DNA from: an uncultured Akkermansia sp.
GTDB taxonomy: Bacteria > Verrucomicrobiota > Verrucomicrobiia > Verrucomicrobiales > Akkermansiaceae
Direction: 5' to 3'
Length of the DNA stretch: 64,000 nucleotides
Assembly: GCA_947630815.1 (NCBI GenBank)
Contig: CANRJD010000001.1
Coordinates: 34,127 to 98,126 of the forward strand
Shown: positions 1 to 64,000 of the stretch, in pieces
Position numbering within the stretch: the first letter of the stretch is position 1
Layout of the letters: every line of letters starts with the position of its first letter
Notes under the pieces: model-generated
Seen by the model: only the letters and a program-made list of their open reading frames with translations
The model's database searches: none
Told to the model about the DNA's origin: nothing
Made by a program: the position numbers and the translations under genes

Positions 1-1062
1 AATGCCGGGGAAGATGAAATAGCACTCCGGGGGGATTGCCATCAAGATGAGCGAGAGAGCGGAAATGGACATACCCCAGATCATCAGCTTAACCGTGGAA
101 AAATATTTGAGAACAGGGATGATGACAATGAGGCCGGTGATGATGATGAAAGGATTGAGCGAGTTCATGAAGCCGAGCTGGAAATCATCGCCGATCGTGC
201 GTGTGTAATACTGCGGCATGATCATGAACTGCAAGGTAAACACGAGGCGCACACCCAGCGTGAGGACGAGGAAAATGAGCAACTTTTGGAAAGGCCGCTC
301 ACGGATGACCTCGCCGATGAGTTGCAAGGGACGGCGCGAGGACGCTTTGGACGTAGCGATTTTTTCCTCCGGGACGGCGTAGAAATTCTCGTTGACGAAG
401 CGCGTGAAGATGAAGGCGATGATCTCGCAGCAAGTGCCGAAGTTGACCACCATCTGCAGCCCGTCAGGCCCGGGGAACCACTTGCGGATCGGATCCACAA
501 TGGCAACACCCGCCAGCAACGCCCCGATGTTCATGAAGAGGTAATAAAAGTTGAACCCGGTGGGTCGAGCGCGCAGTGTGGTGAAACGGCGGATGGAAGT
601 GGAGATGCATGGACTCATGAAGGCAGAGCCGAAACTCATGATGGCAATGCCGCCGATGACGATGTAGCGCGAATGATCCTGCGAGAGATCCAGCAGGCGC
701 ATGCCGAAATCCGAACCAAGACCCAAGATAAGGCGTCCGAGGATGAGCATGCTGAAGCCCACCAAGTAGGTGCGTTTCAGACCGATGATGTCGCAGATGG
801 TGCCCACGGCGAACACGAACAGGGAGAGAAACAGCGTGTACATGCCCACCCAAAACGGCGCATCCGCATCTCGAAAGCCGCAGTAGTTCTTCAGGAAGAG
901 GGCAAATACGATGATGAGCGTGAAATACGCCAAACCATCGAAAAATTGAATGAAGTTAGTGAGCCAAAAATTGACGCCGCACTCACGCAGCACGCCAAAC
1001 TCGGAAAAATACCGCACCAGAGGGTTGCGGCTCTCGGACGTTGTCTTTGTTGTATCACTCAT
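1..1062 (-). CDS. MFS transporter (3' end outside window)
   Basis: Manual translation from ATG 1062: MSDTTKTT...FFDGLAYFTLII...GTICDIIGLKR (MFS motif A-like), with several hydrophobic segments; follows ilvD. Confidence 0.8.
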   Translation of the reverse strand, partial: MSDTTKTTSESRNPLVRYFSEFGVLRECGVNFWLTNFIQFFDGLAYFTLIIVFALFLKNYCGFRDADAPFWVGMYTLFLSLFVFAVGTICDIIGLKRTYLVGFSMLILGRLILGLGSDFGMRLLDLSQDHSRYIVIGGIAIMSFGSAFMSPCISTSIRRFTTLRARPTGFNFYYLFMNIGALLAGVAIVDPIRKWFPGPDGLQMVVNFGTCCEIIAFIFTRFVNENFYAVPEEKIATSKASSRRPLQLIGEVIRERPFQKLLIFLVLTLGVRLVFTLQFMIMPQYYTRTIGDDFQLGFMNSLNPFIIITGLIVIIPVLKYFSTVKLMIWGMSISALSLILMAIPPECYFIFPGI

Positions 1063-1075
1063 AGTTTTCCTAATA

Positions 1076-2746
1076 TCAGGCTTCCAGCACGGCTCCTTTG
1101 CTGGCGTTCATGGCCAGCTTGCGGTAGCGTTTCAGCCAGCGGCTCGGGATGTCCTGCATGGTTGGCTTCCAGTTTTTGCGGCGCTCGGCAATTTCCTGTT
1201 CGCTGAGCTCGGCAGTGAGCGTGCGCGCGGGAATGTCGATGGAGATCATGTCGCCGTCTTTCAGCAGGCCGATGAGGCCGCCCTCAGCCGCCTCCGGGGA
1301 GACGTGACCGATGCAGGCTCCGTGGGTCGCGCCGGAGAAACGACCATCGGTAATGAGAGCGACAGAATTGCCGAGGCCCTTGCCCATGATGTAGCTGGTT
1401 GGCGCGAGCATCTCCTGCATACCGGGACCGCCCTTGGGACCTTCATTGCGGATAACCACCACATCGCCCGGCTTCACCTTGTCGGACAGGATGCCGGCGC
1501 AAGCCTCTTCCTGGCTCTCGAAAATAACAGCCGGACCACGATGCACAAGCATTTCCGGCAGCACGCCGGCTTTTTTCACGATAGCGCCTTGCTCCGCTAA
1601 ATTTCCGAAGAGCACGGCCAGCCCGCCATCTTTGGAATAAGCATCTTCAACGGTGTGAATGACCGCCGGATCCTGCGTGGAGAGCCCCTCAATCTGTTCG
1701 GCCAGAGTCTTGCCGGACACCGTTGGCACCTGTGTGTGAAGTGCGCCCGGGATCTTGTTGATTTCTGCGAGGATGGTCATGATGCCGCCCGCGCGCAGGA
1801 CATCGTGCATGTGGTAGCGGGAGCTGGGCGCCACCTTGCAGATATTCGGCGTGCGCTTGGAAATTTCATCGATGCGGCGCAGGTCATAGTTCAGACCTGC
1901 TTCGTTGGCAAAGGCAAGAGTGTGCAGCACCGTGTTACTGGAACCGCCCATCGCCATGTCGCAGGCAAACGCGTTGTCGATACTCTCCATGGTGACGAGG
2001 TCGCGGGGCAGGGGACCGCCCTGTTTAGCTATTTCAACGGCTCGGCGAGCGGCGGCTTTCCAGAGCTGTTTTCGCTCCTCGGAAGTGGCTCCGATTGTGC
2101 CATTGCCCGGCAGCGCGATGCCCAGCACCTCGCACAGGCAGTTCATTGAGTTGGCCGTGAACATGCCGGAGCAGGAACCCGCCCCGGGGCAGGCGTGACA
2201 CTCCACATCGTGCAGCTCATCCTCGGAAATTTTGCCTGCCGTGCACGCGGCGACAGCTTCAAACACGCTGTTGAGGTCCAAATCCTCGCCGTTGCGCCCC
2301 TTGCCCACGGCCATGGGACCGCCGGAGCAGAAGATCGTCGGGATATTGCAGCGGATCGCGCCCATGAGCATGCCGGGGACAATTTTGTCGCAGTTGGGGA
2401 TGCAGATGCAGGCGTCGAATGCGTGAGCGCTCAACATGGTCTCCACGCTGTCGGCGATTAGTTCTCGGCTGGCGAGGGAAAACTTCATCCCCTGATGCGC
2501 CATGGCGATTCCATCACACACGCCAATGAGATTGAATTCGATGGGGGTGCCCCCGGCTTTGCGCACTTCGTCCTTGATGAGCTCTGCCACCTTGTTGAGG
2601 TGCACATGCCCCGGGATCACTTCGTTAAACGAGTTGCAAATGGCAATGAAAGGCTTCTTGATGTCCTCATCCGTCATACCTGTGGCGCGCATCAAGCTGC
2701 GGTGCGGGGCCCGTTCGATTCCGGCTTTCGTTCTGTCCGACAACAT
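1076..2746 (-). CDS. ilvD: Dihydroxy-acid dehydratase
   Basis: [38 protein letters not shown] motifs. Confidence 0.97.
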
Positions 2747-2839
2747 AGCGTGGCTATACTACCACATAGCCTCCCGGTTTGCTAGTAAAATTTTTAGAAT
2801 ACAAACCTAAACTGTTTACAATAAGTGGGTGATTGCTCG

Positions 2840-4756
2840 TTACGCTCGGCGCCGCCGGAGCAGGGGAAGAAACGCGGCGAGGCCGGTCAGCAGCGCGCAG
2901 AGAGCTACGGCCCAGTCGCCAAAGCGGGCATAAAGAGTGAGACCGGCCCGCGTGTCCACCGGGAGAACCGCATAGCTGTAGCCGGGCAGGTGAGGGGTGC
3001 CATCGCCTTTCAGCAGGGCATGGATGACGGCTCCGTTCGGCGCAATGGAGCAGCACACACCCATGTTGGCAGAGCGAACCATGGGGCGCCGCAGCTCGAT
3101 ACAACGCAGGGCAGCAGCGCGCGCCTGCTGCACCCCGCAGGAGGATTTGCGGAACCAGCCATCGTTCGTCACATTGACGATGACCTGCGCCCCGGGGCGG
3201 GCAAAGAGGCGCAGCAAATCGCCCACGGTATCTTCGTAGCACACCGCCGGGATGACTCCGATGCTCTGCTGGGTACCGGGAAGCGGGGTGGGGATAGGCT
3301 CGGTACCGCAGCCGGGGCGGATACCCTCGCCCACTTGGGTGCCGGTGATGCGCGAGTAGGCCTCACCGATCCATTTGACATCCTGCGCGAGGGGAATGTA
3401 CTCACCGAAAGGCATGAGGTGTTGCTTGGAAGCGGTGCGGATACTCTCGAAGTCGCTCGGTATGCAGGCCATGGAGTTGAGCAGCCCTTTGCATTGTACA
3501 CCATCACCGTCGATTTGCAGCAGAATCTCGTCCACCCCCGTGAAAAGCACGAAATCCTGCCCCCCCAGCTCGCGCACGCGTTGGCGAGCCAGCGGCAGGG
3601 CATCGCCCGTGAGCAGGTACTGCTCGCTGATGCGATCCGGCACGTGCTGCAGCGTATCTTCTCGGCGCAGGAAGGGAAAAGGGAGGGCGCTTTCCGGCCA
3701 GACCACCCACACGGGCAGTTGCAGGGTCAGCCCGACCTCCTCATTTTGTTGAGCACGGCGCATGGTGTCGCGAGCGATCTCGTTGAAAGCCTGCACAGTG
3801 GAGTCCAAGTAGAGGCGGTACTGCCCGGGGGAGCGAGGTTCGGTGATGTGCTCTGTCTGATCTTTGTTAATTTGCACAGCGAGCACCGGCAGGGGCAAAA
3901 CATCCGGGCGTTGAAGCATTTTATTGGGCGCATATTCCTGCGCCATCCACAGCCCACCGCTGAAGAGCATGAAGAGCAGAATCACAGCACCGTAGAAATC
4001 CCAAGGACGGCAACCGATCCCGACGTCTTTGAAATGCATCACCGTACGCCGCACTGCGCACCAGATAATCACCGTTGTAGCCACGGGGATGAAGGAGAGC
4101 GCTGAACTGCCGACGAACTCGGCCCATTGCACGAAGGAGAGACCGCCGTAGAGGGCAGAGCCGAGACTGTTCCAACTGAAGCCGAGCGTGCCATGTGCGC
4201 GGAGCCACTCAATGCATACCCAGAGCGAGCCCAAGCCGATGGCACTGCGGAGAGTGGAGAGCAAATCTGCTTTCGCCCAGGCAGCCCATTCTTTTTTGCG
4301 CTCAGCCTGTGGAGCCTCATTCCCGATGGGAGCCGGGGAAAGAAGAGGTCGCAGCAGGGTGCCTGCCAAACTCGCCCACAGACCCGGCAGGCAGGCGTAC
4401 ACCGCCATGAGCGGGACAAAAGCAACAGCCATAAAGAGTGCTTGGGGAATACCGAAGACGTACCCCACCTCGTGGATCCACCAGAAACTGACGCAATACC
4501 AGCCCATGCCGTACAGCCAGCCCATGGCAAAGGAGCGTTTCCACCCGATTTTCCCCCGCCAAAGCACGGTGAGCAGAGGCAGCAGCGCTATCCATACCAG
4601 ATTTCCCCAATCGTACGGAGGAAAGGCAAAAGCCATGACAACTCCACCTGTGAGGGCCGTGAGGGCATCGACCCACCAGACTCGATTCATGGTAGCTGAA
4701 GTGTTGGATTCTGAAACCTTTGAGGGGCCTATCTGCTCATCCCGCCGTGCGTTCAT
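2840..4756 (-). CDS. lnt: Apolipoprotein N-acyltransferase
   Basis: N-terminal TM helices; nitrilase-fold triad VVWPES, SKQHLMPFGEYIP, VCYED; TNDGWF; TLYARFGD. Confidence 0.93.
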   Translation of the reverse strand: MNARRDEQIGPSKVSESNTSATMNRVWWVDALTALTGGVVMAFAFPPYDWGNLVWIALLPLLTVLWRGKIGWKRSFAMGWLYGMGWYCVSFWWIHEVGYVFGIPQALFMAVAFVPLMAVYACLPGLWASLAGTLLRPLLSPAPIGNEAPQAERKKEWAAWAKADLLSTLRSAIGLGSLWVCIEWLRAHGTLGFSWNSLGSALYGGLSFVQWAEFVGSSALSFIPVATTVIIWCAVRRTVMHFKDVGIGCRPWDFYGAVILLFMLFSGGLWMAQEYAPNKMLQRPDVLPLPVLAVQINKDQTEHITEPRSPGQYRLYLDSTVQAFNEIARDTMRRAQQNEEVGLTLQLPVWVVWPESALPFPFLRREDTLQHVPDRISEQYLLTGDALPLARQRVRELGGQDFVLFTGVDEILLQIDGDGVQCKGLLNSMACIPSDFESIRTASKQHLMPFGEYIPLAQDVKWIGEAYSRITGTQVGEGIRPGCGTEPIPTPLPGTQQSIGVIPAVCYEDTVGDLLRLFARPGAQVIVNVTNDGWFRKSSCGVQQARAAALRCIELRRPMVRSANMGVCCSIAPNGAVIHALLKGDGTPHLPGYSYAVLPVDTRAGLTLYARFGDWAVALCALLTGLAAFLPLLRRRRA

Positions 4757-4860
4757 GTCCTCATTCTGCCGTGAAAAAACCTATCTTGCAATAAAAAAGG
4801 GTTGCATTTAGCAAAAAAATCAGAAACAATATCTGCGGGCCGAAATGAGCCCTGCACATT

Positions 4861-5094
4861 ATGGCTGAAAAAGACGATAAAAATGAGAAAAACGTACCCG
4901 GTAAGTTCTATGTCGACAGCAGCTGCATCGACTGCGACTTGTGCCGCGAATCCGCGCCGGACTTCTTTGCCCGTGATGATGACGAAGGTGTTTCATACGT
5001 GAAGAAGCAGCCCGGTACGGATGATGAAGTAGCCACATGCACCGAGGCTTTGGAGGGATGCCCCGTCCAGGCTATTGGTGATGATGGTGAGTAA
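4861..5094 (+). CDS. Ferredoxin (single cluster)
   Basis: CIDCDLC...CPVQAI. Confidence 0.9.
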   Translation: MAEKDDKNEKNVPGKFYVDSSCIDCDLCRESAPDFFARDDDEGVSYVKKQPGTDDEVATCTEALEGCPVQAIGDDGE

Positions 5095-5286
5095 TCTATC
5101 TTATCAAGCAGCATGACCTCGGGAGGCGATTGCCGCCCGGGGTCTCGCATTCTTCACATGCCCCGCGAAGGCAACCCACCAGCGCCGCGCCGCCGCCGGA
5201 TGATATCGTCCGGCCGCAGACGCCGTGCCGCGCCATCTGAGCCGCAGCCCCATCCTCCTGCGTCTGCCAAGGTTCCGCGTTACAAT

Positions 5287-5694
5287 ATGGTACACTACCC
5301 GGATGACACTCTTCGTCCGGAGCGCTATGCCACCCGCCGCGCCGGCATGAAGCGTCAGGCTGAGGCGGACATGTTTGGGGGTGTTGCACCTTTGTCAACC
5401 GGTGCCAACATGCGAGATATTACATCTATTCTCACAGAAGTGGTGAGTCGGCTGGACTTGCAAGAGACGCAATTCGCTCCGGAGTTTTTGGCAGAGGTGT
5501 GGCACCGTGCCATGGGCGACTTCGTGGCTTCGCAATCCACGCTGGTGTCCCTTCGTGACGGTTGTGCAACGATCCGCGCCCCCCATCCCACCGTGTGTTT
5601 TGAGCTGCGCCGCCAACGTCAGGGGCTCATCCGCACGCTCAACGAAGTGATGGGTGAAAATTGTGTTCGTTCCGTCAACGTACGCAGCAAATGA
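5287..5694 (+). CDS. DUF721/DciA-like protein (start uncertain; ORF open from 5113)
   Basis: W...MG..VA..S....L.DG...I...HP...FEL....L...LN pattern. Confidence 0.65.
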   Translation: MVHYPDDTLRPERYATRRAGMKRQAEADMFGGVAPLSTGANMRDITSILTEVVSRLDLQETQFAPEFLAEVWHRAMGDFVASQSTLVSLRDGCATIRAPHPTVCFELRRQRQGLIRTLNEVMGENCVRSVNVRSK

Positions 5695-5702
5695 GTTGCG
5701 CA

Positions 5703-5731
5703 TTGCACCCGGAAGCGATCTTGTGTATAAT
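5703..5731 (+). promoter_or_regulatory. Sigma70 promoter, leaderless-type
   Basis: TTGCAC-N17-TATAAT, then 6 nt to ATG 5738. Confidence 0.7.
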
Positions 5732-5737
5732 GGGGGC

Positions 5738-6577
5738 ATGATCACGACAGAAACACGTCATGGCTTCCCGGTGCAGAGGGTGGAGACACTGCTGGGCACG
5801 TTGGAGGTATCGCAGTACGGGGCGCATGTATTGGGATGGACGCCGAGTGGTGGCAGGCCGGTATTTTACATGAGCGGGACGGCAGTGTATGCCGAGGGCA
5901 AAGCGTTGCGCGGCGGCATTCCCATCTGCTGGCCGTGGTTTGGTAAGCATCCAACGGAGCCAAAAAGCAACCCTTCTCACGGACTTGCGCGCATCAGCAT
6001 GTGGCAGTTTGAGCATGGCGAGGAGTCGGCGGAGGGAGAGGCACGGCTGGAGTATGCGCTGCGTTTGTCGGGGCAACCTGTGGCTGAGTACGAATTGCAC
6101 ATGAGTCGGGACACGCTGGAAATCACGCTACGCACACGGCAAACCCCGGAAGATATGCCCTTCTCAGCGGCTCTGCATTCCTATTTCTCGGTGAGTGATT
6201 ACGAGCGCGTGAGCATCGCTGGGTTGGAGGGGGGGGCCTTTACCGAATATGCGACTGATGCGGTTGCACACAGCGAGGCTCCGCTGGTGCCTGCCGGGCA
6301 TATCGACCGCATCTATTACCCGGTGGCTGCTGAGCGGGAGATCTGCGTGAATGATGCAGCGTGGGGGCGCGTCTTACGCATAACCCGCCGCGGTTCGAAA
6401 TCCTGCGTGGTGTGGAACCCCGGGGAAGCGGGAGCTGCCGGCATGAGTGACGTGGAGCCGGGCACGAGCCATTCCTTCTTGGCCGTAGAGGCGACTGTAG
6501 TTCCGGACGAAAAATTGATCTTGCACGCCGGGGAGAGTCATGAGTTGCACATGGCGGTGAGTGTCCATGCGCTATGA
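5738..6577 (+). CDS. D-hexose-6-phosphate mutarotase / aldose 1-epimerase family
   Basis: GAHVLGW, RGGIPICWPWFG, HGLAR, ALHSYF, VVWNPG. Confidence 0.9.
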   Translation: MITTETRHGFPVQRVETLLGTLEVSQYGAHVLGWTPSGGRPVFYMSGTAVYAEGKALRGGIPICWPWFGKHPTEPKSNPSHGLARISMWQFEHGEESAEGEARLEYALRLSGQPVAEYELHMSRDTLEITLRTRQTPEDMPFSAALHSYFSVSDYERVSIAGLEGGAFTEYATDAVAHSEAPLVPAGHIDRIYYPVAAEREICVNDAAWGRVLRITRRGSKSCVVWNPGEAGAAGMSDVEPGTSHSFLAVEATVVPDEKLILHAGESHELHMAVSVHAL

Positions 6578-7266
6578 AGCTGGATTCACAGATCACCCGC
6601 GTTGAGCTGGAGCGCCTTTTCATGAAGCTCACGCTGGCGGAGTTTCTGGGCAACACACCGCTCAACTTGCGCATGTTTGCGCGCTATGCGGTGCTTTTCG
6701 TGTTGTTCCCGAGCATGGTGCTCGGATTTCGCGCCGGGCTGTGGATCATGTTGGCGTTCTGTGCGGGTATGCTGACAGCCATGCTTGCCGGGCAGAATGA
6801 ATGGGCATACGCGGCGGTAAAAATTTGGCTACTTGTCGGGGTGGTCGTGTTCATCGGAGTGGTGGCCAGCACGTCGCTGTCGGCTGTGAAGCGCTTGAGG
6901 GAGTCCCGCTCCGCGCGCCCGGCGGATCGTCCTATCTCTTCTTCCTCATCTCCCACTCCCTGTGGAGAATTACCGATGCCTTGGCGGAGAGATCAGGACG
7001 CATATACGGCACAGATAACGCTATGTGCGGATCAGGCAGGCATTTATGCCCTGCTGATCGAATTGCAGGACTGCGGGCGCGGTCATTTGGTGGCCGAGGG
7101 AATGCGCGGTTTGTGTTGTCCGCGCCGTTCAGGAGGAGAGAACAATTTGAAACTTCTCGCGCTGCTGAAGTTGGAAGCAGGTGAGCACCGCTTGCGTTGG
7201 CGGTTTGTGGGCGACGACTCGCACTGCCCGCGTGGTACAGCTACACTTCTCTGTCGCCCGAGGTGA
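6574..7266 (+). CDS. Hypothetical membrane protein
   Basis: ATGA overlap with the upstream gene; about 3 hydrophobic segments. Confidence 0.65.
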   Translation: MKLDSQITRVELERLFMKLTLAEFLGNTPLNLRMFARYAVLFVLFPSMVLGFRAGLWIMLAFCAGMLTAMLAGQNEWAYAAVKIWLLVGVVVFIGVVASTSLSAVKRLRESRSARPADRPISSSSSPTPCGELPMPWRRDQDAYTAQITLCADQAGIYALLIELQDCGRGHLVAEGMRGLCCPRRSGGENNLKLLALLKLEAGEHRLRWRFVGDDSHCPRGTATLLCRPR

Positions 7267-7342
7267 GCGCTCTGCGATGGAGCCCACAAAAAAGCGCACC
7301 TACTCGGGGTGCGCTTGGAAAGGAAGTGTATTGCCTCCGAAA

Positions 7343-7678
7343 TCAGTAGCGAATGTGGTAATCGCCCGGTTCCCGGGGGGCTTCCGGCTCACGATCACAG
7401 GGAGGAAGCATACTGTTGAGATGGCGTTTCTGAATGGTTTTCTTCAGCCCCGCATCGTTTCTCTCGGTAATTTCTTTGGCCTCCTTGATGGCCTTCTGGC
7501 GCTCCTCTTCGGCTTTGGCTGTTGCCTTATCGTGAGCGTCGAGACTGGCTTTCTGCCGGTCGGTTGCCACGTCTCTCAGCGATCCTTCCGATACATCGCT
7601 GGGGGTCATATCCGGTGCGGCCATCAGGGATGGCACGGCTGTCGCGATCAAAATGGCGGGTATGAGAAATTTTTTCAT
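7343..7678 (-). CDS. Secreted hypothetical protein
   Basis: Signal peptide MKKFLIPAILIATAVPSLMA followed by a charged helical body. Confidence 0.7.
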   Translation of the reverse strand: MKKFLIPAILIATAVPSLMAAPDMTPSDVSEGSLRDVATDRQKASLDAHDKATAKAEEERQKAIKEAKEITERNDAGLKKTIQKRHLNSMLPPCDREPEAPREPGDYHIRY

Positions 7679-7752
7679 GGCAATAGGTTACAGGCAGTAT
7701 AAATGAACTAAATGCTAAGTCAAGATAATTTTTTAGGGCGAATCAATTTTTC

Positions 7753-7785
7753 CACATCCGTCCCAAGAAACAGCACCCCCAATGG
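7753..7785. repeat. Dispersed 33-bp intergenic repeat (copy 1)
   Basis: cacatccgtcccaagaaacagcacccccaatgg; 30/33 identical to the reverse complement of 14183-14215. Confidence 0.7.
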
Positions 7786-7832
7786 TAATGTAGCAACCGT
7801 AGGCTGCTGCCTATGTACGATTATAGAAAGGG

Positions 7833-8897
7833 TCACGATGTGTGCCGCAGACGCAGCTGCCCACACGCAGCGTTGATATCCAAGCCTTTTTCGTAGCGCA
7901 GGGTTGTAGGGATGTGGTGAGAAAGGAGGGTGCGACAGAACGAACGGCATGCGTCTTCCGAGGGGCGCTGCCAGTCCAACCCCTGCACGGGATTGTAGGG
8001 GATGAGATTGACTTTGGCTCGAAGTCTTTGTGCCAGAGAGACAAGTTCCTGGGCGTGCTGTGGTGCATTGTTCACACCGGAAATGAGAATGTACTCCAGC
8101 GTTATTTTGTGTTTGGAACTGGCTTGCCACGTCTCCAACGCAGGAATGAGTTCGGCGAGCGGTCAACGCCGATTCACCGGCATGATGCGAGAGCGAACTT
8201 CATCCGTGGCACCGTGAAGTGAGACTGCCAGTCGCACTGGAATGCCGCTATTTGCCAATTTCAGCAACCCCGGCACATTGCCGGATGTGGAGACAGTGAT
8301 GTGGCGAGGACTGAGGGCGAGAGCGTGCGGATCGGTGATGAGTCGCAGAGCAGGGAGCAGGTTCTCAGTGTTGGCGAGGGGCTCGCCCATACCCATGAAC
8401 ACGAGATTATCCACGCGCTCGCCCGCCTCCCGCTCAGCAGCGAAAATTTGACCAATGATTTCGCCGGTGGTGAGGTTACGTTTGAGTCCGTGCAACCCAC
8501 TGGCGCAAAATTTGCAACCGAACGCGCAGCCAACCTGGGAAGAAACGCAAAGTGTGAGCCGGGTACTCTGCGTGCCTGCATCACCCACGGCGGCCGGGAT
8601 GAGCACCATTTCCACCAGCTCATCATCCTGCATGCGGCAGAGCAGCTTGCGGGTGCGACCCGTGGCAGATTGCGAATGATCCACCACAGCGAGGGGGCTC
8701 AGCGAGTAACGCGCGGCGAGGTTGTGGCGCAGAGCCGGAGGCAGGTTGGTCATTTGCTCGAAATCGGACGCTCGCTTTTTCCATATCCACTCCATAAGTT
8801 GGGTGGCACGGTAGGCACGAGTTTCGCCGAGCCCGGCCAAAGCGTCAACCAGTGCATCTCGGGTGAAGCCGCAGAGTAGGGGACGGACCGGGGGCAT
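7833..8897 (-). pseudogene. rlmN: 23S rRNA m2A2503 methyltransferase RlmN with one in-frame TGA at 8163-8165
   Basis: CVSSQVGCAFGCKFC, MGMGEP, AVSLH; continues in the same frame after IMPVNRR*PLAEL to EYILI, NLIPYNP, INAACGQL. Confidence 0.88.
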
Positions 8898-8904
8898 GGT
8901 CGAA

Positions 8905-9753
8905 TCAGAGCAGGGTGTCCACGTAGCTTTTGGCATCAAAGGAACGAAGCTGGTCTTCGCTTTCGCCAGTTCCGATCCATACAGGGGAAATGCCCAGCTC
9001 ATCTTGTACGGCGACAGCTACGCCACCCTTGCCAGAGCCATCCAATTTTGTGATGATAAGACCGTTGAGCGGCGCAGCTTTGTGGAATTCACGCGCTTGC
9101 AGCAGAGCGTTACTTCCCGTGGTAGCATCTACCACCAGATAGCAAGCGTGGGGCGCAGAGGCATCTTGTTTGGCGAGAGAGCGGCGGATTTTTGCGAGCT
9201 CCTCCATGAGATTGTGACGCGTGTGCAGACGACCGGCTGTGTCGCAGATCAGGAATCGCGTCCCTTCGCGCAGGGCGCGAGTGTGAGCCTCGTAGCACAC
9301 GGAGGCGGGATCCTGGTTAGGCTGGCCTTTGTAGATAGGAATGTGCAGACGCGTGGCCCAACGCTCCAGTTGCTCCACCGCAGCCGCACGAAAGGTGTCA
9401 GCAGCCGCCAGCAGCACGCTTTCACCGCGTTTTTGCAGCATGTGAGCGAGCTTGGCACAGGTGGTGGTCTTACCTGCACCGTTTACCCCGATGAGCAGAA
9501 TGACGCAGGGGTGACCATCTTGGGGCACTGGCAGATCAGGCGTCGTGGCAGGGAAAGCAGAGCGGAGCTGTTGCTTGATGTAATCCACGATTTCGCAGGC
9601 GTCGTGTTCATCACGTTCTTGCAGTTCACCGAGCATGCGTATGACACGTGCTGCGCCGATGTCAGCGGAGATGAGGTCGGCCTCCAGCTCATCCCAATCA
9701 ATGGTTGGTTCACCCAGCAGTTTGTCGATCAGTTTATTGAAGAAGTTAGCCAT
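8905..9753 (-). CDS. ftsY: SRP receptor FtsY (NG domain only)
   Basis: GVNGAGKTTT, DTFRAAA, DTAGRL, TKLDGSGKGG. Confidence 0.96.
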   Translation of the reverse strand: MANFFNKLIDKLLGEPTIDWDELEADLISADIGAARVIRMLGELQERDEHDACEIVDYIKQQLRSAFPATTPDLPVPQDGHPCVILLIGVNGAGKTTTCAKLAHMLQKRGESVLLAAADTFRAAAVEQLERWATRLHIPIYKGQPNQDPASVCYEAHTRALREGTRFLICDTAGRLHTRHNLMEELAKIRRSLAKQDASAPHACYLVVDATTGSNALLQAREFHKAAPLNGLIITKLDGSGKGGVAVAVQDELGISPVWIGTGESEDQLRSFDAKSYVDTLL

Positions 9754-9761
9754 GGTAGTTG

Positions 9762-10676
9762 TTAAGCTTCGGGTTGAGGTGCGTCTGGCGTGAGTTGCAT
9801 GACTGCCGTAGCGATAATGCCGTGGATGAAGGGCGCGCTTTTGCCGCCGGAGAACTCATCCGCGAGAATGCAAGCCTCCGAGATGACGATGCCGGGATCG
9901 AGCTTGCGCTGTATCAAGTCGTTGAGAGCAATGTAGAGGATGCAACGATCCACAGTATTGAGGCGTTCGGGCACATAGTTTCGCAGCAGAGTACGCAGCA
10001 GCTCTTCCCATTTTCCGCGCTGTGAAAATATGTCCCGCGCCATTTGTTCGGTGAGCGGGCGGCGTTCGCGCATAGCTTCCGCGTACCGTGCCAGGTCGGT
10101 GTGTTCGTTGCGCGGCTCAATTTGTTCCGGATGCGCCAGTCGTGCGCAACCGGCTGCAGCTTTCCGTACGCGGCGCAATACCCCGGCATAGGCCTCGACA
10201 GCCTCTCCCGTTTCGCCCTCCAGCGCAGGCAGCATATTTTGAGTCAGCTCGCACATGCGGACGCAGGTGCGGATGACGCCATCGTCGTACTCCTTCAGCA
10301 TCGCAACCTCCTGATCACTTGCGACAGTATCCATGTGTCGGCGCAAGTAATGGATATGCGTAGGTAGGGTCTGCGTAAGACGCAGCAGCTCCCGTGCATC
10401 GGGAGGAAGAGCTTGCAGCCGCGGCTGTGTTGTGGCGGTAGCGCAGAAGTTTTCCGTGCGGCTCTGCAGTGAATCCTGCAGGTCGCCGAGCGATCGAGTT
10501 TCATGCAGCGTTGCTTTGGCCAGCACCTTGGCGTAGCGCTTGGCATCATTTTCAGAGACGAGCGTCCAGTAGGAGTCGAACGGGAATGAATCTTGGGCAA
10601 GCGGGTCCACCCCCTGCGTTTCCATGGCGTAGATGAGCAGCAGGGTTGACTTGCGGATTTGTCGTTGGTTGAGCAT
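9762..10676 (-). CDS. nusB: Transcription antitermination factor NusB with a large internal insertion
   Basis: C-terminal RLNTVDRCIL...VISEACILADEFSGGKSAPFIHGII; ribH-nusB-ftsY synteny. Confidence 0.85.
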   Translation of the reverse strand: MLNQRQIRKSTLLLIYAMETQGVDPLAQDSFPFDSYWTLVSENDAKRYAKVLAKATLHETRSLGDLQDSLQSRTENFCATATTQPRLQALPPDARELLRLTQTLPTHIHYLRRHMDTVASDQEVAMLKEYDDGVIRTCVRMCELTQNMLPALEGETGEAVEAYAGVLRRVRKAAAGCARLAHPEQIEPRNEHTDLARYAEAMRERRPLTEQMARDIFSQRGKWEELLRTLLRNYVPERLNTVDRCILYIALNDLIQRKLDPGIVISEACILADEFSGGKSAPFIHGIIATAVMQLTPDAPQPEA

Positions 10677-10691
10677 ATCCGTGAGCGTGGG

Positions 10692-11168
10692 TTAGTTGGA
10701 CTGCGTGACCTGGAACATAGCAATTGCCGCCCGCGCCGCTTCACGACCACGGTTGAGCTCATTGCCGAGGCAGCGTTCCTGCGCTTGTTGTTCATCTTGG
10801 AGTAGAAGAACTTCATGAATGACGGGCACAAGACTCTTGCATGCCGCACGCAGGAGCTCACGAGTAATGGCCTCACCAATCAGATCCGCATGTGCGGTGC
10901 TTCCACGCAAAATCACACCTAGGGCAATCACGACATGGGCTCGTAAAGCTTCGACCTGCGCAAGTTCGCGGTTGACCATTACTGGCACCTCAAAAGCGCC
11001 CGGCACTCGCACCACCTTCACTAGCGCTCGAGGTGCGTAAAGCATCAACTCTTCCTCGCAATTTTTCAACAGCCCATCCGTAAAACGCCTGTTGTATTCT
11101 GATGCTACAATCGTAACGCGCATCTCGCGCTGCTCCATTTGCGGAATCATATTGCCTTCTCGTGACAT
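10692..11168 (-). CDS. ribH: 6,7-dimethyl-8-ribityllumazine synthase
   Basis: VPGAFEVP, IALGVILRGSTAH, NRGREAA; start uncertain. Confidence 0.93.
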   Translation of the reverse strand: MSREGNMIPQMEQREMRVTIVASEYNRRFTDGLLKNCEEELMLYAPRALVKVVRVPGAFEVPVMVNRELAQVEALRAHVVIALGVILRGSTAHADLIGEAITRELLRAACKSLVPVIHEVLLLQDEQQAQERCLGNELNRGREAARAAIAMFQVTQSN

Positions 11169-11344
11169 AACAATCTTGAGTGTGTACAGCAGGATGCTTA
11201 CGCATCTGTCAAAAAGCATAACTTACCAGCCCCATCTTGTCAAGCCCAGCAAACGCATTTCAGAGAAGTTCATCGATGGAGAAAGCTCTCTTATTGACTG
11301 ATACCATCGTTTATACGTATCAAAAATTGTGAAACAGCGGTCAT

Positions 11345-11776
11345 CATGATGATAGATCTAGAGGAATCTTTGCATACGTTAATGAGTCGAAAAAATCTGC
11401 GCAGTGCGCACATTATTAATAAATCGTACATCGTACATCGTAAATCGTACATAGCAAACGCATTTTCTAATGCGGTTGCTCTGGCGGTTATTATGCTGAT
11501 GGCCCTAAAGGGATCTCAGCATACATTAATGATCCGAAAAATCTGCGCAGTGCGCACATTATTAATAAATCGTACATCGTACATCGTAAATCGTACATAG
11601 CAAACGCATTTTCTAATGCGGTTGCTCTGGCGGTTATTATGCTGATGGCCCTAAAGGGATCTCAGCATACATTAATGATCCGAAAAATCTGCGCAGTGCG
11701 CACATTATTAATAAATCGTACATCGTACATCGTAAATCGTACATGGCAACCGCATTTTCTAATGCGGTTGCTCTGG
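11345..11776. repeat. Tandem array of about 3 x 146-bp structured units
   Basis: gcagtgcgca recurs at 11401, 11547 and 11693; the first ~50 nt of copy 1 are diverged. Confidence 0.95.
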
Positions 11777-11785
11777 AGTCAGGTC

Positions 11786-11814
11786 TTGACAGGTTTCAAT
11801 GAAACTGCTAGCAT
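11786..11814 (+). promoter_or_regulatory. Sigma70 promoter of ppa, leaderless-type
   Basis: TTGACA-N17-(TGn)TAGCAT, then 6 nt to ATG 11821. Confidence 0.7.
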
Positions 11815-11820
11815 GCCCCC

Positions 11821-12309
11821 ATGGAGACCGTCGAAGCACGCATTGAAATTCCCATGGGGAGCCGCAATAAGTACGAGGTGGATGCAAAGACCGGCCACAT
11901 CAAACTGGATCGTGTCCTCTACTCCTCCGTTTATTACCCTGCTGAGTACGGTTTTGTGGAAGCGACAAAATACCTGGATGGCGATCCCTTGGACATCCTC
12001 GTTTTCACCTCCTCGCCTACCTTTCCGGGTTGTTACGTGGACTGCCGTATTATCGGTGGTATGGATATGATTGACGGGGGTAAACCGGATGTGAAAATTC
12101 TTGCTGTCAACGTGGGAGATCCCCGTTACGAGCACGTGCGTACCCTGCATGATCTGCCTCCCCACTACCTTCAAGAAATTCAGAATTTCTTCTCCACATA
12201 CAAGACATTGCAGAATAAAAAGACGGAAGTGGGCGAATTCTTCGGTATTGAGCGTGCCGTTACCATCCTGCGCGAGTCACGCGAACGGTACGTGAACGAA
12301 GAAGCTTGA
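11821..12309 (+). CDS. ppa: Inorganic pyrophosphatase (family I)
   Basis: EIPMGSRNKYE, YPAEYGF, DGDPLD, FFSTYK. Confidence 0.95.
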   Translation: METVEARIEIPMGSRNKYEVDAKTGHIKLDRVLYSSVYYPAEYGFVEATKYLDGDPLDILVFTSSPTFPGCYVDCRIIGGMDMIDGGKPDVKILAVNVGDPRYEHVRTLHDLPPHYLQEIQNFFSTYKTLQNKKTEVGEFFGIERAVTILRESRERYVNEEA

Positions 12310-12324
12310 GCAAGCACCTATTTT

Positions 12325-13809
12325 TTATTGCCGCAAAATAAGGGCGGCATCTGTGACAGCGTATGCCTTGGGCAGCTCCATCGTACAGCGCTCACCCTTC
12401 TCTCCCCATGGTTCTGTGTAGATGATGTTTTCCTTACCTTTGGTGGCATCATACCCAATGATAAGTCGAAGGTGAGCGCCTTCCGTGTTCCTCGAATCCG
12501 TGACGTCCACGTAGAAATTGCCGCGCATGACTAGCCAAATTACGGGAGTCCCGGCATCAATGCAGGAGCGTATACTGGCGAGCCACTTGTTGCAATCTGA
12601 CTTTTTCTTTGCAAAGAGAGAAAGCCAAAGCTCCGGGTCCAAAGACAGCGTGTCTATTGCGTCCCCATCTCCCACGAGTTTCCCATCTTTACGCGCTTTG
12701 GAAGCATAATCCTTCATATAGTCCCCGCGTCCAGCCCACTGAGACGACACATTTTTTACTTTCAATCGGTATTCGTGCGCCACTTGGTGTATGATCTCAT
12801 CCATGTCCTCGCGTGTGTATCCATCCTCATCCGGGGTTTCGCAGAGCGCGGATACTGCATCCAAGCTCACCCCATCCCTACCATAATACATGAACAGACG
12901 CGTCAGTTGGGCAGGCAGAGCTGCCGCCTTCATGCCTTGCTCCACCATGGGCAGACCCTTAATCCAGGTTATGCCATCTTTTTCCTTGACGACAGAGTCC
13001 TTTTGGCGACGCTTCTCCTCCTTCCCATGCGAGACACTGTTCTCCAGACCGGCAGCGTTCGGCGCTAACACCAAGCGGATGTATTCCATACGAGCCCCCC
13101 CATCCTTCGTTTTCTTCTCCTCCTTTTTTCCCTCTTTCTTCTCATCTTTCTTCTCCTCCTTCTTCTTGTCTTTTTTCATCGTAGTGGTCGCCATATATAG
13201 CCGAGCCGCTCCTTGCGGCGTCTCCCATTGGAATGCTTCCACCTTGGTGGCTGATTTGTTGGGTGGTATGCGCACTTTTGTCATTTTTGCTCCGGAGATT
13301 CTTCCCACCTCCGATTTGTAGGAAGACACGTAATTATCAAAGGCTTCTTTGTTAATTTCTTCTTGATCGCTACGGTTATATATTTCACAAGTTACCCGGC
13401 AAAGTTCACTGTATCTTGCCGCGCGTTCGGTCTCCAGATCAGTCGGTTCCTTCTGCTTCTCATCCGTCATATCCTTCTGATCATCTTTTACCGGCTCGAC
13501 TCCATCATCAGGCTTCTTTGCCCCATCGGAAGGCACTTTCCAATCCAGTGTCACATTTCCTTCCACCTGGTGGCGTCCAAAAGTAACAAGATTGCGCTGC
13601 GAAACTCTTGTACACGTATCGCTCACGCTCTCAAAACTCAGGTCATCCCATGTCGGTTGCCGCTTCATCTTCCATAGTTCACCGTTTTTCCATACTGCCC
13701 CTATGTCCAAGGAGTACACATTGTCAACACATAGAGCCACCACCATACAAGCAGCCGTCTTTATCCAACGCATGTTCATCTTAAAAATTCGTGTCATAAC
13801 TATTTGCAC
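12325..13809 (-). CDS. Secreted protein with a C-terminal C39-peptidase-like domain
   Basis: Signal-like N-terminus; LPMVEQG...YYG; GTPVIW; HLRLIIGY; K/E-rich linker. Confidence 0.6.
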   Translation of the reverse strand: MQIVMTRIFKMNMRWIKTAACMVVALCVDNVYSLDIGAVWKNGELWKMKRQPTWDDLSFESVSDTCTRVSQRNLVTFGRHQVEGNVTLDWKVPSDGAKKPDDGVEPVKDDQKDMTDEKQKEPTDLETERAARYSELCRVTCEIYNRSDQEEINKEAFDNYVSSYKSEVGRISGAKMTKVRIPPNKSATKVEAFQWETPQGAARLYMATTTMKKDKKKEEKKDEKKEGKKEEKKTKDGGARMEYIRLVLAPNAAGLENSVSHGKEEKRRQKDSVVKEKDGITWIKGLPMVEQGMKAAALPAQLTRLFMYYGRDGVSLDAVSALCETPDEDGYTREDMDEIIHQVAHEYRLKVKNVSSQWAGRGDYMKDYASKARKDGKLVGDGDAIDTLSLDPELWLSLFAKKKSDCNKWLASIRSCIDAGTPVIWLVMRGNFYVDVTDSRNTEGAHLRLIIGYDATKGKENIIYTEPWGEKGERCTMELPKAYAVTDAALILRQ

Positions 13810-14111
13810 ATCACTCTCCCTCTACCTCCTAGCAAAAGACGAGCTCCGTGTCAAGCGAAATCAACAATCAGCACGCAGCAAACACACATGTCCCAATAAA
13901 ATCTTCTCCGGGTTCATTCAACCCATTCCTCATGCGGTCCCCATGGATGAAGAAGGTAAGCCAGCAAGAAGCCCAAACCATTGATGATTGAGCAAAGCCG
14001 TGAACCCGGCATGGTCTCACACAGGAGATTTTCCTTCTATCAACGCACCATCGTCTTCGAAAGTTCCGCTTTGCTTTTGTTTCGCAGGAACGCGCGTAGC
14101 GCGCTAGCATT

Positions 14112-14144
14112 CAAATCGTACATCGTACCTCGCACATCGTAAAT
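14112..14144. repeat. Solo ATCGTAC-type heptamer tract
   Basis: aaatcgtacatcgtacctcgcacatcgtaaat, the same unit as inside the 146-bp array. Confidence 0.65.
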
Positions 14145-14182
14145 AACCAACAACTTATGCTTTATAATGTGCCGTTAACTGT

Positions 14183-14241
14183 CCATTTGGGGTGCTTTTT
14201 CTTGGGACGAATGTGCGCAGCAAATACATCCGTCCCAAGGA
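14183..14241. repeat. Dispersed repeat copies 2 and 3, forming an inverted pair (REP-like)
   Basis: cttgggacgaatgt-N11-acatccgtcccaag. Confidence 0.65.
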
Positions 14242-14407
14242 AAAACGCGACTCATTTACGATGTCATAAAGTATTGACCAATTCGAGCTTTTTCCCTTGT
14301 CGGTCCCGTTTCTTATGCAATTGTCCTCATTATCCCGGGACTTTGTATTTTAAAAAAAATTTGCCTTATTTTTGAACACGCGCACGGGTTCGTGTTATCA
14401 AACAGGC

Positions 14408-16987
14408 ATGATGAACAATAACCTGACCACAAAAATGATGGAAAGCTTGCAGGCAGCGCAGCGTGCGTCGCAGTCGGCAGGCAGGGCAGAGATTTTGCCG
14501 GCGCAGGTTCTACTCGCCATGCTCCACCAGGAAGGCGGTGTACTCGGTGCAGTGCTGCAAAAAACGGGGGCTGATGCTTCTAGGCTGGAACGATCACTGA
14601 CGGATTTGCTGGCTCGCCAACCGCGGCAGCAAGGCGCTGTGGCAAGCAGTCCGGGTATTGGAGCCGCGCTGGATCACGTACTCAACGCAGCCGAGGATCA
14701 ACGGAAGAGAATGAAGGATGATTACTTGAGTGCAGAGCACTTTTTGCTCGGCATCTATGATGCGGATGAGCAGCTGACTCAATTGCTGACAGAATGCGGT
14801 TTGACACGAGAGAAGTACCTGCAGGCGCTCAAGGAGGTACGCGGTAACCAGCGCATCACCGACCAAGATCCGGAAGAAAAGTACCAAACACTGGAGAAGT
14901 ACGGCACTGATTTGACTGCCCGCGCCCGACAGGGGAAGATAGATCCCGTCATTGGTCGCGATGCGGAAATTCGCCGCGTGCTCCAAATCCTTTCCCGGCG
15001 TACAAAAAATAACCCTGTACTCATCGGAGAGCCCGGCGTGGGTAAGACGGCCATTGCGGAGGGGCTCGCCCGTCGCATTGTGAATGGAGATGTGCCCGAA
15101 GGCATGAAAGATAAGCGGCTCGTTTCCCTCAATATCGGCTCCATGCTCGCCGGTGCCAAATACCGTGGTGAGTTTGAGGAACGTCTGAAAGCTTTTATCA
15201 AAGAGGTGAGCTCCTCCGATGGACAGATCATCCTCTTCATCGATGAACTGCATACACTGGTGGGCGCGGGAGCGGGAGGTGATAGCTCCATGGATGCTGC
15301 TAATCTGCTGAAACCGGCTCTTGCTCGTGGCGAACTGCGTACCATCGGTGCTACCACGTTGGATGAATACCGCAAGTACATCGAGAAGGATGCCGCGTTG
15401 GAACGTCGCTTTCAACCCGTCTTTGTCGCTGAACCGAGCGTGGAAGATACCATCGCTATTCTGCGTGGGCTTAAAGAGCGCTATGAGGTCCACCACGGTG
15501 TGCATATTACCGACAGTGCTCTTGTGGCCGCTGCTACACTGAGTAATCGCTATATCACCGACCGTTTCCTGCCGGACAAGGCCGTAGATTTGGTGGATGA
15601 AGCTGCCGCTCGCCTCAAAATCGAGTTGGATAGCATGCCCTCTGAAATCGATGAACTGAACCGCACCGGCATGCAGCTGGAGATGGAGCGACAGGCGTTA
15701 GAAAAGGAGAAAGACGAAGCTTCTCGCGAACGTTTGGAAAAAATCACCAAGGAATTGGCCGATAATAAAGAAAAAACATCTGCCTTGCTTGCGCGTTGGA
15801 AGAGTGAGCAGCAGGTCGTTCAACGCGCTCGCGAAACCCAGCAGAAAATTGACTCTCTACGTACCCAAGCCGAGCAGGCCGAACGCAAGGGAGAGCTCTC
15901 CCGAGCCTCTGAAATCAAGTACGGCGAGCTCCCGGCCGCTGAGCATGCTCTGAATGAGGCTCGCAAGGCCTTGGCTGATCTCCAGAGCAGCGGCGAAGGC
16001 CTGCTAAAGGAAGAGGTGACCGAGGCAGACATTGCCAAGGTGGTTTCATCGTGGACGGGCATCCCCGCTACCAAACTTGCGGAAGGCGAACGCGAAAAGC
16101 TCGTGCACATGGAGGAGCGCCTGGGGCAGCGCCTCATTGGGCAAAAGGATGCGGTCAAGGCTGTGGCAGATGCTGTGCGCCGTTCCCGCGCAGGGTTGCA
16201 GGATGAACATCGTCCTCTCGGTTCCTTCATCTTTCTGGGCCCCACCGGCGTGGGCAAAACAGAATTGGCAAAAGCCCTTGCTGAGTTTCTTTTCGATGAC
16301 GAGGCCGCTATGGTGCGCATAGATATGTCTGAGTACATGGAAAAGCACAGCGTTTCGCGTCTCATCGGTGCACCTCCGGGGTACGTGGGGTATGACGAGG
16401 GCGGACAACTCACGGAGGCCGTGCGCCGTCGCCCCTACAGTGTGGTATTATTCGATGAAATTGAAAAAGCTCATCCGGATGTCTTCAATGTGCTGTTGCA
16501 GGTACTTGACGATGGGCGCATCACCGATGGACAAGGTCGTACGGTGGATTTCACCAATACCGTGCTCATCATGACAAGCAATATCGGCTCGCGTTTCATC
16601 CTCGATGAGAAAGATGTAGCCACACGCAATGAAAAAGCGTTAGATGCCCTGCGTGGGCATTTTCGCCCGGAATTTCTCAATCGCGTGGATGACATCATCA
16701 TTTTTGACCGACTCAGTGTAGATGACCTCAAGCGCATTGTCGATATCCAGCTCGAACGCGTGCGCGGAAGGTTGGCTGCCCGCGGGCTTAAATTGGAGCT
16801 CACTGATGCTGCCGCCAATCTGGTAGCAGAGCATGGGTATGATCCCGTGTACGGCGCTCGTCCACTCAAGCGCGCCATTCAGCGCGATATTCTCGACCCG
16901 CTCAGCATCGCCATCTTGGAGGGGAAGTTCCCGGACGGCTCCACCATTCACATTAATGCCGAGGATGGTGTGATCACGTTCCAATAA
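14408..16987 (+). CDS. clpB: ATP-dependent chaperone ClpB
   Basis: Two AAA+ modules ([16 protein letters not shown]), coiled-coil middle domain, GARPLKR. Confidence 0.97.
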
Positions 16988-17344
16988 CTCTCATGCCGCA
17001 GTGACAGTTGCGTCAGACGAGACAGAGCAGGTTCGATACGCGCGCGCCTTGTCCTCTACGATGGGCGAGACGTAGCGCGTATGTCTTCTCGACGGATGCG
17101 TGCCACTTCTGCCGGTCGTATTCCGCTGTAGGGCATGAGTTTGACTCCTCCTGAATTTTGCAACGAGCCTCTGTTGTAGGAAACAAGAGTACTCTACCAC
17201 GTGGTGAGCGCCATTGAGACGAGATATGTAAGTAATCTTTGTACATGCGGCACGGAGTGTGATTCACGAGCAAGAAATCTGTAAGTTATTCAACTATTCG
17301 GAAACGTGTGAGGTCTGAACTCTTCAGACACTACGTGATCGATT

Positions 17345-17635
17345 ATGAGAAACAGAAATATCACCCGCTATACGTACGAGAATACCGATTTCCAAGGCTG
17401 GAGAGTCAGCATCCAGCGCTGTGGGCGCATCATCACGCGCTACTTTTCAGATTTACAGTACGGCTCAGAAGAGGAGTCGTATCGACACGCCATAGATTAC
17501 CGTGATGAGGTGTTTGCTGAGATGGCTCGCCATCGTCACGATCTGCCGGAATACATGGATGCCGAACTGGCACATCTTCAAGAGCTTCTCCGGCAGAAAG
17601 AAGCAGTCGGTTCATACGCGAGGCGGCGGAGCTGA
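17345..17635 (+). CDS. AP2-like DNA-binding domain protein
   Basis: GWRVSIQRCG...RYFSD..YGSEEESY..A..YRD. Confidence 0.6.
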   Translation: MRNRNITRYTYENTDFQGWRVSIQRCGRIITRYFSDLQYGSEEESYRHAIDYRDEVFAEMARHRHDLPEYMDAELAHLQELLRQKEAVGSYARRRS

Positions 17636-18115
17636 TCTTACCATCGGTGCCAGCCGACGTCGCAGCTCATTATTTCCAAAAAAATTCGCCTGCTCAATGC
17701 GTTGCAGTTGCACCATCGTATCTTCCAAAATCGTGATGAGAGGTTGCTTTACCCTGGGCGTGTTATCAATGTAGCGCCACAGTTCTGCATCATTCGTTTT
17801 CGCCTTGAGGGTACGCAGTTTATTGAGCACCTGATCCAGTGTGGGTAAACTCGCCTGCGCCGTCTTGCCATCCGTCATACTCCGCAGCACCTGCAGCTGC
17901 TCACGCAGGCTCTTTTCCAACTGTTCACAAATCAACTGTTCTCCCCCAGCCTGTGCGTTGCACACCATGCACACCCCTACTGCAGGCACGATCAAGTTCA
18001 GGAGCATGCTTCGGTCGCACCATCTCATGCTGGGAATCATAGTTGGAGAGCTCTCTGTTGTCAAGCTCATATCCTCCAATTTTCCGAGTAACTGTGCGGA
18101 GAAATACGGTCGCAC
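17612..18115 (-). CDS. Hypothetical exported protein (real start probably downstream)
   Basis: Hydrophobic signal-like segment then a helical body. Confidence 0.55.
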   Translation of the reverse strand: MRPYFSAQLLGKLEDMSLTTESSPTMIPSMRWCDRSMLLNLIVPAVGVCMVCNAQAGGEQLICEQLEKSLREQLQVLRSMTDGKTAQASLPTLDQVLNKLRTLKAKTNDAELWRYIDNTPRVKQPLITILEDTMVQLQRIEQANFFGNNELRRRLAPMVRSAPPPRV

Positions 18116-18394
18116 TTTGCCTAGTTTTCTCCATGCTTTTGTTGTGAAACACCAATGCGAGGTGACCTATAACCATCTCGTCTTTTCATGGAGAACCGAA
18201 CGAGACTTGTTTCTCACTTCAAGCATTATGGCAAACCCATATGACCAAAATCATGAAATCTGGGCAAAACTTTGCTCTAATTTCGAAGTATCATGTTCCC
18301 AGAAAAACTCCATCCTCGTTTCAGAACCTGTTCGATAACTTTATTCATGAGGCAATGCGTGTGGTACGGATCCAAATTTTTTCACATTTTTTGC

Positions 18395-18423
18395 TTGCCA
18401 AGGCGGCTTCTTGCCACTATAAT
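18395..18423 (+). promoter_or_regulatory. tRNA promoter
   Basis: TTGCCA-N17-TATAAT ending about 20 nt before the tRNA. Confidence 0.7.
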
Positions 18424-18443
18424 TCCCCCCGTTCAACCAAGGC

Positions 18444-18516
18444 GGGGTATTAGCTCAGTTGGTAGAGCGCCTCAATGGCATTGAGGAGGTCAGCGGTTCG
18501 AACCCGCTATGCTCCA
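18444..18516 (+). tRNA. tRNA-Ala (GGC), CCA not encoded
   Basis: Acceptor GGGGTAT/ATGCTCC-A with G3.U70; D-arm TAGCTCAGTTGGTAGAGC; anticodon arm CCTCA-ATGGCAT-TGAGG; GTTCGAA T-loop. Confidence 0.97.
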
Positions 18517-18528
18517 GTTTACTAAAGG

Positions 18529-18567
18529 TCGGGCAGCTAGCTTAAGGTTGGCTGCCCGATTTCTTTT
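18529..18567 (+). terminator. Intrinsic terminator after the tRNA
   Basis: tcgggcagcta...tggctgcccga + tttctttt. Confidence 0.8.
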
Positions 18568-18858
18568 CGTTTAATTATTAGCATGTCATGTATACATGCG
18601 GAGGGTGATGTCAACGGCTTTAGCAGGCAAAATGAAGGGCCAAACTCCCGTTTTTAGCCGCAGAGCCTCCCCGAGCCTCCCCTTTTTCGCGCACCGTTAG
18701 GCTTCCCTTTCGTTTTCAAATCGGCCTCGTCATGCCCGTAGTTGAGGGCGTTCCCGTAATTGGCCACGTTGGCCCCCACACGACGCGCTTGACGGTTGGC
18801 CGGGATTGTGACCGCGGTCAGTGGTGTCAAGGCGCGTGTGGAGGTGTTGTGGGCATGT

Positions 18859-19755
18859 TTACCGTATGCGGCGCATTACAAGCCGCCCGTTGTCGCAACC
18901 CCAGCCTTTTCTCCTCACTAGAGCCTCGAGTGCTTCTCTTCTCCTGTCCATAGAGCCGTCGGACGGTATGCCGAGAGACCTCTTGGCACTTGATATCACC
19001 CCGTCCTCGTCACGTAAGGCTGCGTATACATGTTGGAGTTCGGGAGATTCACTGGTCATGTCCTTCTCGAATAGTTCCCACTCCTCTTGACGGGACACCA
19101 TGTCGCAAGGTGATGGGGCTGAATCGACGGGCTCCCACCCATCAGCGACAGCCTTTGAATTTTCGAGGTTTAGCGCGTTTCTTCGGGTTTTTACCATATC
19201 GTTACGGCGTATTTGCTTTTGCTGTGCATATCGGAACACATTACTGCATGTCTTGAAGAAGCACTCGTCCATCGACTCTGTCGTCATGCCCCAGAGTGAC
19301 GGGTCTTCAGCCATGGACTTGCAGCATTTAAGCATGCTCTCGTTTCTCAGAGACTCCACGCTCTCAGCTCGCAGCAGCTCCCTTACTCTGGGAGCGTGAT
19401 GCCCGGCTACCTTTTCGGCTACGTCCTCAATCATCGGGCCGAAAAGTAACCACACGGCTTCATTCCGGATGTAGTCGTTGAGTTTGGTCTGGAGCGACGA
19501 TTCTTCATGGATAGATTCCCGCCACGCCCTGTCCCTGAGCTTAATCTGGCCTTTTAATGCAAGCTGGTTGCGCATCTCGCCCAATAGCTCATCTATGGAT
19601 AACTTTGGGGGTATGAGGCTGATAACCGATTCAATGGCCTGCTCGATGAATTCAGTGGTTTCAGGGCTCCCAGTGGGACCCTCTGTCTCTGTGTGTATAT
19701 GTATGTGTTGCATGGTTGGCTTTCGCCGCCATAGCACCAGTCGAACCGGACACAC
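18859..19755 (-). CDS. Divergent sigma70/ECF-like protein (start uncertain)
   Basis: Region-2-like FFKTCSNVFRYAQQKQIRR, SP-D linker, region-4-like AKRSLGIP..GSM.RR. Confidence 0.45.
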   Translation of the reverse strand: MCPVRLVLWRRKPTMQHIHIHTETEGPTGSPETTEFIEQAIESVISLIPPKLSIDELLGEMRNQLALKGQIKLRDRAWRESIHEESSLQTKLNDYIRNEAVWLLFGPMIEDVAEKVAGHHAPRVRELLRAESVESLRNESMLKCCKSMAEDPSLWGMTTESMDECFFKTCSNVFRYAQQKQIRRNDMVKTRRNALNLENSKAVADGWEPVDSAPSPCDMVSRQEEWELFEKDMTSESPELQHVYAALRDEDGVISSAKRSLGIPSDGSMDRRREALEALVRRKGWGCDNGRLVMRRIR

Positions 19756-19798
19756 ACACTAAGGACCGCAGCATGGGGGTATAGAAACCGCCAGACAC

Positions 19799-19845
19799 AA
19801 AAAAAGCCTCTGAGGCGCAGTGAATTGCTGCGATCCTCAGAGGCT
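19799..19845 (-). terminator. Long hairpin plus U tract
   Basis: agcctctgagg...cctcagaggct with an inner stem; followed by T7 on the minus strand. Confidence 0.65.
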
Positions 19846-19961
19846 GCCGTTTGCGGCTGGCGTATCTGACGGAACTTTTATTCTCTCCGTTTGATTTGTG
19901 CTGGTTGTGTTGGCACGGCCCAGCCCCCAGCACAAAAGCCGGGCCGTGATGTTAAGAAGCG

Positions 19962-20858
19962 TTAGAACTCTTCATGAATCCGGCCTGTTTGCTTGATGTC
20001 CGTCGGCTTTCCATCTCTAAAAGCGATAGAAATGGAGGCATTTGTGCAAGCAGGCAGAGAGCGAAGATACGTAAGAAGTTCCTTCTGTCCATTGCAGAGG
20101 TAACCGTGCGTCGGGACCTTCTTCGTCTTAGGCTTGCCGGGTGCTTCACTCTTGCCGATGTGATAGCGCCTGGTTATTTCGCCTTTCTCCCAAATGATGT
20201 CCCCTCGGATAACGGGGTATGTAGCATCTCCATATCCGAGTTCATACATGCGGTTGAGCAGCTCCATACTCCGACGCATAAACTCTTCCTCACTCGGGGA
20301 GTCCACGCGGAAGCGCGCAGCCTTCTCCCGTTCCGCTCGTGTGCGGACACTCCCAAGAACGTCGGAAGGAATCACCCAGTTGCATTTGCCTTCAGCTGCC
20401 CCGTTAAACCGAGCGGGAAGCAGAAATAGGGTCTTCGGGCTCAAGTCGACCTCGCATGTTTCGCGGCGGCGGGCTCTTGTGATGGTGCCAACGCCGCGAA
20501 TGGGGCCGCTGGGGAAGCATTCATCAAAGGACATCAGTAATCTCATGGCCTGCTCACTGATGAAAGCATCGCCGGTAGAGGGCAGCGACCATTCCGACCT
20601 GTCAACCAGATCGACGCCGAGGTAGGAATAGTTTTCGAAGGGAGGATTCATAGCAATAGCACGAATCATCACAGCCTGCGTGCTGGGAACATCCTTCCCA
20701 TTCGTAAGCTGTGCAATAATCCCCTCCAGCCGCTCACGCGACCTATCTGTTCTGTGGATGATTTTAGAAGTCATAGGTGTGGAAGTCATGGGTGTAGAAT
20801 TCATGGGTGTAAAAAAGTAGGTTGTTGATAATTTGATGGTACGCGCAGCCCGCGACAC
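19962..20858 (-). CDS. Hypothetical protein (likely start about 20804)
   Basis: Long ORF; no family recognised. Confidence 0.55.
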   Translation of the reverse strand: MSRAARTIKLSTTYFFTPMNSTPMTSTPMTSKIIHRTDRSRERLEGIIAQLTNGKDVPSTQAVMIRAIAMNPPFENYSYLGVDLVDRSEWSLPSTGDAFISEQAMRLLMSFDECFPSGPIRGVGTITRARRRETCEVDLSPKTLFLLPARFNGAAEGKCNWVIPSDVLGSVRTRAEREKAARFRVDSPSEEEFMRRSMELLNRMYELGYGDATYPVIRGDIIWEKGEITRRYHIGKSEAPGKPKTKKVPTHGYLCNGQKELLTYLRSLPACTNASISIAFRDGKPTDIKQTGRIHEEF

Positions 20859-21502
20859 CTGCCGCGTAGGCCGGGCATAACATCCCTAACTATAATACAT
20901 GTGTGGCTATCGTTAAGCCACTATGTCCCGCAACACTCTACGTTCGCGGGACGAAACGGCCGGGCTCTGCTTTCCCAGAGCCGGAGCCTTGGCAGAGCCT
21001 CTTGTTGAGGTCACTGCCATATAGTAGTAATCTGAATATTGCCCGGCTTTTTCTTTACCCGTATCGCTGGCGCAATATTTCTCAATACATGTGGAGGTCA
21101 TTGCCGGGGCGGCGGCAGGCGTATTCATGTTCACGCGTGCCGACATGACCGGCTGCTCCGTAATACGATCAGCACATGAGCGCATACGTATGGCGGTCTC
21201 AGTGCTGTCTTCAGCTTTAATCATCGTCACTCCGGACAATACGCTTCCCTGCGGCCTGCTTTGTGTGCAGCCGTTGCAGTTACGGAATCTGTCGGAAGTG
21301 ATGTTCATATTATCTTAGCTTACATCGGTAAGCCTCGCCGAGTTTACATTCGACCTCCGTAAACGTCAAGAAAAATTTGGAGGTTGAACGCATAAAATTT
21401 TTGGCTCTGTCCTACCACAGTGTTGATTTATGGGAAAGCGGCGCAAATTTGAAGTGATGTTGGAGGTGACGTGAGGTCGCTAAATATGTGGAATGAGACG
21501 AA

Positions 21503-22255
21503 GTGCAGCAGGACAGCAGGAAGCCTGTGACAATTTTATTGAATGGCTATTGGAGTCAGAAGCGCAGGCTGCGTGAGAAGAAGTCCATCAGTCAGATCGC
21601 TAAGCTCCCCGATCGTCATCGCGTCACTATTTATCGCGAAGTCAAGCGCGACTCGGTCTCGCAACTCAAGCATGATCTCACCGTATACCGCGCCTACCGC
21701 GCCCAGTTCGCCCAAGATAGAAGCAACGAGCAGAAGAGTGCTCATGGCCCTGCCTTAAAGATCGGCTCCAATCACCAGCTTGCCTCTCAACTCTCTGAGC
21801 TCATAGCAGGGAAGCTCAAGCACTCCCCCTATGCCGCCCGTCAAATACTCATCAGAAACGGCATCCACTGCCCTTTCTGCTCCCGTACAATCTACAATTA
21901 CATTGATCAGGGCATTATTGGCATCTTCCCCGTGATATGGTTCAAGGGCCTCGGAAGAAACGTAAAAAAATCTGTTCATCAACGTCTCTTCCATAACCAT
22001 ACCGGGGCTATCAGTATCGAGAATCGCCCTGAGGAATTTAACCGACGCAGAGACCTCGGTCACTTCGAGATGGATTGTGTCGTCGGTCCCCGTGGCTCCC
22101 ACGTCGCCTCAGTGCTCAAACCTTCAGCTCCATCTCATAGTAAAGTGGCACGAGCTGCATTCAATTTGTTCTTCTTTCTCCAGGCCTTGCTAGAAAAAGA
22201 AAAAAATATTGTTTTGGTTGTCATGGAATCAGGGGATTATGCGTTACCAACATAA
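21503..22255 (+). pseudogene. Truncated IS30-family transposase
   Basis: SISQIAK...HRVTIYREVKR, RTIYNYI, SIENRPEE...R.DLGHFEMDCVVG; homology ends before the rest of the DDE core. Confidence 0.85.
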
Positions 22256-22350
22256 ACAATTATATACGACAGGGTTAAGATAAGCTCTTAAATAGTCCCT
22301 ATCCAAAAGCCAATATATCATTTATTATCAGGACGGACGAGGGAAAGATA

Positions 22351-22380
22351 TGATGGGCATTTCTATGAGTCCATCAATGG
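22351..22380 (+). repeat. hsdS inversion site IR1-left
   Basis: tgatgggcatttctatgagtccatcaatgg, exact reverse complement of 26411-26440. Confidence 0.92.
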
Positions 22381-23650
22381 CGGGGAACCTGTCTGTATTG
22401 ACGACGATATTCCGTTTGATATCCCTGAGAGCTGGGAATGGTGTAGGCTGAAAAGCATTTGCTCCATAGCTACAGGTAAAAAGGATGCCAATTATGGTTC
22501 TCCAGATGGAGAATACCCCTTTTTTACGTGCGCAAAAGAACCAATCAAATGTAAATCGTATTCATTTGAAGGCGAATCATTGTTGCTAGCCGGCAATGGT
22601 GATATTGGCAATATCTCATACTATTCAGGTAAGTTCGAAGCGTACCAGAGAACTTATGTATTGCAGTCTTATGTAAGCGGATATTTACAATATATCCACA
22701 TCCACTTGTTATACAATTGGATAGAGTATAACAATGAAAAGATGTTTGGTAGTACAATCCCCTACATAAGATTAGGTAACATTGAGGAATATCTTGTTGC
22801 TCTGCCTCCCTTGGCCGAGCAGAGCAGAATACTATTAGCTGCCCAAAAACGAGAAGAATTAGTTTCAGTTTTACAGAACTCTCGCCGCCGGTATAAACGC
22901 ATTCTCTCCGAAACTCCTACTAGCCTACGCCAACAACTCATACAGGCGGCGATTCAGGGACAGCTCGTTCCTCAAAATCCGAATGACGAGCCAGCATCTG
23001 TTCTACTGGAGCGCATAGCTCAGGAACGTGCCTCAAAACTAGGCAAAAAGGCAGCTAAATCAATGAGCCGTATCGAGAGGCGTGGTAGTAAGACCTATGA
23101 ACTCTTTCCGGATGGAACAGAAAAGGATATTTCTGACGAGATTCCCTTTGAAACACCAACATCGTGGGAATGGAGCCGGTTACAAGCCTATTGTGTATAT
23201 GGAGAGGCGACTAGTGTTAAAGTACAGGATTGTCCGCTAGATACATGGATTTTAGATTTGGAGGATATAGAACCGCATTCAGGCGTAATATCACAACGTG
23301 TTACCGCTGAAAATAGATCATCTACCAGCAATAAATTCTGGTTTACTTCTGGCTCAGTCTTATACAGTAAATTGCGGCCATATTTGAATAAGGTAGTTGT
23401 TGCTGATTCGGACGGGTGCTGTACAACAGAAATTATCCCCATTAGTTTGTTCGCCAAAGCAAATCCTCATTATCTCCAACATTTGCTGATGTCTCCATTC
23501 TTCGTATCTGAAATAAACAAGGATTCATATGGAGTAAAGATGCCTCGAGCTGATAATAAACAGGTGAAAAAATTTCTTATTCCTGTACCACCTCTCCAAG
23601 AGCAGCACCGAATTGTTGAAAAACTCGGTGCGCTCTTGAAGTTGATATAG
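22352..23650 (+). CDS. hsdS: Silent hsdS cassette (TRD1b + conserved spacer + TRD2b), lacking the N-terminus
   Basis: Frame opens after a stop at 22289 with no ATG; reads DGHFYESINGGE...IPFDIPESWEWCRL, matching the expressed HsdS from residue about 67; two xPPLxEQ motifs. Confidence 0.88.
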   Translation, partial: DGHFYESINGGEPVCIDDDIPFDIPESWEWCRLKSICSIATGKKDANYGSPDGEYPFFTCAKEPIKCKSYSFEGESLLLAGNGDIGNISYYSGKFEAYQRTYVLQSYVSGYLQYIHIHLLYNWIEYNNEKMFGSTIPYIRLGNIEEYLVALPPLAEQSRILLAAQKREELVSVLQNSRRRYKRILSETPTSLRQQLIQAAIQGQLVPQNPNDEPASVLLERIAQERASKLGKKAAKSMSRIERRGSKTYELFPDGTEKDISDEIPFETPTSWEWSRLQAYCVYGEATSVKVQDCPLDTWILDLEDIEPHSGVISQRVTAENRSSTSNKFWFTSGSVLYSKLRPYLNKVVVADSDGCCTTEIIPISLFAKANPHYLQHLLMSPFFVSEINKDSYGVKMPRADNKQVKKFLIPVPPLQEQHRIVEKLGALLKLI

Positions 23651-24457
23651 TTACCAAGTGATTACCGTATCTACTATCTCCCGCTGCTCGGCATGTGTTC
23701 GGCGGAGGTAGATGCGTGTCGTCTCAATATTGGAATGCCCCATGAGATCTGCCAGCAAAGCAATGTCATTGTATTTCTCGATGAAGTTCTTAGCAAAACG
23801 ATGCCGGAAGGAGTGGGGATAAACCACCTGTGCGTCTAATCCGTATTTAATGCCCAGCTTCTTCAATTTACTACCAAGGCCTGTAGGAGTCATTACTTTT
23901 CCCCTCCTATTCAGGAAGATAAAACCGCTCTCGATTTTAGCCTCTGCTAGCCATTCGAGAGCAGACATGCGCAATGCCTCTGGTATATAAATGCGGCGTG
24001 TTTTGCCGCCTTTGGAATTGATGTCGAGATACCCAATCCTGACGTGCTCAACCTTTATCTTCAGCAGTTCACTAATGCGGGCTCCTGTCGCCGCCAAAAA
24101 GCGAACGATGAAATGCCATTTTTTTCGTCCATCTTTGAGTAATGAGTCCCTCAGATACTCGTAGTCAGGTTGAGAAATCACGTTCTCAAGGTACGGCTTT
24201 TGTTGAAGCTTAACATGTGCCAACTGCCATTCCTTTTTACCGAGGTACTCCAGATAGGCATTGATTCCGCATATCCTGATGTTAACGGTTTTTGTTTTGA
24301 AGTTTTCAATGAGATAGAGCTTGTACTTCTGCAATTTATCGAGCGTTATACGCCCATACAGTTGCTTGAACTGAGCAACCGCATACAGATACAAACTAAC
24401 GGTATTCTGCGCCCTTTTTTGAAGGTGCAGCCAGCTTTCGAATGTAGTCTTGGACAT
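23651..24457 (-). CDS. Tyrosine recombinase (hsdS invertase)
   Basis: TGARISE, KGGK, HSFRH, LMGH, TTRIY catalytic residues; lies between hsdS cassettes. Confidence 0.92.
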   Translation of the reverse strand: MSKTTFESWLHLQKRAQNTVSLYLYAVAQFKQLYGRITLDKLQKYKLYLIENFKTKTVNIRICGINAYLEYLGKKEWQLAHVKLQQKPYLENVISQPDYEYLRDSLLKDGRKKWHFIVRFLAATGARISELLKIKVEHVRIGYLDINSKGGKTRRIYIPEALRMSALEWLAEAKIESGFIFLNRRGKVMTPTGLGSKLKKLGIKYGLDAQVVYPHSFRHRFAKNFIEKYNDIALLADLMGHSNIETTRIYLRRTHAEQREIVDTVITW

Positions 24458-24464
24458 GTCCCTA

Positions 24465-25028
24465 TTATAGGGCTATGTACCACAATATCTTGTCCAACGT
24501 CTTTGCTATCCTTAGTTGCTCTGCAAGAGGAGGAACAGGATATAGAAAATCTTCAATATTTTCGCTGCTTATTGATGGTGAATTATCACCTTTCATAAAC
24601 AAATTGAGCCCTTGAATTACATAAGGCGACAGAAATAAGGAATACGTAAAATCAGGGTTAAGTACTTTAGACCGTACCACATAAAAGCCAGTTGAAGCAA
24701 TGGCATCAGCGTATAGATTCCCAACCAATGCTATATTCTCCAGATATGGACGAACTAAGGAAAAGAGTACATCTCCTGATTCCAGTATACGGCGGGCTCT
24801 GCTAGGAGCATTTTCCTTTTTAGTCGGCTTCCCTGATTTGATTATGTGTCTTTTGTTGTCTATGGCGTCAATATCAATGTACAAGAAATCTTTTTCTGGC
24901 GTTCTATTTTTAGTCTCCTCGAAAATTGATTTGCCTTTAGCCCATTCCCACGACGCTGGTATTTCAAAGGGAATCTTGTCAGAAATATCCTTTTCCGTAC
25001 CATCTGAAAGGAGCTCATAGGTCTTACT
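24465..25028 (-). CDS. hsdS: Silent half hsdS cassette (TRD2c)
   Basis: Begins at agtaagac 7 nt after the hsdS stop: SKTYELLSDGTEKDISDKIPFEIPASWEW...VRPYL...STGF...VPPLAEQ. Confidence 0.85.
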   Translation of the reverse strand, partial: SKTYELLSDGTEKDISDKIPFEIPASWEWAKGKSIFEETKNRTPEKDFLYIDIDAIDNKRHIIKSGKPTKKENAPSRARRILESGDVLFSLVRPYLENIALVGNLYADAIASTGFYVVRSKVLNPDFTYSLFLSPYVIQGLNLFMKGDNSPSISSENIEDFLYPVPPLAEQLRIAKTLDKILWYIAL

Positions 25029-25035
25029 GTCCTGT

Positions 25036-26640
25036 TCAATTGTTTAGAGTTTTGAGTAATAAGCCTAATCTGTTGCAAATGCAAACTTGCTCTTCTGCCG
25101 GAGGAATTGGGCATAGAAGCTTCTTTAGCATTGATTGAGTCACCTGATAAATAGTCGTTGTGTTGGCATCATCTAGCTGTTCTCTAAAAAGCCGAGACGA
25201 GAAAAAATAATACAAATATCGATTTGATACAGAAATAAATTTGGCCATAAACGCTCCATAGGCATCACCATTTCTTTCTACTATGGCCGTTTTTCCCACC
25301 AAGTTTTTGCTCCCATTTCGTGCACAAATTAGCAAATCTCCCTGATTTATATAAGCTCTATCCGGGATTTTCATTTCTACGTGTAGTACGTCGTCATAGC
25401 TTATTTTTCCATTTTGGATGTTGTTAGCCCTTAGAACAGCAGTTCCTTTTTCTCGGACATCACTAGGACTGTATGTGAGCCCTATATAAGCTTCTCCTAC
25501 CTGTTCTAGCCTACACCATACCCAATTTTCAGGTAAATCAAAGGGGATTTCATCACTAATATCCTTTTCAGAACCATCAGAAAAAATCTCATGATAGGTA
25601 GCATGAGTCTTACTACCACGCCTCTCGATTCTGCTCATTGATTTAGCCGCCTTTTTGCCCAGTTTGGTGGTGCGTTCCTGAGCTATGCGTTCCAGTAGAA
25701 CAGTTGCAGGCTCGTCATTCGGATTTTGAGGAACGAGTTGTCCTTGGATGGCCGCCTGTATGAGCTGTTGGCGCAAACTTGTGGGAGTTTCTGAGAGAAT
25801 GCGTTTATAATATCGACGGGAGATGGATATTGTTTCTAATTTTTCAAATAACGAAGCTATCTCATTTACTATATTCTCTTGTTCTTTAGCCGGAGGAATG
25901 GGAATAAGTAAATTTTCTAAAACTCCTATATAAAGTTCTTTTTGATTTGTGCTTCCAGAGAGATTTTCTTCTAAATATTTTTGAGTTTCTACGGATTCAA
26001 CAAAGGAAAAAATGAAAAAGGAGTTAATAGCATTGAATGTGCGTACAACTGTTACATGCGAATCAGGTACAGTAAAGGGATAATGCCCTAAACACGATTC
26101 GTTGAAAACTCGCGTTCTACATACAGTACCTGTTCCTGTTGAATTGATTAAAATATCACCACTTTGCAATTTATATGCCTCTTGCCATTTTTCTATAGTC
26201 TTAGGGTCAAGAAATCGTGCTTTTTCTAGAGAAACACCTCCTTCTTTCAAGTTGCATTTTTGAGCAAAGACTGGATACTTTTTTTCAGTTTCAGAGTACT
26301 TAGGTGATTTCCCCCTTGATAGAAAAGAGCATACAGAAGTCAGCCTACACCATTCCCAACTATCCGGGGTTTCAAAGGGAATATCGTCATCTATACAGGT
26401 TGCTTCCCCTCCATTGATGGACTCATAGAAATGCCCATCACGTCTAAAGATTCGGGAGGTACTCTTGGGCTTCTTTATTTTCCTCTCCCTAATCAGTCTC
26501 TCTCGCTCCTCGGCAATACGTTCCAACAGCTTAGACGCGGGCTCGTCCTCAGGATTTTGAGGAACCAGTTCTCCTCGAATTGCAGATTCGAGTATCTTCT
26601 TACGCAGGGCATCAATGATGCGTTCTATCTTATCGCTCAT
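25036..26640 (-). CDS. hsdS: Type I R-M specificity subunit (expressed allele TRD1a+TRD2a)
   Basis: AIRGELVPQNP.DEPA twice, PDSWEWCRL/PENWVWCRL, IPP..EQ; ATGA overlap with hsdM. Confidence 0.95.
   Translation of the reverse strand: MSDKIERIIDALRKKILESAIRGELVPQNPEDEPASKLLERIAEERERLIRERKIKKPKSTSRIFRRDGHFYESINGGEATCIDDDIPFETPDSWEWCRLTSVCSFLSRGKSPKYSETEKKYPVFAQKCNLKEGGVSLEKARFLDPKTIEKWQEAYKLQSGDILINSTGTGTVCRTRVFNESCLGHYPFTVPDSHVTVVRTFNAINSFFIFSFVESVETQKYLEENLSGSTNQKELYIGVLENLLIPIPPAKEQENIVNEIASLFEKLETISISRRYYKRILSETPTSLRQQLIQAAIQGQLVPQNPNDEPATVLLERIAQERTTKLGKKAAKSMSRIERRGSKTHATYHEIFSDGSEKDISDEIPFDLPENWVWCRLEQVGEAYIGLTYSPSDVREKGTAVLRANNIQNGKISYDDVLHVEMKIPDRAYINQGDLLICARNGSKNLVGKTAIVERNGDAYGAFMAKFISVSNRYLYYFFSSRLFREQLDDANTTTIYQVTQSMLKKLLCPIPPAEEQVCICNRLGLLLKTLNN
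26411..26440 (-). repeat. hsdS inversion site IR1-right
   Basis: Exact inverted copy of 22351-22380. Confidence 0.92.
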
Positions 26641-28052
26641 GCTTCGGAAGTTTGGTCGGAGTTAAGGAGAGCTTCAAGGGCAGCAAAGGCTTTATTTTCC
26701 TTTTGTAATTCCTCCTTGAGCATCTGCATCAAATCTTCAATGGAGCCCTCGATAGTATCAACTTCATCTTTGAGCCATTTGATATCCAGAGATGTTTTAT
26801 CGCGCTGCAAAATCTCCTCGTAGGTATAGCAACGCCATCTTTCATCCTGCACCGCATGCCGGTCGGGAGCCTCGTACGCTGCAATAAATCCGGCAAAGTA
26901 TTCCTCCTTCAGAGGATTAGTTTTGCCAAAGGAGGGCATGTTGGAGCGGAGATCGTAGATCCATACCTCTGAGGTATTGCCTTGGTCTGTTCTGCCTCGG
27001 GTGAAGAAAAGGACATTTGTTTTTACTCCCTGCGCATAGAAAATGCCGGAGGGTAAGCGGAGAATGGTGTGAAGATTACACTTCTCCATTAGGTCTCGGC
27101 GTACTAATTCACCATCGCCATCCGCAAAGAGGACATTATCCGGCAGAACAACCGCAGCTCGGGCGGTTCCCGTAGTTTTAAGACTCCGGTAAATATGCTG
27201 CAGGAAATTGAGCTGCTTATTACTGGTGGGGAAAGTCAGGTCATCTCGAGTGGCCCGTTCGCCGCCTCGTTTTGTGCCAAAAGGAGGATTTGCGAGTACC
27301 AAATCATACGTCCGGAGTACTTTACCTGCATTCGACAATGTATCAGCGCATAATATATGCCCATTGATGCCGTGGAGCATGGCATTCATGAGAGCCAAAC
27401 GGTGAGTGTCTTTAACTAACTCGGTTCCGGTAAAAGCAACTTCATTTTCAAAGCGAGCCGCTTCCTCATCAAGGTCAAAGAAATCGTCCGTGTGTTCTCT
27501 CACATATTGGCTAGCTGCTATCATGAAGCCGAACGTACCGCAAGCCGGGTCGTTACACAATTCTCCAGGCTGGGGCTTCATCAGCCGTGTTATCACATTA
27601 ATCAGGACGCGAGGCGTGAAATATTGACCAGCCCCGGATTTCTTCTCATTAGCATTCTTCTCCAAGAGTCCCTCGTAGAGATTACCTAATCCCTCCTCGC
27701 GAGCAGAGAACCAGTCGAGCTGGTCAATTGTAGTGATTATTTTCTCCAGATTTTTAGGCTCGGAAATATTTGAGACAGCTTCATCATAGATGGCCTGAAC
27801 GCGGCCGGTGCATTCAGTGCCCAGATGATCCAACAATTTTTTATAGAAAGACTTCAACTCCACACCACTGCGAGCGGTTAGGTTGTCCCAACGATATCCT
27901 TCCGGAATCTGCGTTTCCGTACCCGTTTCTTTTGCCATTTTAAGGAAAAGGATGTAGGTAAGCTCAGTAACGTACTGGTGGTATGTAATGCCGTCATCGC
28001 GTAAGACGTTGCACAGGTTCCAGAGTTTGGTGATAATTTCTTGAGTAGTCAT
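26637..28052 (-). CDS. hsdM: Type I R-M methyltransferase (EcoKI-like)
   Basis: KLWNLCNVLRDDG, GQYFTPR, DPACGTFG, NPPF. Confidence 0.96.
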   Translation of the reverse strand: MTTQEIITKLWNLCNVLRDDGITYHQYVTELTYILFLKMAKETGTETQIPEGYRWDNLTARSGVELKSFYKKLLDHLGTECTGRVQAIYDEAVSNISEPKNLEKIITTIDQLDWFSAREEGLGNLYEGLLEKNANEKKSGAGQYFTPRVLINVITRLMKPQPGELCNDPACGTFGFMIAASQYVREHTDDFFDLDEEAARFENEVAFTGTELVKDTHRLALMNAMLHGINGHILCADTLSNAGKVLRTYDLVLANPPFGTKRGGERATRDDLTFPTSNKQLNFLQHIYRSLKTTGTARAAVVLPDNVLFADGDGELVRRDLMEKCNLHTILRLPSGIFYAQGVKTNVLFFTRGRTDQGNTSEVWIYDLRSNMPSFGKTNPLKEEYFAGFIAAYEAPDRHAVQDERWRCYTYEEILQRDKTSLDIKWLKDEVDTIEGSIEDLMQMLKEELQKENKAFAALEALLNSDQTSEA

Positions 28053-30928
28053 GCAGATTGTGTGGTATCGAGGTTATAAAGGTATTGATTAAGTTCGTTA
28101 ATGAGTTCATGAAGCTGGTTGCCGAAGACTTTATTAAAGAAGGAGAATCCGCCTCTATTCCTGAATTGGGGAGCTTCATTGAATGAATCCACGGTTAGCA
28201 CCGTCTCATTGATTAGATATTTTTCGATGCGATCAAGCCAGTTTTGCTCGCTCTTGCTGAAATTATGGGTCTTTCGTAGCGTGTTCACAGCCTGCCGAAT
28301 GCGGTCTTCATGGTTCAGTAAAGGCGTCCCTAGTGCTTGTTTACGAATGATGCTGATAATATCAGCGGTAATTTCAGCATTGCTCATCTGGGAAAGGGCC
28401 GTATTGAGCTGTTGCACTGTGTACCCATCTCGGGCAAGGGCTCGTTTCAGCGATCTGAGGGAGTCTCGTGTCAGGTCAGAAGGTTTTGTACACACTATGC
28501 TCAGAGCCGTAATTTTGTCTCGGTTCTCTGTTACATATCGGGTAAAAGCTTTCAAGTAGTCTTCTGGGGTGTTGGTCCCATTGCCGAATCCTCGCGTATG
28601 TAGAACGTCGCCATCCGGCTTGTTGGAAATCAAGGTAGGGATGCCTTTAGGTTTCACCTTATCCAACCAAACGAATAGAGGTCGATGTTCTATCAATTCA
28701 ACCTTGGCTATATGGGTAGGCATATTCTTGATGTGTTCCATGAATCGCTGAGGGGTTTGCCCATCTGCATAGTCTGCAAAATGCTCATTGAAAGAATCCA
28801 CCTCACCGTTCTGGAGTCGCTGCACTTTGCGGCGCAGCTTGGCAATAATCTGCACCACCTGAGCCTCGATTTGTTCCTGTTCTTCAAGCTTGTGCAAGCC
28901 GTCTACAAGTTCAATAAAAGACACATAGGGATTCACTCCCACCGGCTGCATTGTGTCAACATCCTTTAAGGCCTCACAAACGCCAACGCAATCGTAAATA
29001 TCGAAGTGGTCTTTGTGTATCTCCGGGCAGAGGCGTGTCGCTCGACCTTTCATCTGTTCATACAGGATACGCGACTTTACCTGACGCATGAACACCAGAT
29101 TAGTGATGGACGGAACATCCACGCCCGTTGTCAGCAAATCAACAGTTACAACGATAGACGGATATTCCTCGTTTTTGAATCTTCGAATAGCCATTTTAAT
29201 TCGGTCTTTATTGCCGTTGGCCACACGTCCCGTAATCTTAAGGATAGCATCGTTACTCACTCCTGTTTTGGCATAAATTTCACGGAGTATTTCCACTATT
29301 AAATCAGCGTGTTGATCATTGACAGCATAAATTAAAGTCTTGCCTTGAGTACTGGAAGCTTCCGGGTCTATATGATGAGCCACTTCTTTGAGTACTTCCC
29401 TGTTAAAGGCCTCTGTAATGACTCGTCGGTTGAAATGCTCAACAGCAAAATCCATTTCATCTTCTAATTCCCATGAGCGAATATTTATGCGGGGCGAGTA
29501 GCCTGTCACTGTTTCACCTTTCTTGAAATGAATGCCCTTCCGGCTCAGTTCTGTGGAAATAAGATGCGGGGCGTCGTGGTCAACAAGATAGCCGTCAAGG
29601 ACAGCTTCAGGGTAAGTATAGGTATACACCGGCTCTCCAAAAATCTGAGTTGTGTGCAATGCCGGAGTAGCAGTTAACGCAATCTTAACAGCATCGAAAT
29701 AATCAACGACATAGCGGTACTTGCTCTGATAATCACGCTGGTCCCGGAAAAGGATTTCCGTATCACTCATTTCCCTGTCAAATATATATCCTCGGTGAGC
29801 TTCATCAATGATTATTAAATCGTAGTCAGATACAGCCGGGCGAGTATCATTGTCTCCGCAATACAGGATACGTTTAACTAGGCCTTGGACAGTAGAAACA
29901 TGGATTTTGGTTTCCTTTTCTACAGTTGTGTCGTCGAGCCCTTTTATATCGTAGATTTCATCTAACGTCATGAGCTCCTCTAATTTGACCTCTTTGAAAA
30001 CGTCTAGTGCCTGTGTGCCCAGCTCAGTTCTATCTACAAGGAAGAGGATTCGGCGAAAGCGTTCCGTTTTGAGGAAACGATATATCATGCCCAGCACGGT
30101 ACGAGTTTTACCTGTACCAGTAGCCATGGCCAGCAAGGCCGATTTCTTGCCCTCCATGATGGCATCCTCTGCCGCTTGAATGGCATTGATCTGGTAGTAT
30201 CGCAACCCCAAGCCAGATGGGTTGCGCAGAAAATCATAAGGCAGCTCCTTCAGTCGTTCGTTCTTACTCACGATATCCTCCTTTAGTTTCTCCAGCATGC
30301 CATCCGGGCTCATCCATCCCAGCAGAGCGGACGGTATGTTGCTTTTTTTCCTCAAATCCAGCCACCAGATGCCGGATTTAGTTTTGACCTGTTCGGAGTA
30401 ATCTCTGCCATTGGTTGTAAAAATGAACGGCACATGGTATTCCTCCCATTCGCCTATGCAAAGGGAATAATCGCAACGACGAACACTTCGGGCATATTCT
30501 TTCCCCTGAAAATCAATTTCTGATGCTACATCTTTGCCCGACTTCTTAGCCTCTATGAAGCCGACTAGCTTTTCCTCGACGAATAAAGCATAATCTGCGG
30601 CTCCTCCGTCAACCACATCCGAATCAACAGGCCATTCGGCTATTGCCATGTTGCGTCCTTTCGCCGGACGAGTGCCATTAGAATATCGAAGCTCCTTAGT
30701 GTTAGCCTCCCATCCAACTTGCCTTAACTGTTTATCTATAAGCTCACGCGTCTCTTTCTCTGTCAACTCGTTCCGCGCGAATTGACCGGAGTAAGAATCT
30801 AAAAAAGAATCCTCCTTCATATTGTATGCCATTCTGTAAGTCGTAGACGCGGAGCAATGTACCATGAAAACTCGAAGTAAGCAAGGAAAAGTATGATAGG
30901 ATTTTACTATCATACTTTTCCTTCTCAA
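28049..30928 (-). CDS. hsdR: Type I R-M restriction subunit (start probably about 30830)
   Basis: ADY...IEAKK nuclease, MATGTGKT, DEAHR, TATP, QMKGRATR. Confidence 0.95.
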   Translation of the reverse strand: MRRKSMIVKSYHTFPCLLRVFMVHCSASTTYRMAYNMKEDSFLDSYSGQFARNELTEKETRELIDKQLRQVGWEANTKELRYSNGTRPAKGRNMAIAEWPVDSDVVDGGAADYALFVEEKLVGFIEAKKSGKDVASEIDFQGKEYARSVRRCDYSLCIGEWEEYHVPFIFTTNGRDYSEQVKTKSGIWWLDLRKKSNIPSALLGWMSPDGMLEKLKEDIVSKNERLKELPYDFLRNPSGLGLRYYQINAIQAAEDAIMEGKKSALLAMATGTGKTRTVLGMIYRFLKTERFRRILFLVDRTELGTQALDVFKEVKLEELMTLDEIYDIKGLDDTTVEKETKIHVSTVQGLVKRILYCGDNDTRPAVSDYDLIIIDEAHRGYIFDREMSDTEILFRDQRDYQSKYRYVVDYFDAVKIALTATPALHTTQIFGEPVYTYTYPEAVLDGYLVDHDAPHLISTELSRKGIHFKKGETVTGYSPRINIRSWELEDEMDFAVEHFNRRVITEAFNREVLKEVAHHIDPEASSTQGKTLIYAVNDQHADLIVEILREIYAKTGVSNDAILKITGRVANGNKDRIKMAIRRFKNEEYPSIVVTVDLLTTGVDVPSITNLVFMRQVKSRILYEQMKGRATRLCPEIHKDHFDIYDCVGVCEALKDVDTMQPVGVNPYVSFIELVDGLHKLEEQEQIEAQVVQIIAKLRRKVQRLQNGEVDSFNEHFADYADGQTPQRFMEHIKNMPTHIAKVELIEHRPLFVWLDKVKPKGIPTLISNKPDGDVLHTRGFGNGTNTPEDYLKAFTRYVTENRDKITALSIVCTKPSDLTRDSLRSLKRALARDGYTVQQLNTALSQMSNAEITADIISIIRKQALGTPLLNHEDRIRQAVNTLRKTHNFSKSEQNWLDRIEKYLINETVLTVDSFNEAPQFRNRGGFSFFNKVFGNQLHELINELNQYLYNLDTTQSA

Positions 30929-31299
30929 ATCAGGACGGCAAAGAGACGATGGTTGGAAAGGTTAAAAAGCTATTATTGTTTGTACAAATTTATGAGATAA
31001 GTGCATCCACGCGTACCTACGCTGGGCTGCTCGTTCACCAATTCTTCATGCTCCTTCCCCCTAGCTTTTTCTCGCTCACTCCATCACCCCTACCATCTTT
31101 CCGACGGTTGCCCTTCTTAACTGCTTCCCTGCGTTGCGGAAATCTCCCCGTTCGTGGTCATCTCCGGGGATCTTGGAGGGTTATCACATGTATAAGGATG
31201 CACCTGGGATAGACTGCCTTCTTTCCGTAGCGTTGTAACAATATCACTAATACTCATTGTAGTACTGCCCTTACCCTCTGCCGCTTTTTCCCTTTCCTC

Positions 31300-31455
31300 C
31301 TCCTTGGCTTGTTTCTCCCAGTCCTTCCGCCAAATCCGGACTAATGCCATACTCCGCAGCTATCTGAACATGAGTCTTCGCTCCGCTCAGGGCATCAAAT
31401 GCCACCTTTCCTTGAACTCAGCGCTGTAACGCCCTCTCTTGTGTATGTTTTCATT
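31300..31455 (-). pseudogene. Frameshifted IS3-family OrfA-like HTH relic
   Basis: Across two frameshifts it reads KRGRYSAEFKE/KVAFDALSGAKTHVQIAAEYGISPDLA/KDWEKQ. Confidence 0.6.
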
Positions 31456-31662
31456 TTGCATGTGCGTGTATTGGTCAAATGATACGCACGCCTGTTGTGT
31501 TGCACAAGCAAAAGAGGGCTTAACCCATTGTCTTAAATTCCGGCACCATTATAGTTTGCCCCGGCAAGGAGACATCTCAGACAGGGATGCCTGGGCGGAA
31601 ATGATTGCGTGGTTTCGTGAGCAAGCGTTGGAAATGAGGCCTGACTTCAGGCAGCTGGTAAC

Positions 31663-31968
31663 TCAGTAAGTTTCCTCCAGCACCCGAGCCATTTCCTCCG
31701 GGGGCATATTCAACGCGCGGAACAAGCGGGTGCGCATCATGCGCGTGATGCCCAATGCCTGCATTGCGGCCTTCACGGAAAGGAACACGCCGTTATGAAG
31801 CATGCGCTCTACCATAAGGGCGTTTGCAAGGTGAACGGCCCGTTTAGAGGGCCTGTGGCCCTTTTTGAGTACGGGTGCCGGGTTCCCGGGGGCGCAGGGG
31901 CGAAGCACCTTGCCGCCCTTGGCATTGAGCCCCAGCGAAAAGCTCATTGTATCCGTGGTGATGGACAT
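31663..31968 (-). CDS. Small HTH-like protein downstream of the serine recombinase
   Basis: LANAL...L.NG...SV...M..LGIT pattern; overlaps the recombinase end. Confidence 0.55.
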   Translation of the reverse strand: MSITTDTMSFSLGLNAKGGKVLRPCAPGNPAPVLKKGHRPSKRAVHLANALMVERMLHNGVFLSVKAAMQALGITRMMRTRLFRALNMPPEEMARVLEETY

Positions 31969-33239
31969 GCCGTGTATCGGTTCAGTTTCAGGCTCTGGGC
32001 ATCGGCATCATAAGTGATGCTCTCATACAGAGCGTGGAAGATTGTATCTAGCGCGGAATCCGACATACGGCCCACCAGTCCCTCAATATTGGCGAGAGCC
32101 TCGCTGATATCCCCGCGCTCAATGTGAGGCAGCTTCTGCTGCAGCACTGCGAGCACGTCCTTATCTCTGGCTAGGGTAGCCAGATGGAGGGCGACGGCCT
32201 TTTCTACCGTCTCGGCGGAGAAGCCGGTGAAAGCGCACTCGCCCGGCTTCTTCTTATGGGTGCCGCAAACATAGTACCGGCGGATTGTGCCCCGGCGGTT
32301 ATTATAAACCGAATACAGCACGCGGCCGCAATCCGGGCAACACAGGATGCCACGCAGAGGGTACACCAAGGAATCATGTAAATCTGTGCGGAGCTGCTTG
32401 GTGCCCTGTGCTGCCATCACTTTGTTGGCCTTATTCCAGAGGGTCTCTGTGACCAAGGCCTCATGCTTGCCCGGGTACTCCTCCCCCTTGCTGGTGATAA
32501 CCCCGATGTACAAGCGGTTGCGTATGATGCGGCGCACCGCCTCAGAGTTCCACGCTTTGGGTTCAGTCTGGGCCCCGCGAGTGCGCTGCATGGCTGCACC
32601 GGTATCGTTGAGCCACTTTGCTACTTCACCCGGGTGTTCACCCGCGGCAACCTTAGCGAACATCGAGCGCACGGCCTCTCCCTCGGTGGGGTCAATGTGA
32701 AGGAAGCGGCGGTCATCCAACACGTACCCATACGGCGGACGGCCTGCATTCCACATGCCTTGCTGTGCCAATGCTGCGGCCTTGTGCGAGATACGCTCGC
32801 GGGTCATGTCGCGCTCGAACTCGGCGAAGGATGAAAGCAGATTGATCAACATGCGGCCCACGGGAGTGGAGGTATCCACGTTCTGGGTGACAAGCACCAG
32901 CGATACCCCGAGCTCGTCAAACTCGTGCGTCAGGTTACTGAAATCACGCAGGGAGCGAGAAAGACGGTCCAGTTTGTAGGATACAACCACGTCTATCTTG
33001 CCGTCGCGGGCATCCTGCAGCAGGCGCTGCATCTCCGGGCGGTCCATGGTACCACCGGACACGGCCACATCCGAGTAGGTGTCCGCGTGCACCCAGCCTT
33101 GGGCTGCGTGTGCGACAATATGCTTGATACAGCTATCAATCTGGGCATCAATGGAAGTAAAGGCCTGCTGCATGCCGAAGTCGGTGGACTTGCGGGCGTA
33201 AACCGCGCAGCGCTTGTACGCAAGTGGAGAATCGGTCAT
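31944..33239 (-). CDS. Large serine recombinase (integrase)
   Basis: YARKST catalytic Ser, DVAVSG, LDRLSR, PPYGY, zinc ribbon CPDCG...YYVC...C. Confidence 0.93.
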   Translation of the reverse strand: MTDSPLAYKRCAVYARKSTDFGMQQAFTSIDAQIDSCIKHIVAHAAQGWVHADTYSDVAVSGGTMDRPEMQRLLQDARDGKIDVVVSYKLDRLSRSLRDFSNLTHEFDELGVSLVLVTQNVDTSTPVGRMLINLLSSFAEFERDMTRERISHKAAALAQQGMWNAGRPPYGYVLDDRRFLHIDPTEGEAVRSMFAKVAAGEHPGEVAKWLNDTGAAMQRTRGAQTEPKAWNSEAVRRIIRNRLYIGVITSKGEEYPGKHEALVTETLWNKANKVMAAQGTKQLRTDLHDSLVYPLRGILCCPDCGRVLYSVYNNRRGTIRRYYVCGTHKKKPGECAFTGFSAETVEKAVALHLATLARDKDVLAVLQQKLPHIERGDISEALANIEGLVGRMSDSALDTIFHALYESITYDADAQSLKLNRYTACPSPRIQ

Positions 33240-33784
33240 TTTGTAGAAAAGGAAGTGTTTGTGGAAAAGAAACGGTTGCCGGAGATACGGAACCCTGCGA
33301 TTTCACGGGCCACGGCGGTGAGTGATTTGTAGGTGGCGCCGTCGTATGCGAAGCGGCCACCGTCTAGGGCGTACACCGTGTATATACGCCCATTAAACGC
33401 TTTCTGGGCAAAGGCACCTGGAGTGGCAAGGCGTGCCGTGGGTGAGGCGGAATCTACGGTTTCCGCCTTTGGCGCTGCCGGGATGATTTGCTCCTGTACC
33501 TTGGGGCTCTGGCAGCGCACATAAGGGGAACGCTCGCGCAGATGAGTGAGGTCGGCCAGCTGCTCCGCTTTGGTGACGGCCGAGGCTGCCAGTCCGCCGT
33601 AACACAGGCATCGCAGTCGCCATGCGATACGGCGACGCAGCAGAGCGTAATTATGCGAGTAACATGCGGTTCCCCACACGCGGCCCCATTCCTCCCTGAG
33701 TTCTCGGGGGCTCATGGAGCTGAGGGCCGCTATGCGCAGCTCCAGCTCCTTTTCCGTGATACATGGCTTGATGGTGTACGGCAT
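33236..33784 (-). CDS. DUF2924-family protein
   Basis: ELREEW...LRRRIAWRL...GGL...YKSLTAVAREIAG..ISGNRFF. Confidence 0.85.
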   Translation of the reverse strand: MPYTIKPCITEKELELRIAALSSMSPRELREEWGRVWGTACYSHNYALLRRRIAWRLRCLCYGGLAASAVTKAEQLADLTHLRERSPYVRCQSPKVQEQIIPAAPKAETVDSASPTARLATPGAFAQKAFNGRIYTVYALDGGRFAYDGATYKSLTAVAREIAGFRISGNRFFSTNTSFSTK

Positions 33785-33801
33785 ATCTTCGGGGCGTATG
33801 T

Positions 33802-34476
33802 TTAGGCATCCATCTCGGCGGCTTCACCGGCGTCGGCCACAATCTTGGCGTCGGGCATCACCTCCTGAGCGGGGATGCGCTTGCCGGCGACACCGAAGAA
33901 CTTACGACCGGAAATGTTCTTGTAGCCGGTGATGGCGCGGGCGGCGTGTGTCAGGGAGCGGAACTCTGTACCAAGCTCGCCCATATCGATGTCCATGGAA
34001 ACAGAACCGTCCTCATTCACGATAGCCGTGTAAAGCTGGCCCTTATAGATTTTCTGGAGCTTGGTACCACCCTCGGGCAGCGGGGTGAACATGCCGAAGA
34101 TACCAGTGAGGGACTTGGGGGCACAGGACTTGCGCTGCTTGGCGGGTCCCTGCTGCTCTGCTCCGTCGGGGGCCTCTGCTACTTCAACACCGGGCTGCAG
34201 CTCGGTTTGATTCTCCCACGGAGCGGTGTCCATCACGAACTGGAGGGCGGCATTGCTGAGGGTGGCGGCTAGGTGAGAGTTGCCGTCTTCGTCCACGGTG
34301 TTGTGGGTTTCAACGAGGCCCTTCTTTTTGAGGACGGTGAGGAGGCCCTTCTGCTGAGCGGTGAGCGGCGTGGGGAGAAGCACCTCATTGCCCGGAACCT
34401 CATTCATGTGAACGATGGTCTGAAGGAAAGAAGCGGCAGTGGAGCTGATGGTGTTTTTGATGTCGATATTATTCAT
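33802..34476 (-). CDS. Protein with a C-terminal DUF2924-like domain
   Basis: GTKLQKIYKGQ...FRSLTHAARAITG..NISGRKFFG. Confidence 0.7.
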   Translation of the reverse strand: MNNIDIKNTISSTAASFLQTIVHMNEVPGNEVLLPTPLTAQQKGLLTVLKKKGLVETHNTVDEDGNSHLAATLSNAALQFVMDTAPWENQTELQPGVEVAEAPDGAEQQGPAKQRKSCAPKSLTGIFGMFTPLPEGGTKLQKIYKGQLYTAIVNEDGSVSMDIDMGELGTEFRSLTHAARAITGYKNISGRKFFGVAGKRIPAQEVMPDAKIVADAGEAAEMDA

Positions 34477-34567
34477 TGTGAGTTGTTTAGGTTGTTATCT
34501 AAACCTGCGCCCACTTTACTCTTGGTCTCCGTGTGCAGCAAGCTTTTTCAGCAAGTTTTTTCTGTCT

Positions 34568-34756
34568 TTATTTGTTCATTTTCAGAACTTTGCGATTATT
34601 AGTGTGTTGCAGGGGCAAAAAAATTGAGGTAGGATCGCTTAATTTTGCTTTTTCGCGGCTGACATCGCTACAAATGCTGGCCAAAATGGCCGGAGCAAGC
34701 ACATCGCAGATCGCTTCTATACGTTGCTGATAAGTGATTTTTGGTTCCTTCTTCAT
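34568..34756 (-). CDS. Small hypothetical protein
   Basis: Co-directional short ORF filling an operon gap. Confidence 0.4.
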   Translation of the reverse strand: MKKEPKITYQQRIEAICDVLAPAILASICSDVSREKAKLSDPTSIFLPLQHTNNRKVLKMNK

Positions 34757-34769
34757 CTCATTAGCGAAT

Positions 34770-34807
34770 GGCCCGTACTCTGAAGCCGAAGCCGCAGAGT
34801 ACGGGCC
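34770..34807. terminator. 13-bp perfect hairpin
   Basis: ggcccgtactctg/cagagtacgggcc; no clear U tract. Confidence 0.5.
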
Positions 34808-34814
34808 GGGTTAA

Positions 34815-35513
34815 TCACAGCATATCAGAGACAAACTGGATGAACTCTGCATCATGATTGCCCGCATTACGCAGCACCGGTATTGATACCGTTACCGTGC
34901 TCTTGTTCGGCAAGGTCACGCTAACGGTAGACAGCAGCCACTTGGTCGCACTGAGCGGCTTACCGCTGTGAGCCAACTGGGCAATGGCCGTCAGCAAGGA
35001 ACGGCCCGCGCGCTTGAAGGCCATACCGCGGATGGTCCACATGGCCATGGCATAGTCGCTGTCCTTGAAGCCGTAGGGGAACTCGCCAGCTACACCGTCG
35101 GGGCGCTTCACTAAGACTTGGCACTGGAGCACCGTCTGATACGAGGGGCGCTTATTGTTAATCCATTCCAGCGTGCCACCGGCGGCGATGACATCTTCCA
35201 GCTTATCAAACATCAGCGGACGCTGCTCGGAGCCGTAGGGGAGGTCCTCTACATAGAACTTGCGGCAGCGCAGGACGGTGATCTCCAGAGGAGTGCTGCC
35301 CTCGGACAGCAGGGTCTCTTTATTCAGCACGATATTACCCGGGCGGAAGGTGTAAGCAAGACTGCCTACGCCCTGAGCCACGGACAGTGTGGGAATACGG
35401 AGCTCCGACCGGAGGATTTCGCCCTCGAATCCGCCGGTGGCACCGGCGGTGGTGATGGAGGTGATTTCGGAGGGCTCATCAGAGCCCATGAACGGCTTAA
35501 TAGTATCACTCAT
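34815..35513 (-). CDS. Phage protein, possible ssDNA-binding protein
   Basis: LRIPTLSVAQG motif and position in the replication cluster. Confidence 0.5.
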   Translation of the reverse strand: MSDTIKPFMGSDEPSEITSITTAGATGGFEGEILRSELRIPTLSVAQGVGSLAYTFRPGNIVLNKETLLSEGSTPLEITVLRCRKFYVEDLPYGSEQRPLMFDKLEDVIAAGGTLEWINNKRPSYQTVLQCQVLVKRPDGVAGEFPYGFKDSDYAMAMWTIRGMAFKRAGRSLLTAIAQLAHSGKPLSATKWLLSTVSVTLPNKSTVTVSIPVLRNAGNHDAEFIQFVSDML

Positions 35514-35531
35514 GTTTTTAGTCTATTATGG

Positions 35532-36650
35532 TTAATAGTTTTTGCGGATTGTCCCCTTTCGCTCGCCTGGGCGCACCAGATTGCGCTCGGTAAGCCAGCA
35601 GGAGAGAGCTGTTTTCATGCTGCCTTTGAAGCCGTGCTTGGCCTTGGCAACAAAGAAATCTTCTAGTTTGCCGATGTCGACGGCGGTGCACGCGGTGATG
35701 AAGTCCTCGGGCGTAATGCTTGGGAGGTCGCCACCGGTCCACGACTCGTCATCGGGGGCAGAAGTTTCACTATGTGGCAGCGCGTCAAAAATGGCTGCCG
35801 GTTGGGCCACGACACCCGAGTTTGTCGCGTATCCGAGGTGATAGCCGGGAATATCATGACCGGACAGGGTCATTTGCGTTGCCGTGTTGCGTACAGCATC
35901 GCACCAAGGCTGAACGATGGCCGCGACATCCAGCATGCGGGACATGAGGCCCGGTGTGGGGGTGTCGCTGTTCTGCACCACATCGGGGATGCTGGTACCA
36001 GCGCACTTGCGGGCGAGAGGCAGGACCTTGTTAATCAGGCCCGGACACGTGGCCTGTTTGCGGCAATATCTGCACCCCTCAAAGGGAATGCAGGGGCGCT
36101 TACCTCCGCGCATGCTGGCGCGGGCGATAATGGTCCGGATTCGCAGGTCCAAGTTGGCGAAGTCCCCCTCGCGGGTGAAGGTGTGCTTCTGAATGTACCT
36201 TTGACGAGGCTGGCAAATTGAGGCCTCCACGGTGTTGACCTGAGGGAAGTGCTCGAATACGCCCAGCGTATAAGCTGCCACCTGTGCGTTATCCTCGGGG
36301 GCGGTAACCCGGGAGCGGTCCATCTTCCAGTTGACCAAGGCGGCGCGGTCGCCATCTACGGCCAAGAAGTCAGCGGTGCCGTGTGTCAGGCCGTCTGTAA
36401 TTTCCAGCTTGATCCCATGAAAGACCTGTGGTGATTGCATAGTGGCCAGAATGGCATCGCGGTGCTGGAGGCAGAAGATCACACAGGCGGCCTGTGCATT
36501 GGGCAGGCCTTGGGTGCTGCCATTTTCAACGCACTCGCGGAGTTTGGTGGACTCATCAGCCTGAGCGTTGCTACCGGGGCGTGAGGAGAAGCTGGGGCAC
36601 ACCTCACGGTATGCGAGTGAGCCGGGAGAGAAGCGCGCATGCTTAGCCAT
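35532..36650 (-). CDS. Cas4-like/DUF2800 PD-(D/E)XK exonuclease-family protein
   Basis: HARFSPGSL...CP, GTAD, Q..AY, CRYC-x5-CP Fe-S staple. Confidence 0.75.
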   Translation of the reverse strand: MAKHARFSPGSLAYREVCPSFSSRPGSNAQADESTKLRECVENGSTQGLPNAQAACVIFCLQHRDAILATMQSPQVFHGIKLEITDGLTHGTADFLAVDGDRAALVNWKMDRSRVTAPEDNAQVAAYTLGVFEHFPQVNTVEASICQPRQRYIQKHTFTREGDFANLDLRIRTIIARASMRGGKRPCIPFEGCRYCRKQATCPGLINKVLPLARKCAGTSIPDVVQNSDTPTPGLMSRMLDVAAIVQPWCDAVRNTATQMTLSGHDIPGYHLGYATNSGVVAQPAAIFDALPHSETSAPDDESWTGGDLPSITPEDFITACTAVDIGKLEDFFVAKAKHGFKGSMKTALSCWLTERNLVRPGERKGTIRKNY

Positions 36651-36710
36651 GGCAGTGCTCCTTCCTATGTGCGGCCGGAACCGCGTTCGATTCTATTTTT
36701 CGTTTGTTCA

Positions 36711-38072
36711 TTATCGGATTTCGTTGATGAATGAGGGGGTAAGGTCGCCGTCGGTGATGAGGGCAATATTGGCGCACTTGGCGGCCACGCGCTCGCATGT
36801 GTCGGCCTCGCATGTGCCGTCGGCGAATACCACGAGCTGGCGGGATGAGGCGCCGTGTGTGCGGTGTACACGGCCAAGGGCCTGTGTCAAATCAATGGCC
36901 GAGAACGTGGGGCTAATGAGAGCTAGACGGGGTTTCTGCCCAGTAGGGTCATGCAGCGATACGCCCACGCCGCCAGCGGCAATGTTGCAGATAACGAGGG
37001 GGATGCTGTTAGTCTGGAAGGCATCCACAATGCGCTGGCGCTCGGCCTCACCCTGCCCGCCGGTGATAACGGCATTGCATTTCAGCCGCTCACACAGGGC
37101 CTCCACCGTGTCCTTGAAGTTCACGAAGATGGCTACGCTTTCGCCCTGGGTCATAGCATCCTCTGCCAGTTCGGCAAGAACGGCCACCTTGCACATTTCC
37201 ACGGCGGCACGCGCCCGGAGAATGATGGTCATCTGCGTGGCTATTTTGGCGTCCAGCTTTTCGGCTAAGTCATCGAGCTTCTTCGTATCGTCGGCACGGG
37301 TGGCGAGCCTCAGCTCCTGAGCCATGCGGGAGTAAATAGACTGAATTTTGGAGGCATTACCGGTGTCAACGGCACGGGCCTCCACGCGGGTTTTGGGGAA
37401 CTCCGGGATATCGTCGAGCGTCAGGCGTGACCCCTTGGCCGGGAATATGGCATCATGCAGGCGGCGCAGTTCATCCTCACCACCGTAGAACTTCCAGCCG
37501 TATTGGCCGCGCCTGCAGCCATGGTTAGCGGCCCAAGTCCAGAACATGCCCTCCGGGAACAGGCGCAAGGCCGCACCGATGGCGAAGCAATCCATGGGGG
37601 AGATAAACGGGGTGGCCGAGCAAAGCAGAGTCTTAATGCCCTGACGAGCGGCGGCCGTCAGTAACTGGGCATTGGTGGTGCCGTAGTTGCGGCAGCGGTG
37701 AACCTCATCGAAGACGAGGAGGGTATCAGGGGCAAGTGACCAGCGGAAGCGCACCTTCGTCTTACCCGAGAACGTCTTGAAGGAACTCTTGGCGCACAGG
37801 GGGTGTTTACCGGTGCGGATGTTTTCGTAGTTGGTAATCAGGGCTACATCCACGCCAAAGGCGGCCGCAACCCTGCACCATGCAGGCAGCGTCGCTTTGG
37901 GTGCGATTACGGCCAGCTTAAGGTCCAAGCGCGCGGCGGTGTCGCACGCCACGTAAGTTTTACCTGCGCCGGGCACGCTGGCATCCAGAGCGCAGCCGTA
38001 CCGCAGCAGGCTACTGCGGAGCCGTGCCGCGTGTTGTTCCTGCGAGGGAAGGAGTTTGAGTGCATCGTTCAT
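36711..38072 (-). CDS. SF2 (SNF2-like) helicase
   Basis: PGAGKT, DEVH, SATP, QALGRVHR. Confidence 0.88.
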   Translation of the reverse strand: MNDALKLLPSQEQHAARLRSSLLRYGCALDASVPGAGKTYVACDTAARLDLKLAVIAPKATLPAWCRVAAAFGVDVALITNYENIRTGKHPLCAKSSFKTFSGKTKVRFRWSLAPDTLLVFDEVHRCRNYGTTNAQLLTAAARQGIKTLLCSATPFISPMDCFAIGAALRLFPEGMFWTWAANHGCRRGQYGWKFYGGEDELRRLHDAIFPAKGSRLTLDDIPEFPKTRVEARAVDTGNASKIQSIYSRMAQELRLATRADDTKKLDDLAEKLDAKIATQMTIILRARAAVEMCKVAVLAELAEDAMTQGESVAIFVNFKDTVEALCERLKCNAVITGGQGEAERQRIVDAFQTNSIPLVICNIAAGGVGVSLHDPTGQKPRLALISPTFSAIDLTQALGRVHRTHGASSRQLVVFADGTCEADTCERVAAKCANIALITDGDLTPSFINEIR

Positions 38073-38182
38073 ACACCCAACAAGGGGCATGAAAAAAGCA
38101 AACTCTCCGACTTTTTTGCATTTTTTCGGTTTTTTTGAGAAAAATCGGAGACTTTTGAAATTTGGTGCCCCTTGTTTTGTGT
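38073..38182. promoter_or_regulatory. Dyad-symmetric divergent control region
   Basis: Three nested inverted repeats share the centre 38127/38128. Confidence 0.65.
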
Positions 38183-38214
38183 GGGTCACATGTAACAAGC
38201 CCCGTTAAGAAGAC

Positions 38215-38550
38215 ATGAAAAATCAGCATTACATCAAAGCAATAATCGAGCTCATGGCTAAGGCCGAGAGCCGCCGCAATATGTGGGAGAACATGGAGCA
38301 CTTCTTTGGCGACAATGGGCTCGTTGAACACGCCAGGCTCAGAGAAGTATGCTCTGAGGGTGCAGCGCTCATGCTGGATATTATTCGGCAGTATTTCGAG
38401 GTCGGGTTATTCGACATGCTCGATCACAGAGCGTCAGCAGAGGAGATTCTGATGGAAGTTCGCGCCTTAGAGGAGAAGGCGGAAGAACTGAGGCAGCGCT
38501 TCGAAGCCGAGCTGCGCCCCCAAATCACCAGCGGAAAGGAGATGCGCTAA
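38215..38550 (+). CDS. Hypothetical phage protein
   Basis: TAATG coupling to the polymerase gene. Confidence 0.65.
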   Translation: MKNQHYIKAIIELMAKAESRRNMWENMEHFFGDNGLVEHARLREVCSEGAALMLDIIRQYFEVGLFDMLDHRASAEEILMEVRALEEKAEELRQRFEAELRPQITSGKEMR

Positions 38551-40343
38551 TGAGCCGTCGCACTTATGCCCTTGACTTCGAGACCTACTACGACAGGGAG
38601 GTCTCCATTACCACGCTGGGAACGTACGGCTACCTCCACCACCCTCATTGCCACGTGTATATGGTGGCGGTGATGGAGTTGGAGTCGCCGGGGTACGAAT
38701 GGGAGCCCAGAGTCGACAAGGAGGCGTTCAGCTACTGCGGTGAGCCTGAGAATATGCCGTGGGAAACACTACGTGGAGCATGCGTAGTGGCCCACAACGC
38801 CAGCTTTGACGAGGCCGTCTTCGAACGGCTCGTCGAGCAAGGTAAAGCTCCGGCCGACTTGAATCTGGAGTGGTGCTGCACCGCAGACATGGCCGCCTAT
38901 CTGGGAGCCCCGCGCTCCCTCAAGGAGGCGTGCCAACTGCTGCTCGGCAAGTACATCTCCAAAGAGACGCGCGACGAGATGAGAGGCATAACATGGGCCG
39001 AAGCCGTAGATCGCGGCTGGGAACAAAAGCTCAAGGATTACTGCATGTTCGACACCCTCATGTGCGGGCAGCTGTGGAAGGAGTACTCTCATAAGTGGCC
39101 CGAGCACGAGAGGCGCATATCCGCGCACACGCGACGCATGGCCCGCGAGGGTATCCATGTTGACCGGGCAATGCTGGAGGAATCACGCCGAAGGGCCGCA
39201 GCCGTGCTCATTGATGCGCGGGATAGCATACCGTGGGCCGGTAGCGCACCGCTTACCTCACACAAGGCTATTGCCGCCCAGTGCGCCCTTGAGGGCATCC
39301 CCATGCCCAGCAGTCTCGCCAAGGATAATCCGGACACCATCAAATGGATGGAAACGTACGGGGGCGAGCACCCGTGGATACAGGCCATCTATACCCACCG
39401 ATCGGCCAACACGCTACTGGAGAAGCTTAACACCCTGTCTGAGCGCGTGCGGCCTGACGGTGATGCCGAGGTAAACCGTCTTCTGTATTGCGGAGCGGGT
39501 ACCGGGCGCTTCTCTGGCTTCGGCGGCTTCAACATGCAGAACATGTACCGCGGCGAACGATACGGAGTGGACATGCGCCGCATCTTCATACCGCACCCGG
39601 GCAACGTTTTCATCATATCTGATCTTGCTCAGATTGAGGCCCGTGTGGCCCTGTACCTTGCGGGCGATGAAAAGCAGCTCAACCTGCTGCGTGATGGTAC
39701 CAGCATCTACGAAGTGCACGCCCGTGCCACCATGGGGTACACCGGCACCGCCCCCCTCAAGAGCGCTGATCCGGACCTGTACCGGCTCGCCAAGGCCCGC
39801 GTGCTGGGGCTCGGCTATGGATGCGGGGCCGCCAAGTTCATGCTGCTGGCCAAGACCATGGCCGGCGTTGATTTGACACTTAGTCAGGCGAAGGTACAGG
39901 TGGCGGATTTTCGCCGTAAGAACGCGATGCTGGTCAACCTTTGGAGCAATCTGGAGAAGCACTTTAAACGGCACAATGGTCAGGACTTTCATGTGCCGCT
40001 GTACAGCGGGCGCGAGCTCATATACCGCGATATTCACCCCTTTGCCGGGGAGTGGAGGGCAACGGTGCAAGGACGCGTTTCTGCATACTACGGCGGGAAG
40101 CTCTGCGAAAACGTCACACAGGCCACGGCCCGTGATATTTTCTGCTGCATGTTGCTTGCCCTGGAGGACGCCGGGTATATCTGCCGCTTCCACGTACACG
40201 ACGAGGTGGTGCTGGAGGTGCCCGAGGCCGAGGCGGAATTCGCCGCAAAAGAGGTACAGCAAATCATGAGTACGACCCCGGAGTGGATGCCTAGTTGCCC
40301 GCTCGCCGCCGAAACTATCATATCAACCCATTATTGCAAATGA
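38550..40343 (+). CDS. Phage DNA polymerase, family A, with 3'-5' exonuclease
   Basis: DFETY, AHNASFD, TGRFSG, DLAQIEAR, KARVLGLGYG, HVHDE. Confidence 0.93.
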   Translation: MSRRTYALDFETYYDREVSITTLGTYGYLHHPHCHVYMVAVMELESPGYEWEPRVDKEAFSYCGEPENMPWETLRGACVVAHNASFDEAVFERLVEQGKAPADLNLEWCCTADMAAYLGAPRSLKEACQLLLGKYISKETRDEMRGITWAEAVDRGWEQKLKDYCMFDTLMCGQLWKEYSHKWPEHERRISAHTRRMAREGIHVDRAMLEESRRRAAAVLIDARDSIPWAGSAPLTSHKAIAAQCALEGIPMPSSLAKDNPDTIKWMETYGGEHPWIQAIYTHRSANTLLEKLNTLSERVRPDGDAEVNRLLYCGAGTGRFSGFGGFNMQNMYRGERYGVDMRRIFIPHPGNVFIISDLAQIEARVALYLAGDEKQLNLLRDGTSIYEVHARATMGYTGTAPLKSADPDLYRLAKARVLGLGYGCGAAKFMLLAKTMAGVDLTLSQAKVQVADFRRKNAMLVNLWSNLEKHFKRHNGQDFHVPLYSGRELIYRDIHPFAGEWRATVQGRVSAYYGGKLCENVTQATARDIFCCMLLALEDAGYICRFHVHDEVVLEVPEAEAEFAAKEVQQIMSTTPEWMPSCPLAAETIISTHYCK

Positions 40344-42535
40344 TCACCACAACTTCGTCCGCGACAAGTGCTGCCGACAGCACGTCGACAGTGCCCCGCT
40401 TTTTCGCCTTGCCGAACCTCTCCAGCCAAGAGGTATCGCGCGTTGACCCCGTCGCCTCTGATGAGAAGCCGAGGAAGGATACAAAGGCCAGCCACACGGC
40501 ATACGCCACATCTCCGGACACGAAGGACTGTTTCCTGAGCTTCTATCAGGGCCAGCTCGAAGGCGTACGCGTGAGTAACAGTAACCCTGCAATATTTTTG
40601 CACGGTCTCCTTGCAGACTACGAGGCACCGCTCACGCAGGAGCAACGCTTGCGCTGCGTGGATAAGTGCAAAGTGAAGCCCACTTTTGTAAGCGAATCCT
40701 ACTCCGGGGGCACCCATGCCTTCTGGCTGTTTGAGGCTCCCGTGCCGCTGCTCGATGCCAGCAACACACATGAGTTTTTGGCCATCGCCAAGCGTGAACT
40801 GGCTATTGATCGCGCATTTGAGCAGTTCGACGAAACCGCATTCTTCAACACGGCTCAGTACTTCCACAGGGGTTGGAAGTGGACACCCACCGGGGCCGCT
40901 CCGATACCCATGGAGCGGCTGATGCTGTGGCTTAGTCGTTCATGGAAAAAGTACGATTGGGCCTCCCAAGGCGTAGAGATGCCCCTCAGTCGCGTGAAGG
41001 AGGAGGTTGACAAGCGATACCCTAGTCGTTGGTCCGGGGACTTTCGCGAGGGCTCGCGCGGCGTGCGTTTTTGGGACCCTACGGCTGACAATCCCACGGC
41101 AGCCGTCGTCACCCCCAGCGGCATGATATGCTACACGGGCGGTACCAGCTTTATGTCGTGGAATGCCATCTTTGGCGATAACTTCTGCGAAAGCTACGAA
41201 AGCGAGACCGAGGGGGCGGCCCTGCGTGATTGCTACTGCGTCAATGACAAGTTCTGGCACCGCCAAAAGTGCGTCAGTGACACCGTGAAGCGTCCGCGCT
41301 GGCGCTGCTATAACCGTACCAATGCTGAGTCTTTGCTGGCCGAAAAATACAGCCTGCGCCGTCGCCGTAAGCCTGGTGAAGACGCTTCGCAGCTGGAACG
41401 TGTTATCAGCACCGTTATCAGCATGAAGACGCTGGACGGTGCCGTGCCAATACTCTTCTCCGATGAGGAGACCGCAACTATCAATGGACGCACCTATCTC
41501 AACATCAGCGTGGTTGAGGCCATGCAGCCCGAGCGCACCAAGGGAAAACACTGGGGAGACGGTTTTCCGTGGCTTGCGGAGTTTCTGGAGAATCTTCTCG
41601 GTGACTCCGACAAGCGGCAGCTGATGGCCTTCATGAGCTGGTTGGCCTACGCGTACCAAGGAGCATTGAAACACAAGCCACGCCGCGGGCAAGCCGTTTT
41701 TATTGCCGGTGGTGCCGGTACAGGTAAATCCTTCTTGTCCGAGTGCATATTGACCCCTCTGTTCGGCGGTAGCTTCGATGCCACCGATTTTCTGTGCGGT
41801 CGCACCCGCTTTAACCGCGAGCTGTTTAGCTGCGGCCTTTGGACGATCAACGATGCCACCCCACTGAAGGACACCAGCTCCCACGAGCATTATTCTGCCA
41901 TGGTGAAGAAGCTCGTGGCCAACAGCACCTTTGCATTCGAGGGCAAGTTCATAGAATCGGAAAAGATACCGTGGCTGGGGCGCGTGGTGGTCACCTGTAA
42001 CACCGATGCTGAAAGCCTACGCATTCTACCGGTGGTGGATATCAATAACTCCGACAAACTCATGTTCTTTCGCAGCACCGACAAGGAGCTGGAGGAAAAG
42101 GACCCCGAATCGAAGGTCGCAGCAGAGCTGCCCGCCTTTGCCAACTATCTGGCCAACTACGAGATACCGAAGGAGTGTCAGGGTGGCGCCCGCTTCGGTG
42201 TCGCGGGATACATGCACCCGGACCTCAAATCGGCGGCAGAGGAACAAGGCGCAAGCGGTACCTTCGCCGAGATCTTGGATACCTTCCTGCGAGGGTACTT
42301 CATGGAGCCAGACGTGAACGAGCTACGAGGAACCGCCAGCGAAATTTTCTCACTGATGAGCAACGATGAAGCCGTCCGACCTCTTGTGGACAGGTGGCTT
42401 AACCCCATATCGGTGGGCACACGTATGGGGCAGCTGCGTGCCCGTGGTAAGTATCCATTGGAGCAAAACGGCCGCACGTGGCGCATCACCAAGGCCGACT
42501 TCATCAAGTACCGGGAAGGAGGGCCGCAGCAATGA
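40340..42535 (+). CDS. Primase-helicase-like protein
   Basis: ADYE...SYSGGTH AEP-like motifs; C-terminal P-loop GGAGTGKS. Confidence 0.75.
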   Translation: MITTTSSATSAADSTSTVPRFFALPNLSSQEVSRVDPVASDEKPRKDTKASHTAYATSPDTKDCFLSFYQGQLEGVRVSNSNPAIFLHGLLADYEAPLTQEQRLRCVDKCKVKPTFVSESYSGGTHAFWLFEAPVPLLDASNTHEFLAIAKRELAIDRAFEQFDETAFFNTAQYFHRGWKWTPTGAAPIPMERLMLWLSRSWKKYDWASQGVEMPLSRVKEEVDKRYPSRWSGDFREGSRGVRFWDPTADNPTAAVVTPSGMICYTGGTSFMSWNAIFGDNFCESYESETEGAALRDCYCVNDKFWHRQKCVSDTVKRPRWRCYNRTNAESLLAEKYSLRRRRKPGEDASQLERVISTVISMKTLDGAVPILFSDEETATINGRTYLNISVVEAMQPERTKGKHWGDGFPWLAEFLENLLGDSDKRQLMAFMSWLAYAYQGALKHKPRRGQAVFIAGGAGTGKSFLSECILTPLFGGSFDATDFLCGRTRFNRELFSCGLWTINDATPLKDTSSHEHYSAMVKKLVANSTFAFEGKFIESEKIPWLGRVVVTCNTDAESLRILPVVDINNSDKLMFFRSTDKELEEKDPESKVAAELPAFANYLANYEIPKECQGGARFGVAGYMHPDLKSAAEEQGASGTFAEILDTFLRGYFMEPDVNELRGTASEIFSLMSNDEAVRPLVDRWLNPISVGTRMGQLRARGKYPLEQNGRTWRITKADFIKYREGGPQQ

Positions 42536-42559
42536 GGAGTAACACGGCACAGAGCGGCA

Positions 42560-42785
42560 TCGTTACCCTGTACCCCAACACCCTCCCATCAAGGGTGTTG
42601 GGAACGGTGCTACGTGTAGATATAGCTGTCTGTCAATTAGTTAGGCGACTCTGCTACACCCTTAACACCCTTATTTTCAAATCTAATAGGGGAAATAATA
42701 ATAAGGAGAAGCATGGAGGCGTAAATAGAAATATATATAAGAGTCCAAACCGGGGGTGTAGGTGCAAAGGTGTAGAAGGGAGGTG
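42560..42785. other. Candidate phage replication origin
   Basis: ACACC/GGTGT repeats in both orientations around an AT-rich core, directly after the primase. Confidence 0.5.
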
Positions 42786-42791
42786 CCGACC

Positions 42792-43325
42792 ATGAGCCGC
42801 CGCGATTCGTATGCCGCCCGCGAACATGCCCGCAACCGTGCCTACAAGGAAGCGTATCAATCGGAGGAATTCATCCGGTGGGTGGCATCGCTGACACCGG
42901 AGCAACGCGAGAATGCCGAGCGCCTGGGCCTGCTTACCTACCAGCTTGATAAGGAGAGCAGCGGGCGCAGCGTGGAGGACTTGCCGCCCTCATTAGCCCC
43001 GCGTACGGAGGATGCACCAGTGGAGGAGATCGCCAATGCCAGCGACACGCTTGAAGCTGAATCCGAGCTCGCCGCGGCCCAATGCCGCATGCTACGCTCT
43101 TTCCTCATGCGCAACAACAACCCGGAGCTGCAGTGGGCTTGCATGTGCTATCTGGCTGGCAACGGTACCTGCGAAGCACACGCCGAGCGCCTCGGTATAT
43201 CCAAGCAGGACTTTCATTACCACGCGGCCAATGCCCAGCAGGTTTTAGGCATTACCCGCCGCGCGGGCCAACGCTCCGCCCGGGCCCGTCAATCATACCG
43301 CATGATGAACCGACGACGGTCCTGA
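42792..43325 (+). CDS. Hypothetical protein with a C-terminal sigma-region-4-like HTH
   Basis: TCEAHAERLGISKQDFHYHA. Confidence 0.55.
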   Translation: MSRRDSYAAREHARNRAYKEAYQSEEFIRWVASLTPEQRENAERLGLLTYQLDKESSGRSVEDLPPSLAPRTEDAPVEEIANASDTLEAESELAAAQCRMLRSFLMRNNNPELQWACMCYLAGNGTCEAHAERLGISKQDFHYHAANAQQVLGITRRAGQRSARARQSYRMMNRRRS

Positions 43326-43345
43326 TTTGACATGCCGACCTCGGC

Positions 43346-44131
43346 ATGGACACAGCGACAGAAACCTCCAGCATGGCCCACGATACCAAGCAGCTTGCCC
43401 CTGCATCAGAGGATGCTTATCTTGTTGACAAGACAAGCACATTTGGTGCCGTGCGAAGCGGGCTGGCGGGCATCGAATTTACCGGCACCGGCTTGGTGAT
43501 TTCAACACCTACCGTGAGCGAGGAGGACTACAACGACATGTTCAACATGGTGCTCTCTCTGAATAAATCATGCCATTGGCTTCTAGGTGATGCGCTGCTC
43601 CTTGGTGATACCCAGTGGGGGAACCAGTACACAGAGTCGAAGTACGATGACGCCCGTAAGGCGACCGGCCTTTCTCTTAGTACACTGCGTAACATCGTCT
43701 ACACTTGCAAGAAGTTCCCCCGCAGCGCACGTCACAGCGACCTGAGCTTTACGCATCATCTGGAGGCGGCATCTATCAAGGATTCACCCGAGGCACGCGA
43801 AAGCGTCCTCCGTGAAGCATCCTCCAAGAGGATGAGCGTGAAGGACCTGCGTTGCGTCGTTCGTGAGGTGAAAGCCGAGCGCATGACCGATGAGGCCAAG
43901 GAGAAAATATGCCCCAATGATGACCGCCCCTTTGGCGTGCTGAGCCTGCCCACCAAGGAGGAGGCAGCCTCTGCGCTTCCTATTGCCTTTGAACTGGACA
44001 AGGCCGTGGTGTGGTTGCTCAAGAATCCGGTTGATAGCCTGACGCCTGAGCACCGCATCCAGCTGCAGGAGCGGCTGGCCCCGATTGTTGCGTATGCCGC
44101 CCAGCTCACCGAGGCCGGAGTACATCATTGA
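43346..44131 (+). CDS. Hypothetical phage protein
   Basis: WLLGD...LSFTHH motif pattern. Confidence 0.7.
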   Translation: MDTATETSSMAHDTKQLAPASEDAYLVDKTSTFGAVRSGLAGIEFTGTGLVISTPTVSEEDYNDMFNMVLSLNKSCHWLLGDALLLGDTQWGNQYTESKYDDARKATGLSLSTLRNIVYTCKKFPRSARHSDLSFTHHLEAASIKDSPEARESVLREASSKRMSVKDLRCVVREVKAERMTDEAKEKICPNDDRPFGVLSLPTKEEAASALPIAFELDKAVVWLLKNPVDSLTPEHRIQLQERLAPIVAYAAQLTEAGVHH

Positions 44132-44309
44132 TTGCTGATTTGACACGCTGACAGGAGTATGAAAGCGTCGCTCCAGACAAATGTCGCCGCTCAGGCGCCT
44201 GCGGAGAGTCGTTCCCCTCGGGACAGGAGGGGTATGAAGGCTTCCAGCGCGTGCTGAGTCTCTCTCGGACTCGACTCTTTTTGAAGGTTTGAGCGAGAAT
44301 TATTTTTTA

Positions 44310-44449
44310 CGGCTTCCCACTTTTTCGCCCATCGCCGTCAGGCCTCTGGGAAGCCGCAAATATCTGACGGCGATGGGCTCCAACGTCGGCTAAAGGACAT
44401 AAGTGCATAGTTACCGGGCGGGAAGTTCAGCACGAATTTTCCGCCCGGT
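44310..44449. ncRNA. Candidate structured RNA/DNA element (pseudoknot plus hairpin)
   Basis: Interleaved 10-bp and 15-bp perfect complementarities, then a 16-bp hairpin. Confidence 0.4.
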
Positions 44450-44529
44450 TTCTGCTACAAATCGCTTTGCAATAAGACACAACGGATGGATTGCTTTCCA
44501 CCCCGCATCGAGGTAATTAAATTGTCGTT

Positions 44530-44856
44530 ATGAACACAAATCCTACATCTAAAAAGGAGTTTGAGCCCCTCTTTGAGCCTGGTCGGTTACTTATTCACCG
44601 CTTGTTGATGAGCTATGCCGACCAAGGGCATTTTACGCATTATGATCTCATGTACGCGTTCTATCGCCACATGACCGGTGACTTCGGCAACCTCTGTGCC
44701 TCTGATAAGCAGGCCAACCGCGATGCCATCCGTACCGGTGACCGCATCCTATCGAAGTACCGCTTGCCTCACGGCCACGACGTCTACATTGAAACCACCG
44801 CCGTGTACGAGGGCAGGCGTGAAAGCACCACTATCTACCCCTGCAGTGAATATTGA
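44530..44856 (+). CDS. Conserved hypothetical phage/plasmid protein
   Basis: RH..GDFG.LC..DK.AN..A...G.RILS.Y motif. Confidence 0.75.
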   Translation: MNTNPTSKKEFEPLFEPGRLLIHRLLMSYADQGHFTHYDLMYAFYRHMTGDFGNLCASDKQANRDAIRTGDRILSKYRLPHGHDVYIETTAVYEGRRESTTIYPCSEY

Positions 44857-45036
44857 TACCTTTGGCCATGTACGAGTACCGTATTTCGTGACTGATTCCG
44901 GGCGAGAGGTGCCGAAATTGCATAAATCATTGAAAACAAGCAGAGAAAATTGTGCTTTTGTTGCTTTTTCCTCTGGCTTTTATCGTGATGCAGGAGTAAA
45001 TTAACACCGACAAGAACCATAAACCACTTAGATTCA

Positions 45037-45381
45037 ATGACACTCAAAGAACTACAGTACCGCGCCGGATTTGACCTCGCTTCCTTCTTTGCCGCTCAGG
45101 AGAACTTCATAGAGGCCATGGAGGATCTGCGCAAGTATCACCGCAAGAACGCAAACCGTACGGCCTGCGCCGAGCTGATGGCCACTCGTGTTGCCGAGAT
45201 TGGCGGATTCGCTGCTCAGATACTCGCCAAGGAGCGGAAAGAAAATACTTCCTCCTGCGATAATATGCTGGAAAATGCCCAGTTTGCCGCCCGTAACCTG
45301 CTGCACCAGTACTCCAAAATATCCGCTTACAGAATCCCGGTGGACCCGGACATCATCACCGAGGCCCAGTCCATTCTGTAA
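45037..45381 (+). CDS. Hypothetical protein
   Basis: Clean ORF with a good AT-rich upstream region. Confidence 0.6.
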   Translation: MTLKELQYRAGFDLASFFAAQENFIEAMEDLRKYHRKNANRTACAELMATRVAEIGGFAAQILAKERKENTSSCDNMLENAQFAARNLLHQYSKISAYRIPVDPDIITEAQSIL

Positions 45382-45449
45382 GAGGCACCCCCGTCATTTA
45401 CACCGGCCCCGAGGGAGAGGGTCGGTGCACTTGGCCATCACTGATTGCA

Positions 45450-45809
45450 TTATGGCATGCTCTGCCATATTCTTTCCAGCGTTGAATTGATGTCTCTAAG
45501 CTCCGATGAGTTGTCGGGAGTGTATATATCATCAATCTCTTTCTTAATACCATCGAGTGAGCTTTCTATATTTCGCAGCTTGGAAGATATATCTCTTAGC
45601 TCATACGAATAATCTTGGTAGCTATGTCCCGCATCAATGCTTCGTACAGCTTTAATAACTTGGGTTTGGTTGTACGCCATGTATCCGAGAAGCGCAAGGC
45701 CCGTGATAATGTAAACGTGAACCATAGCCCCCATACCTCGACGTCCGGGCTTGGGCTGGTCCTTGTTTTCTGAAGATGCTGTAGTGTTCGCAATTGATTC
45801 TTCTTTCAT
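45450..45809 (-). CDS. Single-TM coiled-coil protein (moron)
   Basis: Antisense to the phage operon, lower GC; TM VYIITGLALLGYMAY; ELRDI twice. Confidence 0.6.
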   Translation of the reverse strand: MKEESIANTTASSENKDQPKPGRRGMGAMVHVYIITGLALLGYMAYNQTQVIKAVRSIDAGHSYQDYSYELRDISSKLRNIESSLDGIKKEIDDIYTPDNSSELRDINSTLERIWQSMP

Positions 45810-45883
45810 GCTTTCAGTATATCGAATAGTGCACGCTATTGCAATACAAATAGCCGCTATCATTTGACACCGGGGCCTGAGGT

Positions 45884-46501
45884 ATGGGCTCCGGTGTCAT
45901 TTCTCGCGAAGTTGCCGACAAGATACTCGATGCCGACTTCGCCAACATTGTGCAGAAGGTTAAGGACGGTAAGACGCTATCCTCAACCGAGCGTGCCCGC
46001 GTACAGGCCCGTGCGGCCGGTAGTACCGAGACGCTATCGGTGGCCAAGACGGTTGTGGAGCTAGCCGCCGCGTTGGGTGTCACACGTCGAACAATTAGCG
46101 CGTGGCGTAAATTACCGGGGGCCCCGCAGCCCGCCGCCAACGGTAGCCATTCCGTGACCGCATGGCGTGATTTCGTCCGCGAGAATAGCCTGAAGGGAAG
46201 CGGTGAAATCACTGGTGGTCAGGTAGAAGCCCTGAAGGCACGCAAACTATTGGCTGAGGTGGAAGAACGCGAGTTGAAAGTGGCCGTGAAAAAAGGCGAG
46301 TACGTTCTCATTGAAGACGTGCGCCGCCGGTGGGTGATGCTGGTGGGCAAGGCTATTGCCCTCATGCGCGCCAAGTTCGAGAACGAGCTGCCGCCCATCA
46401 TGAGCGGGCTCGATGCCCAAGGAATCCGGGAGGAATCCGGCAAAGCAATCGATGAGATTTGCCGCTTGCTCCATACGGGAGAAGGAGAAAAATCGGCATG
46501 A
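45884..46501 (+). CDS. Terminase small subunit (Nu1-like)
   Basis: HTH ELAAALGVTRRTISAW, LKARKL...EL...KGEY; upstream of the large subunit. Confidence 0.75.
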   Translation: MGSGVISREVADKILDADFANIVQKVKDGKTLSSTERARVQARAAGSTETLSVAKTVVELAAALGVTRRTISAWRKLPGAPQPAANGSHSVTAWRDFVRENSLKGSGEITGGQVEALKARKLLAEVEERELKVAVKKGEYVLIEDVRRRWVMLVGKAIALMRAKFENELPPIMSGLDAQGIREESGKAIDEICRLLHTGEGEKSA

Positions 46502-46818
46502 GCTCGGTATTGGAAAATCGCTTTCTTCACCTGTGGGAACACAAAGGCGGGGCACCGTTGGAGCGTGAGTACCGCTTTCACCCGGAGCGCCGATGGAAGG
46601 CCGACTTTGCCCACCTTGGTAGCCGCACCATTATCGAAATCGAAGGCGGTGTCTGGTGCCATGGTCGTCATACGTCACCCAAGGGCTTCATGGCAGACGC
46701 CGAGAAATACCTCACGGCTACATTGTCCGGTTGGACTGTAATACGCCTGACATCACCCCAGCTAACACCGGAAATCATTGAGCAGGTAATCGAATATGTC
46801 CGCAGCAGAGAAACTTGA
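46498..46818 (+). CDS. Small PD-(D/E)XK endonuclease
   Basis: EYRFHPERRWKADFA...IEIEGG...EKY...GW. Confidence 0.8.
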   Translation: MSSVLENRFLHLWEHKGGAPLEREYRFHPERRWKADFAHLGSRTIIEIEGGVWCHGRHTSPKGFMADAEKYLTATLSGWTVIRLTSPQLTPEIIEQVIEYVRSRET

Positions 46819-48547
46819 CCGTATATGGAGGGAGGCATGGAGACCTCCGGACCGCCAACCCGTGTGGAGGTGGGCCGAGGAACACGTGCGCTCCATACCG
46901 TACAGTCCGATGCCCGGACGTTTTCGCGTTGAAAACTCCCCCATGATTAGGGAGGTCATGGAGGCTATCGTTGACCCGCGTATACGTCTGGTCAGCATCA
47001 TTGCATCCGTGCAGAGCAGCAAGACGACCGCGCCGGAAATAACCCTCTGCTACATCATTGCCAATTTACCCGGGCCCACGCTTTGGCTGGACCAGACCGA
47101 CGAGGATGCCAAAGACCAAAGCGAAGGACGCCTCCAAAAGCTTTTTGATGAATGCGCCCCGGTGCGCGAGCTATACCCGGCCGACCGTAACAAGAAGCGC
47201 AATGCCACCATACACTTTGCAAACGGCATGACCCTGTGGGTGGCCGGTGCCCACAATAAGAGCAACCTGCAGCGCCGCTCTATCCGCTGGCTCATCGGTG
47301 ATGAAACGTGGCGGTGGCCCGCTGGGCACATGGCTGAAGCCGAGGCCCGCGTGACCGCTTTCGGTTGGCTGGGCAAGTGCATCTTCATGAGCCAAGGCGG
47401 CTTTGAGGGAGACGATACCCATCGCAAGCATGATACCACCGACCAGAGGGAATGGCACTTCGTCTGCCCTCATTGCGGGGCCCGGCAGCCGTACCTGTGG
47501 CGCAATGTTCAGTGGGCCAAAGATTGCCAAACTGATGACGGAGAGTACGACTACCGTTATGTCCGTGATACCGCGCGTCTGGTGTGCAATAAGTGCTCGC
47601 ATGAGTTTGAGGATACCGATGAGAACAGACGCAGGCTCAATGCCTCTGGGTGCTTTGTTGCCCGTAACACCAAGGCGGCCAAGGAGAATGTCGGTTTTCA
47701 TTGGAACGCGTTATCCACTATGTCTTGGGGGGAACTGGCCGAAATGTACCTGCGCGCCAAGGTAGCCGCCAAGAAGGGTGATATCACGCTTCTGCAGCAA
47801 TTCTACCAGAAGCGCTTGGGCCTGCCGTGGAACGAGTTCACCGAGGATTACACGATTGAGCAAAGCCTGTCCGACTATCTCATGGACGAGCCTTGGGAGG
47901 AGGAAGGCAAGTTCAACGGTGTGCCACTCCGTGTGCTGACTGTCGACGTGCAGAAGGACCATTTCTACACCGTAGTGCGGGCATGGAGCCCCACAGGTTC
48001 ATCCCGCCTGATTCACTGTGAAAAGGTATTCTCGTGGGAGGCTCTTCGCGGGCTGCAGAAGCTCCACGGAGTCAATGATAATCTGGTCTTTCTGGACTGC
48101 GGTTACAGTACATACGACGTGTACGCGAAGTGCGCTGAATGCGGGTGGTATGCCCTTATGGGTGACCGCAAATCAACCTTCACTCACCGGACCAAAAACG
48201 GAAAGATGATTCAGCGCTTCTATTCGCCCAAGCGACGCGTCAGCGTAAGCCGCGACCGCGTGGCCACCATGTTCTATTGGAGCAATCTCAACATCAAGGA
48301 TTCACTGGCCCGACTGCGTAAGAATATCGACGGCCCCACGTGGGAGGTACCAAAAGACGCGCCCCAGGATTATCTCGATCAACTGGATTCAGAGCACCGC
48401 GTGTTTGAGCGTGGACGCTGGATCTGGAAGCAGAACCGTAATCGGGCCAACCACTATTTTGATTGTGAGGCCATGCAGGTGGCCGTTGCCAGCATGCTGA
48501 AACTCATTGGACAGGAAAATGCCAATGAGGATGGGGCCTCTATGTAA
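46796..48547 (+). CDS. Terminase large subunit (lambda gpA family)
   Basis: SVQSSKT, GDE, CPHCG, VDVQ, FLDCGY, NHYFDCE. Confidence 0.92.
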   Translation: MSAAEKLDRIWREAWRPPDRQPVWRWAEEHVRSIPYSPMPGRFRVENSPMIREVMEAIVDPRIRLVSIIASVQSSKTTAPEITLCYIIANLPGPTLWLDQTDEDAKDQSEGRLQKLFDECAPVRELYPADRNKKRNATIHFANGMTLWVAGAHNKSNLQRRSIRWLIGDETWRWPAGHMAEAEARVTAFGWLGKCIFMSQGGFEGDDTHRKHDTTDQREWHFVCPHCGARQPYLWRNVQWAKDCQTDDGEYDYRYVRDTARLVCNKCSHEFEDTDENRRRLNASGCFVARNTKAAKENVGFHWNALSTMSWGELAEMYLRAKVAAKKGDITLLQQFYQKRLGLPWNEFTEDYTIEQSLSDYLMDEPWEEEGKFNGVPLRVLTVDVQKDHFYTVVRAWSPTGSSRLIHCEKVFSWEALRGLQKLHGVNDNLVFLDCGYSTYDVYAKCAECGWYALMGDRKSTFTHRTKNGKMIQRFYSPKRRVSVSRDRVATMFYWSNLNIKDSLARLRKNIDGPTWEVPKDAPQDYLDQLDSEHRVFERGRWIWKQNRNRANHYFDCEAMQVAVASMLKLIGQENANEDGASM

Positions 48548-48835
48548 GCAAGGTTTCAATAATCGTAGTGGGCGTCTTTCTGCTCGCAGTATCCGTGGGA
48601 CAGGACATCATCTCGAGCTTTCAGCCACTGCTTTATCTCTTTTCGTCGTTCGTTGGCCGCGCATAAAGCACTCTCCAAGAACTAAAAACGCCACATTTGA
48701 CTCCATGTGACGCGATTGCTAGGGCTCCGCGTTAGTTTTCCCAGACCGGGGTGTTCCTACCCTTGTTGACGCCGTTGGAGGCCTTGCTGGGCGTAATACA
48801 TCTAACCGTCACCTTTTGACATGCCAGCTGGGGGT

Positions 48836-49420
48836 ATGGATATCCCGATTTTCTGCGCACACACGAAACAAGAAGACACGGCAGCCTTAGTGCCGAACCC
48901 GCGCAACCCCAACACGCACCCGAAGAAGCAGATTGAGCTTCTCGCCAAAATTATCAAGGCACAGGGCTGGCGTAATCCCATCGTTGTATCGAACCGCTCC
49001 GGCTTTGTGGTAAAAGGCCACGGTCGGCTTGCAGCCGCACAACTACTGGGCTGCGATAAGGTCCCGGTTGATTATCAGGACTACGCCAACGAGGCTATTG
49101 AATGGGCCGACATGGTGGCCGATAACCGCATCGCTGAACTGGCTGAGCTCGACGACAATACACTCAAGAGCGTGCTTGAAGATTTGCGGGGCCGGATTGA
49201 TATCGACCTGACGGGCTTTACCGTGCCGGACATCGAAGCCATGCTGGAGGAGAAGCAAGGGGGCAACGCCGAGAGCGAGGACAGCATAGGTGATACCGAG
49301 GGTATCACCGTCTCTCAGCAGTACGGTGTCATCGTCATGTGTGAATCCGAAGGCGAACAGGAGAAGACATACAACAAGCTCGTAGAAATGGGCTACACCT
49401 GCAAGGTTGTTGCCGTATGA
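48836..49420 (+). CDS. ParB-N/Srx-like domain protein
   Basis: LVPNPRNPNTHP, GWRNPIVV, GHGRLAAA, ADNRIAE. Confidence 0.88.
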   Translation: MDIPIFCAHTKQEDTAALVPNPRNPNTHPKKQIELLAKIIKAQGWRNPIVVSNRSGFVVKGHGRLAAAQLLGCDKVPVDYQDYANEAIEWADMVADNRIAELAELDDNTLKSVLEDLRGRIDIDLTGFTVPDIEAMLEEKQGGNAESEDSIGDTEGITVSQQYGVIVMCESEGEQEKTYNKLVEMGYTCKVVAV

Positions 49421-50577
49421 AGATAGAGGTACATAACCGCGTGGACGATTTCAACAGCTATCGTGCCGCACGAGTGAAAAGCCTGTTCAATGCCCAGAAC
49501 GGGTGCAACTTTGATTTGAGCATCGATGCCGACATGGGCGATGATTGGAATATCGGCGTTGTGGTTGGTCCCTCGGGCTCGGGCAAGACCAGTATCGGCA
49601 AGGTCATATTCGGTGAGAACCTGATACACGACTACACACGCGGGTGGGATGCCGACAAGCCTATTGTGGATTGCATTGCCCCCAATGGTGATTTCAATGA
49701 GGTTACCGGTGCGCTTGCCAGCGTAGGTCTTGGCGACGTGCCCGCATGGTTGCGTCCCTTTCACGTATTATCCAACGGCGAGCAATTCCGTGCGGGGCTG
49801 GCCCGCGTGCTTTGCGAGAAGCCGGAGCGTGTGGTCATGGATGAGTTCACCTCGGTGATTGACCGTCAGATTGCACGCATTGGCTCCATGGCGTTTGCCA
49901 AGAGCTGGAGACGCGGCAACCCCACAGGAAAAGTTGTTCTTCTTACCCCTCATTACGACGTGCTCGATTGGATTCAGCCGGACTGGATTATCGATACCAA
50001 GACCGGGCACTTTGAGAGGGGGTGTCTTCGGCGACCCTCATTTGAGCTCGAAATTATCAAGACGAACGGCAGTTATTGGAAGTACTTTAAGCCTCATTAC
50101 TATCTGAAATTGCCCATGCCTCCGGCCGCGGAGTACTTCGTGGGTCTTGTAAACGGTGAGCTGGCTTGTCATCTGGCCGTGTGCCCGTTCTTTACTGCCC
50201 CGGGGTACCGTGCAACCCGTCTGGTTACCATGCCGGAGTGGCAAGGTGCCGGTGTGGGTACCCGTTTTCTGAACTGGGTCTGCCAATACCATTTGGATGG
50301 CAAAGGCCGATGCGGCCGACACCTGCCGACCTATTTCCACACCAGCCACCCTCAACTGGTTGCTGCTTTGCGCCGCTCACAGCTCTGGATTCAGACCTCG
50401 GCCGTGTTGTACGGCGGAAACAAGGAGCGCAGCCGAAACTCGCTGCGCCGTTCACACAGAAAAAAGATGGTGCCCGGGAGGAACGGGAAAATAAAGACGC
50501 TGCCTATGGACGGTACCGGGTACGGTGGGCATTTCCGCGCCGTGCAAGGCTTCAAATACATAGGCAAACAATCATGA
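49417..50577 (+). CDS. ABC-type ATPase fused to a GNAT acyltransferase
   Basis: GPSGSGKT, LSNGEQ, MDEFTS; C-terminal RLVTMPEWQGAGVG; no TM segments. Confidence 0.85.
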   Translation: MKIEVHNRVDDFNSYRAARVKSLFNAQNGCNFDLSIDADMGDDWNIGVVVGPSGSGKTSIGKVIFGENLIHDYTRGWDADKPIVDCIAPNGDFNEVTGALASVGLGDVPAWLRPFHVLSNGEQFRAGLARVLCEKPERVVMDEFTSVIDRQIARIGSMAFAKSWRRGNPTGKVVLLTPHYDVLDWIQPDWIIDTKTGHFERGCLRRPSFELEIIKTNGSYWKYFKPHYYLKLPMPPAAEYFVGLVNGELACHLAVCPFFTAPGYRATRLVTMPEWQGAGVGTRFLNWVCQYHLDGKGRCGRHLPTYFHTSHPQLVAALRRSQLWIQTSAVLYGGNKERSRNSLRRSHRKKMVPGRNGKIKTLPMDGTGYGGHFRAVQGFKYIGKQS

Positions 50578-51206
50578 ATATCTTTCTCACAGGCCAAAAG
50601 AGCTTTGGCAAGGCGGTTTTCCTTGCCCTGCGTGAAGACGGGCACAACATCGTGGGCGTGGCACCGGCACCGCCCAAGAAGTATTACGACAAGCTCCATG
50701 GTATTGCCCTCCGTTACAATGTGCCGGTGGTATGTGATGCGGGTCGTCTCACGTCTGACCATATCCCCGAGGAAACAGACTTGATTGTAGCGGCCCATTC
50801 CCATTGGTTCGTATCCGACCAGGCTGTGAAGAAAGCACGCCTTGGGGCCATCGGATACCACCCGTCCTTGTTACCGCGCCACCGCGGACGCGATGCCGTC
50901 CGTTGGACCGTGGCCTGCGGGGACCCAATTACCGGTGGCAGCATCTACCGTTTGAACGATAAAGTGGACGGCGGCAATATCCTCATGCAGAGCCTGCAAT
51001 TCGTCGATAGAAACTGGGGCCATCATGAGCTATGGAAACAGCTGTTTCCTGCCGGTGTCAAGCTGGTTAGAGATAGCGTCAGGCTATTAGCCACCGAGGG
51101 ATTTGTGGAAGGCGCTCCTCAGGATGAACGCTTTGCCACGTGGGAGCCTCCCTTTGATCCCTCGGCCCGCTTGTTCAGGCCCGAGTTATTACAGTTGCCC
51201 CAGTAG
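50574..51206 (+). CDS. Formyltransferase (Fmt/PurN N-terminal domain)
   Basis: GYHPSLLPRHRG, TGGSIY, VDGGNI; ATGA overlap with the upstream gene. Confidence 0.88.
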   Translation: MNIFLTGQKSFGKAVFLALREDGHNIVGVAPAPPKKYYDKLHGIALRYNVPVVCDAGRLTSDHIPEETDLIVAAHSHWFVSDQAVKKARLGAIGYHPSLLPRHRGRDAVRWTVACGDPITGGSIYRLNDKVDGGNILMQSLQFVDRNWGHHELWKQLFPAGVKLVRDSVRLLATEGFVEGAPQDERFATWEPPFDPSARLFRPELLQLPQ

Positions 51207-51290
51207 GAAGGAATGTTTATAACTGCTTAACGGCTTAAGCTATCTCATTATAATCAATTCTCTGCAGCTTTTTGACACCCGCTTTGTGGT

Positions 51291-51488
51291 ATGTTCACAT
51301 ATATTTTCAACCGACTGAAGGAACGCTCCACGTGGCTGGGTATCATCGCACTTGCCACGGCTTGCGGCGTGACGATTGAGTCCCTTCTTGCTGAACAGAT
51401 TATCGCCGCGGGTATGGCCCTTGCCGGTATCGTCAGCATCATGACCAAGGACGGCACCGACAAATCTACCGAGGAAAAGGAGAGCTAA
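51291..51488 (+). CDS. Holin-like small membrane protein
   Basis: RLKERSTWLG plus two TM segments and a charged tail; precedes the endolysin. Confidence 0.7.
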   Translation: MFTYIFNRLKERSTWLGIIALATACGVTIESLLAEQIIAAGMALAGIVSIMTKDGTDKSTEEKES

Positions 51489-51492
51489 TCTA

Positions 51493-52080
51493 ATGACCAT
51501 CAGCGAAATCCAGACTGATACGTGCTTCTGGCAGCGAATGCTGCGCCTTGCCGAGTACTACATGGGCAAGGTTGACGGCATTATGGGGCCTTTAACACGC
51601 GCAGCCGAGGCCAAGTGGTTGACCGCTGCGCAGCTTGCCGCCAAAGAATACGGCACCTACGACGGCCGCTCCGAGGCCGTTATTGCCACGCTGTTACCGC
51701 AGGCGCAGGTTTTGGCACGCAAGTGGATGTCCGCCGCCACAAAGGAGGCGGCGCGTCAGAGGGTATGCGTTAAGCTGATTGAAGGAACCCGCAGCTATAA
51801 GGAGCAGAATCGCCTGTATGCCAAGCGTCCCAAGGTTACCAATGCCCGAGGGGGAAGCTCATGGCATAACTTCGGGCTCGCTTTCGATTTTGGCGTGTTT
51901 TCTGAGGACGGCAAGAAGTATTACGGGGAAAGCACTCTCTACAAGGTGCTCGGCAATCTGGCTACGGCCATCCCCGGTGCCACGTGGGGCGGCACTTGGA
52001 CTAGTCTTGTGGACGAACCCCACATTCAACTGTCCATGTTTAACACCATCAAGGCCGCCCGCGAGGCCTTCGAGCAATAA
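51493..52080 (+). CDS. Endolysin, M15 family peptidase
   Basis: EGTRS..EQ..LY, SWHNFGLAFD, WGG.W...DEPH. Confidence 0.88.
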   Translation: MTISEIQTDTCFWQRMLRLAEYYMGKVDGIMGPLTRAAEAKWLTAAQLAAKEYGTYDGRSEAVIATLLPQAQVLARKWMSAATKEAARQRVCVKLIEGTRSYKEQNRLYAKRPKVTNARGGSSWHNFGLAFDFGVFSEDGKKYYGESTLYKVLGNLATAIPGATWGGTWTSLVDEPHIQLSMFNTIKAAREAFEQ

Positions 52081-52092
52081 TTCATCGCACCT

Positions 52093-52356
52093 GTGGCAAA
52101 AGGGGTATTCATCACAGGTTTTACCGCCGAAGAGGTCAAGGGCATACAGGCCAAAGCAAAAGCCCTCTTAATGGAGGGTAAGACCATCATGTCTTGGACA
52201 GACGGTGGCGGCACGTCTGTCACGAAGCAGTTGGTCATGCCGGTTGCTGAAGTGCTGGAGGAGTGTGCCTATGCATTACGCCGCCTCGAACCCGCCAACA
52301 CCACCGGTGCCGCATTGGCCCCAGGGTCATTTGTATCCTACCGCTTCCCATTATGA
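52093..52356 (+). CDS. Head-completion protein (gpW-like position)
   Basis: Small ORF coupled to the portal. Confidence 0.55.
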   Translation: MAKGVFITGFTAEEVKGIQAKAKALLMEGKTIMSWTDGGGTSVTKQLVMPVAEVLEECAYALRRLEPANTTGAALAPGSFVSYRFPL

Positions 52357-53765
52357 ATGCTTTTCAGAGATTAGCCGCAAGGCTGTTTTTCGGCGTGAAT
52401 TCCACCTATGAATCCGCTAACCGTTCTCCACGTCGTGCGCAGGTCCCTGGCTCTGCTCCACGCGACGCTACGCTTGATTTGACGCCTAGTGTTCGATCGG
52501 AGCTGGTTCGCCGCTCTCGATACTTGGTGCGCAATTCCGGTTTCATCCGTGAAATCGTCGGCAGCATGGCCCTGTACTCGGTGGGGGACGGTCTCAAGCC
52601 TCAGGCCGAAAGTATCGACCACGCATGGAACCGCAAGGCCGAAGCCTACTTCAACCTCTGGAGCCGCCATGCAGAACTGACCGGCCGCTTCAACCTGACG
52701 CAATGCGAGCACCTCATTTGCAGGGCCGTCGATACAGACGGCGAGATATTCATTCACAAGGTGATGAAGGACAACGCGCCAAAAATCCAGTTGATAGAAG
52801 CTCACCGCATCGGTGATTATTCCGATACGGATAGCTTTGTTGACGGGGTGAAGCAAGATGCCGACGGCAGTCCAGTTGCCTATCGTCTTATCAGGGACGA
52901 CGGCACACACGTGGACTTGCCCGCGGAACACGTGCTGCACGTATACGACCCGGATTCACCGTCGCAGGTGCGCGGGTGCCCCAGCTTGCAGCACTCCATT
53001 AACCACATCATCGATGAAATGGAGCTGCTGGCGCTAGAGAAGCATGCTGTGAAGGATAACGCTGACATAACACGTGTTCTGACTACCGCTCGCGACGATG
53101 CCGAGGACGGTGATTTTCAGTTGAGTGCAGTACGCCTCGCTGACGGCTCCGATACTTCATGGCTTCAGCGCATCCTTGGTGGCAAGCTGGTGAAGATTCA
53201 ACCGGGAGAAGATATCAAGCCCTTTGAGAGTTCACGCCCGAGCCCCACATTTACCGGCTTTCTTGACCACCTGCGCCGCGATTCCGCATTGGGCATGCTT
53301 CCGTTTGAATTCGCCGCGGATTCATCCAAGCTGGCCGGGTCCGGTGTCCGTCTGACGGTGGCTAAGGCTGACCGCCGCTTTTCATACCGCCAGACGCTTC
53401 TCATTGACCGCATGCTGCGACCGCTTTGGCTGTGGGTGATTGGGCATGCTATTACCACGGGCAAGCTCGAAGCGGTAGAGAATTGGACAGAAGTGAACTT
53501 CACCACGCCCCGCCGTGTCACTGTGGATGCCGGACGTGAAGCCATGCAAAATCGCGCTGACGTACAGGCCGGACTCAAGACGCTCAGCGACCACTTTGCC
53601 GAACTGGGTATGGATTTCCATGAGGAAATTGAGAACCGCGCCCGGGAGATGCACCATATTAAAGAAACTGCCGCGAAATACGGCATTCCCCCGCAGTTGC
53701 TCTTCGACTCTTTCAAGGTTGCAATGACAACTTCTGCCTCATCTGACACCCAAAAAACGCCATGA
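52353..53765 (+). CDS. Portal protein (lambda family)
   Basis: LVRRSRYL.RN, VGDG, DGEIF, QVRG.P, VD..RE. Confidence 0.9.
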   Translation: MNAFQRLAARLFFGVNSTYESANRSPRRAQVPGSAPRDATLDLTPSVRSELVRRSRYLVRNSGFIREIVGSMALYSVGDGLKPQAESIDHAWNRKAEAYFNLWSRHAELTGRFNLTQCEHLICRAVDTDGEIFIHKVMKDNAPKIQLIEAHRIGDYSDTDSFVDGVKQDADGSPVAYRLIRDDGTHVDLPAEHVLHVYDPDSPSQVRGCPSLQHSINHIIDEMELLALEKHAVKDNADITRVLTTARDDAEDGDFQLSAVRLADGSDTSWLQRILGGKLVKIQPGEDIKPFESSRPSPTFTGFLDHLRRDSALGMLPFEFAADSSKLAGSGVRLTVAKADRRFSYRQTLLIDRMLRPLWLWVIGHAITTGKLEAVENWTEVNFTTPRRVTVDAGREAMQNRADVQAGLKTLSDHFAELGMDFHEEIENRAREMHHIKETAAKYGIPPQLLFDSFKVAMTTSASSDTQKTP

Positions 53766-54574
53766 TTGATTACCTTGTTCAAGAACGCCTGTGGCTTATG
53801 GAGCCGGAAGCCTATTTGCGCCTTGCCGCGCTCCCATGCTTGGCAAGCATGCCCCAGCTATCCGCGCAAGGAGATATTGAGTGCCGCTACGAGCAGCAAG
53901 GCTCTTTAGCTACTGTGCCTATCCGTGGCAAAATGCTTCGCCGCGCTACGGATGCTGAGAGGGCGATTCTCCACGCCTACGGCTTGGAGTACACTGAGAT
54001 GGAAAAGGCTGCAAAAGTCCTTCAAAAGCTCGCGGATGATCCGTCTGTGAGCGTTGTACTCCTCGATATAGATTCTCCCGGTGGCACAGTCAACGGAACG
54101 CCGGAATTGGCTCATGCCGTGCGCTCCCTTTCCAAGCAGAAGTTTGTGTATGCCTACACCGCCGGGCTGGCGTGTTCTGCTGCCTACTGGGTGGCTTCAC
54201 AGTGCGATGGTATTTACGCCGCGCCCTCGGCTCGCGTGGGGAGTATCGGAGTGCTGATGCCCCTGATTGACTCGTCGGAAGCCCTTTCACAGCGCGGCGT
54301 GAAGCTCGATGTCTTTGCTGCAGGTAAGTACAAAAGCACAGGAACGCCTGGAACCTCCCTGACGGATGAACAGCGTGATCTCCTCCAACAGCAAGTGAAT
54401 GACACATGGGCGGAGTTCAAAGCCGCTGTCATTCACCGCCGCCGAATGATAAGCGCAGAGTACATGGAGGGGCAGACGTTTACGGGCAAAGAGGCCCGGA
54501 ACATTGGGCTTGTAGATGCCTGTGCCGACTCACTCGCCGCCGTTCAGCAAAAACTATTAGCTAGGCACAGGTAA
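53762..54574 (+). CDS. S49-family head maturation protease
   Basis: IDSPGG, CSAAYW, VGSIGV, AGKYK. Confidence 0.92.
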   Translation: MIDYLVQERLWLMEPEAYLRLAALPCLASMPQLSAQGDIECRYEQQGSLATVPIRGKMLRRATDAERAILHAYGLEYTEMEKAAKVLQKLADDPSVSVVLLDIDSPGGTVNGTPELAHAVRSLSKQKFVYAYTAGLACSAAYWVASQCDGIYAAPSARVGSIGVLMPLIDSSEALSQRGVKLDVFAAGKYKSTGTPGTSLTDEQRDLLQQQVNDTWAEFKAAVIHRRRMISAEYMEGQTFTGKEARNIGLVDACADSLAAVQQKLLARHR

Positions 54575-55342
54575 ACCCATATTTAGGAAAAGAATTAATC
54601 TTTCTATGTAATAGGATTTTAGACAATGAATCAAACCAGATGAGGAGACTCCATGCTGTATCATGCCGATTAAGCAAGGGTATCCGTCATCTAGTATAGT
54701 AAACACCCCTCCTCCGCTTATTCCATCGGTAGAGAACTCATCTGAACTATGCGGTGTATCAACTAATCCCGAAGAGTCAAATTTTACCTTCAGCAAGTGA
54801 GAAGAATATTTATCCACTGAAATTAGCCCTACGCGAGTTATTCGATGTTGGTGTACAATACGGTTTTCCTCATCGGTATTTCCCCCAAATCTATTGGGAT
54901 AACCAGAAATACCTACTAGCCCACCGCGTGATAAAGCGGCGTCCTTGAATAATCCAAGAGAAGGTAATTTACTTGCAGAAGTATATAACAAGGTGTAATC
55001 ATCGGGCAAAACTTCCTTCAATTTGTATATGACAAGGTCATCCTCATCTCTGATTTCATTTGGATTGTATTGGGGTAAATGGATAATTTTCCACTGAGCG
55101 TTGATAATCTTTTTATTAAGGAAGTATATATTCATTGCGTCAAACTCCTCTCTAAGCCCTTTCATGAGGTTAGCTTTGTCATGAAAAGTGTGTTTGCAGC
55201 ATACCAGATATATTTCGTTTTTGTATAAGGTGATGCACCCGCTCCCGTGGTGTTCTATTCCATATTCGCCATGGTTAAAACCTAGCATCACAACGGATTG
55301 GGACATTCGCCTTAACTCATCGTCTGTATACTTTACTTTCAT
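54557..55342 (-). CDS. Trypsin-like serine protease (low-GC moron)
   Basis: CCKH (His), DDL (Asp), GYP, GISGGGVF (Ser). Confidence 0.7.
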   Translation of the reverse strand: MKVKYTDDELRRMSQSVVMLGFNHGEYGIEHHGSGCITLYKNEIYLVCCKHTFHDKANLMKGLREEFDAMNIYFLNKKIINAQWKIIHLPQYNPNEIRDEDDLVIYKLKEVLPDDYTLLYTSASKLPSLGLFKDAALSRGGLVGISGYPNRFGGNTDEENRIVHQHRITRVGLISVDKYSSHLLKVKFDSSGLVDTPHSSDEFSTDGISGGGVFTILDDGYPCLIGMIQHGVSSSGLIHCLKSYYIERLILFLNMGLPVPS

Positions 55343-55402
55343 ATACCCCTATTATACCACACTTTTTCGGCTAGGAGTGATTTTTGACACCTCCCTCAAA
55401 AT

Positions 55403-55831
55403 ATGGATACCATAGACGAACAACTCGACAATGCTGTAGCTAAAGTCAACGACCTCACAGGGCAGTTGGCTGCTGCTCAGGAGAACTTAGAGACAGTCAC
55501 GGCAGAGAAAGCAACGCTGGAAGCGATCAATGCTGAGCTGACGGACAACCTCACGGCGGCGAAGGACAAGCTCGCTACTCAGGAGGTGGAATTGCACGAA
55601 GCCCACGCACAGATTGAGCGGCTCAAAGCTGACGCAAAGTCTGCCGAGCAGCGCGCTGCTGAGTTTTACGGCGCGAGCGCAGGGCGATCCGAGGCAGTCA
55701 CCCCCAAAGGAGATCCGCCCACGCTACCGGTTGCGGAGAGATTCAAGGCTCTCCAGTCGCCCTCCGAACAAACTCTCTTTATCCGCTCCCTTTCTCAAGC
55801 AGAGAGGGCTGAACTTTTCGCTAACTTCTAA
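55403..55831 (+). CDS. Coiled-coil scaffold-like protein
   Basis: Heptad-rich; immediately upstream of the capsid gene. Confidence 0.6.
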   Translation: MDTIDEQLDNAVAKVNDLTGQLAAAQENLETVTAEKATLEAINAELTDNLTAAKDKLATQEVELHEAHAQIERLKADAKSAEQRAAEFYGASAGRSEAVTPKGDPPTLPVAERFKALQSPSEQTLFIRSLSQAERAELFANF

Positions 55832-55851
55832 CCACCCACCTACAGACAATT

Positions 55852-56757
55852 ATGGCCAATACCATCACCGACCTCAAAGACGTGCGGATTTCGCAAGCCG
55901 CCCTCATGCCGTGGATGACGGAGCTTCTTCCGCTCACTGCATTCAGTACGAACTTCTCACCGGACGCGGCAGACAAGCTGGACACCATTAAAGTGCCCGT
56001 CATCGGCATGCCCTCCGCTTCCTCGGATTATGAGGGCGACTATACGGCAAACTCGGACAGTGAAGCAAGCTCTGTTCCTGTTGTCCTCAATCGCCACAAG
56101 TACAAGACTGTGCACTTGACTGCCAAGGAAGCCGCCACCACGGCTATCCCACTGTTGGAGAAGCTCGTGACCACGGCAGCTCAGCAACTTGCCATTGACG
56201 TGATGACGGACATCTTCTCCTGCATCACGGCGGCGAACTACGGCTCTCCCGCCATTCCTGCACTTCCCGCTGAGGAGTTCAACTACAAGACCATCATCAA
56301 GATACGCGAAGCCTGTGCCGCAGGTAAAATGCCGCAAGACCAGCGTTCTCTGATTCTGGATAACTCGTTCTTCTCTTCGCTGCTTGCCGATGACATTGTG
56401 GCAAAGTCGTATATCACGCCCTTGGCTCAGTCTGGCGTGGTAGATGCCAAGATCAACCGCATTGCCGGGTTCAGTCTCTACGAGACAAACTGCATCCCGG
56501 ACAATGAGGAGAATCTTGTTGGCTTTGCCGCCCATCCGTCCTCGCTTGCTATCGCCATGCGCTACCTCACCCCAATAGCCAACTACGATGAAGCGGGAGC
56601 AGTTACCGATCCTGTTACCGGGCTGACTTTCGGCTATCTGCGCTACACCGACACCAAGAGCAATAAGGTATATATCACCCTTGAAGCTCTGTATGGTTAC
56701 TCGGTAGTTCGCTCGGCCGGATTGAAACGTATTGTCACGACCGATTCTGCCGAGTGA
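55852..56757 (+). CDS. Major capsid protein
   Basis: MANTIT, DTIKVP, R.LILD, IAGF..YE, EALYG; size and position. Confidence 0.8.
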   Translation: MANTITDLKDVRISQAALMPWMTELLPLTAFSTNFSPDAADKLDTIKVPVIGMPSASSDYEGDYTANSDSEASSVPVVLNRHKYKTVHLTAKEAATTAIPLLEKLVTTAAQQLAIDVMTDIFSCITAANYGSPAIPALPAEEFNYKTIIKIREACAAGKMPQDQRSLILDNSFFSSLLADDIVAKSYITPLAQSGVVDAKINRIAGFSLYETNCIPDNEENLVGFAAHPSSLAIAMRYLTPIANYDEAGAVTDPVTGLTFGYLRYTDTKSNKVYITLEALYGYSVVRSAGLKRIVTTDSAE

Positions 56758-56764
56758 TTCCGTC

Positions 56765-57067
56765 ATGTCGCTGAGTGATGAAATGACCAGGGACTTTCTC
56801 GCACTTCGTGAGGAAGTTCCTGTTTTCCTTTCCTGCGGAGATGCTTTTTGTATGGTGCTAGTCTCGCAGGACTCGCGCTCTCATGACCTCGCGCTTGGCG
56901 GCTTTTCTCCAAAGCGCAGTATCAGTGTGAGAGCGTTGCGAGCCGAGCTACCCGATAATCTCAAGGAGGGGGCGCTTGCGCTGGTGGATGGCATTTCCTA
57001 TCGCGTGGGAAACATCGCCATTCGCCCCGGTCTACCCATAGTTTCTCTCGAACTGACAGAGCCATGA
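56765..57067 (+). CDS. Head-tail joining protein
   Basis: Position; GGF...VDGISYRV. Confidence 0.6.
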   Translation: MSLSDEMTRDFLALREEVPVFLSCGDAFCMVLVSQDSRSHDLALGGFSPKRSISVRALRAELPDNLKEGALALVDGISYRVGNIAIRPGLPIVSLELTEP

Positions 57068-57612
57068 TTTCGGTGAACATTAAAGATGATGAACTCGACC
57101 GAAAGGTAGCCGCATGGGCTGTTGTCAGTGGCAAAGGACTCGAAGGAGCCGTGCGGGAGGTCGCCGGGCGTTTTGTGCGAGCCGCAATTCGCAACACGCC
57201 GCCAATGATCGCCCGCAGCTCCCCTGCGCAGGCCAAGCGTGAGTGGACGGCGCGTGTGGTGGCAAACTATGAAAAAAAGCCCTATGTGCGCGGTCAATGG
57301 CTCTCCAAGGCTGAAATGCGGCGCGAGCTGGCGGCAAAAAAGAAGCAACTCGGTCGAGAAGCTGCTGGGTGGAATCAGGCGGCGGCAGAGCTGAATATCA
57401 AGCCCCCGGCATGGGTGAAGCGTCACTCTGGTGAAGGTGCGTGTCGCTTTGTTTCTCGGGACAGCTCGTACAGTATCTCGGTTTGCAACTCCGTTCCTTA
57501 TGGGCAAGACCTATTGCGGCACAGGGCCGATTTTACCCTGCGCTCAGTCAAGGCCGGGCTGGATGGCTCGCTACGGGCGATGAAGAAAAAACTTCTGCGT
57601 AGTACGAGATGA
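57064..57612 (+). CDS. Neck/tail completion-like protein
   Basis: RNTPP...NSVPY; position. Confidence 0.55.
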   Translation: MISVNIKDDELDRKVAAWAVVSGKGLEGAVREVAGRFVRAAIRNTPPMIARSSPAQAKREWTARVVANYEKKPYVRGQWLSKAEMRRELAAKKKQLGREAAGWNQAAAELNIKPPAWVKRHSGEGACRFVSRDSSYSISVCNSVPYGQDLLRHRADFTLRSVKAGLDGSLRAMKKKLLRSTR

Positions 57613-58004
57613 AAACACACTCCGTCAATGAGACCCTGCGATTCTGTCTGGGCAAGGCATTCCCCAAATTAGCTATCCAAACACCTCTCAATGCGGAGGA
57701 ATTATCGCTTCCCTATATCTTGCTATCCAGCACAGCTGAAGAGGAGTGTATTACGCGTAATAGCACTTGGCGATTCTCCCTCTCCGTGGAGATTCACACA
57801 TCTGCCTACGGTACGCCGGACACGGAGGGTCGCAGGCTGGCAACACTCGTGCTTCAGTACCTCGCCATGTGTACCGGTGACCTCAACAAAGTCGCTGAGG
57901 ATTTCTACGTTTACTCCGTCCAGCTGGAAAGCGTAGACGAACCACAGGTGCAGGAAACTGACTTTATCCAACGTGCCACTTTCCGTCTCATCATTCAATT
58001 TTGA
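57609..58004 (+). CDS. Tail terminator-like protein
   Basis: LPYI...; position before the tail tube. Confidence 0.5.
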   Translation: MKTHSVNETLRFCLGKAFPKLAIQTPLNAEELSLPYILLSSTAEEECITRNSTWRFSLSVEIHTSAYGTPDTEGRRLATLVLQYLAMCTGDLNKVAEDFYVYSVQLESVDEPQVQETDFIQRATFRLIIQF

Positions 58005-58019
58005 CATCCCTCTCAAATT

Positions 58020-58382
58020 ATGGCAACTATCATTGGAACAGTCGGCGTTTTTGGTTTTGAGGAAGATCAACAGGGTATTCTTCTGGAGTCGCAGGACATA
58101 GACTATAAGCCCGATAGCAAGGTGCAACGTGACTATCGCGGCGTTAAAGTCGGCATTATTTTTTATGATGACCAGACGGACGTGAGCATGAAGGGGTATA
58201 TCCCTCGCGAAAATCCTACCGATATTAAGGTGGCTCAGACGCTCACGCTTGCGAATGCTGCACCGGATCACGGCATGAGTACGGTGTCATCTGGAACTAA
58301 CGTGGTGACTGGGATCAAGATCGGTCTCAAGAATGAGGATTTAGCGAGCTTTGAAGTTTCCTCCACCATCTATGACTTCTGA
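58020..58382 (+). CDS. Probable tail tube protein
   Basis: Beta-rich 120 aa; position. Confidence 0.5.
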   Translation: MATIIGTVGVFGFEEDQQGILLESQDIDYKPDSKVQRDYRGVKVGIIFYDDQTDVSMKGYIPRENPTDIKVAQTLTLANAAPDHGMSTVSSGTNVVTGIKIGLKNEDLASFEVSSTIYDF

Positions 58383-58794
58383 TGCCCTCAATTTTATCCG
58401 CTCTGGGGATAGTGACTTGGAGTCTCTCATGTTGGCTGCTTGCTTAACTGCGTTGGGGATACCATTCAGCGAACGCCCGGCATTCAAGGTGAGCGGAGAC
58501 ACCGCCCCTGTTGTGAACTGGCTCTTTGACGAAGCGTCTACCGATGGCAAACACAAGGCGTCGGAGATGATTTCCCGGTGGAATGACAAAGCGTGGATTA
58601 CGCGCGAAGATAATGAACACCACCTCGCCTACATGGCGGCAGCTATGCGAAATCTCAAAACTCTCATTCAGCATCATATTGGACAAGCTCCCAATGTGGA
58701 GTTGGTTAAGAAAGGCAACAAAACACTCATCATTCCTGAGGGGGTTCCCGAAGCTCAGCTTGGACTCCTTATCCGTAAATTCACACGTTCCTAA
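58372..58794 (+). CDS. Hypothetical phage protein
   Basis: LAACLTALGIP; in the tail operon. Confidence 0.6.
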   Translation: MTSDALNFIRSGDSDLESLMLAACLTALGIPFSERPAFKVSGDTAPVVNWLFDEASTDGKHKASEMISRWNDKAWITREDNEHHLAYMAAAMRNLKTLIQHHIGQAPNVELVKKGNKTLIIPEGVPEAQLGLLIRKFTRS

Positions 58795-58799
58795 ACACC

Positions 58800-59213
58800 A
58801 TGGCTATCAACATTCAGACACGCGAAAATATGAACGCTCGCTCTATGCTGGCTCCTGAAAGCACAGGCATCGCTGGGCTTACTCTGCGCCCCATTTCACT
58901 TGGCTCTATGGAGCTGCTACGGCAGGTAAACAACCCTCTTGCCACAGGCGACACAGAGGTGGAGATCGATTCGCACACGCTTGCCGAGTTTATCTGGATT
59001 CATGCTGCACCCTTAGACGAAATCATGGAAACGGTCTATGATTACCCCTCTCAGGTGGGTAAAAAGGTGACGCTGTTTTGCATGAACATTTCCCCTACAG
59101 ACATATCCAAGGTGGCGGCGAGCTTGGCAGGTGACCGAGCGGCAGTCATTGCTGCATCTGCCCGGCCACTCAATGAAGGAAATGAAAGCCCAAACGCGCC
59201 AACCCATCCTTGA
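58800..59213 (+). CDS. Tail assembly chaperone (gpG-like)
   Basis: Position; slippery C CCA AAC at 59189-59195. Confidence 0.65.
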   Translation: MAINIQTRENMNARSMLAPESTGIAGLTLRPISLGSMELLRQVNNPLATGDTEVEIDSHTLAEFIWIHAAPLDEIMETVYDYPSQVGKKVTLFCMNISPTDISKVAASLAGDRAAVIAASARPLNEGNESPNAPTHP

Positions 59214-59431
59214 CCGCAACAGTAGTTTTTACTATTGCACGCGCCACAGGATGGGCTGAAGAAAAAATCCTATGGATGCCGCTTAGGAAGTGTCTGCAAT
59301 ACCTCCACGCCGCTTGGATATCCGAAGGGGTGAATACGGATTGGAACGTGTTGACCGAGGTCGAGCAACACGAGGCATTAGCCCTGTACGACCGATTGAA
59401 ACATTTGGCTGCAAAAGTTCAACATGGCTGA
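59189..59431 (+). CDS. gpT-like -1 frameshift extension
   Basis: -1 frame open from the slip site; IARATGW....I..MPL. Confidence 0.6.
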   Translation, partial: PKRANPSLTATVVFTIARATGWAEEKILWMPLRKCLQYLHAAWISEGVNTDWNVLTEVEQHEALALYDRLKHLAAKVQHG

Positions 59432-61943
59432 TGTAGAGTTCACCTTTTCTGGCAACGCCGCTTCACTGAAAGCCGCTCTCAATGACATCAAGAGCGAGAT
59501 TTCGCGTACGAAAGAATCTGTCGCTCATTTGACTGCCCAATTCGGGCAAATGTACATTGGTGTGCAAGGAGCCATCGCCGCCATCCGTACGGCTTGGACA
59601 GCCCTCAGCAACATCCCCGGACAGGCAGCACGTATAGAGGACTTGACGACGGTTTTCAAGGGACTCATGGGCAGCGCGGAGGAAGCCGGAGAGCTCTTGA
59701 ACGGACTCTGGCAAGATGCAGCACACGGCGCAGTCGGGCTTGAAGAAATGGCTGCTGCTGCACGACCGCTCACCAATGTATTCTCGAATACAGAAACAAT
59801 CCGAGAATGGACAAGGCGCTTTGCCGATATTTCCACAGGCTCAGGTGTAGCAGCTTCGCAACTGAGCAAAGTTTATGCCAGAATCCTGACGCTTGGCAAG
59901 GTTGATTCCCGCGCCGTGGAAAGTCTCGCTAAGCAGGGCTTGCCCATTTATCAGGAGCTTTCGGCGGTTATGGGTGTAACGGCGGACAAGGTGCAGGAGC
60001 TTGCCAAAAAAGGTGAAATCTCCGCTGAGCAATACACCGCTTCTCTCCGCAGAATGACCGGTGAGGGCGGGCAGTTTTATCAGCAATCAACCCAGCTCTC
60101 CAACACCGCACAAGGAAGCTGGAACACGCTCACCGAAACAATCAATCGCGCCGCCGCTGCACTAGGTACGCCTATCAACGCAGCGATTACTCCGCTGCTG
60201 AATGATATGACGGAGGCATTGGAGAAAATCATGCCCAATATAGAAGCCTTTGCCCGAAGTTTTGTCGAGGGTATGCAAAGCTTCGCGAAAATCATTGCTC
60301 CGGCAGTTGAAGGACTGGGGCAACTTATCAGCGCACTGGGCGGAGGTAAGACAGTCATTGCTTCTGTGGCTGCGGCTCTCCTGATATACTCCGGCAGTGC
60401 TCAGACAGCGGCGACGAGTACGACTTCCCTCCGAGCGCAAGTGGCCACCCTGCTCGCTTCGATGCGCTCTCTGGGGAGTGCGTCTATTGCTCAAGCTTTC
60501 AAGACGAGCATGACGAGCATTCGCTCTGTGATGACTAGCACGCTTGCGGGAATGCGCGTTGCATGGAATGCGGCGTGGACGACCATGGCGGCTGTCACAA
60601 GAGCTGCTATGATAGCGGTGAAAACCGCCATTGTCAGCACAGGTATCGGACTCATCATTGTGGGTATTGGCGAAGCTCTCGGTGCTTTGTATAGTTGGTT
60701 CATGGGGAATAGCGAAGCCGCCAAGCAAGCGGCAGAATCCGCGCGACAATTTGAGCGGGCGTTAGGGCAGATAGAGAAGCAAGCGCGCAAGGTCAGGACG
60801 CAGGAGCAATACGACTCCTTTATGGAGGAGCTTGAAGCCCGCATCGAGGAGTTGAAAGAAGCGCGCGAGATGGCGTACCAAAATGAAGATTGGGATAAGG
60901 GCGAACAGTTGACAGAACAACTTGATAAGCTCTGGAAGAAGAAAGCCATCTACAAAGAAACACTCCCTCTGCAAATAGAGGAAGCCCGCAAGGCTGAGGA
61001 GGCGGCGCGGCGTATGAAAGAACAGGCAGAGGCTGCCGCAGAACTGGAGAAAAAACTCGAAGCCGCTCGGGAAAAGCTCGACGACATGGTGAAGAAACAG
61101 CAGGAAAAGTCTCGTGAGGATTACCTCTCCGGGATAGAAGATACCGACAAGCAGATCACCTTCCGCTTACAGGACGCAGGAGGATTTAATTCGCTGCGAG
61201 AACTCAAGGCGGCGATGGAAGAGCTTTCCCGCACCACGCTCATGCAGGAAAGTGACGTTGAACGCTATGAACGCATGGCGAACGCCTACAATAAAATTGT
61301 GGAGCTTCAGAAGAAAGCCGCCGATAAAGAGAAGGAGAAAGTCAAAACAGCGGCAGAAGCACTTGCTGAATACCAGCGCGAGGAAGCTATCTTGGCGGCT
61401 CAGGCATCGGGAAATACCCGCCTTGTCAGCAAGCTCAAAGAGCAACAGCGCATCGTTCAGCTCACGGAGCAATACCGCAAAGCAGGTATGGCTGATGCCG
61501 AGGAACGCGCCAAGCGTATCGTGGAGCTGGAGAAAAGGTCAGACACCCAAAAAGCACAAAAGGACTACACCTCTGAGATGACTATGCTTCGTGCTCAGAT
61601 TGCGGGAGATGAGAAAAAACTCGCCCTGCTCAAACAACAGCAACGCATCACCCAGCTCACGGAAGAGTTCAGGAATCAGGGGCTTGCTAATGCCGAAGCC
61701 AAGGCAAAGAAACTCGTGACTTTGGAGCAGAAAGCTGCAGCAGCAGCCTCAATCTCGCCTGCCACCCGCATAAGTGACAGTATGGCAAGTGTCGGAGGAG
61801 GCGGTCGTTCTGTCGTGATAGGTGGTCCAATGCTGAGTGAAAGTAAGAAACACACGAAGCTGCTGCAAGAGGTTGGTGTCGCTCTCAAGCAAAAGCCTAC
61901 CGTACAACTTAGCGGCACATTGAAAGCCGTCATCTCGCGTTGA
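59424..61943 (+). CDS. Tape measure protein
   Basis: Ala-rich helical protein; GLPIYQEL...MGV...EL...GEIS motif. Confidence 0.9.
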   Translation: MADVEFTFSGNAASLKAALNDIKSEISRTKESVAHLTAQFGQMYIGVQGAIAAIRTAWTALSNIPGQAARIEDLTTVFKGLMGSAEEAGELLNGLWQDAAHGAVGLEEMAAAARPLTNVFSNTETIREWTRRFADISTGSGVAASQLSKVYARILTLGKVDSRAVESLAKQGLPIYQELSAVMGVTADKVQELAKKGEISAEQYTASLRRMTGEGGQFYQQSTQLSNTAQGSWNTLTETINRAAAALGTPINAAITPLLNDMTEALEKIMPNIEAFARSFVEGMQSFAKIIAPAVEGLGQLISALGGGKTVIASVAAALLIYSGSAQTAATSTTSLRAQVATLLASMRSLGSASIAQAFKTSMTSIRSVMTSTLAGMRVAWNAAWTTMAAVTRAAMIAVKTAIVSTGIGLIIVGIGEALGALYSWFMGNSEAAKQAAESARQFERALGQIEKQARKVRTQEQYDSFMEELEARIEELKEAREMAYQNEDWDKGEQLTEQLDKLWKKKAIYKETLPLQIEEARKAEEAARRMKEQAEAAAELEKKLEAAREKLDDMVKKQQEKSREDYLSGIEDTDKQITFRLQDAGGFNSLRELKAAMEELSRTTLMQESDVERYERMANAYNKIVELQKKAADKEKEKVKTAAEALAEYQREEAILAAQASGNTRLVSKLKEQQRIVQLTEQYRKAGMADAEERAKRIVELEKRSDTQKAQKDYTSEMTMLRAQIAGDEKKLALLKQQQRITQLTEEFRNQGLANAEAKAKKLVTLEQKAAAAASISPATRISDSMASVGGGGRSVVIGGPMLSESKKHTKLLQEVGVALKQKPTVQLSGTLKAVISR

Positions 61944-61965
61944 TTTTGACACAGCCACCGAGAGT

Positions 61966-62844
61966 ATGGCAAGTCAGGTAAAAATCAGCACAGACAGCAG
62001 CGGGGCCAAGCGCATCTGCTTCGGCAACTGCGATTACGTTGTCACAGCAATGGAATATGAGAGAGATGACAAGAACGGCGACTCCTATGTCCTGACTTAT
62101 GAGGCAGAGGGTTCACCCTCGGCAGGCATGCTACCTGCTATCGGCAGCGGTGTAAATGTTATGTCCGGTCTCCACCTGAGCAAAGCCGTAGCCACCTCAG
62201 CAGAGGGAGGCGTAACGACAATAAAGCTCACATTCTCAGAATCTCAAACCGAAGGAGACGGCGGCGGTGACGATGCCGCAGACGAAGAGGAGGATGGCAG
62301 CGGGAATGATGACACCGCCAAGGAAGCTGCTGAGACTGGAAAATACGGCTACAAGTGCAGTTTGGACGTAACATTGACGGACGAACCGCTCCTGACGCAT
62401 CCAAAATTTTCTGGAACAAGTGGAGCCACGCTGGAATACGTCAAAGCGCTCATGGATGGTGCGCGCATGTGGGAATTAGTGCCGGTAGTTGATAGAGACG
62501 GGAAGCCTCAGGTGGACAAAGATGGGTTGCCCATCAAGAAAAGACTTGGTTCCCTCTTACAAGGCGGGGGTAAACTCGTTGAACTCGCGCAAAAAGGTGT
62601 TACTACCTACAAAAGTCCAGCTGCAACCTTTTCTGAGTCGTACGTTTCAAAGAGCGGTTCTGTGGATACGAGCGGCGTTGGTCAGGTTGGGAAACCTGGC
62701 GGTGCACCCGTTTTTAAGGGACGCGATTGGCTGCTCGTTTCCCGCAACGCCTCTCTAAACGATGATGGCAAAACCTACACCGTTTCCAGCGTGTGGATGC
62801 TTTCGGGCGTAGGTGGTTGGGACTCCGATTTGTACGGTGGTTAA
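61966..62844 (+). CDS. Tail protein
   Basis: EPLLTHPKF, GGWDSDLY; follows the tape measure gene. Confidence 0.6.
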   Translation: MASQVKISTDSSGAKRICFGNCDYVVTAMEYERDDKNGDSYVLTYEAEGSPSAGMLPAIGSGVNVMSGLHLSKAVATSAEGGVTTIKLTFSESQTEGDGGGDDAADEEEDGSGNDDTAKEAAETGKYGYKCSLDVTLTDEPLLTHPKFSGTSGATLEYVKALMDGARMWELVPVVDRDGKPQVDKDGLPIKKRLGSLLQGGGKLVELAQKGVTTYKSPAATFSESYVSKSGSVDTSGVGQVGKPGGAPVFKGRDWLLVSRNASLNDDGKTYTVSSVWMLSGVGGWDSDLYGG

Positions 62845-62846
62845 GC

Positions 62847-64000
62847 GTGAAAACAAAGCTCCCAGACAAAGTGCGAGAGGGCGATACTCTCTCGGCTTCA
62901 TGGCTCAATCAAGGAGTTGAGTTCATGGAGGAGCTTTCGTCACTCGTCGAAGAAGCTGCCCCCAAGAACAGTGACTTACCTTCCACTTCCGTGGGCGTAT
63001 CTACGACCAACCGCGACACCAAAGCCCGCGAGTTCACCGAAAGCGATGCTATCCCTACGTTCACCCACCGAGATTTTGAACTGAGAATCAAGCCCAAGCA
63101 CCTATGCACCACAGAGGAAGACGGCAGCTACAGCAAAATTGTACAGGTACACAATGGCTACGTCACGGATTATCGCGGAGCAAAGGTCGGGTTGATTTCT
63201 GACGGCATGGGCAGCTCTGAATCAGATGATGGAGATTGGAAAGATTTTGCCGAGCTAAATGAAGCGCCGGTCGAAGTCTACCTCATCATCAAGCAAGATG
63301 ACGATGGCAACATCACAGAGATTAGCCTTTCCGCAGAGCAAAAAGAGGAACGCTACTGGGAGCCCAAGGAAGGAGGCAATGACTCTGGGGGCTCAAGCGG
63401 TGGCTCAGGAGAAAGCGGTGGAGGAGTCGAAGGAGGCGGTTTGCTCTGTATACACATCGGCACCGTCAAGACAGAGGTTGTAGAAGACCTGCGGCGCTTC
63501 TATGTCACCCAGCATCACGTCGGGCCGATAGAGCTTCAAGTGGTCAACGTAGCAAAGTTTATTTCCACTAAGGGTGATGGCAGCAGCAATGGTAGAGAAG
63601 AAAGTGGGGATAATAAGGAAAACGAACCCATTGGGCTATTCCGAGAGCGCAGAGCAAACGCTTTTTACTTCAAGACGGCTCTCGCCAAAAAGGAGGGCGG
63701 TGTCATTATTGAAGACGGCAACAGCATTACGTTCTCCCTGAATAAAGCGCACTATGTCCCGGAAGGAGCGGAGGGGAGCGGTAGCTCAACCACCTCTGCC
63801 TCTGGTGACGAAGGCGGTGAAAACTCGCCGTTTGGCGGTGTGCTGAGCATTGACTATTCACCCACGGTCAAGGCTCCCTGCATCCTCCAAGGAGCGATCA
63901 AACTTTCACTTGCTAACTACATCTCTGATTCCGAGAACGAAGATAATGGAGGGGGTGGTAGCGGTGACACGAAAATCGAAGAAGATTCCAGTGTGCCGGG
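62847..64000 (+). CDS. Tail/fibre-associated protein (partial)
   Basis: GTG start MKTKLPDKVREGDTLSASWLN; no stop seen in manual translation to about 63.8 kb; G/S/E-rich linkers. Confidence 0.65.
   Translation, partial: MKTKLPDKVREGDTLSASWLNQGVEFMEELSSLVEEAAPKNSDLPSTSVGVSTTNRDTKAREFTESDAIPTFTHRDFELRIKPKHLCTTEEDGSYSKIVQVHNGYVTDYRGAKVGLISDGMGSSESDDGDWKDFAELNEAPVEVYLIIKQDDDGNITEISLSAEQKEERYWEPKEGGNDSGGSSGGSGESGGGVEGGGLLCIHIGTVKTEVVEDLRRFYVTQHHVGPIELQVVNVAKFISTKGDGSSNGREESGDNKENEPIGLFRERRANAFYFKTALAKKEGGVIIEDGNSITFSLNKAHYVPEGAEGSGSSTTSASGDEGGENSPFGGVLSIDYSPTVKAPCILQGAIKLSLANYISDSENEDNGGGGSGDTKIEEDSSVP

Follow-up and report, generated by a model that had tools for sequence, protein, structure and literature searches.

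A probable six-specificity hsdS shufflon in an uncultured gut Akkermansia species

A Type I restriction-modification (R-M) locus of an uncultured Akkermansia species from the rabbit gut, a herbivore gut, carries further hsdS cassettes and a tyrosine recombinase next to a complete hsdR-hsdM-hsdS operon. This raises the question as to whether the locus is a programmed switch of DNA specificity and, if so, between how many states. The features of the locus, which lies in the 64,000-nucleotide stretch of DNA that was analysed (the window), are collected in Table 1. hsdR, hsdM and hsdS are all complete and are linked into one operon by ATGA overlaps: hsdR and hsdM are joined by a 4-nt overlap, and the ATG of hsdS overlaps the stop codon of hsdM. 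This hsdS, with the domain order CR1-TRD1-CR2-TRD2 (CR, conserved region; TRD, target recognition domain), is the single copy linked to hsdR-hsdM and the only one that has the N-terminal conserved segment and a start codon; judging from these ATGA overlaps, it is probably the expressed copy. On the 3' side of the operon follow a start-less cassette with one TRD, an intact tyrosine recombinase and, on the opposite strand, a start-less cassette with two TRDs, an anatomy that the initial annotation had already described and with which our gene calls and coordinates agree. Both extra cassettes lack the 5' conserved end of hsdS. The frame of the two-TRD cassette (hsdS') extends without a stop codon from upstream of 22352 to 23650, its first in-frame start being an internal TTG at 22580, and that of the orphan one-TRD cassette (TRD2'') is open from 25028 and differs from the frame of the hsdS stop codon.

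Table 1 Features of the hsdS locus and its left edge (window coordinates).
Feature	Coordinates	Strand	Description
IS30-family transposase fragment	21503..22255	+	left island edge; HTH_38; NF033563 profile positions 2-148 of 267
hsdR-hsdM-hsdS operon with downstream cassettes and recombinase	22346-30928	- (operon)	
IR1 left arm	22346..22451		perfect core 22351-22380
hsdS', silent two-TRD cassette	22352..23650	+	PF01420, translation, ORF list; without CR1 and start codon
TRD1' (hsdS')	22452-22878	+	followed by CR2'
IR2 left arm	22879..23099		perfect core 23072-23094
IR3 left arm	23087..23173		core 23087-23100
TRD2' (hsdS')	23174-23650	+	
Tyrosine recombinase	23651..24457	-	268 aa; PF00589; XerA/XerC-like
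TRD2'', orphan start-less cassette	24465..25028	-	PF01420 on 139-aa ORF; contains IR3 right arm
IR3 right arm	24942..25028		core 25015-25028
hsdS joined to operon	25036..26640	-	534 aa; PF01420 matched twice
TRD2	25036..25601	-	resembles EcoKI TRD1
IR2 right arm (central conserved region CR2)	25602..25822		perfect core 25607-25629
TRD1	25823..26339	-	30% identical to TRD1'
IR1 right arm	26340..26445		perfect core 26411-26440
hsdM	26637..28052	-	471 aa; EcoKI-like; PF02384, PF12161
hsdR	28049..30928	-	959-aa ORF (954 aa as called in other assemblies); Pfam ResIII, Helicase_C, EcoEI_R_C, HSDR_N

Three pairs of inverted repeats connect these genes, all of them in frame and within hsdS coding regions. 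The perfect 30-bp pair with an internal TGATGG...CCATCA dyad, noted earlier, is the core of a 106-nt repeat with 86% identity (IR1), and the 203-bp pair at 22892-23094 and 25607-25809 forms part of a 221-nt repeat, also 86% identical, that has 23 identical bp at its end (IR2). The third pair, first reported as 14 bp, is real and had been understated, as those 14 bp are the outer end of an 87-nt repeat with 89% identity (IR3). The IR2 and IR3 cores have the sequence AGTAAGAC at 23087-23094 in common and, as claimed from the start, each of the three TRD2 junctions contains AGTAAGAC in one and the same reading frame, where it is translated as Ser-Lys-Thr. By our own estimate a perfect 30-bp run within a 106-nt, 86% identical repeat is only mildly unexpected; the weight given to the cores therefore comes from their conservation at the DNA level across species, the same type of locus being present in other Akkermansia species, and from the crossovers observed inside them, and not from run length. 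A recombinase-binding motif shared by the IR1 core and the IR2/IR3 cores was also considered and rejected: the comparison gave no evident common motif, and the only stretch in common, CTATGAG, is explained by homologous linker codons.

The initial annotation had named alternative orientations as the check on its reading, and these exist. Independent public assemblies that are 100% identical to the window outside the junctions carry the IR1, IR2, IR3 and combined IR1 and IR3 inversions. The switch is thus real, because other assemblies of the same DNA show flipped versions of it. The evidence consists of assembled contigs (Logan and SPAdes-style), most of them from assemblies at low coverage (2-7x). 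IR1 is inverted in about 8 samples, which is about half (contigs L070, L072, L082, L100, L079 and L086, plus a Logan contig of run X6). The IR2 inversion is present with both reciprocal junctions in contig L071 and in run X1, in the latter at the full depth of 46-50x; as these two may be the same run, it is seen in only 1-2 runs. Two contigs carry the IR3 inversion, L105 and L073, of which L073 is a double inversion that also has an IR1-inverted junction. The reference arrangement was found in at least seven further samples. Of the six alleles that could be expressed, TRD1+TRD2'' and TRD1'+TRD2 are absent from the arrangements observed in the assemblies. Short contigs of metagenome JAEIGA01 (L010-L012, L041-L043) were left out; they represent related strains with different TRDs, and strain mixing is possible there.

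Inverted repeats are places where assemblies can go wrong, and the alternative arrangements could in principle be artefacts of this kind. In the Logan assemblies (k=31), contigs end or are joined at the IR1 core, whose 30 shared bp equal k-1; the assembly graph could thus have produced both the joint in run X6 and the contig ends at 26411, which were rejected as independent proof. At the IR2 and IR3 junctions, on the other hand, the identical stretch is only 23 and 14 bases long, respectively, which is below k-1. A contig can thus span either junction only if real reads support it, and the IR2 joint is no graph artefact. For IR1 itself, the inverted junctions recur in different samples, in six SPAdes-style contigs that have discriminating bases on either side of the core. 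We thus regard an assembly artefact as extremely improbable.

A more serious question is whether the inversions are programmed. They could be rare products of RecA-type homologous recombination, with an unrelated or inactive recombinase and the arrangements being stable polymorphisms of strains. The repeats, at 87-221 nt, are long enough for this, most arrangements come each from a different sample, and the available part of one report (PMC6620402) describes recombination at the pneumococcal spnIII locus as independent of all known site-specific recombinases. The positions of the crossovers argue against such an origin. All those observed fall within the perfect cores, and for IR2 and IR3 these are the TRD-proximal 23-bp and 14-bp cores that contain AGTAAGAC and not the longest identical runs, of 29 and 18 bp respectively, outside which the crossovers lie; the only bases common to the crossover intervals of IR2 (23072-23094) and IR3 (23087-23100) are those of AGTAAGAC, probably the point at which TRD2 sequences are exchanged. 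Two further observations argue against a RecA-type origin: the arrangements agree at 100% identity over flanks of 4-10 kb, and IR1 is inverted in about half of the samples. Moreover, five contigs (L073, L074, L076, L079 and L080) stop exactly one 55-mer from a core boundary, as is expected if both orientations coexist in a sample; with an assumed SPAdes k of 55, these ends suggest that orientations are mixed within single samples, and switching may well be frequent within a population.

The recombinase is the remaining point against a RecA-type origin. The catalytic residues R127, H215, R218, H241 and Y250 are all present in the intact protein, and its R, H-x-x-R, H and Y align with those of XerA (4a8e). 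Homologues with 53-61% identity adjoin hsdS fragments in Bacteroidales, Bacilli and Erysipelotrichaceae, a linkage to hsdS loci that extends across phyla. The gene lies within all three invertible segments, and its product probably catalyses the inversions. Taking these observations together, we consider rare homologous recombination unlikely to account for the locus, and it is highly probable that this is a six-specificity hsdS shufflon that works by conservative, reciprocal inversion at three in-frame repeat pairs with the adjacent recombinase.

How would such a shufflon generate its variants? Inversion at IR1 would swap the whole TRD1/TRD2 block. At IR2, the expressed hsdS and its silent counterpart would trade their TRD2, and at IR3 the exchange would be between the two TRD2 cassettes that are silent. 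The number of HsdS proteins that could then be expressed is 2 x 3 = 6, giving six methylation and restriction specificities. The combination of two TRD1 with three TRD2 alleles, as proposed in the initial annotation, holds at the level of the reading frames: all six predicted chimeric hsdS genes are intact open frames (534, 529, 529, 504, 499 and 499 aa). The five TRDs are mutually only 23-34% identical, a divergence which suggests that each allele would have a distinct target motif. A further product had been thought possible. The AGTAAGAC copies at 25021 and 25607 are indeed in direct orientation and 586 bp apart; however, no joint or contig that skips the 586 bp between them was found among those examined, and the proposed deletion was not seen.

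The cores and the position of the recombinase gene also allow a more elaborate reading, in which one recombinase acts on two unrelated crossover sites, the three-copy, 8-bp AGTAAGAC for TRD2 exchange and the 30-bp dyad core for exchange of the whole block, and in which transcription of its own gene depends on the switch, with rates that depend on the state and a six-methylome phasevarion as the outcome. The recombinase gene starts 7 nt past the orphan cassette, and only in the reference orientation is it downstream of hsdR-hsdM-hsdS on the same strand. No terminator is predicted between the orphan cassette and the recombinase, in scans for sigma-70 promoters and terminators that gave no more hits than shuffled sequence. 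We regard this combination as doubtful. If it were true, each state would switch at its own rate, and the outcome would be a phasevarion of six methylomes in a gut mucin degrader.

With regard to the R-M family, the sequences support the assignment of HsdM and HsdR as EcoKI-like (Type IA by sequence), as the initial annotation had it, in a scheme whose classes are classically set experimentally by subunit complementation, antibody cross-reaction and DNA hybridisation. HsdM matches the M protein of EcoKI (2y7c_B) at 441 bits (E 4e-131) and that of EcoR124II at 48 bits. HsdR passes the NCBIfam model NF008521 with 1196 bits (cut-off 729), which one control genome also passes (E. coli is among the matching control genomes and not necessarily the passing one); it stays below the cut-off of the EcoAI model (250 vs 550) and fails EcoR124-type hsdR models too. 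Compared with EcoKI HsdS, the HsdS protein shows a circular permutation of its domains (CR-TRD-CR-TRD). The earlier description of the surroundings as a phage-linked island stands in part. The locus is a low-GC block (0.40-0.48 vs 0.51-0.60) flanked on one side by an IS30-like fragment; on the other it adjoins a prophage that encodes a serine integrase. It is nevertheless outside the prophage, because contig L080 diverges from the window at about 31553. The IS30 fragment has a metagenome depth of 300-2600x vs about 46x for the locus.

The closest parallel is SpnD39III (the ivr/cod locus) of Streptococcus pneumoniae with its CreX/PsrA recombinase (Manso et al. 2014, PMC4190663), an analogy that had been drawn from the outset. 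Both loci have an hsdR-hsdM-hsdS operon, a separate tyrosine recombinase, and truncated cassettes with one and with two TRDs; both have three series of inverted repeats (85, 333 and 15 bp in SpnD39III; 106, 221 and 87 nt in Akkermansia, with perfect cores of 30, 23 and 14 bp) and 2 TRD1 x 3 TRD2 = 6 alleles, predicted from sequence in our case. The Akkermansia locus differs in its phylum (Verrucomicrobiota vs Bacillota), in its EcoKI-like M and R subunits, in the placement of the one-TRD cassette, on the same strand as hsdS and with hsdS and the recombinase gene as its neighbours on either side, and in the inclusion of the recombinase gene in all three invertible segments. Type I R-M loci that combine an invertible hsdS with an invertase have been termed epigenetic invertons, of which the available part of Huang et al. 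2020 (PMC7672463) lists 27 in Verrucomicrobia, from REBASE; related surveys are those of Atack et al. 2020 (PMC7394358) and Ni et al. 2025 (PMC11741434). As far as the definition is given there, the present locus fits it: the bacterium is host-associated, and the locus has several hsdS genes, inverted repeats within their coding sequences and an invertase gene of its own. Its operon is complete, its extra cassettes are start-less, its repeats are in frame, its recombinase is catalytically complete by residues, and its alternative orientations exist in DNA. Relative to the invertons in that part of Huang et al., it comes from an uncultured herbivore-gut Akkermansia, and public assemblies give direct evidence of its alternative states. 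In Bacteroides fragilis, also a gut commensal, the specificity gene of a Type I R-M system likewise undergoes reversible internal inversions, going by the accessible portion of Ben-Assa et al. 2020 (PMC7641763). A report of hsdS inversion specific to Akkermansia was not found in the searchable literature.

Invertible hsdS loci are well known, as in SpnD39III, and already listed in Verrucomicrobia, and the Akkermansia locus is a well-documented addition and not a new type. Its value is confirmatory rather than conceptual, because the mechanism is well described in other bacteria and listed for this phylum. Akkermansia is, however, among the most studied gut commensals, and a six-way switch of restriction and methylation would alter the range of phages and foreign DNA that a lineage lets in, and could also alter gene expression across a clonal population. 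As the alternative states can be read from existing metagenome assemblies, the locus offers a ready natural system in which to measure switching in the gut.

A characteristic of this type I restriction-modification (R-M) locus is that hsdR, hsdM and hsdS, linked by 4-nt ATGA overlaps, are accompanied by additional hsdS cassettes and three pairs of inverted repeats (IR1, IR2 and IR3), each with a perfect core. Besides the two target recognition domains of the presumably expressed hsdS (TRD1 and TRD2), there is an orphan single-TRD cassette (TRD2'') and a silent two-TRD cassette (TRD1' and TRD2'), the latter without an in-frame start ahead of an internal TTG at 22580. The initial annotation had proposed an invertible hsdS shufflon with up to six specificities from these elements; the described features were confirmed, and this reading of them is supported. 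Its 30-bp repeat is perfect and forms the core of the longer IR1, its 203-bp repeat lies within IR2 and terminates in 23 identical bases, and its 14-bp repeat is the core of IR3. The common core AGTAAGAC (Ser-Lys-Thr) is present, as claimed, at all three TRD2 junctions in an identical frame. Matching loci in other Akkermansia species have different TRDs, but their IR1 and IR2 cores are almost the same at the nucleotide level.

Features of the hsdS locus, in window positions
Feature	Coordinates	Strand	Details
hsdR	28049-30928	-	gene calls and domain matches
hsdM	26637-28052	-	gene calls and domain matches
hsdS	25036-26640	-	gene calls and domain matches
Start-less single-TRD frame (orphan, TRD2'')	25028-24465	-	downstream of hsdS; out of frame with hsdS stop
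Tyrosine recombinase	24457-23651	-	268 aa; PF00589; downstream of hsdS, same strand
Two-TRD hsdS frame, open	22352-23650	+	without N-terminal conserved segment
IR1	22346-22451 / 26340-26445		106 nt, 86%
IR2	22879-23099 / 25602-25822		221 nt, 86%
IR3	23087-23173 / 24942-25028		87 nt, 89%

Public assemblies were queried for exact matches to the recombinase, HsdM, orphan-TRD and HsdS proteins, and the contigs obtained were mapped to the window. The reference arrangement is present at 100% identity in ERZ27249610, ERZ27249129, ERZ27249358, ERZ27249352, ERR10663759 and ERZ27249252, and at IR1 in ERZ27060145. The alternative orientations that the initial annotation proposed to look for were found for IR1, IR2, IR3 and IR1+IR3. 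In contig L070 (ERZ27249068), window 26440-22351 is reversed between unchanged flanks, and the contig encodes the 499-aa HsdS (TRD1'+TRD2') predicted for this inversion; the same IR1 junctions occur in contigs L072, L082, L100, L079 and L086 and in a Logan contig of rabbit-gut run X6. The IR2 inversion is seen in L071 (SRR27728183) and in two contigs of rabbit-gut run X1 at 46-50x, with the two reciprocal junctions (25606 to 23094 and 23072 to 25630). Since these junctions share only 23 bases, less than the assembler's k-1, real reads must span them. For IR3, 25028-23087 is reversed in L073 (ERZ27249440), and L105 (ERZ27060145) carries the right-hand junction. Because the IR1 core at the end of L073 is followed by reverse-complemented left-flank sequence, this contig represents an IR1+IR3 double inversion and would express TRD1'+TRD2''. 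Counting those observed and those directly implied, the assemblies cover four of the six expressed alleles.

Contig ends are suggestive of both orientations coexisting within samples. The SPAdes-style contigs L079, L080 and L073 stop 25 nt past the 30-bp IR1 core, i.e. one 55-mer from the core boundary, at which L074 begins, and both ends of L076 are 55-mers anchored at the 23-bp core of IR2. Such 55-mers are unique in a homogeneous genome, so a graph branch implies two neighbours and hence both orientations; this reasoning assumes a final assembly k of 55, in samples of low coverage.

The arms switch inside the perfect core in every recombinant (IR1 22351-22380, IR2 23072-23094, IR3 23087-23100), and the IR2 and IR3 crossover intervals overlap on the 8 bases of the common core. 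Such placement is what would be expected of an exchange that is site-specific for a fixed core, although the independent events are few. General homologous recombination could be proposed as the source of the inversions, but is less expected given that the exchanges bypassed longer identical runs in IR2 (29 bp at 22964) and IR3 (18 bp at 23120). For site-specific exchange, we infer that the recombinase of the locus is the catalyst. It aligns full-length with XerA/XerC-like recombinases and retains R127, H215-x-x-R218, H241 and Y250, and homologues with 53-61% identity (Bacteroidales, Bacilli, Erysipelotrichaceae and others) adjoin hsdS fragments and in many cases have hsdM and hsdR nearby. The gene lies within all three invertible segments and is therefore flipped by every inversion. 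A TATAAT lies 6 nt upstream of its ATG (24458-24470, minus strand), which itself is 7 nt beyond the orphan-cassette stop, and no minus-strand terminator is predicted from 25036 to 24457; expression from a leaderless transcript or by hsdS read-through is possible. Akkermansia MAGs from the guts of herbivores, among them rabbit, sheep and deer, contain related loci. In MAGs of other Akkermansia species from such hosts (contigs L047-L054 and L007-L009), the recombinase has 74-98% identity, and the hsdS loci have two or three cassettes with different TRDs.

Six uninterrupted frames (534, 529, 529, 504, 499 and 499 aa) result when the constant N-terminal portion is combined, at the cores, with one of the two TRD1 blocks and one of the three TRD2 blocks, which bears out the proposed two-by-three combination. 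IR1 inversion would exchange whole blocks, IR2 inversion would swap TRD2 with TRD2', and IR3 inversion would swap TRD2' with TRD2'' at the silent position; the remaining alleles would take two steps, either IR3 and then IR2 or IR1, or IR2 and then IR1. Pairwise identity among the five TRDs is 23-34%. The order of conserved regions (CR) and TRDs in HsdS, CR1-TRD1-CR2-TRD2, is a circular permutation of that in EcoKI: the central region aligns with the EcoKI C-terminal conserved region, and TRD2 with EcoKI TRD1. The latter alignment (TRD2, 25036-25540) covers ~165 residues, including a RANNIQNGK stretch. EcoKI TRD1 recognises the AAC half-site, and the reference allele may, as predicted from the alignment, share it.

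The label "EcoKI-like" is reasonable by sequence, because HsdM scores 441 bits vs. EcoKI M and 48 bits vs. EcoR124II M, and HsdR clears NCBIfam NF008521 (1196 vs. a cut-off of 729; one control genome clears it, and E. coli is among the matching genomes) while falling below the cut-offs of the EcoAI and EcoR124-type models. In ERZ27249610 (L077, coverage only about 3.8x), a 5-bp hsdR deletion at 29986-29990 gives 316- and 640-aa ORFs, and may correspond to a restriction-negative, modification-positive variant. The IR1-inverted L100 (ERZ27249413, about 2.6x) has a 113-bp hsdM deletion (27256-27368) and a 13-bp TRD2'' deletion (24607-24619), which could reflect genuine decay or a mistake in the assembly.

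The source genome is a 2.09-Mb MAG (87% complete), and the runs containing the window DNA are rabbit gut metagenomes. The GC content of the R-M block is 0.40-0.48 vs. 0.51-0.60 in the flanks, with an IS30-family transposase fragment to the left and, to the right, a prophage that encodes a large serine recombinase and carries DUF2924 genes. The locus adjoins the prophage and does not lie within it, since L080 (ERZ27249252, another sample) matches the window through hsdR and departs at about 31553. This divergence point, close to the prophage's left end, holds a copy of a dispersed ~65-nt repeat that resembles REP or MITE elements (>40 genomic matches, 80-88% identity; L080:831-895, window about 13883-13947 and about 31553). 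Around the IS30-like/HTH_38 ORF (21500-22100), summed contig depth in rabbit-gut runs is 300-2600x vs. about 46x for the adjoining R-M locus, and variants are abundant, so this element must be multi-copy or widely shared.

No Akkermansia-specific paper on hsdS inversion states was found in the searchable literature. Loci of this type are covered by systematic surveys (Atack et al. 2020, PMC7394358; Milman et al. 2023, PMC9881135). Huang et al. 2020 (PMC7672463) give 827 REBASE invertible-hsdS loci, 27 of them in Verrucomicrobia, and Ni et al. 2025 (PMC11741434) report thousands of putative cases from gut metagenomes. SpnD39III of S. pneumoniae combines the operon with a Cre-type recombinase, two truncated hsdS genes (one with a single TRD, one with two) and three series of inverted repeats (85, 333 and 15 bp), and has six alleles (PMC4190663). 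The Akkermansia hsdS locus matches this system in architecture and logic, and is a well-documented locus of a type already known and widely surveyed.

Follow-up and report, generated by a model that had tools for sequence, protein, structure and literature searches.

The 64,000-nt window analysed here (uncultured Akkermansia sp., contig CANRJD010000001.1, positions 34,127-98,126, forward strand) carries a siphovirus-type Akkermansia prophage that starts near a serine recombinase gene (31944-33239). Between positions 43327 and 61968, eight copies of TTGACA-N13/14-ATG, all on the + strand, sit at true starts of late genes (Table 1). Each TTGACA/ATG pair listed by the first-pass annotation was present exactly as given there, as was a one-mismatch CTGACA at 53743 with its ATG at 53762. 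A T precedes the hexamer in 8 of 8 perfect copies, and the base before the ATG, said to be usually T, is T in 7 of 9 sites (the eight perfect copies plus the CTGACA site). The ORFs opened by these nine ATGs encode, in order, 261, 32, 205, 194, 65, 270, 142, 120 and 292 aa.

Table 1. Copies of the element, one-mismatch sites and the linked regulator candidate (positions within the window).
Feature	Position	Strand	Gene or remark
orf187, 177-aa candidate trans factor	42792..43325	+	own strong SD; ends 1 nt before first hexamer
Site 1, TTGACA-N13-ATG	43327..43348	+	heads orf261 (43346-44131)
Site 2, TTGACA-N13-ATG	44140..44161	+	heads 32-codon ORF (44159-44257)
Site 3, TTGACA-N14-ATG	45864..45886	+	heads small terminase (45884-46501)
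Site 4, TTGACA-N14-ATG	48816..48838	+	heads ParB-like gene (48836-49420)
Site 5, TTGACA-N13-ATG	51272..51293	+	heads 65-aa gene (phrog_8494), just upstream of endolysin
One-mismatch site, CTGACA-N13-ATG	53743..53764	+	heads head maturation protease (53762-54574)
Site 6, TTGACA-N13-ATG	55384..55405	+	heads scaffold-position gene (55403-55831), upstream of major head protein
Site 7, TTGACA-N13-ATG	58001..58022	+	heads 120-aa tail-region gene (58020-58382)
Possible weak one-mismatch site, TTCACA-N14-ATG	58780..58802	+	heads gene 58800-59213
Site 8, TTGACA-N14-ATG	61946..61968	+	heads 292-aa gene after tape measure protein

The enrichment check that the annotation had proposed, comparing prophage with shuffled and host sequence, came out in its favor. 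In dinucleotide-preserving shuffles of the window (n = 100), TTGACA-N13/14-ATG occurred 1.05 times on average and at most 4 times, compared with 8 in the real sequence. The rest of the 2.09-Mb genome, searched on both strands, held four TTTGACA-N13/14-ATG sites, each before an ORF of ≤30 aa, and relative to it the prophage late region is enriched roughly 400-fold for this form. No TTGACA-N13/14-ATG sites were found in the prophage left arm or in its early divergent control region at 38.1 kb. We conclude that the original observation is real and was, if anything, understated.

The genes that carry the motif are those without translational coupling to an upstream neighbor. The first, orf261, is a conserved gene with no assigned function and DUF3102/ParB-HTH-like features, and the head maturation protease gene has TTGAC[ATG] at the corresponding place in 33 related loci. 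Site 6 lies where + strand genes restart after a - strand moron (54557-55342), which has a canonical TGgTATAAT-N6 promoter, and at Site 7 the upstream gene ends on the TGA contained in the hexamer. In place of the element, polA, orf187 and endolysin have true Shine-Dalgarno (SD) sequences (AAAGGAGG, 6-8 nt from the start), and the major head protein gene and other late genes have neither an SD nor the element.

Across Verrucomicrobial TerL-related loci, the element was present in 69 of 78 (208 copies, spacing 13-17), compared with only 5 copies in 22 distant loci. In the relatives it always marks genuine gene starts, in the same modules, and the motif-linked ATGs are true starts because orthologue N-termini (orf261, TerS, ParB, protease and scaffold) align from residue 1. 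The start codons at motif sites were ATG in 129 cases, GTG in 20 and TTG in 1. The 13/14-nt spacer that the annotation described holds for all eight window sites but not across the relatives, where the range is 13-17 (spacing counts of 94 at k = 13, 47 at k = 14, 19 at k = 15 and 54 at k = 16, against a background of about 3); likewise, the T ahead of the hexamer is a feature of the Akkermansia lineage, whereas other lineages have G. The 13-17 nt link to the start codon is kept even where the intergenic gap is 270-800 bp. We found no published description of a TTGACA-N13-17-ATG element in the literature.

The element consists, in order, of TTGACA, eight unconserved C-rich bases, a G-run, a pyrimidine and the ATG. 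The G-run occupies spacer positions 9-12 regardless of spacing and is therefore fixed to the hexamer and not to the ATG, from which it lies 1-5 nt away; the 5-base spacing range equals the usual play in start-site choice. A pyrimidine at -1 was found at 71% of sites compared with 46% of controls (Fisher p = 3e-7), positions -5 to -2 are G-rich, and motif genes have less structure in their first 20 nt than controls do. TTGACA is also the host -35 consensus, as determined by Akkermansia Cappable-seq (PMC4782308) and as seen in the host genome here. Its variation family-wide (TTGACA 144, TTGACG 23, TTGACT 16; other changes rare) resembles that of a -35 element.

In the host genome and in an unrelated Verrucomicrobia phage, TTGACA-N17-TAnAAT-N6/7-ATG is found in place of the compact element. 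Genome-wide, the host TTGACA-to-ATG spacing before real ORFs peaks at 29-32, in agreement with the 29 nt first given for host leaderless promoters, with a further peak at 21 for ATGs that lie within TAGAATG. Host TTGACA-N17-TAnnnT-N6-ATG promoters have C or T at -1 in 88% of cases and are G-rich from -6 to -2. The phage element shares with canonical Verrucomicrobia sigma-A leaderless promoters (host, phage P8625; PMC4782308), in which the start codon is the transcription start, an identical -35 TTGACA and a G-rich stretch and pyrimidine before the start codon, but the canonical form has a 17-bp spacer, a TAnAAT box and a hexamer 29-32 nt from the ATG, whereas the element has 13-17 nt and no -10. 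At the level of sequence, the ATG-adjacent context copies that of host leaderless start sites.

The eight window sites have an exact TTGACA but no -10 hexamer TAnnnT 16-18 bp on, and are not canonical sigma-70 promoters; that position falls within the ORF, as the annotation had pointed out. A position matrix anchored on 238 hexamers showed neither an A at -11 nor a T at -7 at 16-18 bp downstream, and no A/T-rich -10-like element lies in the stretch of 13-17 bases that separates hexamer and ATG. One explanation is that the hexamer itself takes the -10/extended -10 position of a phage-redirected polymerase (TG at -15/-14, last A at -11), with transcription starting in the G-run 9-11 nt downstream to give leaders of 4-8 nt, such as GGGU-AUG. 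Consistent with this idea, the G-run keeps a constant distance from the hexamer in all spacing classes, as polymerase geometry would set, purine starts are preferred, and the distance from G-run to ATG varies freely from 1 to 5 nt. However, T at the -7 equivalent (spacer base 4) is not enriched, occurring in only 12%, which led us to reject an extended -10 promoter; all six hexamer positions, not just TG and A, are conserved in a -35 pattern; the pyrimidine at -1 would have no role; and some sites, for example 55384 and 58001, have no G-run. We consider such short-leader transcription improbable.

The first-pass annotation offered two options, a compressed promoter giving leaderless mRNAs and a translation-initiation element, and a signal acting in RNA was also weighed. 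Late genes would then lie on long polycistronic RNAs, in which UUGACA, 13-17 nt 5′ of the AUG, would be bound by a factor, of phage or host origin, that either recruits ribosomes to SD-less cistrons or blocks them there, in the manner of the start-associated sequences (SAS) of Cluster K mycobacteriophages or of Mu Com, which binds 5′ of a start-codon hairpin. The element does occupy the position of a ribosome-binding site, and does so precisely at the late genes that lack translational coupling, and it strongly prefers ATG. In addition, at about a third of sites the spacer could pair with the first codons in a hairpin (at Site 3, with small terminase codons 2-4, dG -16.3), with hairpin energies of -6.8 kcal/mol for self compared with -5.6 kcal/mol for swapped (p = 0.007), compensatory arms at TerS and orf261, and the AUG mostly in the loop; in RNA, this hairpin is possible only if transcripts begin upstream of the ATG.

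That phages can carry start-linked repeats is demonstrated by the SAS, a 13-mer (GGGATAGGAGCCC) located 3-7 bp from the start, containing an SD core and found in the non-structural genome half (PMC3203893). As with the element, each genome carries many copies of the SAS; these repeats are asymmetric, share a single orientation, keep a nearly constant short spacing from the start codons that follow them, strongly prefer ATG and are conserved across related phages (PMC3203893). The element differs in that it is the hexamer of the host -35 box, stands 13-17 nt from the start and occurs in the late structural half; with sequence and distance both different, it is not a member of the SAS, and the likeness is one of behavior only.

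Several observations argue against an RNA signal. Whatever the host lineage, the hexamer is identical to the host -35 box, and its variation falls on position 6 instead of following G-U-compatible substitutions. The G-run, 1-5 nt from the AUG, is too near for an SD and keeps its distance to the hexamer instead, and an rRNA-complementary enhancer was rejected when no UGUCAA was found in the 16S rRNA of a same-order relative (the genome itself has no assembled 16S). Moreover, SD-less late genes such as the major head protein gene are translated without the element, and the protein linked to the element has an HTH of DNA-binding type. On balance, we regard an RNA-level role as unlikely.

Divergently oriented copies bear on the same question. 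In loci L081, L084, L082, L094, L085 and L012, pairs of the form CAT-N13/14-TGTCAA-N2-8-TTGACA-N13/14-ATG place start codons 42-47 bp apart with just two back-to-back hexamers between them, and they join real genes (a ParB-methyltransferase opposite phrog_503 or TerS, E 1e-29 to 1e-119). No canonical promoter was found within about 300 bp of the pair in L081 and L094. These gene pairs leave no space for another promoter, and under an RNA-level signal the promoter of each gene would sit inside the other gene. Pairs with only back-to-back hexamers therefore argue for a self-contained promoter plus start.

Back-to-back hexamers also resemble a palindromic operator, which raises the possibility that TTGACA is an asymmetric operator: orf187 or another phage regulator would bind it to set the timing of late transcription, or to silence it, with the real promoters lying elsewhere. 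The L5-type stoperator consensus contains TGTCAAG, the complement of CTTGACA, and an HTH gene is linked to the element. Cluster A stoperators (L5 gp71 type) are likewise many, asymmetric, oriented with transcription and located in short intergenic spaces, and are read by a small phage HTH protein, but they occur genome-wide, include an early promoter operator, repress, and are not tied to start codons (PMC9283540). Here, the sites are confined to the late region (43327-61968, + strand), with none in the early divergent control region and none in the left arm; they lack the genome-wide spread of a stoperator system and are thus not an immunity operator. A roadblock would also leave unexplained both the tight 13-17 nt link to the start codon and the start-site-like context of the ATG, and we judge this reading quite improbable.

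The candidate factor is orf187, in which a disordered linker joins a three-helix domain at the N terminus to an HTH at the C terminus that resembles sigma region 4. It is conserved in 24 related loci and, where checked, lies directly upstream of the first motif-bearing gene, although in several element-bearing loci it was not found within the flank examined. Structural matches to residues 80-154 were almost all sigma region 4 domains (HrdB, SigB, SigD, SigL, SigE on -35 DNA and Taq sigma-A; Z 5.0-5.7, rmsd 3.5-4.9 over 61-78 residues), with scores too low to exclude a common helical arrangement; Atlas neighbors carrying Sigma70_r4 score 0.84-0.85. A Pfam search gave no family at E ≤ 0.01, and thus no Sigma70_r4 or r4_2 profile match, and a profile search of the PDB gave just weak KorA/LuxR-type HTH matches (E 0.015-0.05). 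The N-terminal 60 residues, considered as a possible sigma region 2 (core binding and -10 melting), are predicted with confidence to form three helices (pLDDT 86) but had no structural match above Z 3.8. Within the family, the recognition helix takes two very different forms, GMSKQAFHYH and GVTRAAVSKR, although the hexamer is the same, which weakens the idea that orf187 reads it. Of the two ORFs put forward at the outset as possible factors, 42792-43325 (orf187) is supported as a linked factor by its linkage to the element across the family and is likely the trans factor, whereas 18859-19755 lies outside the prophage and gained no support.

Taken together, the hexamer variation, ATG context, divergent pairs and linked sigma-4-like gene favor the first of the annotation's two options. 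We infer, at close to an even chance, that the TTGACA-N13-17-ATG units are late promoters complete in themselves, each joined directly to a start codon; the element looks like a compressed phage late promoter of a new kind, and probably makes leaderless mRNAs. Counting from the start-codon A as +1, the host-type hexamer would lie at about -20 to -14, followed by two bases, a six-base C-rich unconserved slot where the -10 box would be, the G-run in the discriminator position and the pyrimidine at -1. Transcription would start at the A (or G) of the start codon, and the downstream genes of each module would be translated by coupling. Lacking a -10 box, the sites should not be fired by host RNA polymerase alone, which would keep late genes silent in the lysogen. 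Firing would need orf187, made from the preceding early or middle operon, for which we infer two possible modes of action: its own HTH may read the hexamer, or it may act as a sigma-4 look-alike that frees host sigma region 4 from its usual place to read TTGACA beside the melting region.

The promoter reading has a mechanistic cost. When seated on the beta flap, sigma region 4 cannot extend as far as -17, and we know of no sigma-70-type holoenzyme that opens DNA without an A/T-rich -10-like element; absent such an element, a new mechanism would be required. The most specific version, a new -10-less promoter class in which an orf187-family look-alike takes over the seat of host sigma region 4 on the polymerase and so releases it onto a TTGACA adjoining the melting region, with transcription starting on the start codon and each late module forming a 20-bp promoter-plus-start unit, silent in the lysogen and usable in both orientations, is, in our estimate, unlikely.

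Phage-encoded changes to polymerase geometry have precedents. In the Q-engaged lambda PR′ complex, region 4 reportedly sits on a TTGACT that only 1 bp separates from the -10-like pause element (Nickels et al. 2002); the same tight arrangement is proposed for the element. A second TTGACT is visible in the lambda PR′ sequence (PMC4604602). T4 AsiA/MotA, P23-45 gp39 (PMC3950348) and lambda/82 Q (PMC4914094) engage the beta flap and/or sigma region 4 and change the promoter geometry accepted by host polymerase, which may parallel the role suggested for orf187; however, each of these systems still relies on sigma region 2 to read a -10 or -10-like element, and none yields a promoter without one. 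The regulon would also have counterparts in its layout. Mu C, P2 Ogr and P1 Lpa, and the RinA/ArpU-type sigma-like activators next to terS, represent multi-promoter late regulons with a dedicated activator. These regulons and the proposed one would be alike in having a small activator gene just upstream of packaging genes and several late promoters heading functional modules. Activator sites of the Mu C/P2 Ogr/P1 Lpa type lie at -22 to -55 and act with a -10 box, and RinA-type systems have a single late promoter.

If the elements are promoters, they would be exceptions to the rule by which a -10 some 17 bp from the -35 is required for sigma-70-type initiation, add a new way for phages to re-program host RNA polymerase, and offer an expression unit of 20 bp, independent of orientation and dependent on a factor, for use in Akkermansia and other Verrucomicrobiota, a phylum with few genetic tools so far. 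If they instead act on RNA, they would be a second, independent case of start-associated sequences. The signature helps to call late-gene starts and prophage boundaries in Verrucomicrobiota metagenomes, and it serves as a marker for a large family of small, uncharacterised phage regulators: relatives of orf187 in metagenomes number 1739 representatives, and further orf187-family contigs, with 43-62% GC, carry the same element.

A pattern search of the 64-kb window recovered exactly the eight TTGACA-N13/14-ATG sites of the first-pass annotation, at the same coordinates (43327-61968) and all on the + strand, together with the CTGACA variant it had listed. Each ATG begins an ORF, the base 5′ of the hexamer is T in every perfect copy, and the base before the ATG, described earlier as usually T, is T in 7 of the 9 sites. 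The eight copies exceed expectation from shuffled sequence (mean 1.05, maximum 4 in 100 dinucleotide-preserving shuffles), and outside the prophage the two strands together hold only four TTTGACA-N13/14-ATG occurrences, each preceding an ORF of at most 30 codons (genome of 2.09 Mb in 130 contigs; window, G000:C1:34127-98126). One host look-alike, tttTTGACA-N14-ATG, carries a GGAGG/CCTCC hairpin around its ATG and heads an ORF of merely 28 codons. The prophage gene at 58800 is headed by a one-mismatch copy, TTCACA-N14-ATG. In the open-access literature searched, we found no account of an element of this kind from Akkermansia or Verrucomicrobia phages.

The right arm of this siphovirus-type prophage lies on the + strand from 38.2 kb onward and encodes, in order, DNA polymerase A, a DUF5906 primase-helicase, orf187 (a candidate trans-acting factor), orf261 (the first element-headed gene), the small and large terminases (TerS and TerL), a ParB-like protein, a small gene and the endolysin, the portal, the protease, the scaffold-position gene, the major head protein, tail genes and the tape measure protein. 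A moron on the opposite strand has a textbook host-type extended −10 promoter (TGgTATAAT-aggggt-atATG), which probably drives its expression in the prophage and would yield a near-leaderless mRNA; after it, the + strand genes restart with the element. Relatives of TerL at 76–82% identity occur in Akkermansia MAGs and those at 57–67% in Chthoniobacteraceae, Terrimicrobiaceae, Opitutales and other Verrucomicrobiota; no isolated phage had a TerL more than 27% identical. Distinct from the prophage is a low-GC restriction island (40–46% GC at 22–30 kb) that follows a tRNA gene.

Coordinates of features in the window and, where a prefix is given, in other contigs or in loci fetched with TerL (L-numbers)
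Feature	Position	Strand	Remarks
tRNA-Ala	18444-18516		followed by low-GC island (region 18444-31000)
Type I restriction S subunit	25036-26640	−	in low-GC island
Type I restriction R subunit	28049-30928	−	in low-GC island
Serine recombinase	31944-33239	−	end of left arm
orf187	42792-43325	+	177 aa; own strong Shine-Dalgarno; stops one base before first hexamer
Promoter-like TTAACG-N16-TATAAT	51227-51254	+	10/12 matches; 18 bp 5′ of TTGACA at 51272 (lysis genes)
Pre-portal gene	52093-52356		GTG start, no hexamer
CTGACA/ATG pair	53743/53762		
Moron	54557-55342 (with 55343-55375)	−	261 aa; between protease and scaffold-position gene; no family match
Terminator-like hairpin	56788-56822	+	15 pairs, then T-run; ~30 bp after major head protein stop (56757)
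Host look-alike	G000:C11:18869	+	
Back-to-back hexamers	L081 14010-14046		
Back-to-back hexamers	L084 14089		
Back-to-back hexamers	L082 8121		
Back-to-back hexamers	L094 9555		
Back-to-back hexamers	L085 7583		
Back-to-back hexamers	L012 9027		
TTGACT-N13-ATG/GTG, LW23 lineage	L046/L091 3736-3764, 15290-15317		
Long-form units, phage P8625	L105 5412, 10736, 15558, 22406		TTGACA-N17-TATnnG-N7-ATG

The element was present in 69 of the 78 Verrucomicrobial loci fetched with TerL. These loci, 937 kb in all, hold 208 copies on the TerL strand, compared with 5 copies in 312 kb from loci whose TerL is only distantly related. Spacers of 13 to 17 bases accounted for 94, 47, 19, 54 and 8 cases, respectively, against about 3 at other distances. 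Among 237 distinct + strand TTGACA hexamers, 150 had a start codon 12–18 nt 3′ that opened an ORF of at least 80 codons (ATG 129, GTG 20, TTG 1). The element recurs at orthologous genes, namely orf261 (19 loci), TerS (41), ParB (30), the pre-portal gene (25), the protease (33) and the scaffold-position gene (21), and because the proteins of element-headed orthologues align from residue 1, we conclude that the ATG is the true start. TTGACA (144 cases) was far above any other hexamer at this distance, the tolerated variants being TTGACG (23) and TTGACT (16); this spectrum is the pattern of a −35 box.

When sites were aligned on the hexamer, upstream conservation was limited to a single base directly before it, T in the Akkermansia lineage but G in other lineages. 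Spacer bases 1–8 are C-rich and unconserved, whereas positions 9–12 are G-rich in every spacing class, indicating that the G-run belongs to the hexamer and not to the ATG. Alignment on the ATG showed a pyrimidine at −1 in 71% of sites versus 46% of control starts (p = 3e-7). One possible reading of this anatomy is TTGACA followed by 2 bp, then a 6-bp slot in the −10 place, a G-run discriminator, a pyrimidine and A(+1)TG, and the five-base play in spacing would be about the range of start-site choice. A short-leader promoter with its start in the G-run is also possible.

Host promoters provide a direct comparison. In Akkermansia muciniphila, Cappable-seq of the mouse caecum identified −35 and −10 elements and ∼10% leaderless start sites (PMC4782308). 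Throughout the present host genome, TTGACA is the −35 box of TTGACA-N17-TAnAAT promoters, with −10-to-ATG distances of 6 to 9. Because the start codon often lies 6 nt past the −10 box, the spacing from TTGACA to the starts of real ORFs peaks at 29–32, which bears out the 29 nt reported earlier from the window. Between the −10 box and the ATG, host leaderless promoters are G-rich from −6 to −2 and have C or T at −1 in 88% of cases, much like the element. The unrelated lytic Verrucomicrobia phage P8625 uses the long host form (for example, TTGACA-N17-TATTGG-N7-ATG) and lacks the short one; its four units are predicted leaderless promoters of normal geometry.

Several other readings were considered and rejected. 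There was no signal for a −10 box 16–18 bp past the hexamer, which would fall within the ORF, or for an extended −10 promoter, including one using the TG of the ATG. The flanks do not match, by eye, the Bacteroidetes-type −7 box TAnnTTTG, and the conserved upstream GG of a sigma-54 −24/−12 promoter is missing. As a Shine-Dalgarno sequence the G-run is too near the ATG and wrongly anchored; true ones (AAAGGAGG, 6–8 nt from the start) occur at polA, orf187 and the endolysin gene. No complement of the hexamer occurs in 16S rRNA from a relative in the same order. In roughly a third of sites the TGA within the hexamer is the stop codon of the gene before it, the share that random frame and tight packing predict, and it was thus not taken as a coupling stop. 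A universal hairpin was dismissed since most sites lack one and arm positions vary, although hairpin potential is ∼2-fold enriched (dG ≤ −8 in 30% versus 15%).

The main rival to a promoter would be a start signal acting at the RNA level, comparable to the SAS elements found in Cluster K mycobacteriophages (PMC3203893). Consistent with this explanation, about one third of sites have hairpins between spacer and coding sequence, but the hexamer is identical to a −35 box, and divergent pairs also speak against it. In six related loci, CAT-N13/14-TGTCAA-N2-8-TTGACA-N13/14-ATG places two start codons 42–47 bp apart. Real genes stand on both sides: a ParB-methyltransferase fusion (phrog_498, E about 1e-119), which occurs in either orientation with the element retained, faces phrog_503 (E 6e-29) or TerS. 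The two hexamers are the sole conserved feature of the GC-rich 47 bp between the starts, and no canonical promoter was found within ∼300 bp of the pair in L081 or L094. No single transcript from upstream could cover both genes of a divergent pair, and we count these pairs as evidence for a promoter. An operator or roadblock, like stoperators (PMC9283540), is possible. Further evidence for a promoter is that the element restarts the + strand genes after the moron and sits at precisely the late genes without translational coupling to a neighbor; the first 20 nt of element-headed genes are less structured than controls, which fits what leaderless mRNAs require.

The best-supported explanation is that the element is a compressed late promoter, at which transcription would begin at the A of the start codon and depend on orf187; we infer each step of this mechanism from sequence. 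Homologues of orf187 were found in 24 loci and lay directly 5′ of an element-bearing orf261 homologue in 12 of the 12 loci examined in detail; additional contigs of the family, at 43–62% GC, show the same arrangement. The family comprises 1739 representative clusters (E ≤ 1e-3), and Pfam gave no match to orf187. In the structure model, three N-terminal helices, for which a fold search gave no match, are joined through a disordered linker to a C-terminal domain of four helices; the best structural matches of that domain come almost exclusively from sigma region 4 domains, at modest Z (5.0–5.7). Atlas neighbors include viral Sigma70_r4 clusters, with modest scores of 0.84–0.85. Two highly dissimilar recognition helices occur in the family, GMSKQAFHYH (Akkermansia type) and GVTRAAVSKR (others), and TTGACA is found with both; this invariance and the identity to the host −35 box suggest that host sigma region 4, instead of orf187, may read the hexamer. 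No phage RNA polymerase or sigma-region-2-like gene was detected with PHROGs or Pfam among the ORFs screened, which were most large window ORFs from 18.8 to 62.8 kb and, in L011, ten ORFs that precede terS.

T4 AsiA is a precedent for moving sigma region 4, and at lambda PR′ region 4 sits on TTGACT, 1 bp from a −10-like pause element, so that such close geometry is physically possible; we know of no precedent for a total absence of −10-like sequence. This TTGACT can be seen in the lambda PR′ sequence (PMC4604602). Region 4 is likewise moved by P23-45 gp39 (PMC3950348) and by lambda/82 Q, which takes over the flap tip (PMC4914094).

In the lineage of Verrucomicrobia bacterium LW23, the orf187 homologue is divergent (63 bits) and there are zero exact TTGACA sites; its TTGACT sites, at only two genes, may mean that the system there has weakened or shifted. 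At the pre-portal gene of the window, the site appears to have been lost or replaced. The lysis module may have two kinds of start, given the canonical-like promoter beside its hexamer. A strong terminator-like hairpin follows the major head protein gene, 1.2 kb before the next TTGACA site.

Follow-up and report, generated by a model that had tools for sequence, protein, structure and literature searches.

Organisation of the prophage cassette

In the window (the whole stretch of 64,000 nucleotides that was analysed), positions 48836-51206 of the + strand carry a three-gene prophage cassette, situated between the large terminase and portal genes. It consists, in this order, of a ParB-N protein (P0001), a single-cassette ABC ATPase fused to a GNAT domain (P0002) and a 210-residue formyltransferase (P0003). 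The features of the locus are as follows:

46796..48547, + strand: large terminase (TerL), left edge of the variable cargo slot (phrog_15, E 6.5e-86)
48816..48838, + strand: TTGACA-N14-ATG element heading the ParB gene, one of 8 that head late genes
48836-49420, + strand: P0001 ORF, ParB-N protein of 194 aa
48836..49246, + strand: ParB-N (ParB/Srx) head of P0001, residues 1 to ~137, ending with an IDIDLTGF linker (phrog_498, phrog_620)
49304..49420, + strand: C-terminal mini-domain of P0001, ~40 aa (phrog_28816 match, residues 161-194)
49417-50577, + strand: P0002 ORF, ABC ATPase fused to GNAT
49417..50031, + strand: ABC nucleotide-binding domain (NBD) of P0002, residues 1 to ~205 (intact catalytic motifs, AF2, Foldseek)
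50032..50577, + strand: GNAT acyltransferase domain of P0002, residues ~206-386 (motif A, structure comparison)
50574-51206, + strand: P0003 ORF, stand-alone folate-type formyltransferase without the Fmt C-domain (PF00551, E 3e-19; phrog_9240, E 3e-50)
51493-52080: M15 peptidase gene between the cassette and the portal (scan of neighbouring ORFs)
52263..53765, + strand: portal protein, right edge of the slot (scan of neighbouring ORFs)

The three genes are joined by ATGA start/stop overlaps at 49417-49420 and 50574-50577. In the element that heads the cassette, 14 nucleotides separate the TTGACA hexamer at 48816 from the ATG of P0001. Eight TTGACA-N13/14-ATG matches were observed in the window against 1.05 expected, and all of them lie on the + strand in the late region, from 43327 to 61968. 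No permease-like gene is adjacent to P0002, whose neighbours encode the ParB protein, the formyltransferase and the M15 peptidase; in view of these neighbours and of the fusion to a GNAT domain, the identification of P0002 as an ABC transporter was rejected. The initial annotation, which had described a trio coupled by ATGA overlaps behind a TTTGACA element, an ABC-GNAT protein with no permease and a set of motifs (Walker A/B, LSNGEQ and QGAGVG in P0002, HPSLLP in P0003), was correct on each of these points.

The phase-variable type I R-M island and the prophage appear to be separate (G+C 40-46% for the island versus 54-60%), and a protective role of the cassette against this neighbouring system is pure speculation.

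The ParB protein and its ABC-GNAT partner

The head of P0001 matched two PHROG ParB families, phrog_498 (E 5.7e-41) and phrog_620 (E 1.3e-36), and the top PHROG for the protein is a family labelled 'DNA methyltransferase'. When compared with Pfam, P0001 matched ParB_N with an E-value of 6.4e-5 and 23.4 bits, under the gathering score of 26.3, and the alignment with Spo0J was limited to residues 15-91. No HTH family was listed for its 194 residues in the Pfam search, nor was a parA-like gene present among the neighbouring ORFs scanned. On the basis of the ParB_N score and of these two absences, a canonical ParB of the ParABS type was rejected.

The same head occurs in other proteins. It shares 60% identity with the head of a ParB::N6_N4 DNA methyltransferase fusion, and 68% with the head of a ParB::PAPS-reductase fusion; the two fusions occupy the same TerL-portal slot in related phages, whose TerL is 67-81% identical to that of this prophage. 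This likeness of the P0001 head to two fusion proteins of the same slot is what is new in the present analysis, and it upholds the earlier remark that ParB-N genes next to the terminase commonly go with DNA-modifying enzymes of phages. The C-terminal mini-domain of P0001, with its conserved pattern Q-Y/F-G-V, DE..Q and G-Y/L..KVV, is found as a separate mini-ORF directly 5' of the ABC-GNAT gene in phage phiE255 (gp28), in Porphyromonas phages and in IMG/VR loci. It is likely to be an adaptor to the ABC-GNAT protein.

P0002 matched the family phrog_11143 at full length (E 4.8e-146 over residues 1-385); its Pfam matches were ABC_tran (8e-8) and a weak GNAT (3e-3). The AF2 model (pLDDT 90) comprises an NBD and a GNAT domain. 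The NBD contains Walker A (GPSGSGKT), the signature LSNGEQ, the Walker B/catalytic residues D142-E143 and the H-loop H179, and is modelled free of any coiled-coil insert. The GNAT domain displays motif A (QGAGVG), with the invariant residues R268..Q276-G277-x-G279, and a basic linker of low confidence (~330-375) followed by the final strand in the model. Across 68 diverse homologues, the catalytic and cofactor motifs of the ABC and GNAT domains do not vary, nor do several other residues of the GNAT. Since the Q-G-x-G motif A is conserved, the donor used by P0002 would be an acyl-CoA.

Foldseek analysis of the whole model gave transporter NBDs only (E ~3e-8) and no functional hint. When the GNAT domain was folded alone and compared by Foldseek and VIA, generic GNATs were retrieved, many of them at VIA Z 11-14, without preference for Mom, TmcA, Fem or L/F-transferases; the nearest folds were protein and small-molecule acetyltransferases (RimI, Naa50/60, ElaA, HP0935). 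No tRNA-binding domain was found in P0002 by Pfam or Foldseek.

The comparisons raised earlier, with Mom and with TmcA, brought out no particular resemblance to either. Mom of phage Mu is a GNAT acting on double-stranded DNA with Gly-tRNA(Gly) as donor (PMC13219725), and it has in common with P0002 the GNAT fold and a late phage function. However, Mom is a single protein without ATPase, which depends on an aminoacyl-tRNA and on an essential HTH-like insertion, whereas P0002 carries an acyl-CoA motif A and is modelled as a plain GNAT core from which this insertion is absent. The Mom structure 8bv8 ranked 40 against the P0002 GNAT (Z 11.8, rmsd 2.7, 134 aligned residues), with many unrelated GNATs at Z 12-14, and the Mom Pfam family gave no match at E<=0.1. 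In the case of TmcA/NAT10, the logic is the same, an NTPase and an acetyl-CoA-dependent GNAT acting on a nucleobase, but the ATPase is helicase-like, the GNAT is flanked by other accessory domains (DUF1726 and a tRNA-binding domain) and the substrate is RNA (N4-acetylcytidine). As the P0002 ATPase is of the ABC class and NAT10 matched at the GNAT motif A only, and weakly (E 0.0056), membership of this family was rejected.

The ABC-GNAT family (phrog_11143) is mostly viral and counts 3147 cluster representatives at 50% identity, including fused ParB_N-ABC forms (P0171 and the N-extended P0151, P0164 and P0184) and some members with inteins. Among 80 viral loci from IMG/VR, spanning 33-75% identity, a ParB-like ORF lies directly 5' of the ABC-GNAT gene on the same strand in 75; in a second survey, a ParB-like partner, or at least the mini-domain, was directly upstream in 72 of 74 loci. 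Conversely, the ABC-GNAT gene directly precedes the formyltransferase gene of the P0003 family in all 74 assessable loci. The neighbourhood survey proposed at the outset thus revealed a linked trio, and the view that it forms one functional module is supported. Most ABC-GNAT members are found without a formyltransferase, which, judging from the sequences compared, is an optional satellite restricted to one clade. These obligatory and facultative linkages are direct observations, as are the gene structure, the domain identities and the intact motifs.

The module directly precedes terS/terL in most of the family. In the Mu-like phage phiE255, the ParB-type/ABC-GNAT pair comes after the tail-fibre genes, and Mu itself carries mom after its tail-fibre genes. 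In Streptococcus phage phiNIH1.1, an ASCH gene follows the module. This example was not repeated across the 80 IMG/VR loci, where no ASCH gene adjoins the module and the sole match was weak and ~5 kb upstream, so that ASCH was rejected as a general partner.

The formyltransferase

In P0003, Formyl_trans_N (PF00551) covers residues 4-144 and the protein ends at residue 210. Pfam listed no match at E<=0.1 to Formyl_trans_C (PF02911), the domain with which Fmt binds tRNA, and the description of the protein as a formyltransferase without the Fmt C-terminal domain was thus confirmed. Among solved structures, P0003 is closest to the N-terminal hydrolase domain of 10-formyl-THF dehydrogenase (E 1.5e-23, residues 1-191), a domain that passes formyl to a phosphopantetheine thiol. 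Fmt chains matched at E 2e-11 or weaker and PurN chains at E 1e-5 to 6e-4. His96 and Asp132 are invariant in the family, and the position of the Asn is occupied by an invariant Gly94.

The ALDH1L1 hydrolase domain, Fmt, PurN and ArnA resemble P0003 in their PF00551 fold, in the motif YHPSLLPRHRG and in the catalytic residues His and Asp. Unlike them, P0003 is a stand-alone protein of 210 residues without C-terminal, carrier or dehydrogenase domain, in which Gly94 replaces the Asn of PurN and Fmt. Three identities were therefore set aside: Fmt, in view of the missing PF02911 domain and the weaker chain matches; a PurN-type GAR transformylase, since Gly94 breaks the Asn-His-Asp triad; and 10-formyl-THF dehydrogenase (ALDH1L1) itself, as only ~200 residues align and the carrier-like and aldehyde dehydrogenase domains are absent. 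Characterised PF00551 enzymes act mostly on small molecules or carrier-bound groups, and we know of no description of formyl-CoA synthesis by an enzyme of this family. The predicted complex of P0002 and P0003 obtained a score of 0.00, which does not speak for or against binding.

Putative function of the cassette

DNA modification by ABC-ATPase and GNAT proteins has been predicted by Iyer et al. (Viruses 2021, PMC7824862), who, in the passage concerned, credit the prediction to Iyer, Zhang, Burroughs and Aravind (NAR 2013). The predicted system (PHROG 11143) has the same domain fusion and phage context as P0002, and Tenacibaculum phage pT24, named in that article, is among the tblastn matches of P0002 (H32/H33). 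The idea of DNA acylation is thus already published, and the cassette is of a known kind whose function is so far a prediction. In our literature search, nothing was found that links a formyltransferase to ABC-GNAT/ParB phage DNA modification, nor anything on N4-acetyldeoxycytidine in phages.

ParB-type proteins also accompany other DNA modifiers: one activates the phage 5mYOX T-dioxygenase (PMC13229309), DpdB activates DpdA, according to the summary given in PMC12839542, and DndB is a further partner of this type in Dnd systems (PMC12839542, PMC10853773). In these systems as in the cassette, a ParB-N/NTPase-fold protein without canonical DNA-binding domain is combined with a DNA-modifying enzyme, a predicted one in the cassette. 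The cassette differs in that the partner is an ABC-GNAT protein and in that the linkage is made via a ~40-aa mini-domain, which is sometimes a separate protein.

DNA modification is the best-supported reading of the cassette, and it is the gene context that points to DNA as the substrate. In its full form, this reading holds that the bases of phage DNA are acylated once replicated, in an ATP-dependent reaction assisted by ParB, and that the formyltransferase probably provides a formyl donor; in our judgement it stands at about an even chance. We infer the DNA substrate, what ATP does, which acyl donor and target base are used and how the phage benefits along the following lines. The late-expressed module would modify DNA post-replicatively, with the ParB-N head of P0001 acting as a generic DNA-targeting or activating module and the small C-terminal domain coupling it to P0002. 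Binding and hydrolysis of ATP by P0002 may then clamp or remodel the DNA for the GNAT domain, which would acylate the exocyclic amine of a base, most plausibly the N4 of cytosine. The range of possible products is limited because, according to the Mom study (PMC13219725), acyl groups on the exocyclic N6 of adenine lack stability. In the clade of this prophage, P0003 would most likely draw formyl from 10-formyl-THF and furnish the donor, such as formyl-CoA, and the resulting mark would be N-formyl, not N-acetyl. The purpose would be to escape restriction or other DNA-targeting defences.

Alternatively, P0003 could formylate an amine on the P0002 product or on a small molecule. Since the formyltransferase is optional and confined to one clade, donor supply is no worse a fit than a second decoration step. 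For the same reason, the two-step acyl/formyl scheme of the initial annotation is not retained, although its functional module and its DNA modification are favoured by the ParB-head fusions and the gene linkage; packaged DNA as the target is not retained either, as any modification would fall before or during packaging. The most specific version, in which P0003 uses 10-formyl-THF to form formyl-CoA, or an equivalent thioester, and the ParB-guided ABC-GNAT protein, with ATP, writes an N-formyl mark such as N4-formylcytosine, has in our judgement a low but not negligible probability.

Other substrates were weighed against DNA. P0002 might be an ATP-regulated protein acetyltransferase acting on a host or phage protein (e.g. 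of the nucleoid, transcription, defence or packaging), with ParB as regulator or substrate. The nearest folds of its GNAT domain include the protein N-acetyltransferases RimI, Naa50/60/80 and HP0935, and a phage GNAT that acetylates host proteins, Rac of phiKMV, is cited in PMC7824862. However, the 60-68% identity of the ParB head to the heads of the methylase and PAPS-reductase fusions, the position of the cassette in a slot used by DNA-modification cargo and a dedicated folate formyltransferase left without obvious role make this proposal rather unlikely. A module that modifies RNA, either by TmcA-like ATP-dependent ac4C formation on a tRNA or by acting on aminoacyl-tRNA, which the Fmt-like enzyme would then formylate, would agree with the ATPase-GNAT pairing of TmcA/NAT10 and the weak motif A match, with the distant relationship of P0003 to Met-tRNA formyltransferase and with the ASCH gene of phiNIH1.1. 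It is nevertheless improbable, given the ABC class of the ATPase, the lack of tRNA-binding domains and of a listed Formyl_trans_C match, the lack of an ASCH gene next to the module across the 80 IMG/VR loci, and a ParB linkage and slot analysis that favour DNA.

The probability is likewise small that a free nucleotide or another small molecule is the substrate of the enzymes (for pre-replicative base modification, a nucleotide signal or a metabolite), with the ParB/Srx protein as NTP-binding partner, a proposal that the usual acceptors of PF00551 enzymes and the prophage's own family-A DNA polymerase would accommodate. ParB folds do bind various NTPs (PMC12704722). On the other hand, the cassette lies in the late region beside packaging genes, and no dNTP-processing gene (kinase, dNTPase, hydroxymethylase) was found among the scanned prophage ORFs, several of which gave no family. 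It is also present in the Mu-like phage phiE255, and Mu-like phages replicate with host polymerases. Finally, ParB-SMC partnerships are known in bacteria and the module mostly lies immediately upstream of terS/terL, so that a packaging accessory was considered, in which ParB and an SMC-like ABC clamp would help the terminase to find or condense DNA, the GNAT domain being vestigial. The invariance of GNAT motif A and other GNAT residues in the 68 diverse sequences, an ABC domain without coiled-coil insert and the accompanying dedicated formyltransferase with its intact active site render this highly improbable.

Should DNA acylation be the true function, N-acylation or N-formylation of bases would add a new class to the natural modifications of DNA, one borne by thousands of phages across many phyla, abundant gut prophages among them, with a bearing on restriction and defence evasion and on the sequencing-based detection of modified bases. 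For enzymology, it would imply a GNAT that is driven by ATP and acts on DNA, a modular activating role for ParB and possibly a folate-to-CoA formyl transfer. If the mark were N-formyl, both this DNA modification chemistry and the route to formyl-CoA would be so far undescribed, and family members without formyltransferase would write N-acetyl marks from acetyl-CoA. The value of the present copy, which has nothing else unique, lies in a clean, intact example and in the comparison with its ParB::methylase and ParB::PAPS-reductase slot mates. With its three genes in a compact 2.4 kb, the cassette lends itself to a direct test in E. coli.

Gene order of the cassette

The prophage carried by the window starts at about 31.9 kb and runs past 64 kb, with the following features.

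31944-33239, - strand: serine integrase (large serine recombinase), heading the leftward arm at the prophage end
33236-34476, - strand: two adjacent DUF2924 genes, adjoining the large serine recombinase
Leftward arm: PD-(D/E)XK nuclease and helicase genes
Rightward arm: family-A DNA polymerase and DUF5906 protein
45884-46501, rightward arm: TerS
46796-48547, rightward arm: TerL
48836-49420: P0001, ParB-N protein, 194 aa
49417-50577: P0002, ABC ATPase-GNAT fusion, 386 aa
50574-51206: P0003, formyltransferase, 210 aa
51493-52080: M15 peptidase, after P0003
52263-53765: portal, then protease, major head protein and tape measure

The P0001/P0002 and P0002/P0003 junctions are both ATGA overlaps. 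The initial annotation, which placed three genes coupled in this way beside the terminase, was therefore correct in coordinates and overlaps, and every ABC, GNAT and formyltransferase motif that it quoted is present. The low-G+C island at 22000-31000 (40-46%, versus 54-60% in the flanks), which adjoins the prophage integrase, appears to be an acquisition separate from the prophage.

The ABC-GNAT protein and its partners

P0002 matched phrog_11143, a PHROG family of unassigned function, over its full length (E 4.8e-146), ABC_tran at 8e-8 and GNAT models weakly. The AlphaFold2 model, built with 68 diverse homologues as input, was confident (pLDDT 90.4, pTM 0.85). In it, residues 1 to about 205 form an ABC nucleotide-binding domain and residues from about 206 to 330 a GNAT domain; a basic low-confidence linker comes next, then a final strand which rejoins the GNAT sheet. 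Among the 68 homologues, the invariant ABC columns include S53, G54, G56 and K57 of Walker A, L118, S119 and G121 of the signature, D142-E143 and H179; those of GNAT motif A are R268, Q276, G277 and G279. Because these motifs are invariant, both the ATPase and the acyl-CoA-type transferase look functional.

In model comparisons, the nucleotide-binding domain resembled those of ordinary transporters. The GNAT domain, folded separately (pLDDT 87), was generic and matched dozens of protein and small-molecule acetyltransferases with VIA Z scores of 11-14. Mom (8bv8), cited in the initial annotation as a GNAT-fold adenine modifier, ranked 40 with a Z of 11.8. The substrate is thus not readable from the structure.

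The family is large. Relatives of P0002 numbered 3147 among 50%-identity cluster representatives (505 with E<=1e-30), and more than 5000 90%-identity clusters matched at E<=1e-10, with 70-80% identity to P0002 in many, across different phyla. Of the phage genomes on deposit, 78 encode a member, among them those of phages of Porphyromonas, Burkholderia (phiE255), Gordonia, Leptospira, Lactococcus (P335), Streptococcus, Nonlabens and Tenacibaculum (pT24). In some (the homologues P0269 and P0219), Hint/LAGLIDADG inteins lie inside the ATPase domain. In streptococcal prophages, exemplified by phiNIH1.1 (L007:4511-4888), an ASCH-domain gene lies 3' of the ParB/ABC/GNAT genes; near the module in 80 IMG/VR loci, only one weak ASCH match was found, about 5 kb upstream.

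P0001 matched Pfam ParB_N below the gathering score (E 6.4e-5), PHROG ParB families at 1e-36 and, through its ParB head, a 'DNA methyltransferase' PHROG at 5.7e-41. When the 80 IMG/VR loci with an ABC-GNAT were surveyed with iterative HMMs for each partner, a ParB-like ORF was immediately 5' on the same strand in 75, and in seven loci the ParB protein was represented solely by its last 50-70 residues. The C-terminal mini-domain of P0001 (about 40 aa, window 49304-49420) corresponds to the stand-alone gp28 of phiE255 and, in Porphyromonas phages, to a small ORF labelled 'acr candidate', which is probably a misannotation. Stand-alone copies are found at:

L001:3876-4004
L002:3840-4004

Some family members fuse ParB_N and ABC in one protein. 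These solo mini-domains, head-less loci and fusions suggest that the mini-domain is the real adaptor to the ABC-GNAT, onto which the ParB head looks to have been joined as a module.

P0003 matched Formyl_trans_N at 3e-19 and phrog_9240 at 3e-50; the family profile search found no C-terminal Fmt domain, as initially annotated. The HPSLLPRHRG loop, His96 and Asp132 are kept and invariant across 30 homologues, and an invariant Gly occupies the position of the PurN/Fmt triad Asn. Among solved structures, the closest was the N-terminal hydrolase domain of 10-formyl-THF dehydrogenase, aligned over residues 1-191 (E 1.5e-23), with matches to sugar N-formyltransferases and Fmt much weaker (about 1e-11). 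In the neighbourhood survey of the 80 loci, the formyltransferase was immediately 3' of the ABC-GNAT just in the clade sharing 46% or more identity with P0002, where about 19 of 24 loci had it. It was absent throughout the 33-41% clade, in which sampled loci continued with TerS and TerL or with unassigned small ORFs. Reciprocally, among 77 loci collected by formyltransferase (42-79% identity), the ABC-GNAT was immediately 5' in all 74 with upstream room. The formyltransferase is thus a satellite dedicated to the ABC-GNAT, which can do without it.

Slot comparison and the substrate

The most informative evidence on the substrate came from the TerL-portal slot of phages with closely related terminases. 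Where TerL is about 80% identical (L088-L092), the same trio is succeeded within the slot by a ParB::PAPS-reductase fusion, then a TudS-like gene, then the M15 peptidase. At 67% TerL identity (L098, L101), the trio is absent and a second ParB-type gene occupies the slot, in L098 a ParB::N6_N4 DNA methylase; in L103 and L109 the portal follows TerL almost directly. Residues 3-137 of P0001, the ParB head, share 60% identity with the methylase-fusion head and 68% with the PAPS-reductase-fusion head. Thus one head module is found, in a single genomic slot, joined to a bona fide DNA-modifying enzyme, to a DndC/IbrA-type enzyme or, via the adaptor, to the ABC-GNAT. The shared head and slot are good contextual evidence that the ABC-GNAT too acts on DNA.

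Other observations agree with DNA as substrate. In Mu-like phiE255, the ParB-type/ABC-GNAT pair sits after the tail-fibre genes, the position that mom occupies in Mu. Phage T-dioxygenases were found by experiment to need ParB-like proteins (PMC13229309), DpdA is assisted by one according to a summary (PMC12839542), and Mom proves that dsDNA can be a GNAT substrate (PMC13219725).

The ParB::PAPS-reductase fusion directly follows the trio at L090:11418-13027, and likewise in L088, L089, L092 and L141. With the TudS-like gene (2-thiouracil desulfurase family), it may form a pair for the sulfur-based modification of DNA or nucleotides.

Proposed reaction and the late-gene element

As far as gene order and conservation can show, the three proteins are co-translated with intact active-site motifs, the ParB-adaptor linkage is obligatory, and the formyltransferase depends one-way on the ABC-GNAT. 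In the proposed reaction, the ParB head would target or prime DNA, an ATP-driven ABC dimer would clamp or open it, and the GNAT would move an acyl group from acyl-CoA onto an exocyclic amine. Where the formyltransferase is missing, the GNAT would draw on a common donor, e.g. acetyl-CoA; in the clade that has the enzyme, it would provide a donor absent from the host supply, formyl-CoA being the chemically simplest candidate. The 10-formyl-THF dehydrogenase N-terminal domain passes formyl to a phosphopantetheine thiol, a group also found on CoA. Alternatively, the formyltransferase might formylate an amine on the product; an amino-bearing acyl donor seems less likely, both clades having kept motif A. 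The most plausible target would be cytosine N4, for ac4C is stable in RNA. N6-acyl adenine, according to the Mom study (PMC13219725), is unstable, which would favour the same choice.

We give DNA base acylation by the cassette an even chance, and the specific version, with formyl-CoA as donor and an N-formyl mark, is considered rather unlikely. Protein acetylation, an activity of many enzymes that the GNAT resembles, is somewhat less probable still, the slot context pointing to DNA. Chemistry on a small molecule or nucleotide and modification of RNA or aminoacyl-tRNA are each judged unlikely. A packaging accessory would accord with the place beside the terminase, but the vestigial GNAT it supposes is at odds with an invariant motif A, making it very improbable.

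The DNA acylation reading of the initial annotation is partly supported. In Iyer et al. (PMC7824862), DNA modification by ABC-ATPase plus GNAT proteins is predicted, so that the central idea was already published. Among the papers searched, none mentioned the formyltransferase link to the ABC-GNAT. The cassette is an intact, ordinary representative of a predicted, uncharacterised kind; its chemistry is directly testable, and the window contributes a clean example and the slot-content comparison, little more.

The TTGACA-type element said to head the trio is indeed present, 14 nt 5' of the P0001 ATG. TTGACA-N13/14-ATG occurs eight times in the window (1.05 expected), each time before a late gene (43327-61968, + strand). 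Since this spacing is too short for a conventional -10 box and leader, the element could act as a translation signal or a special late promoter, or could mark a leaderless arrangement.
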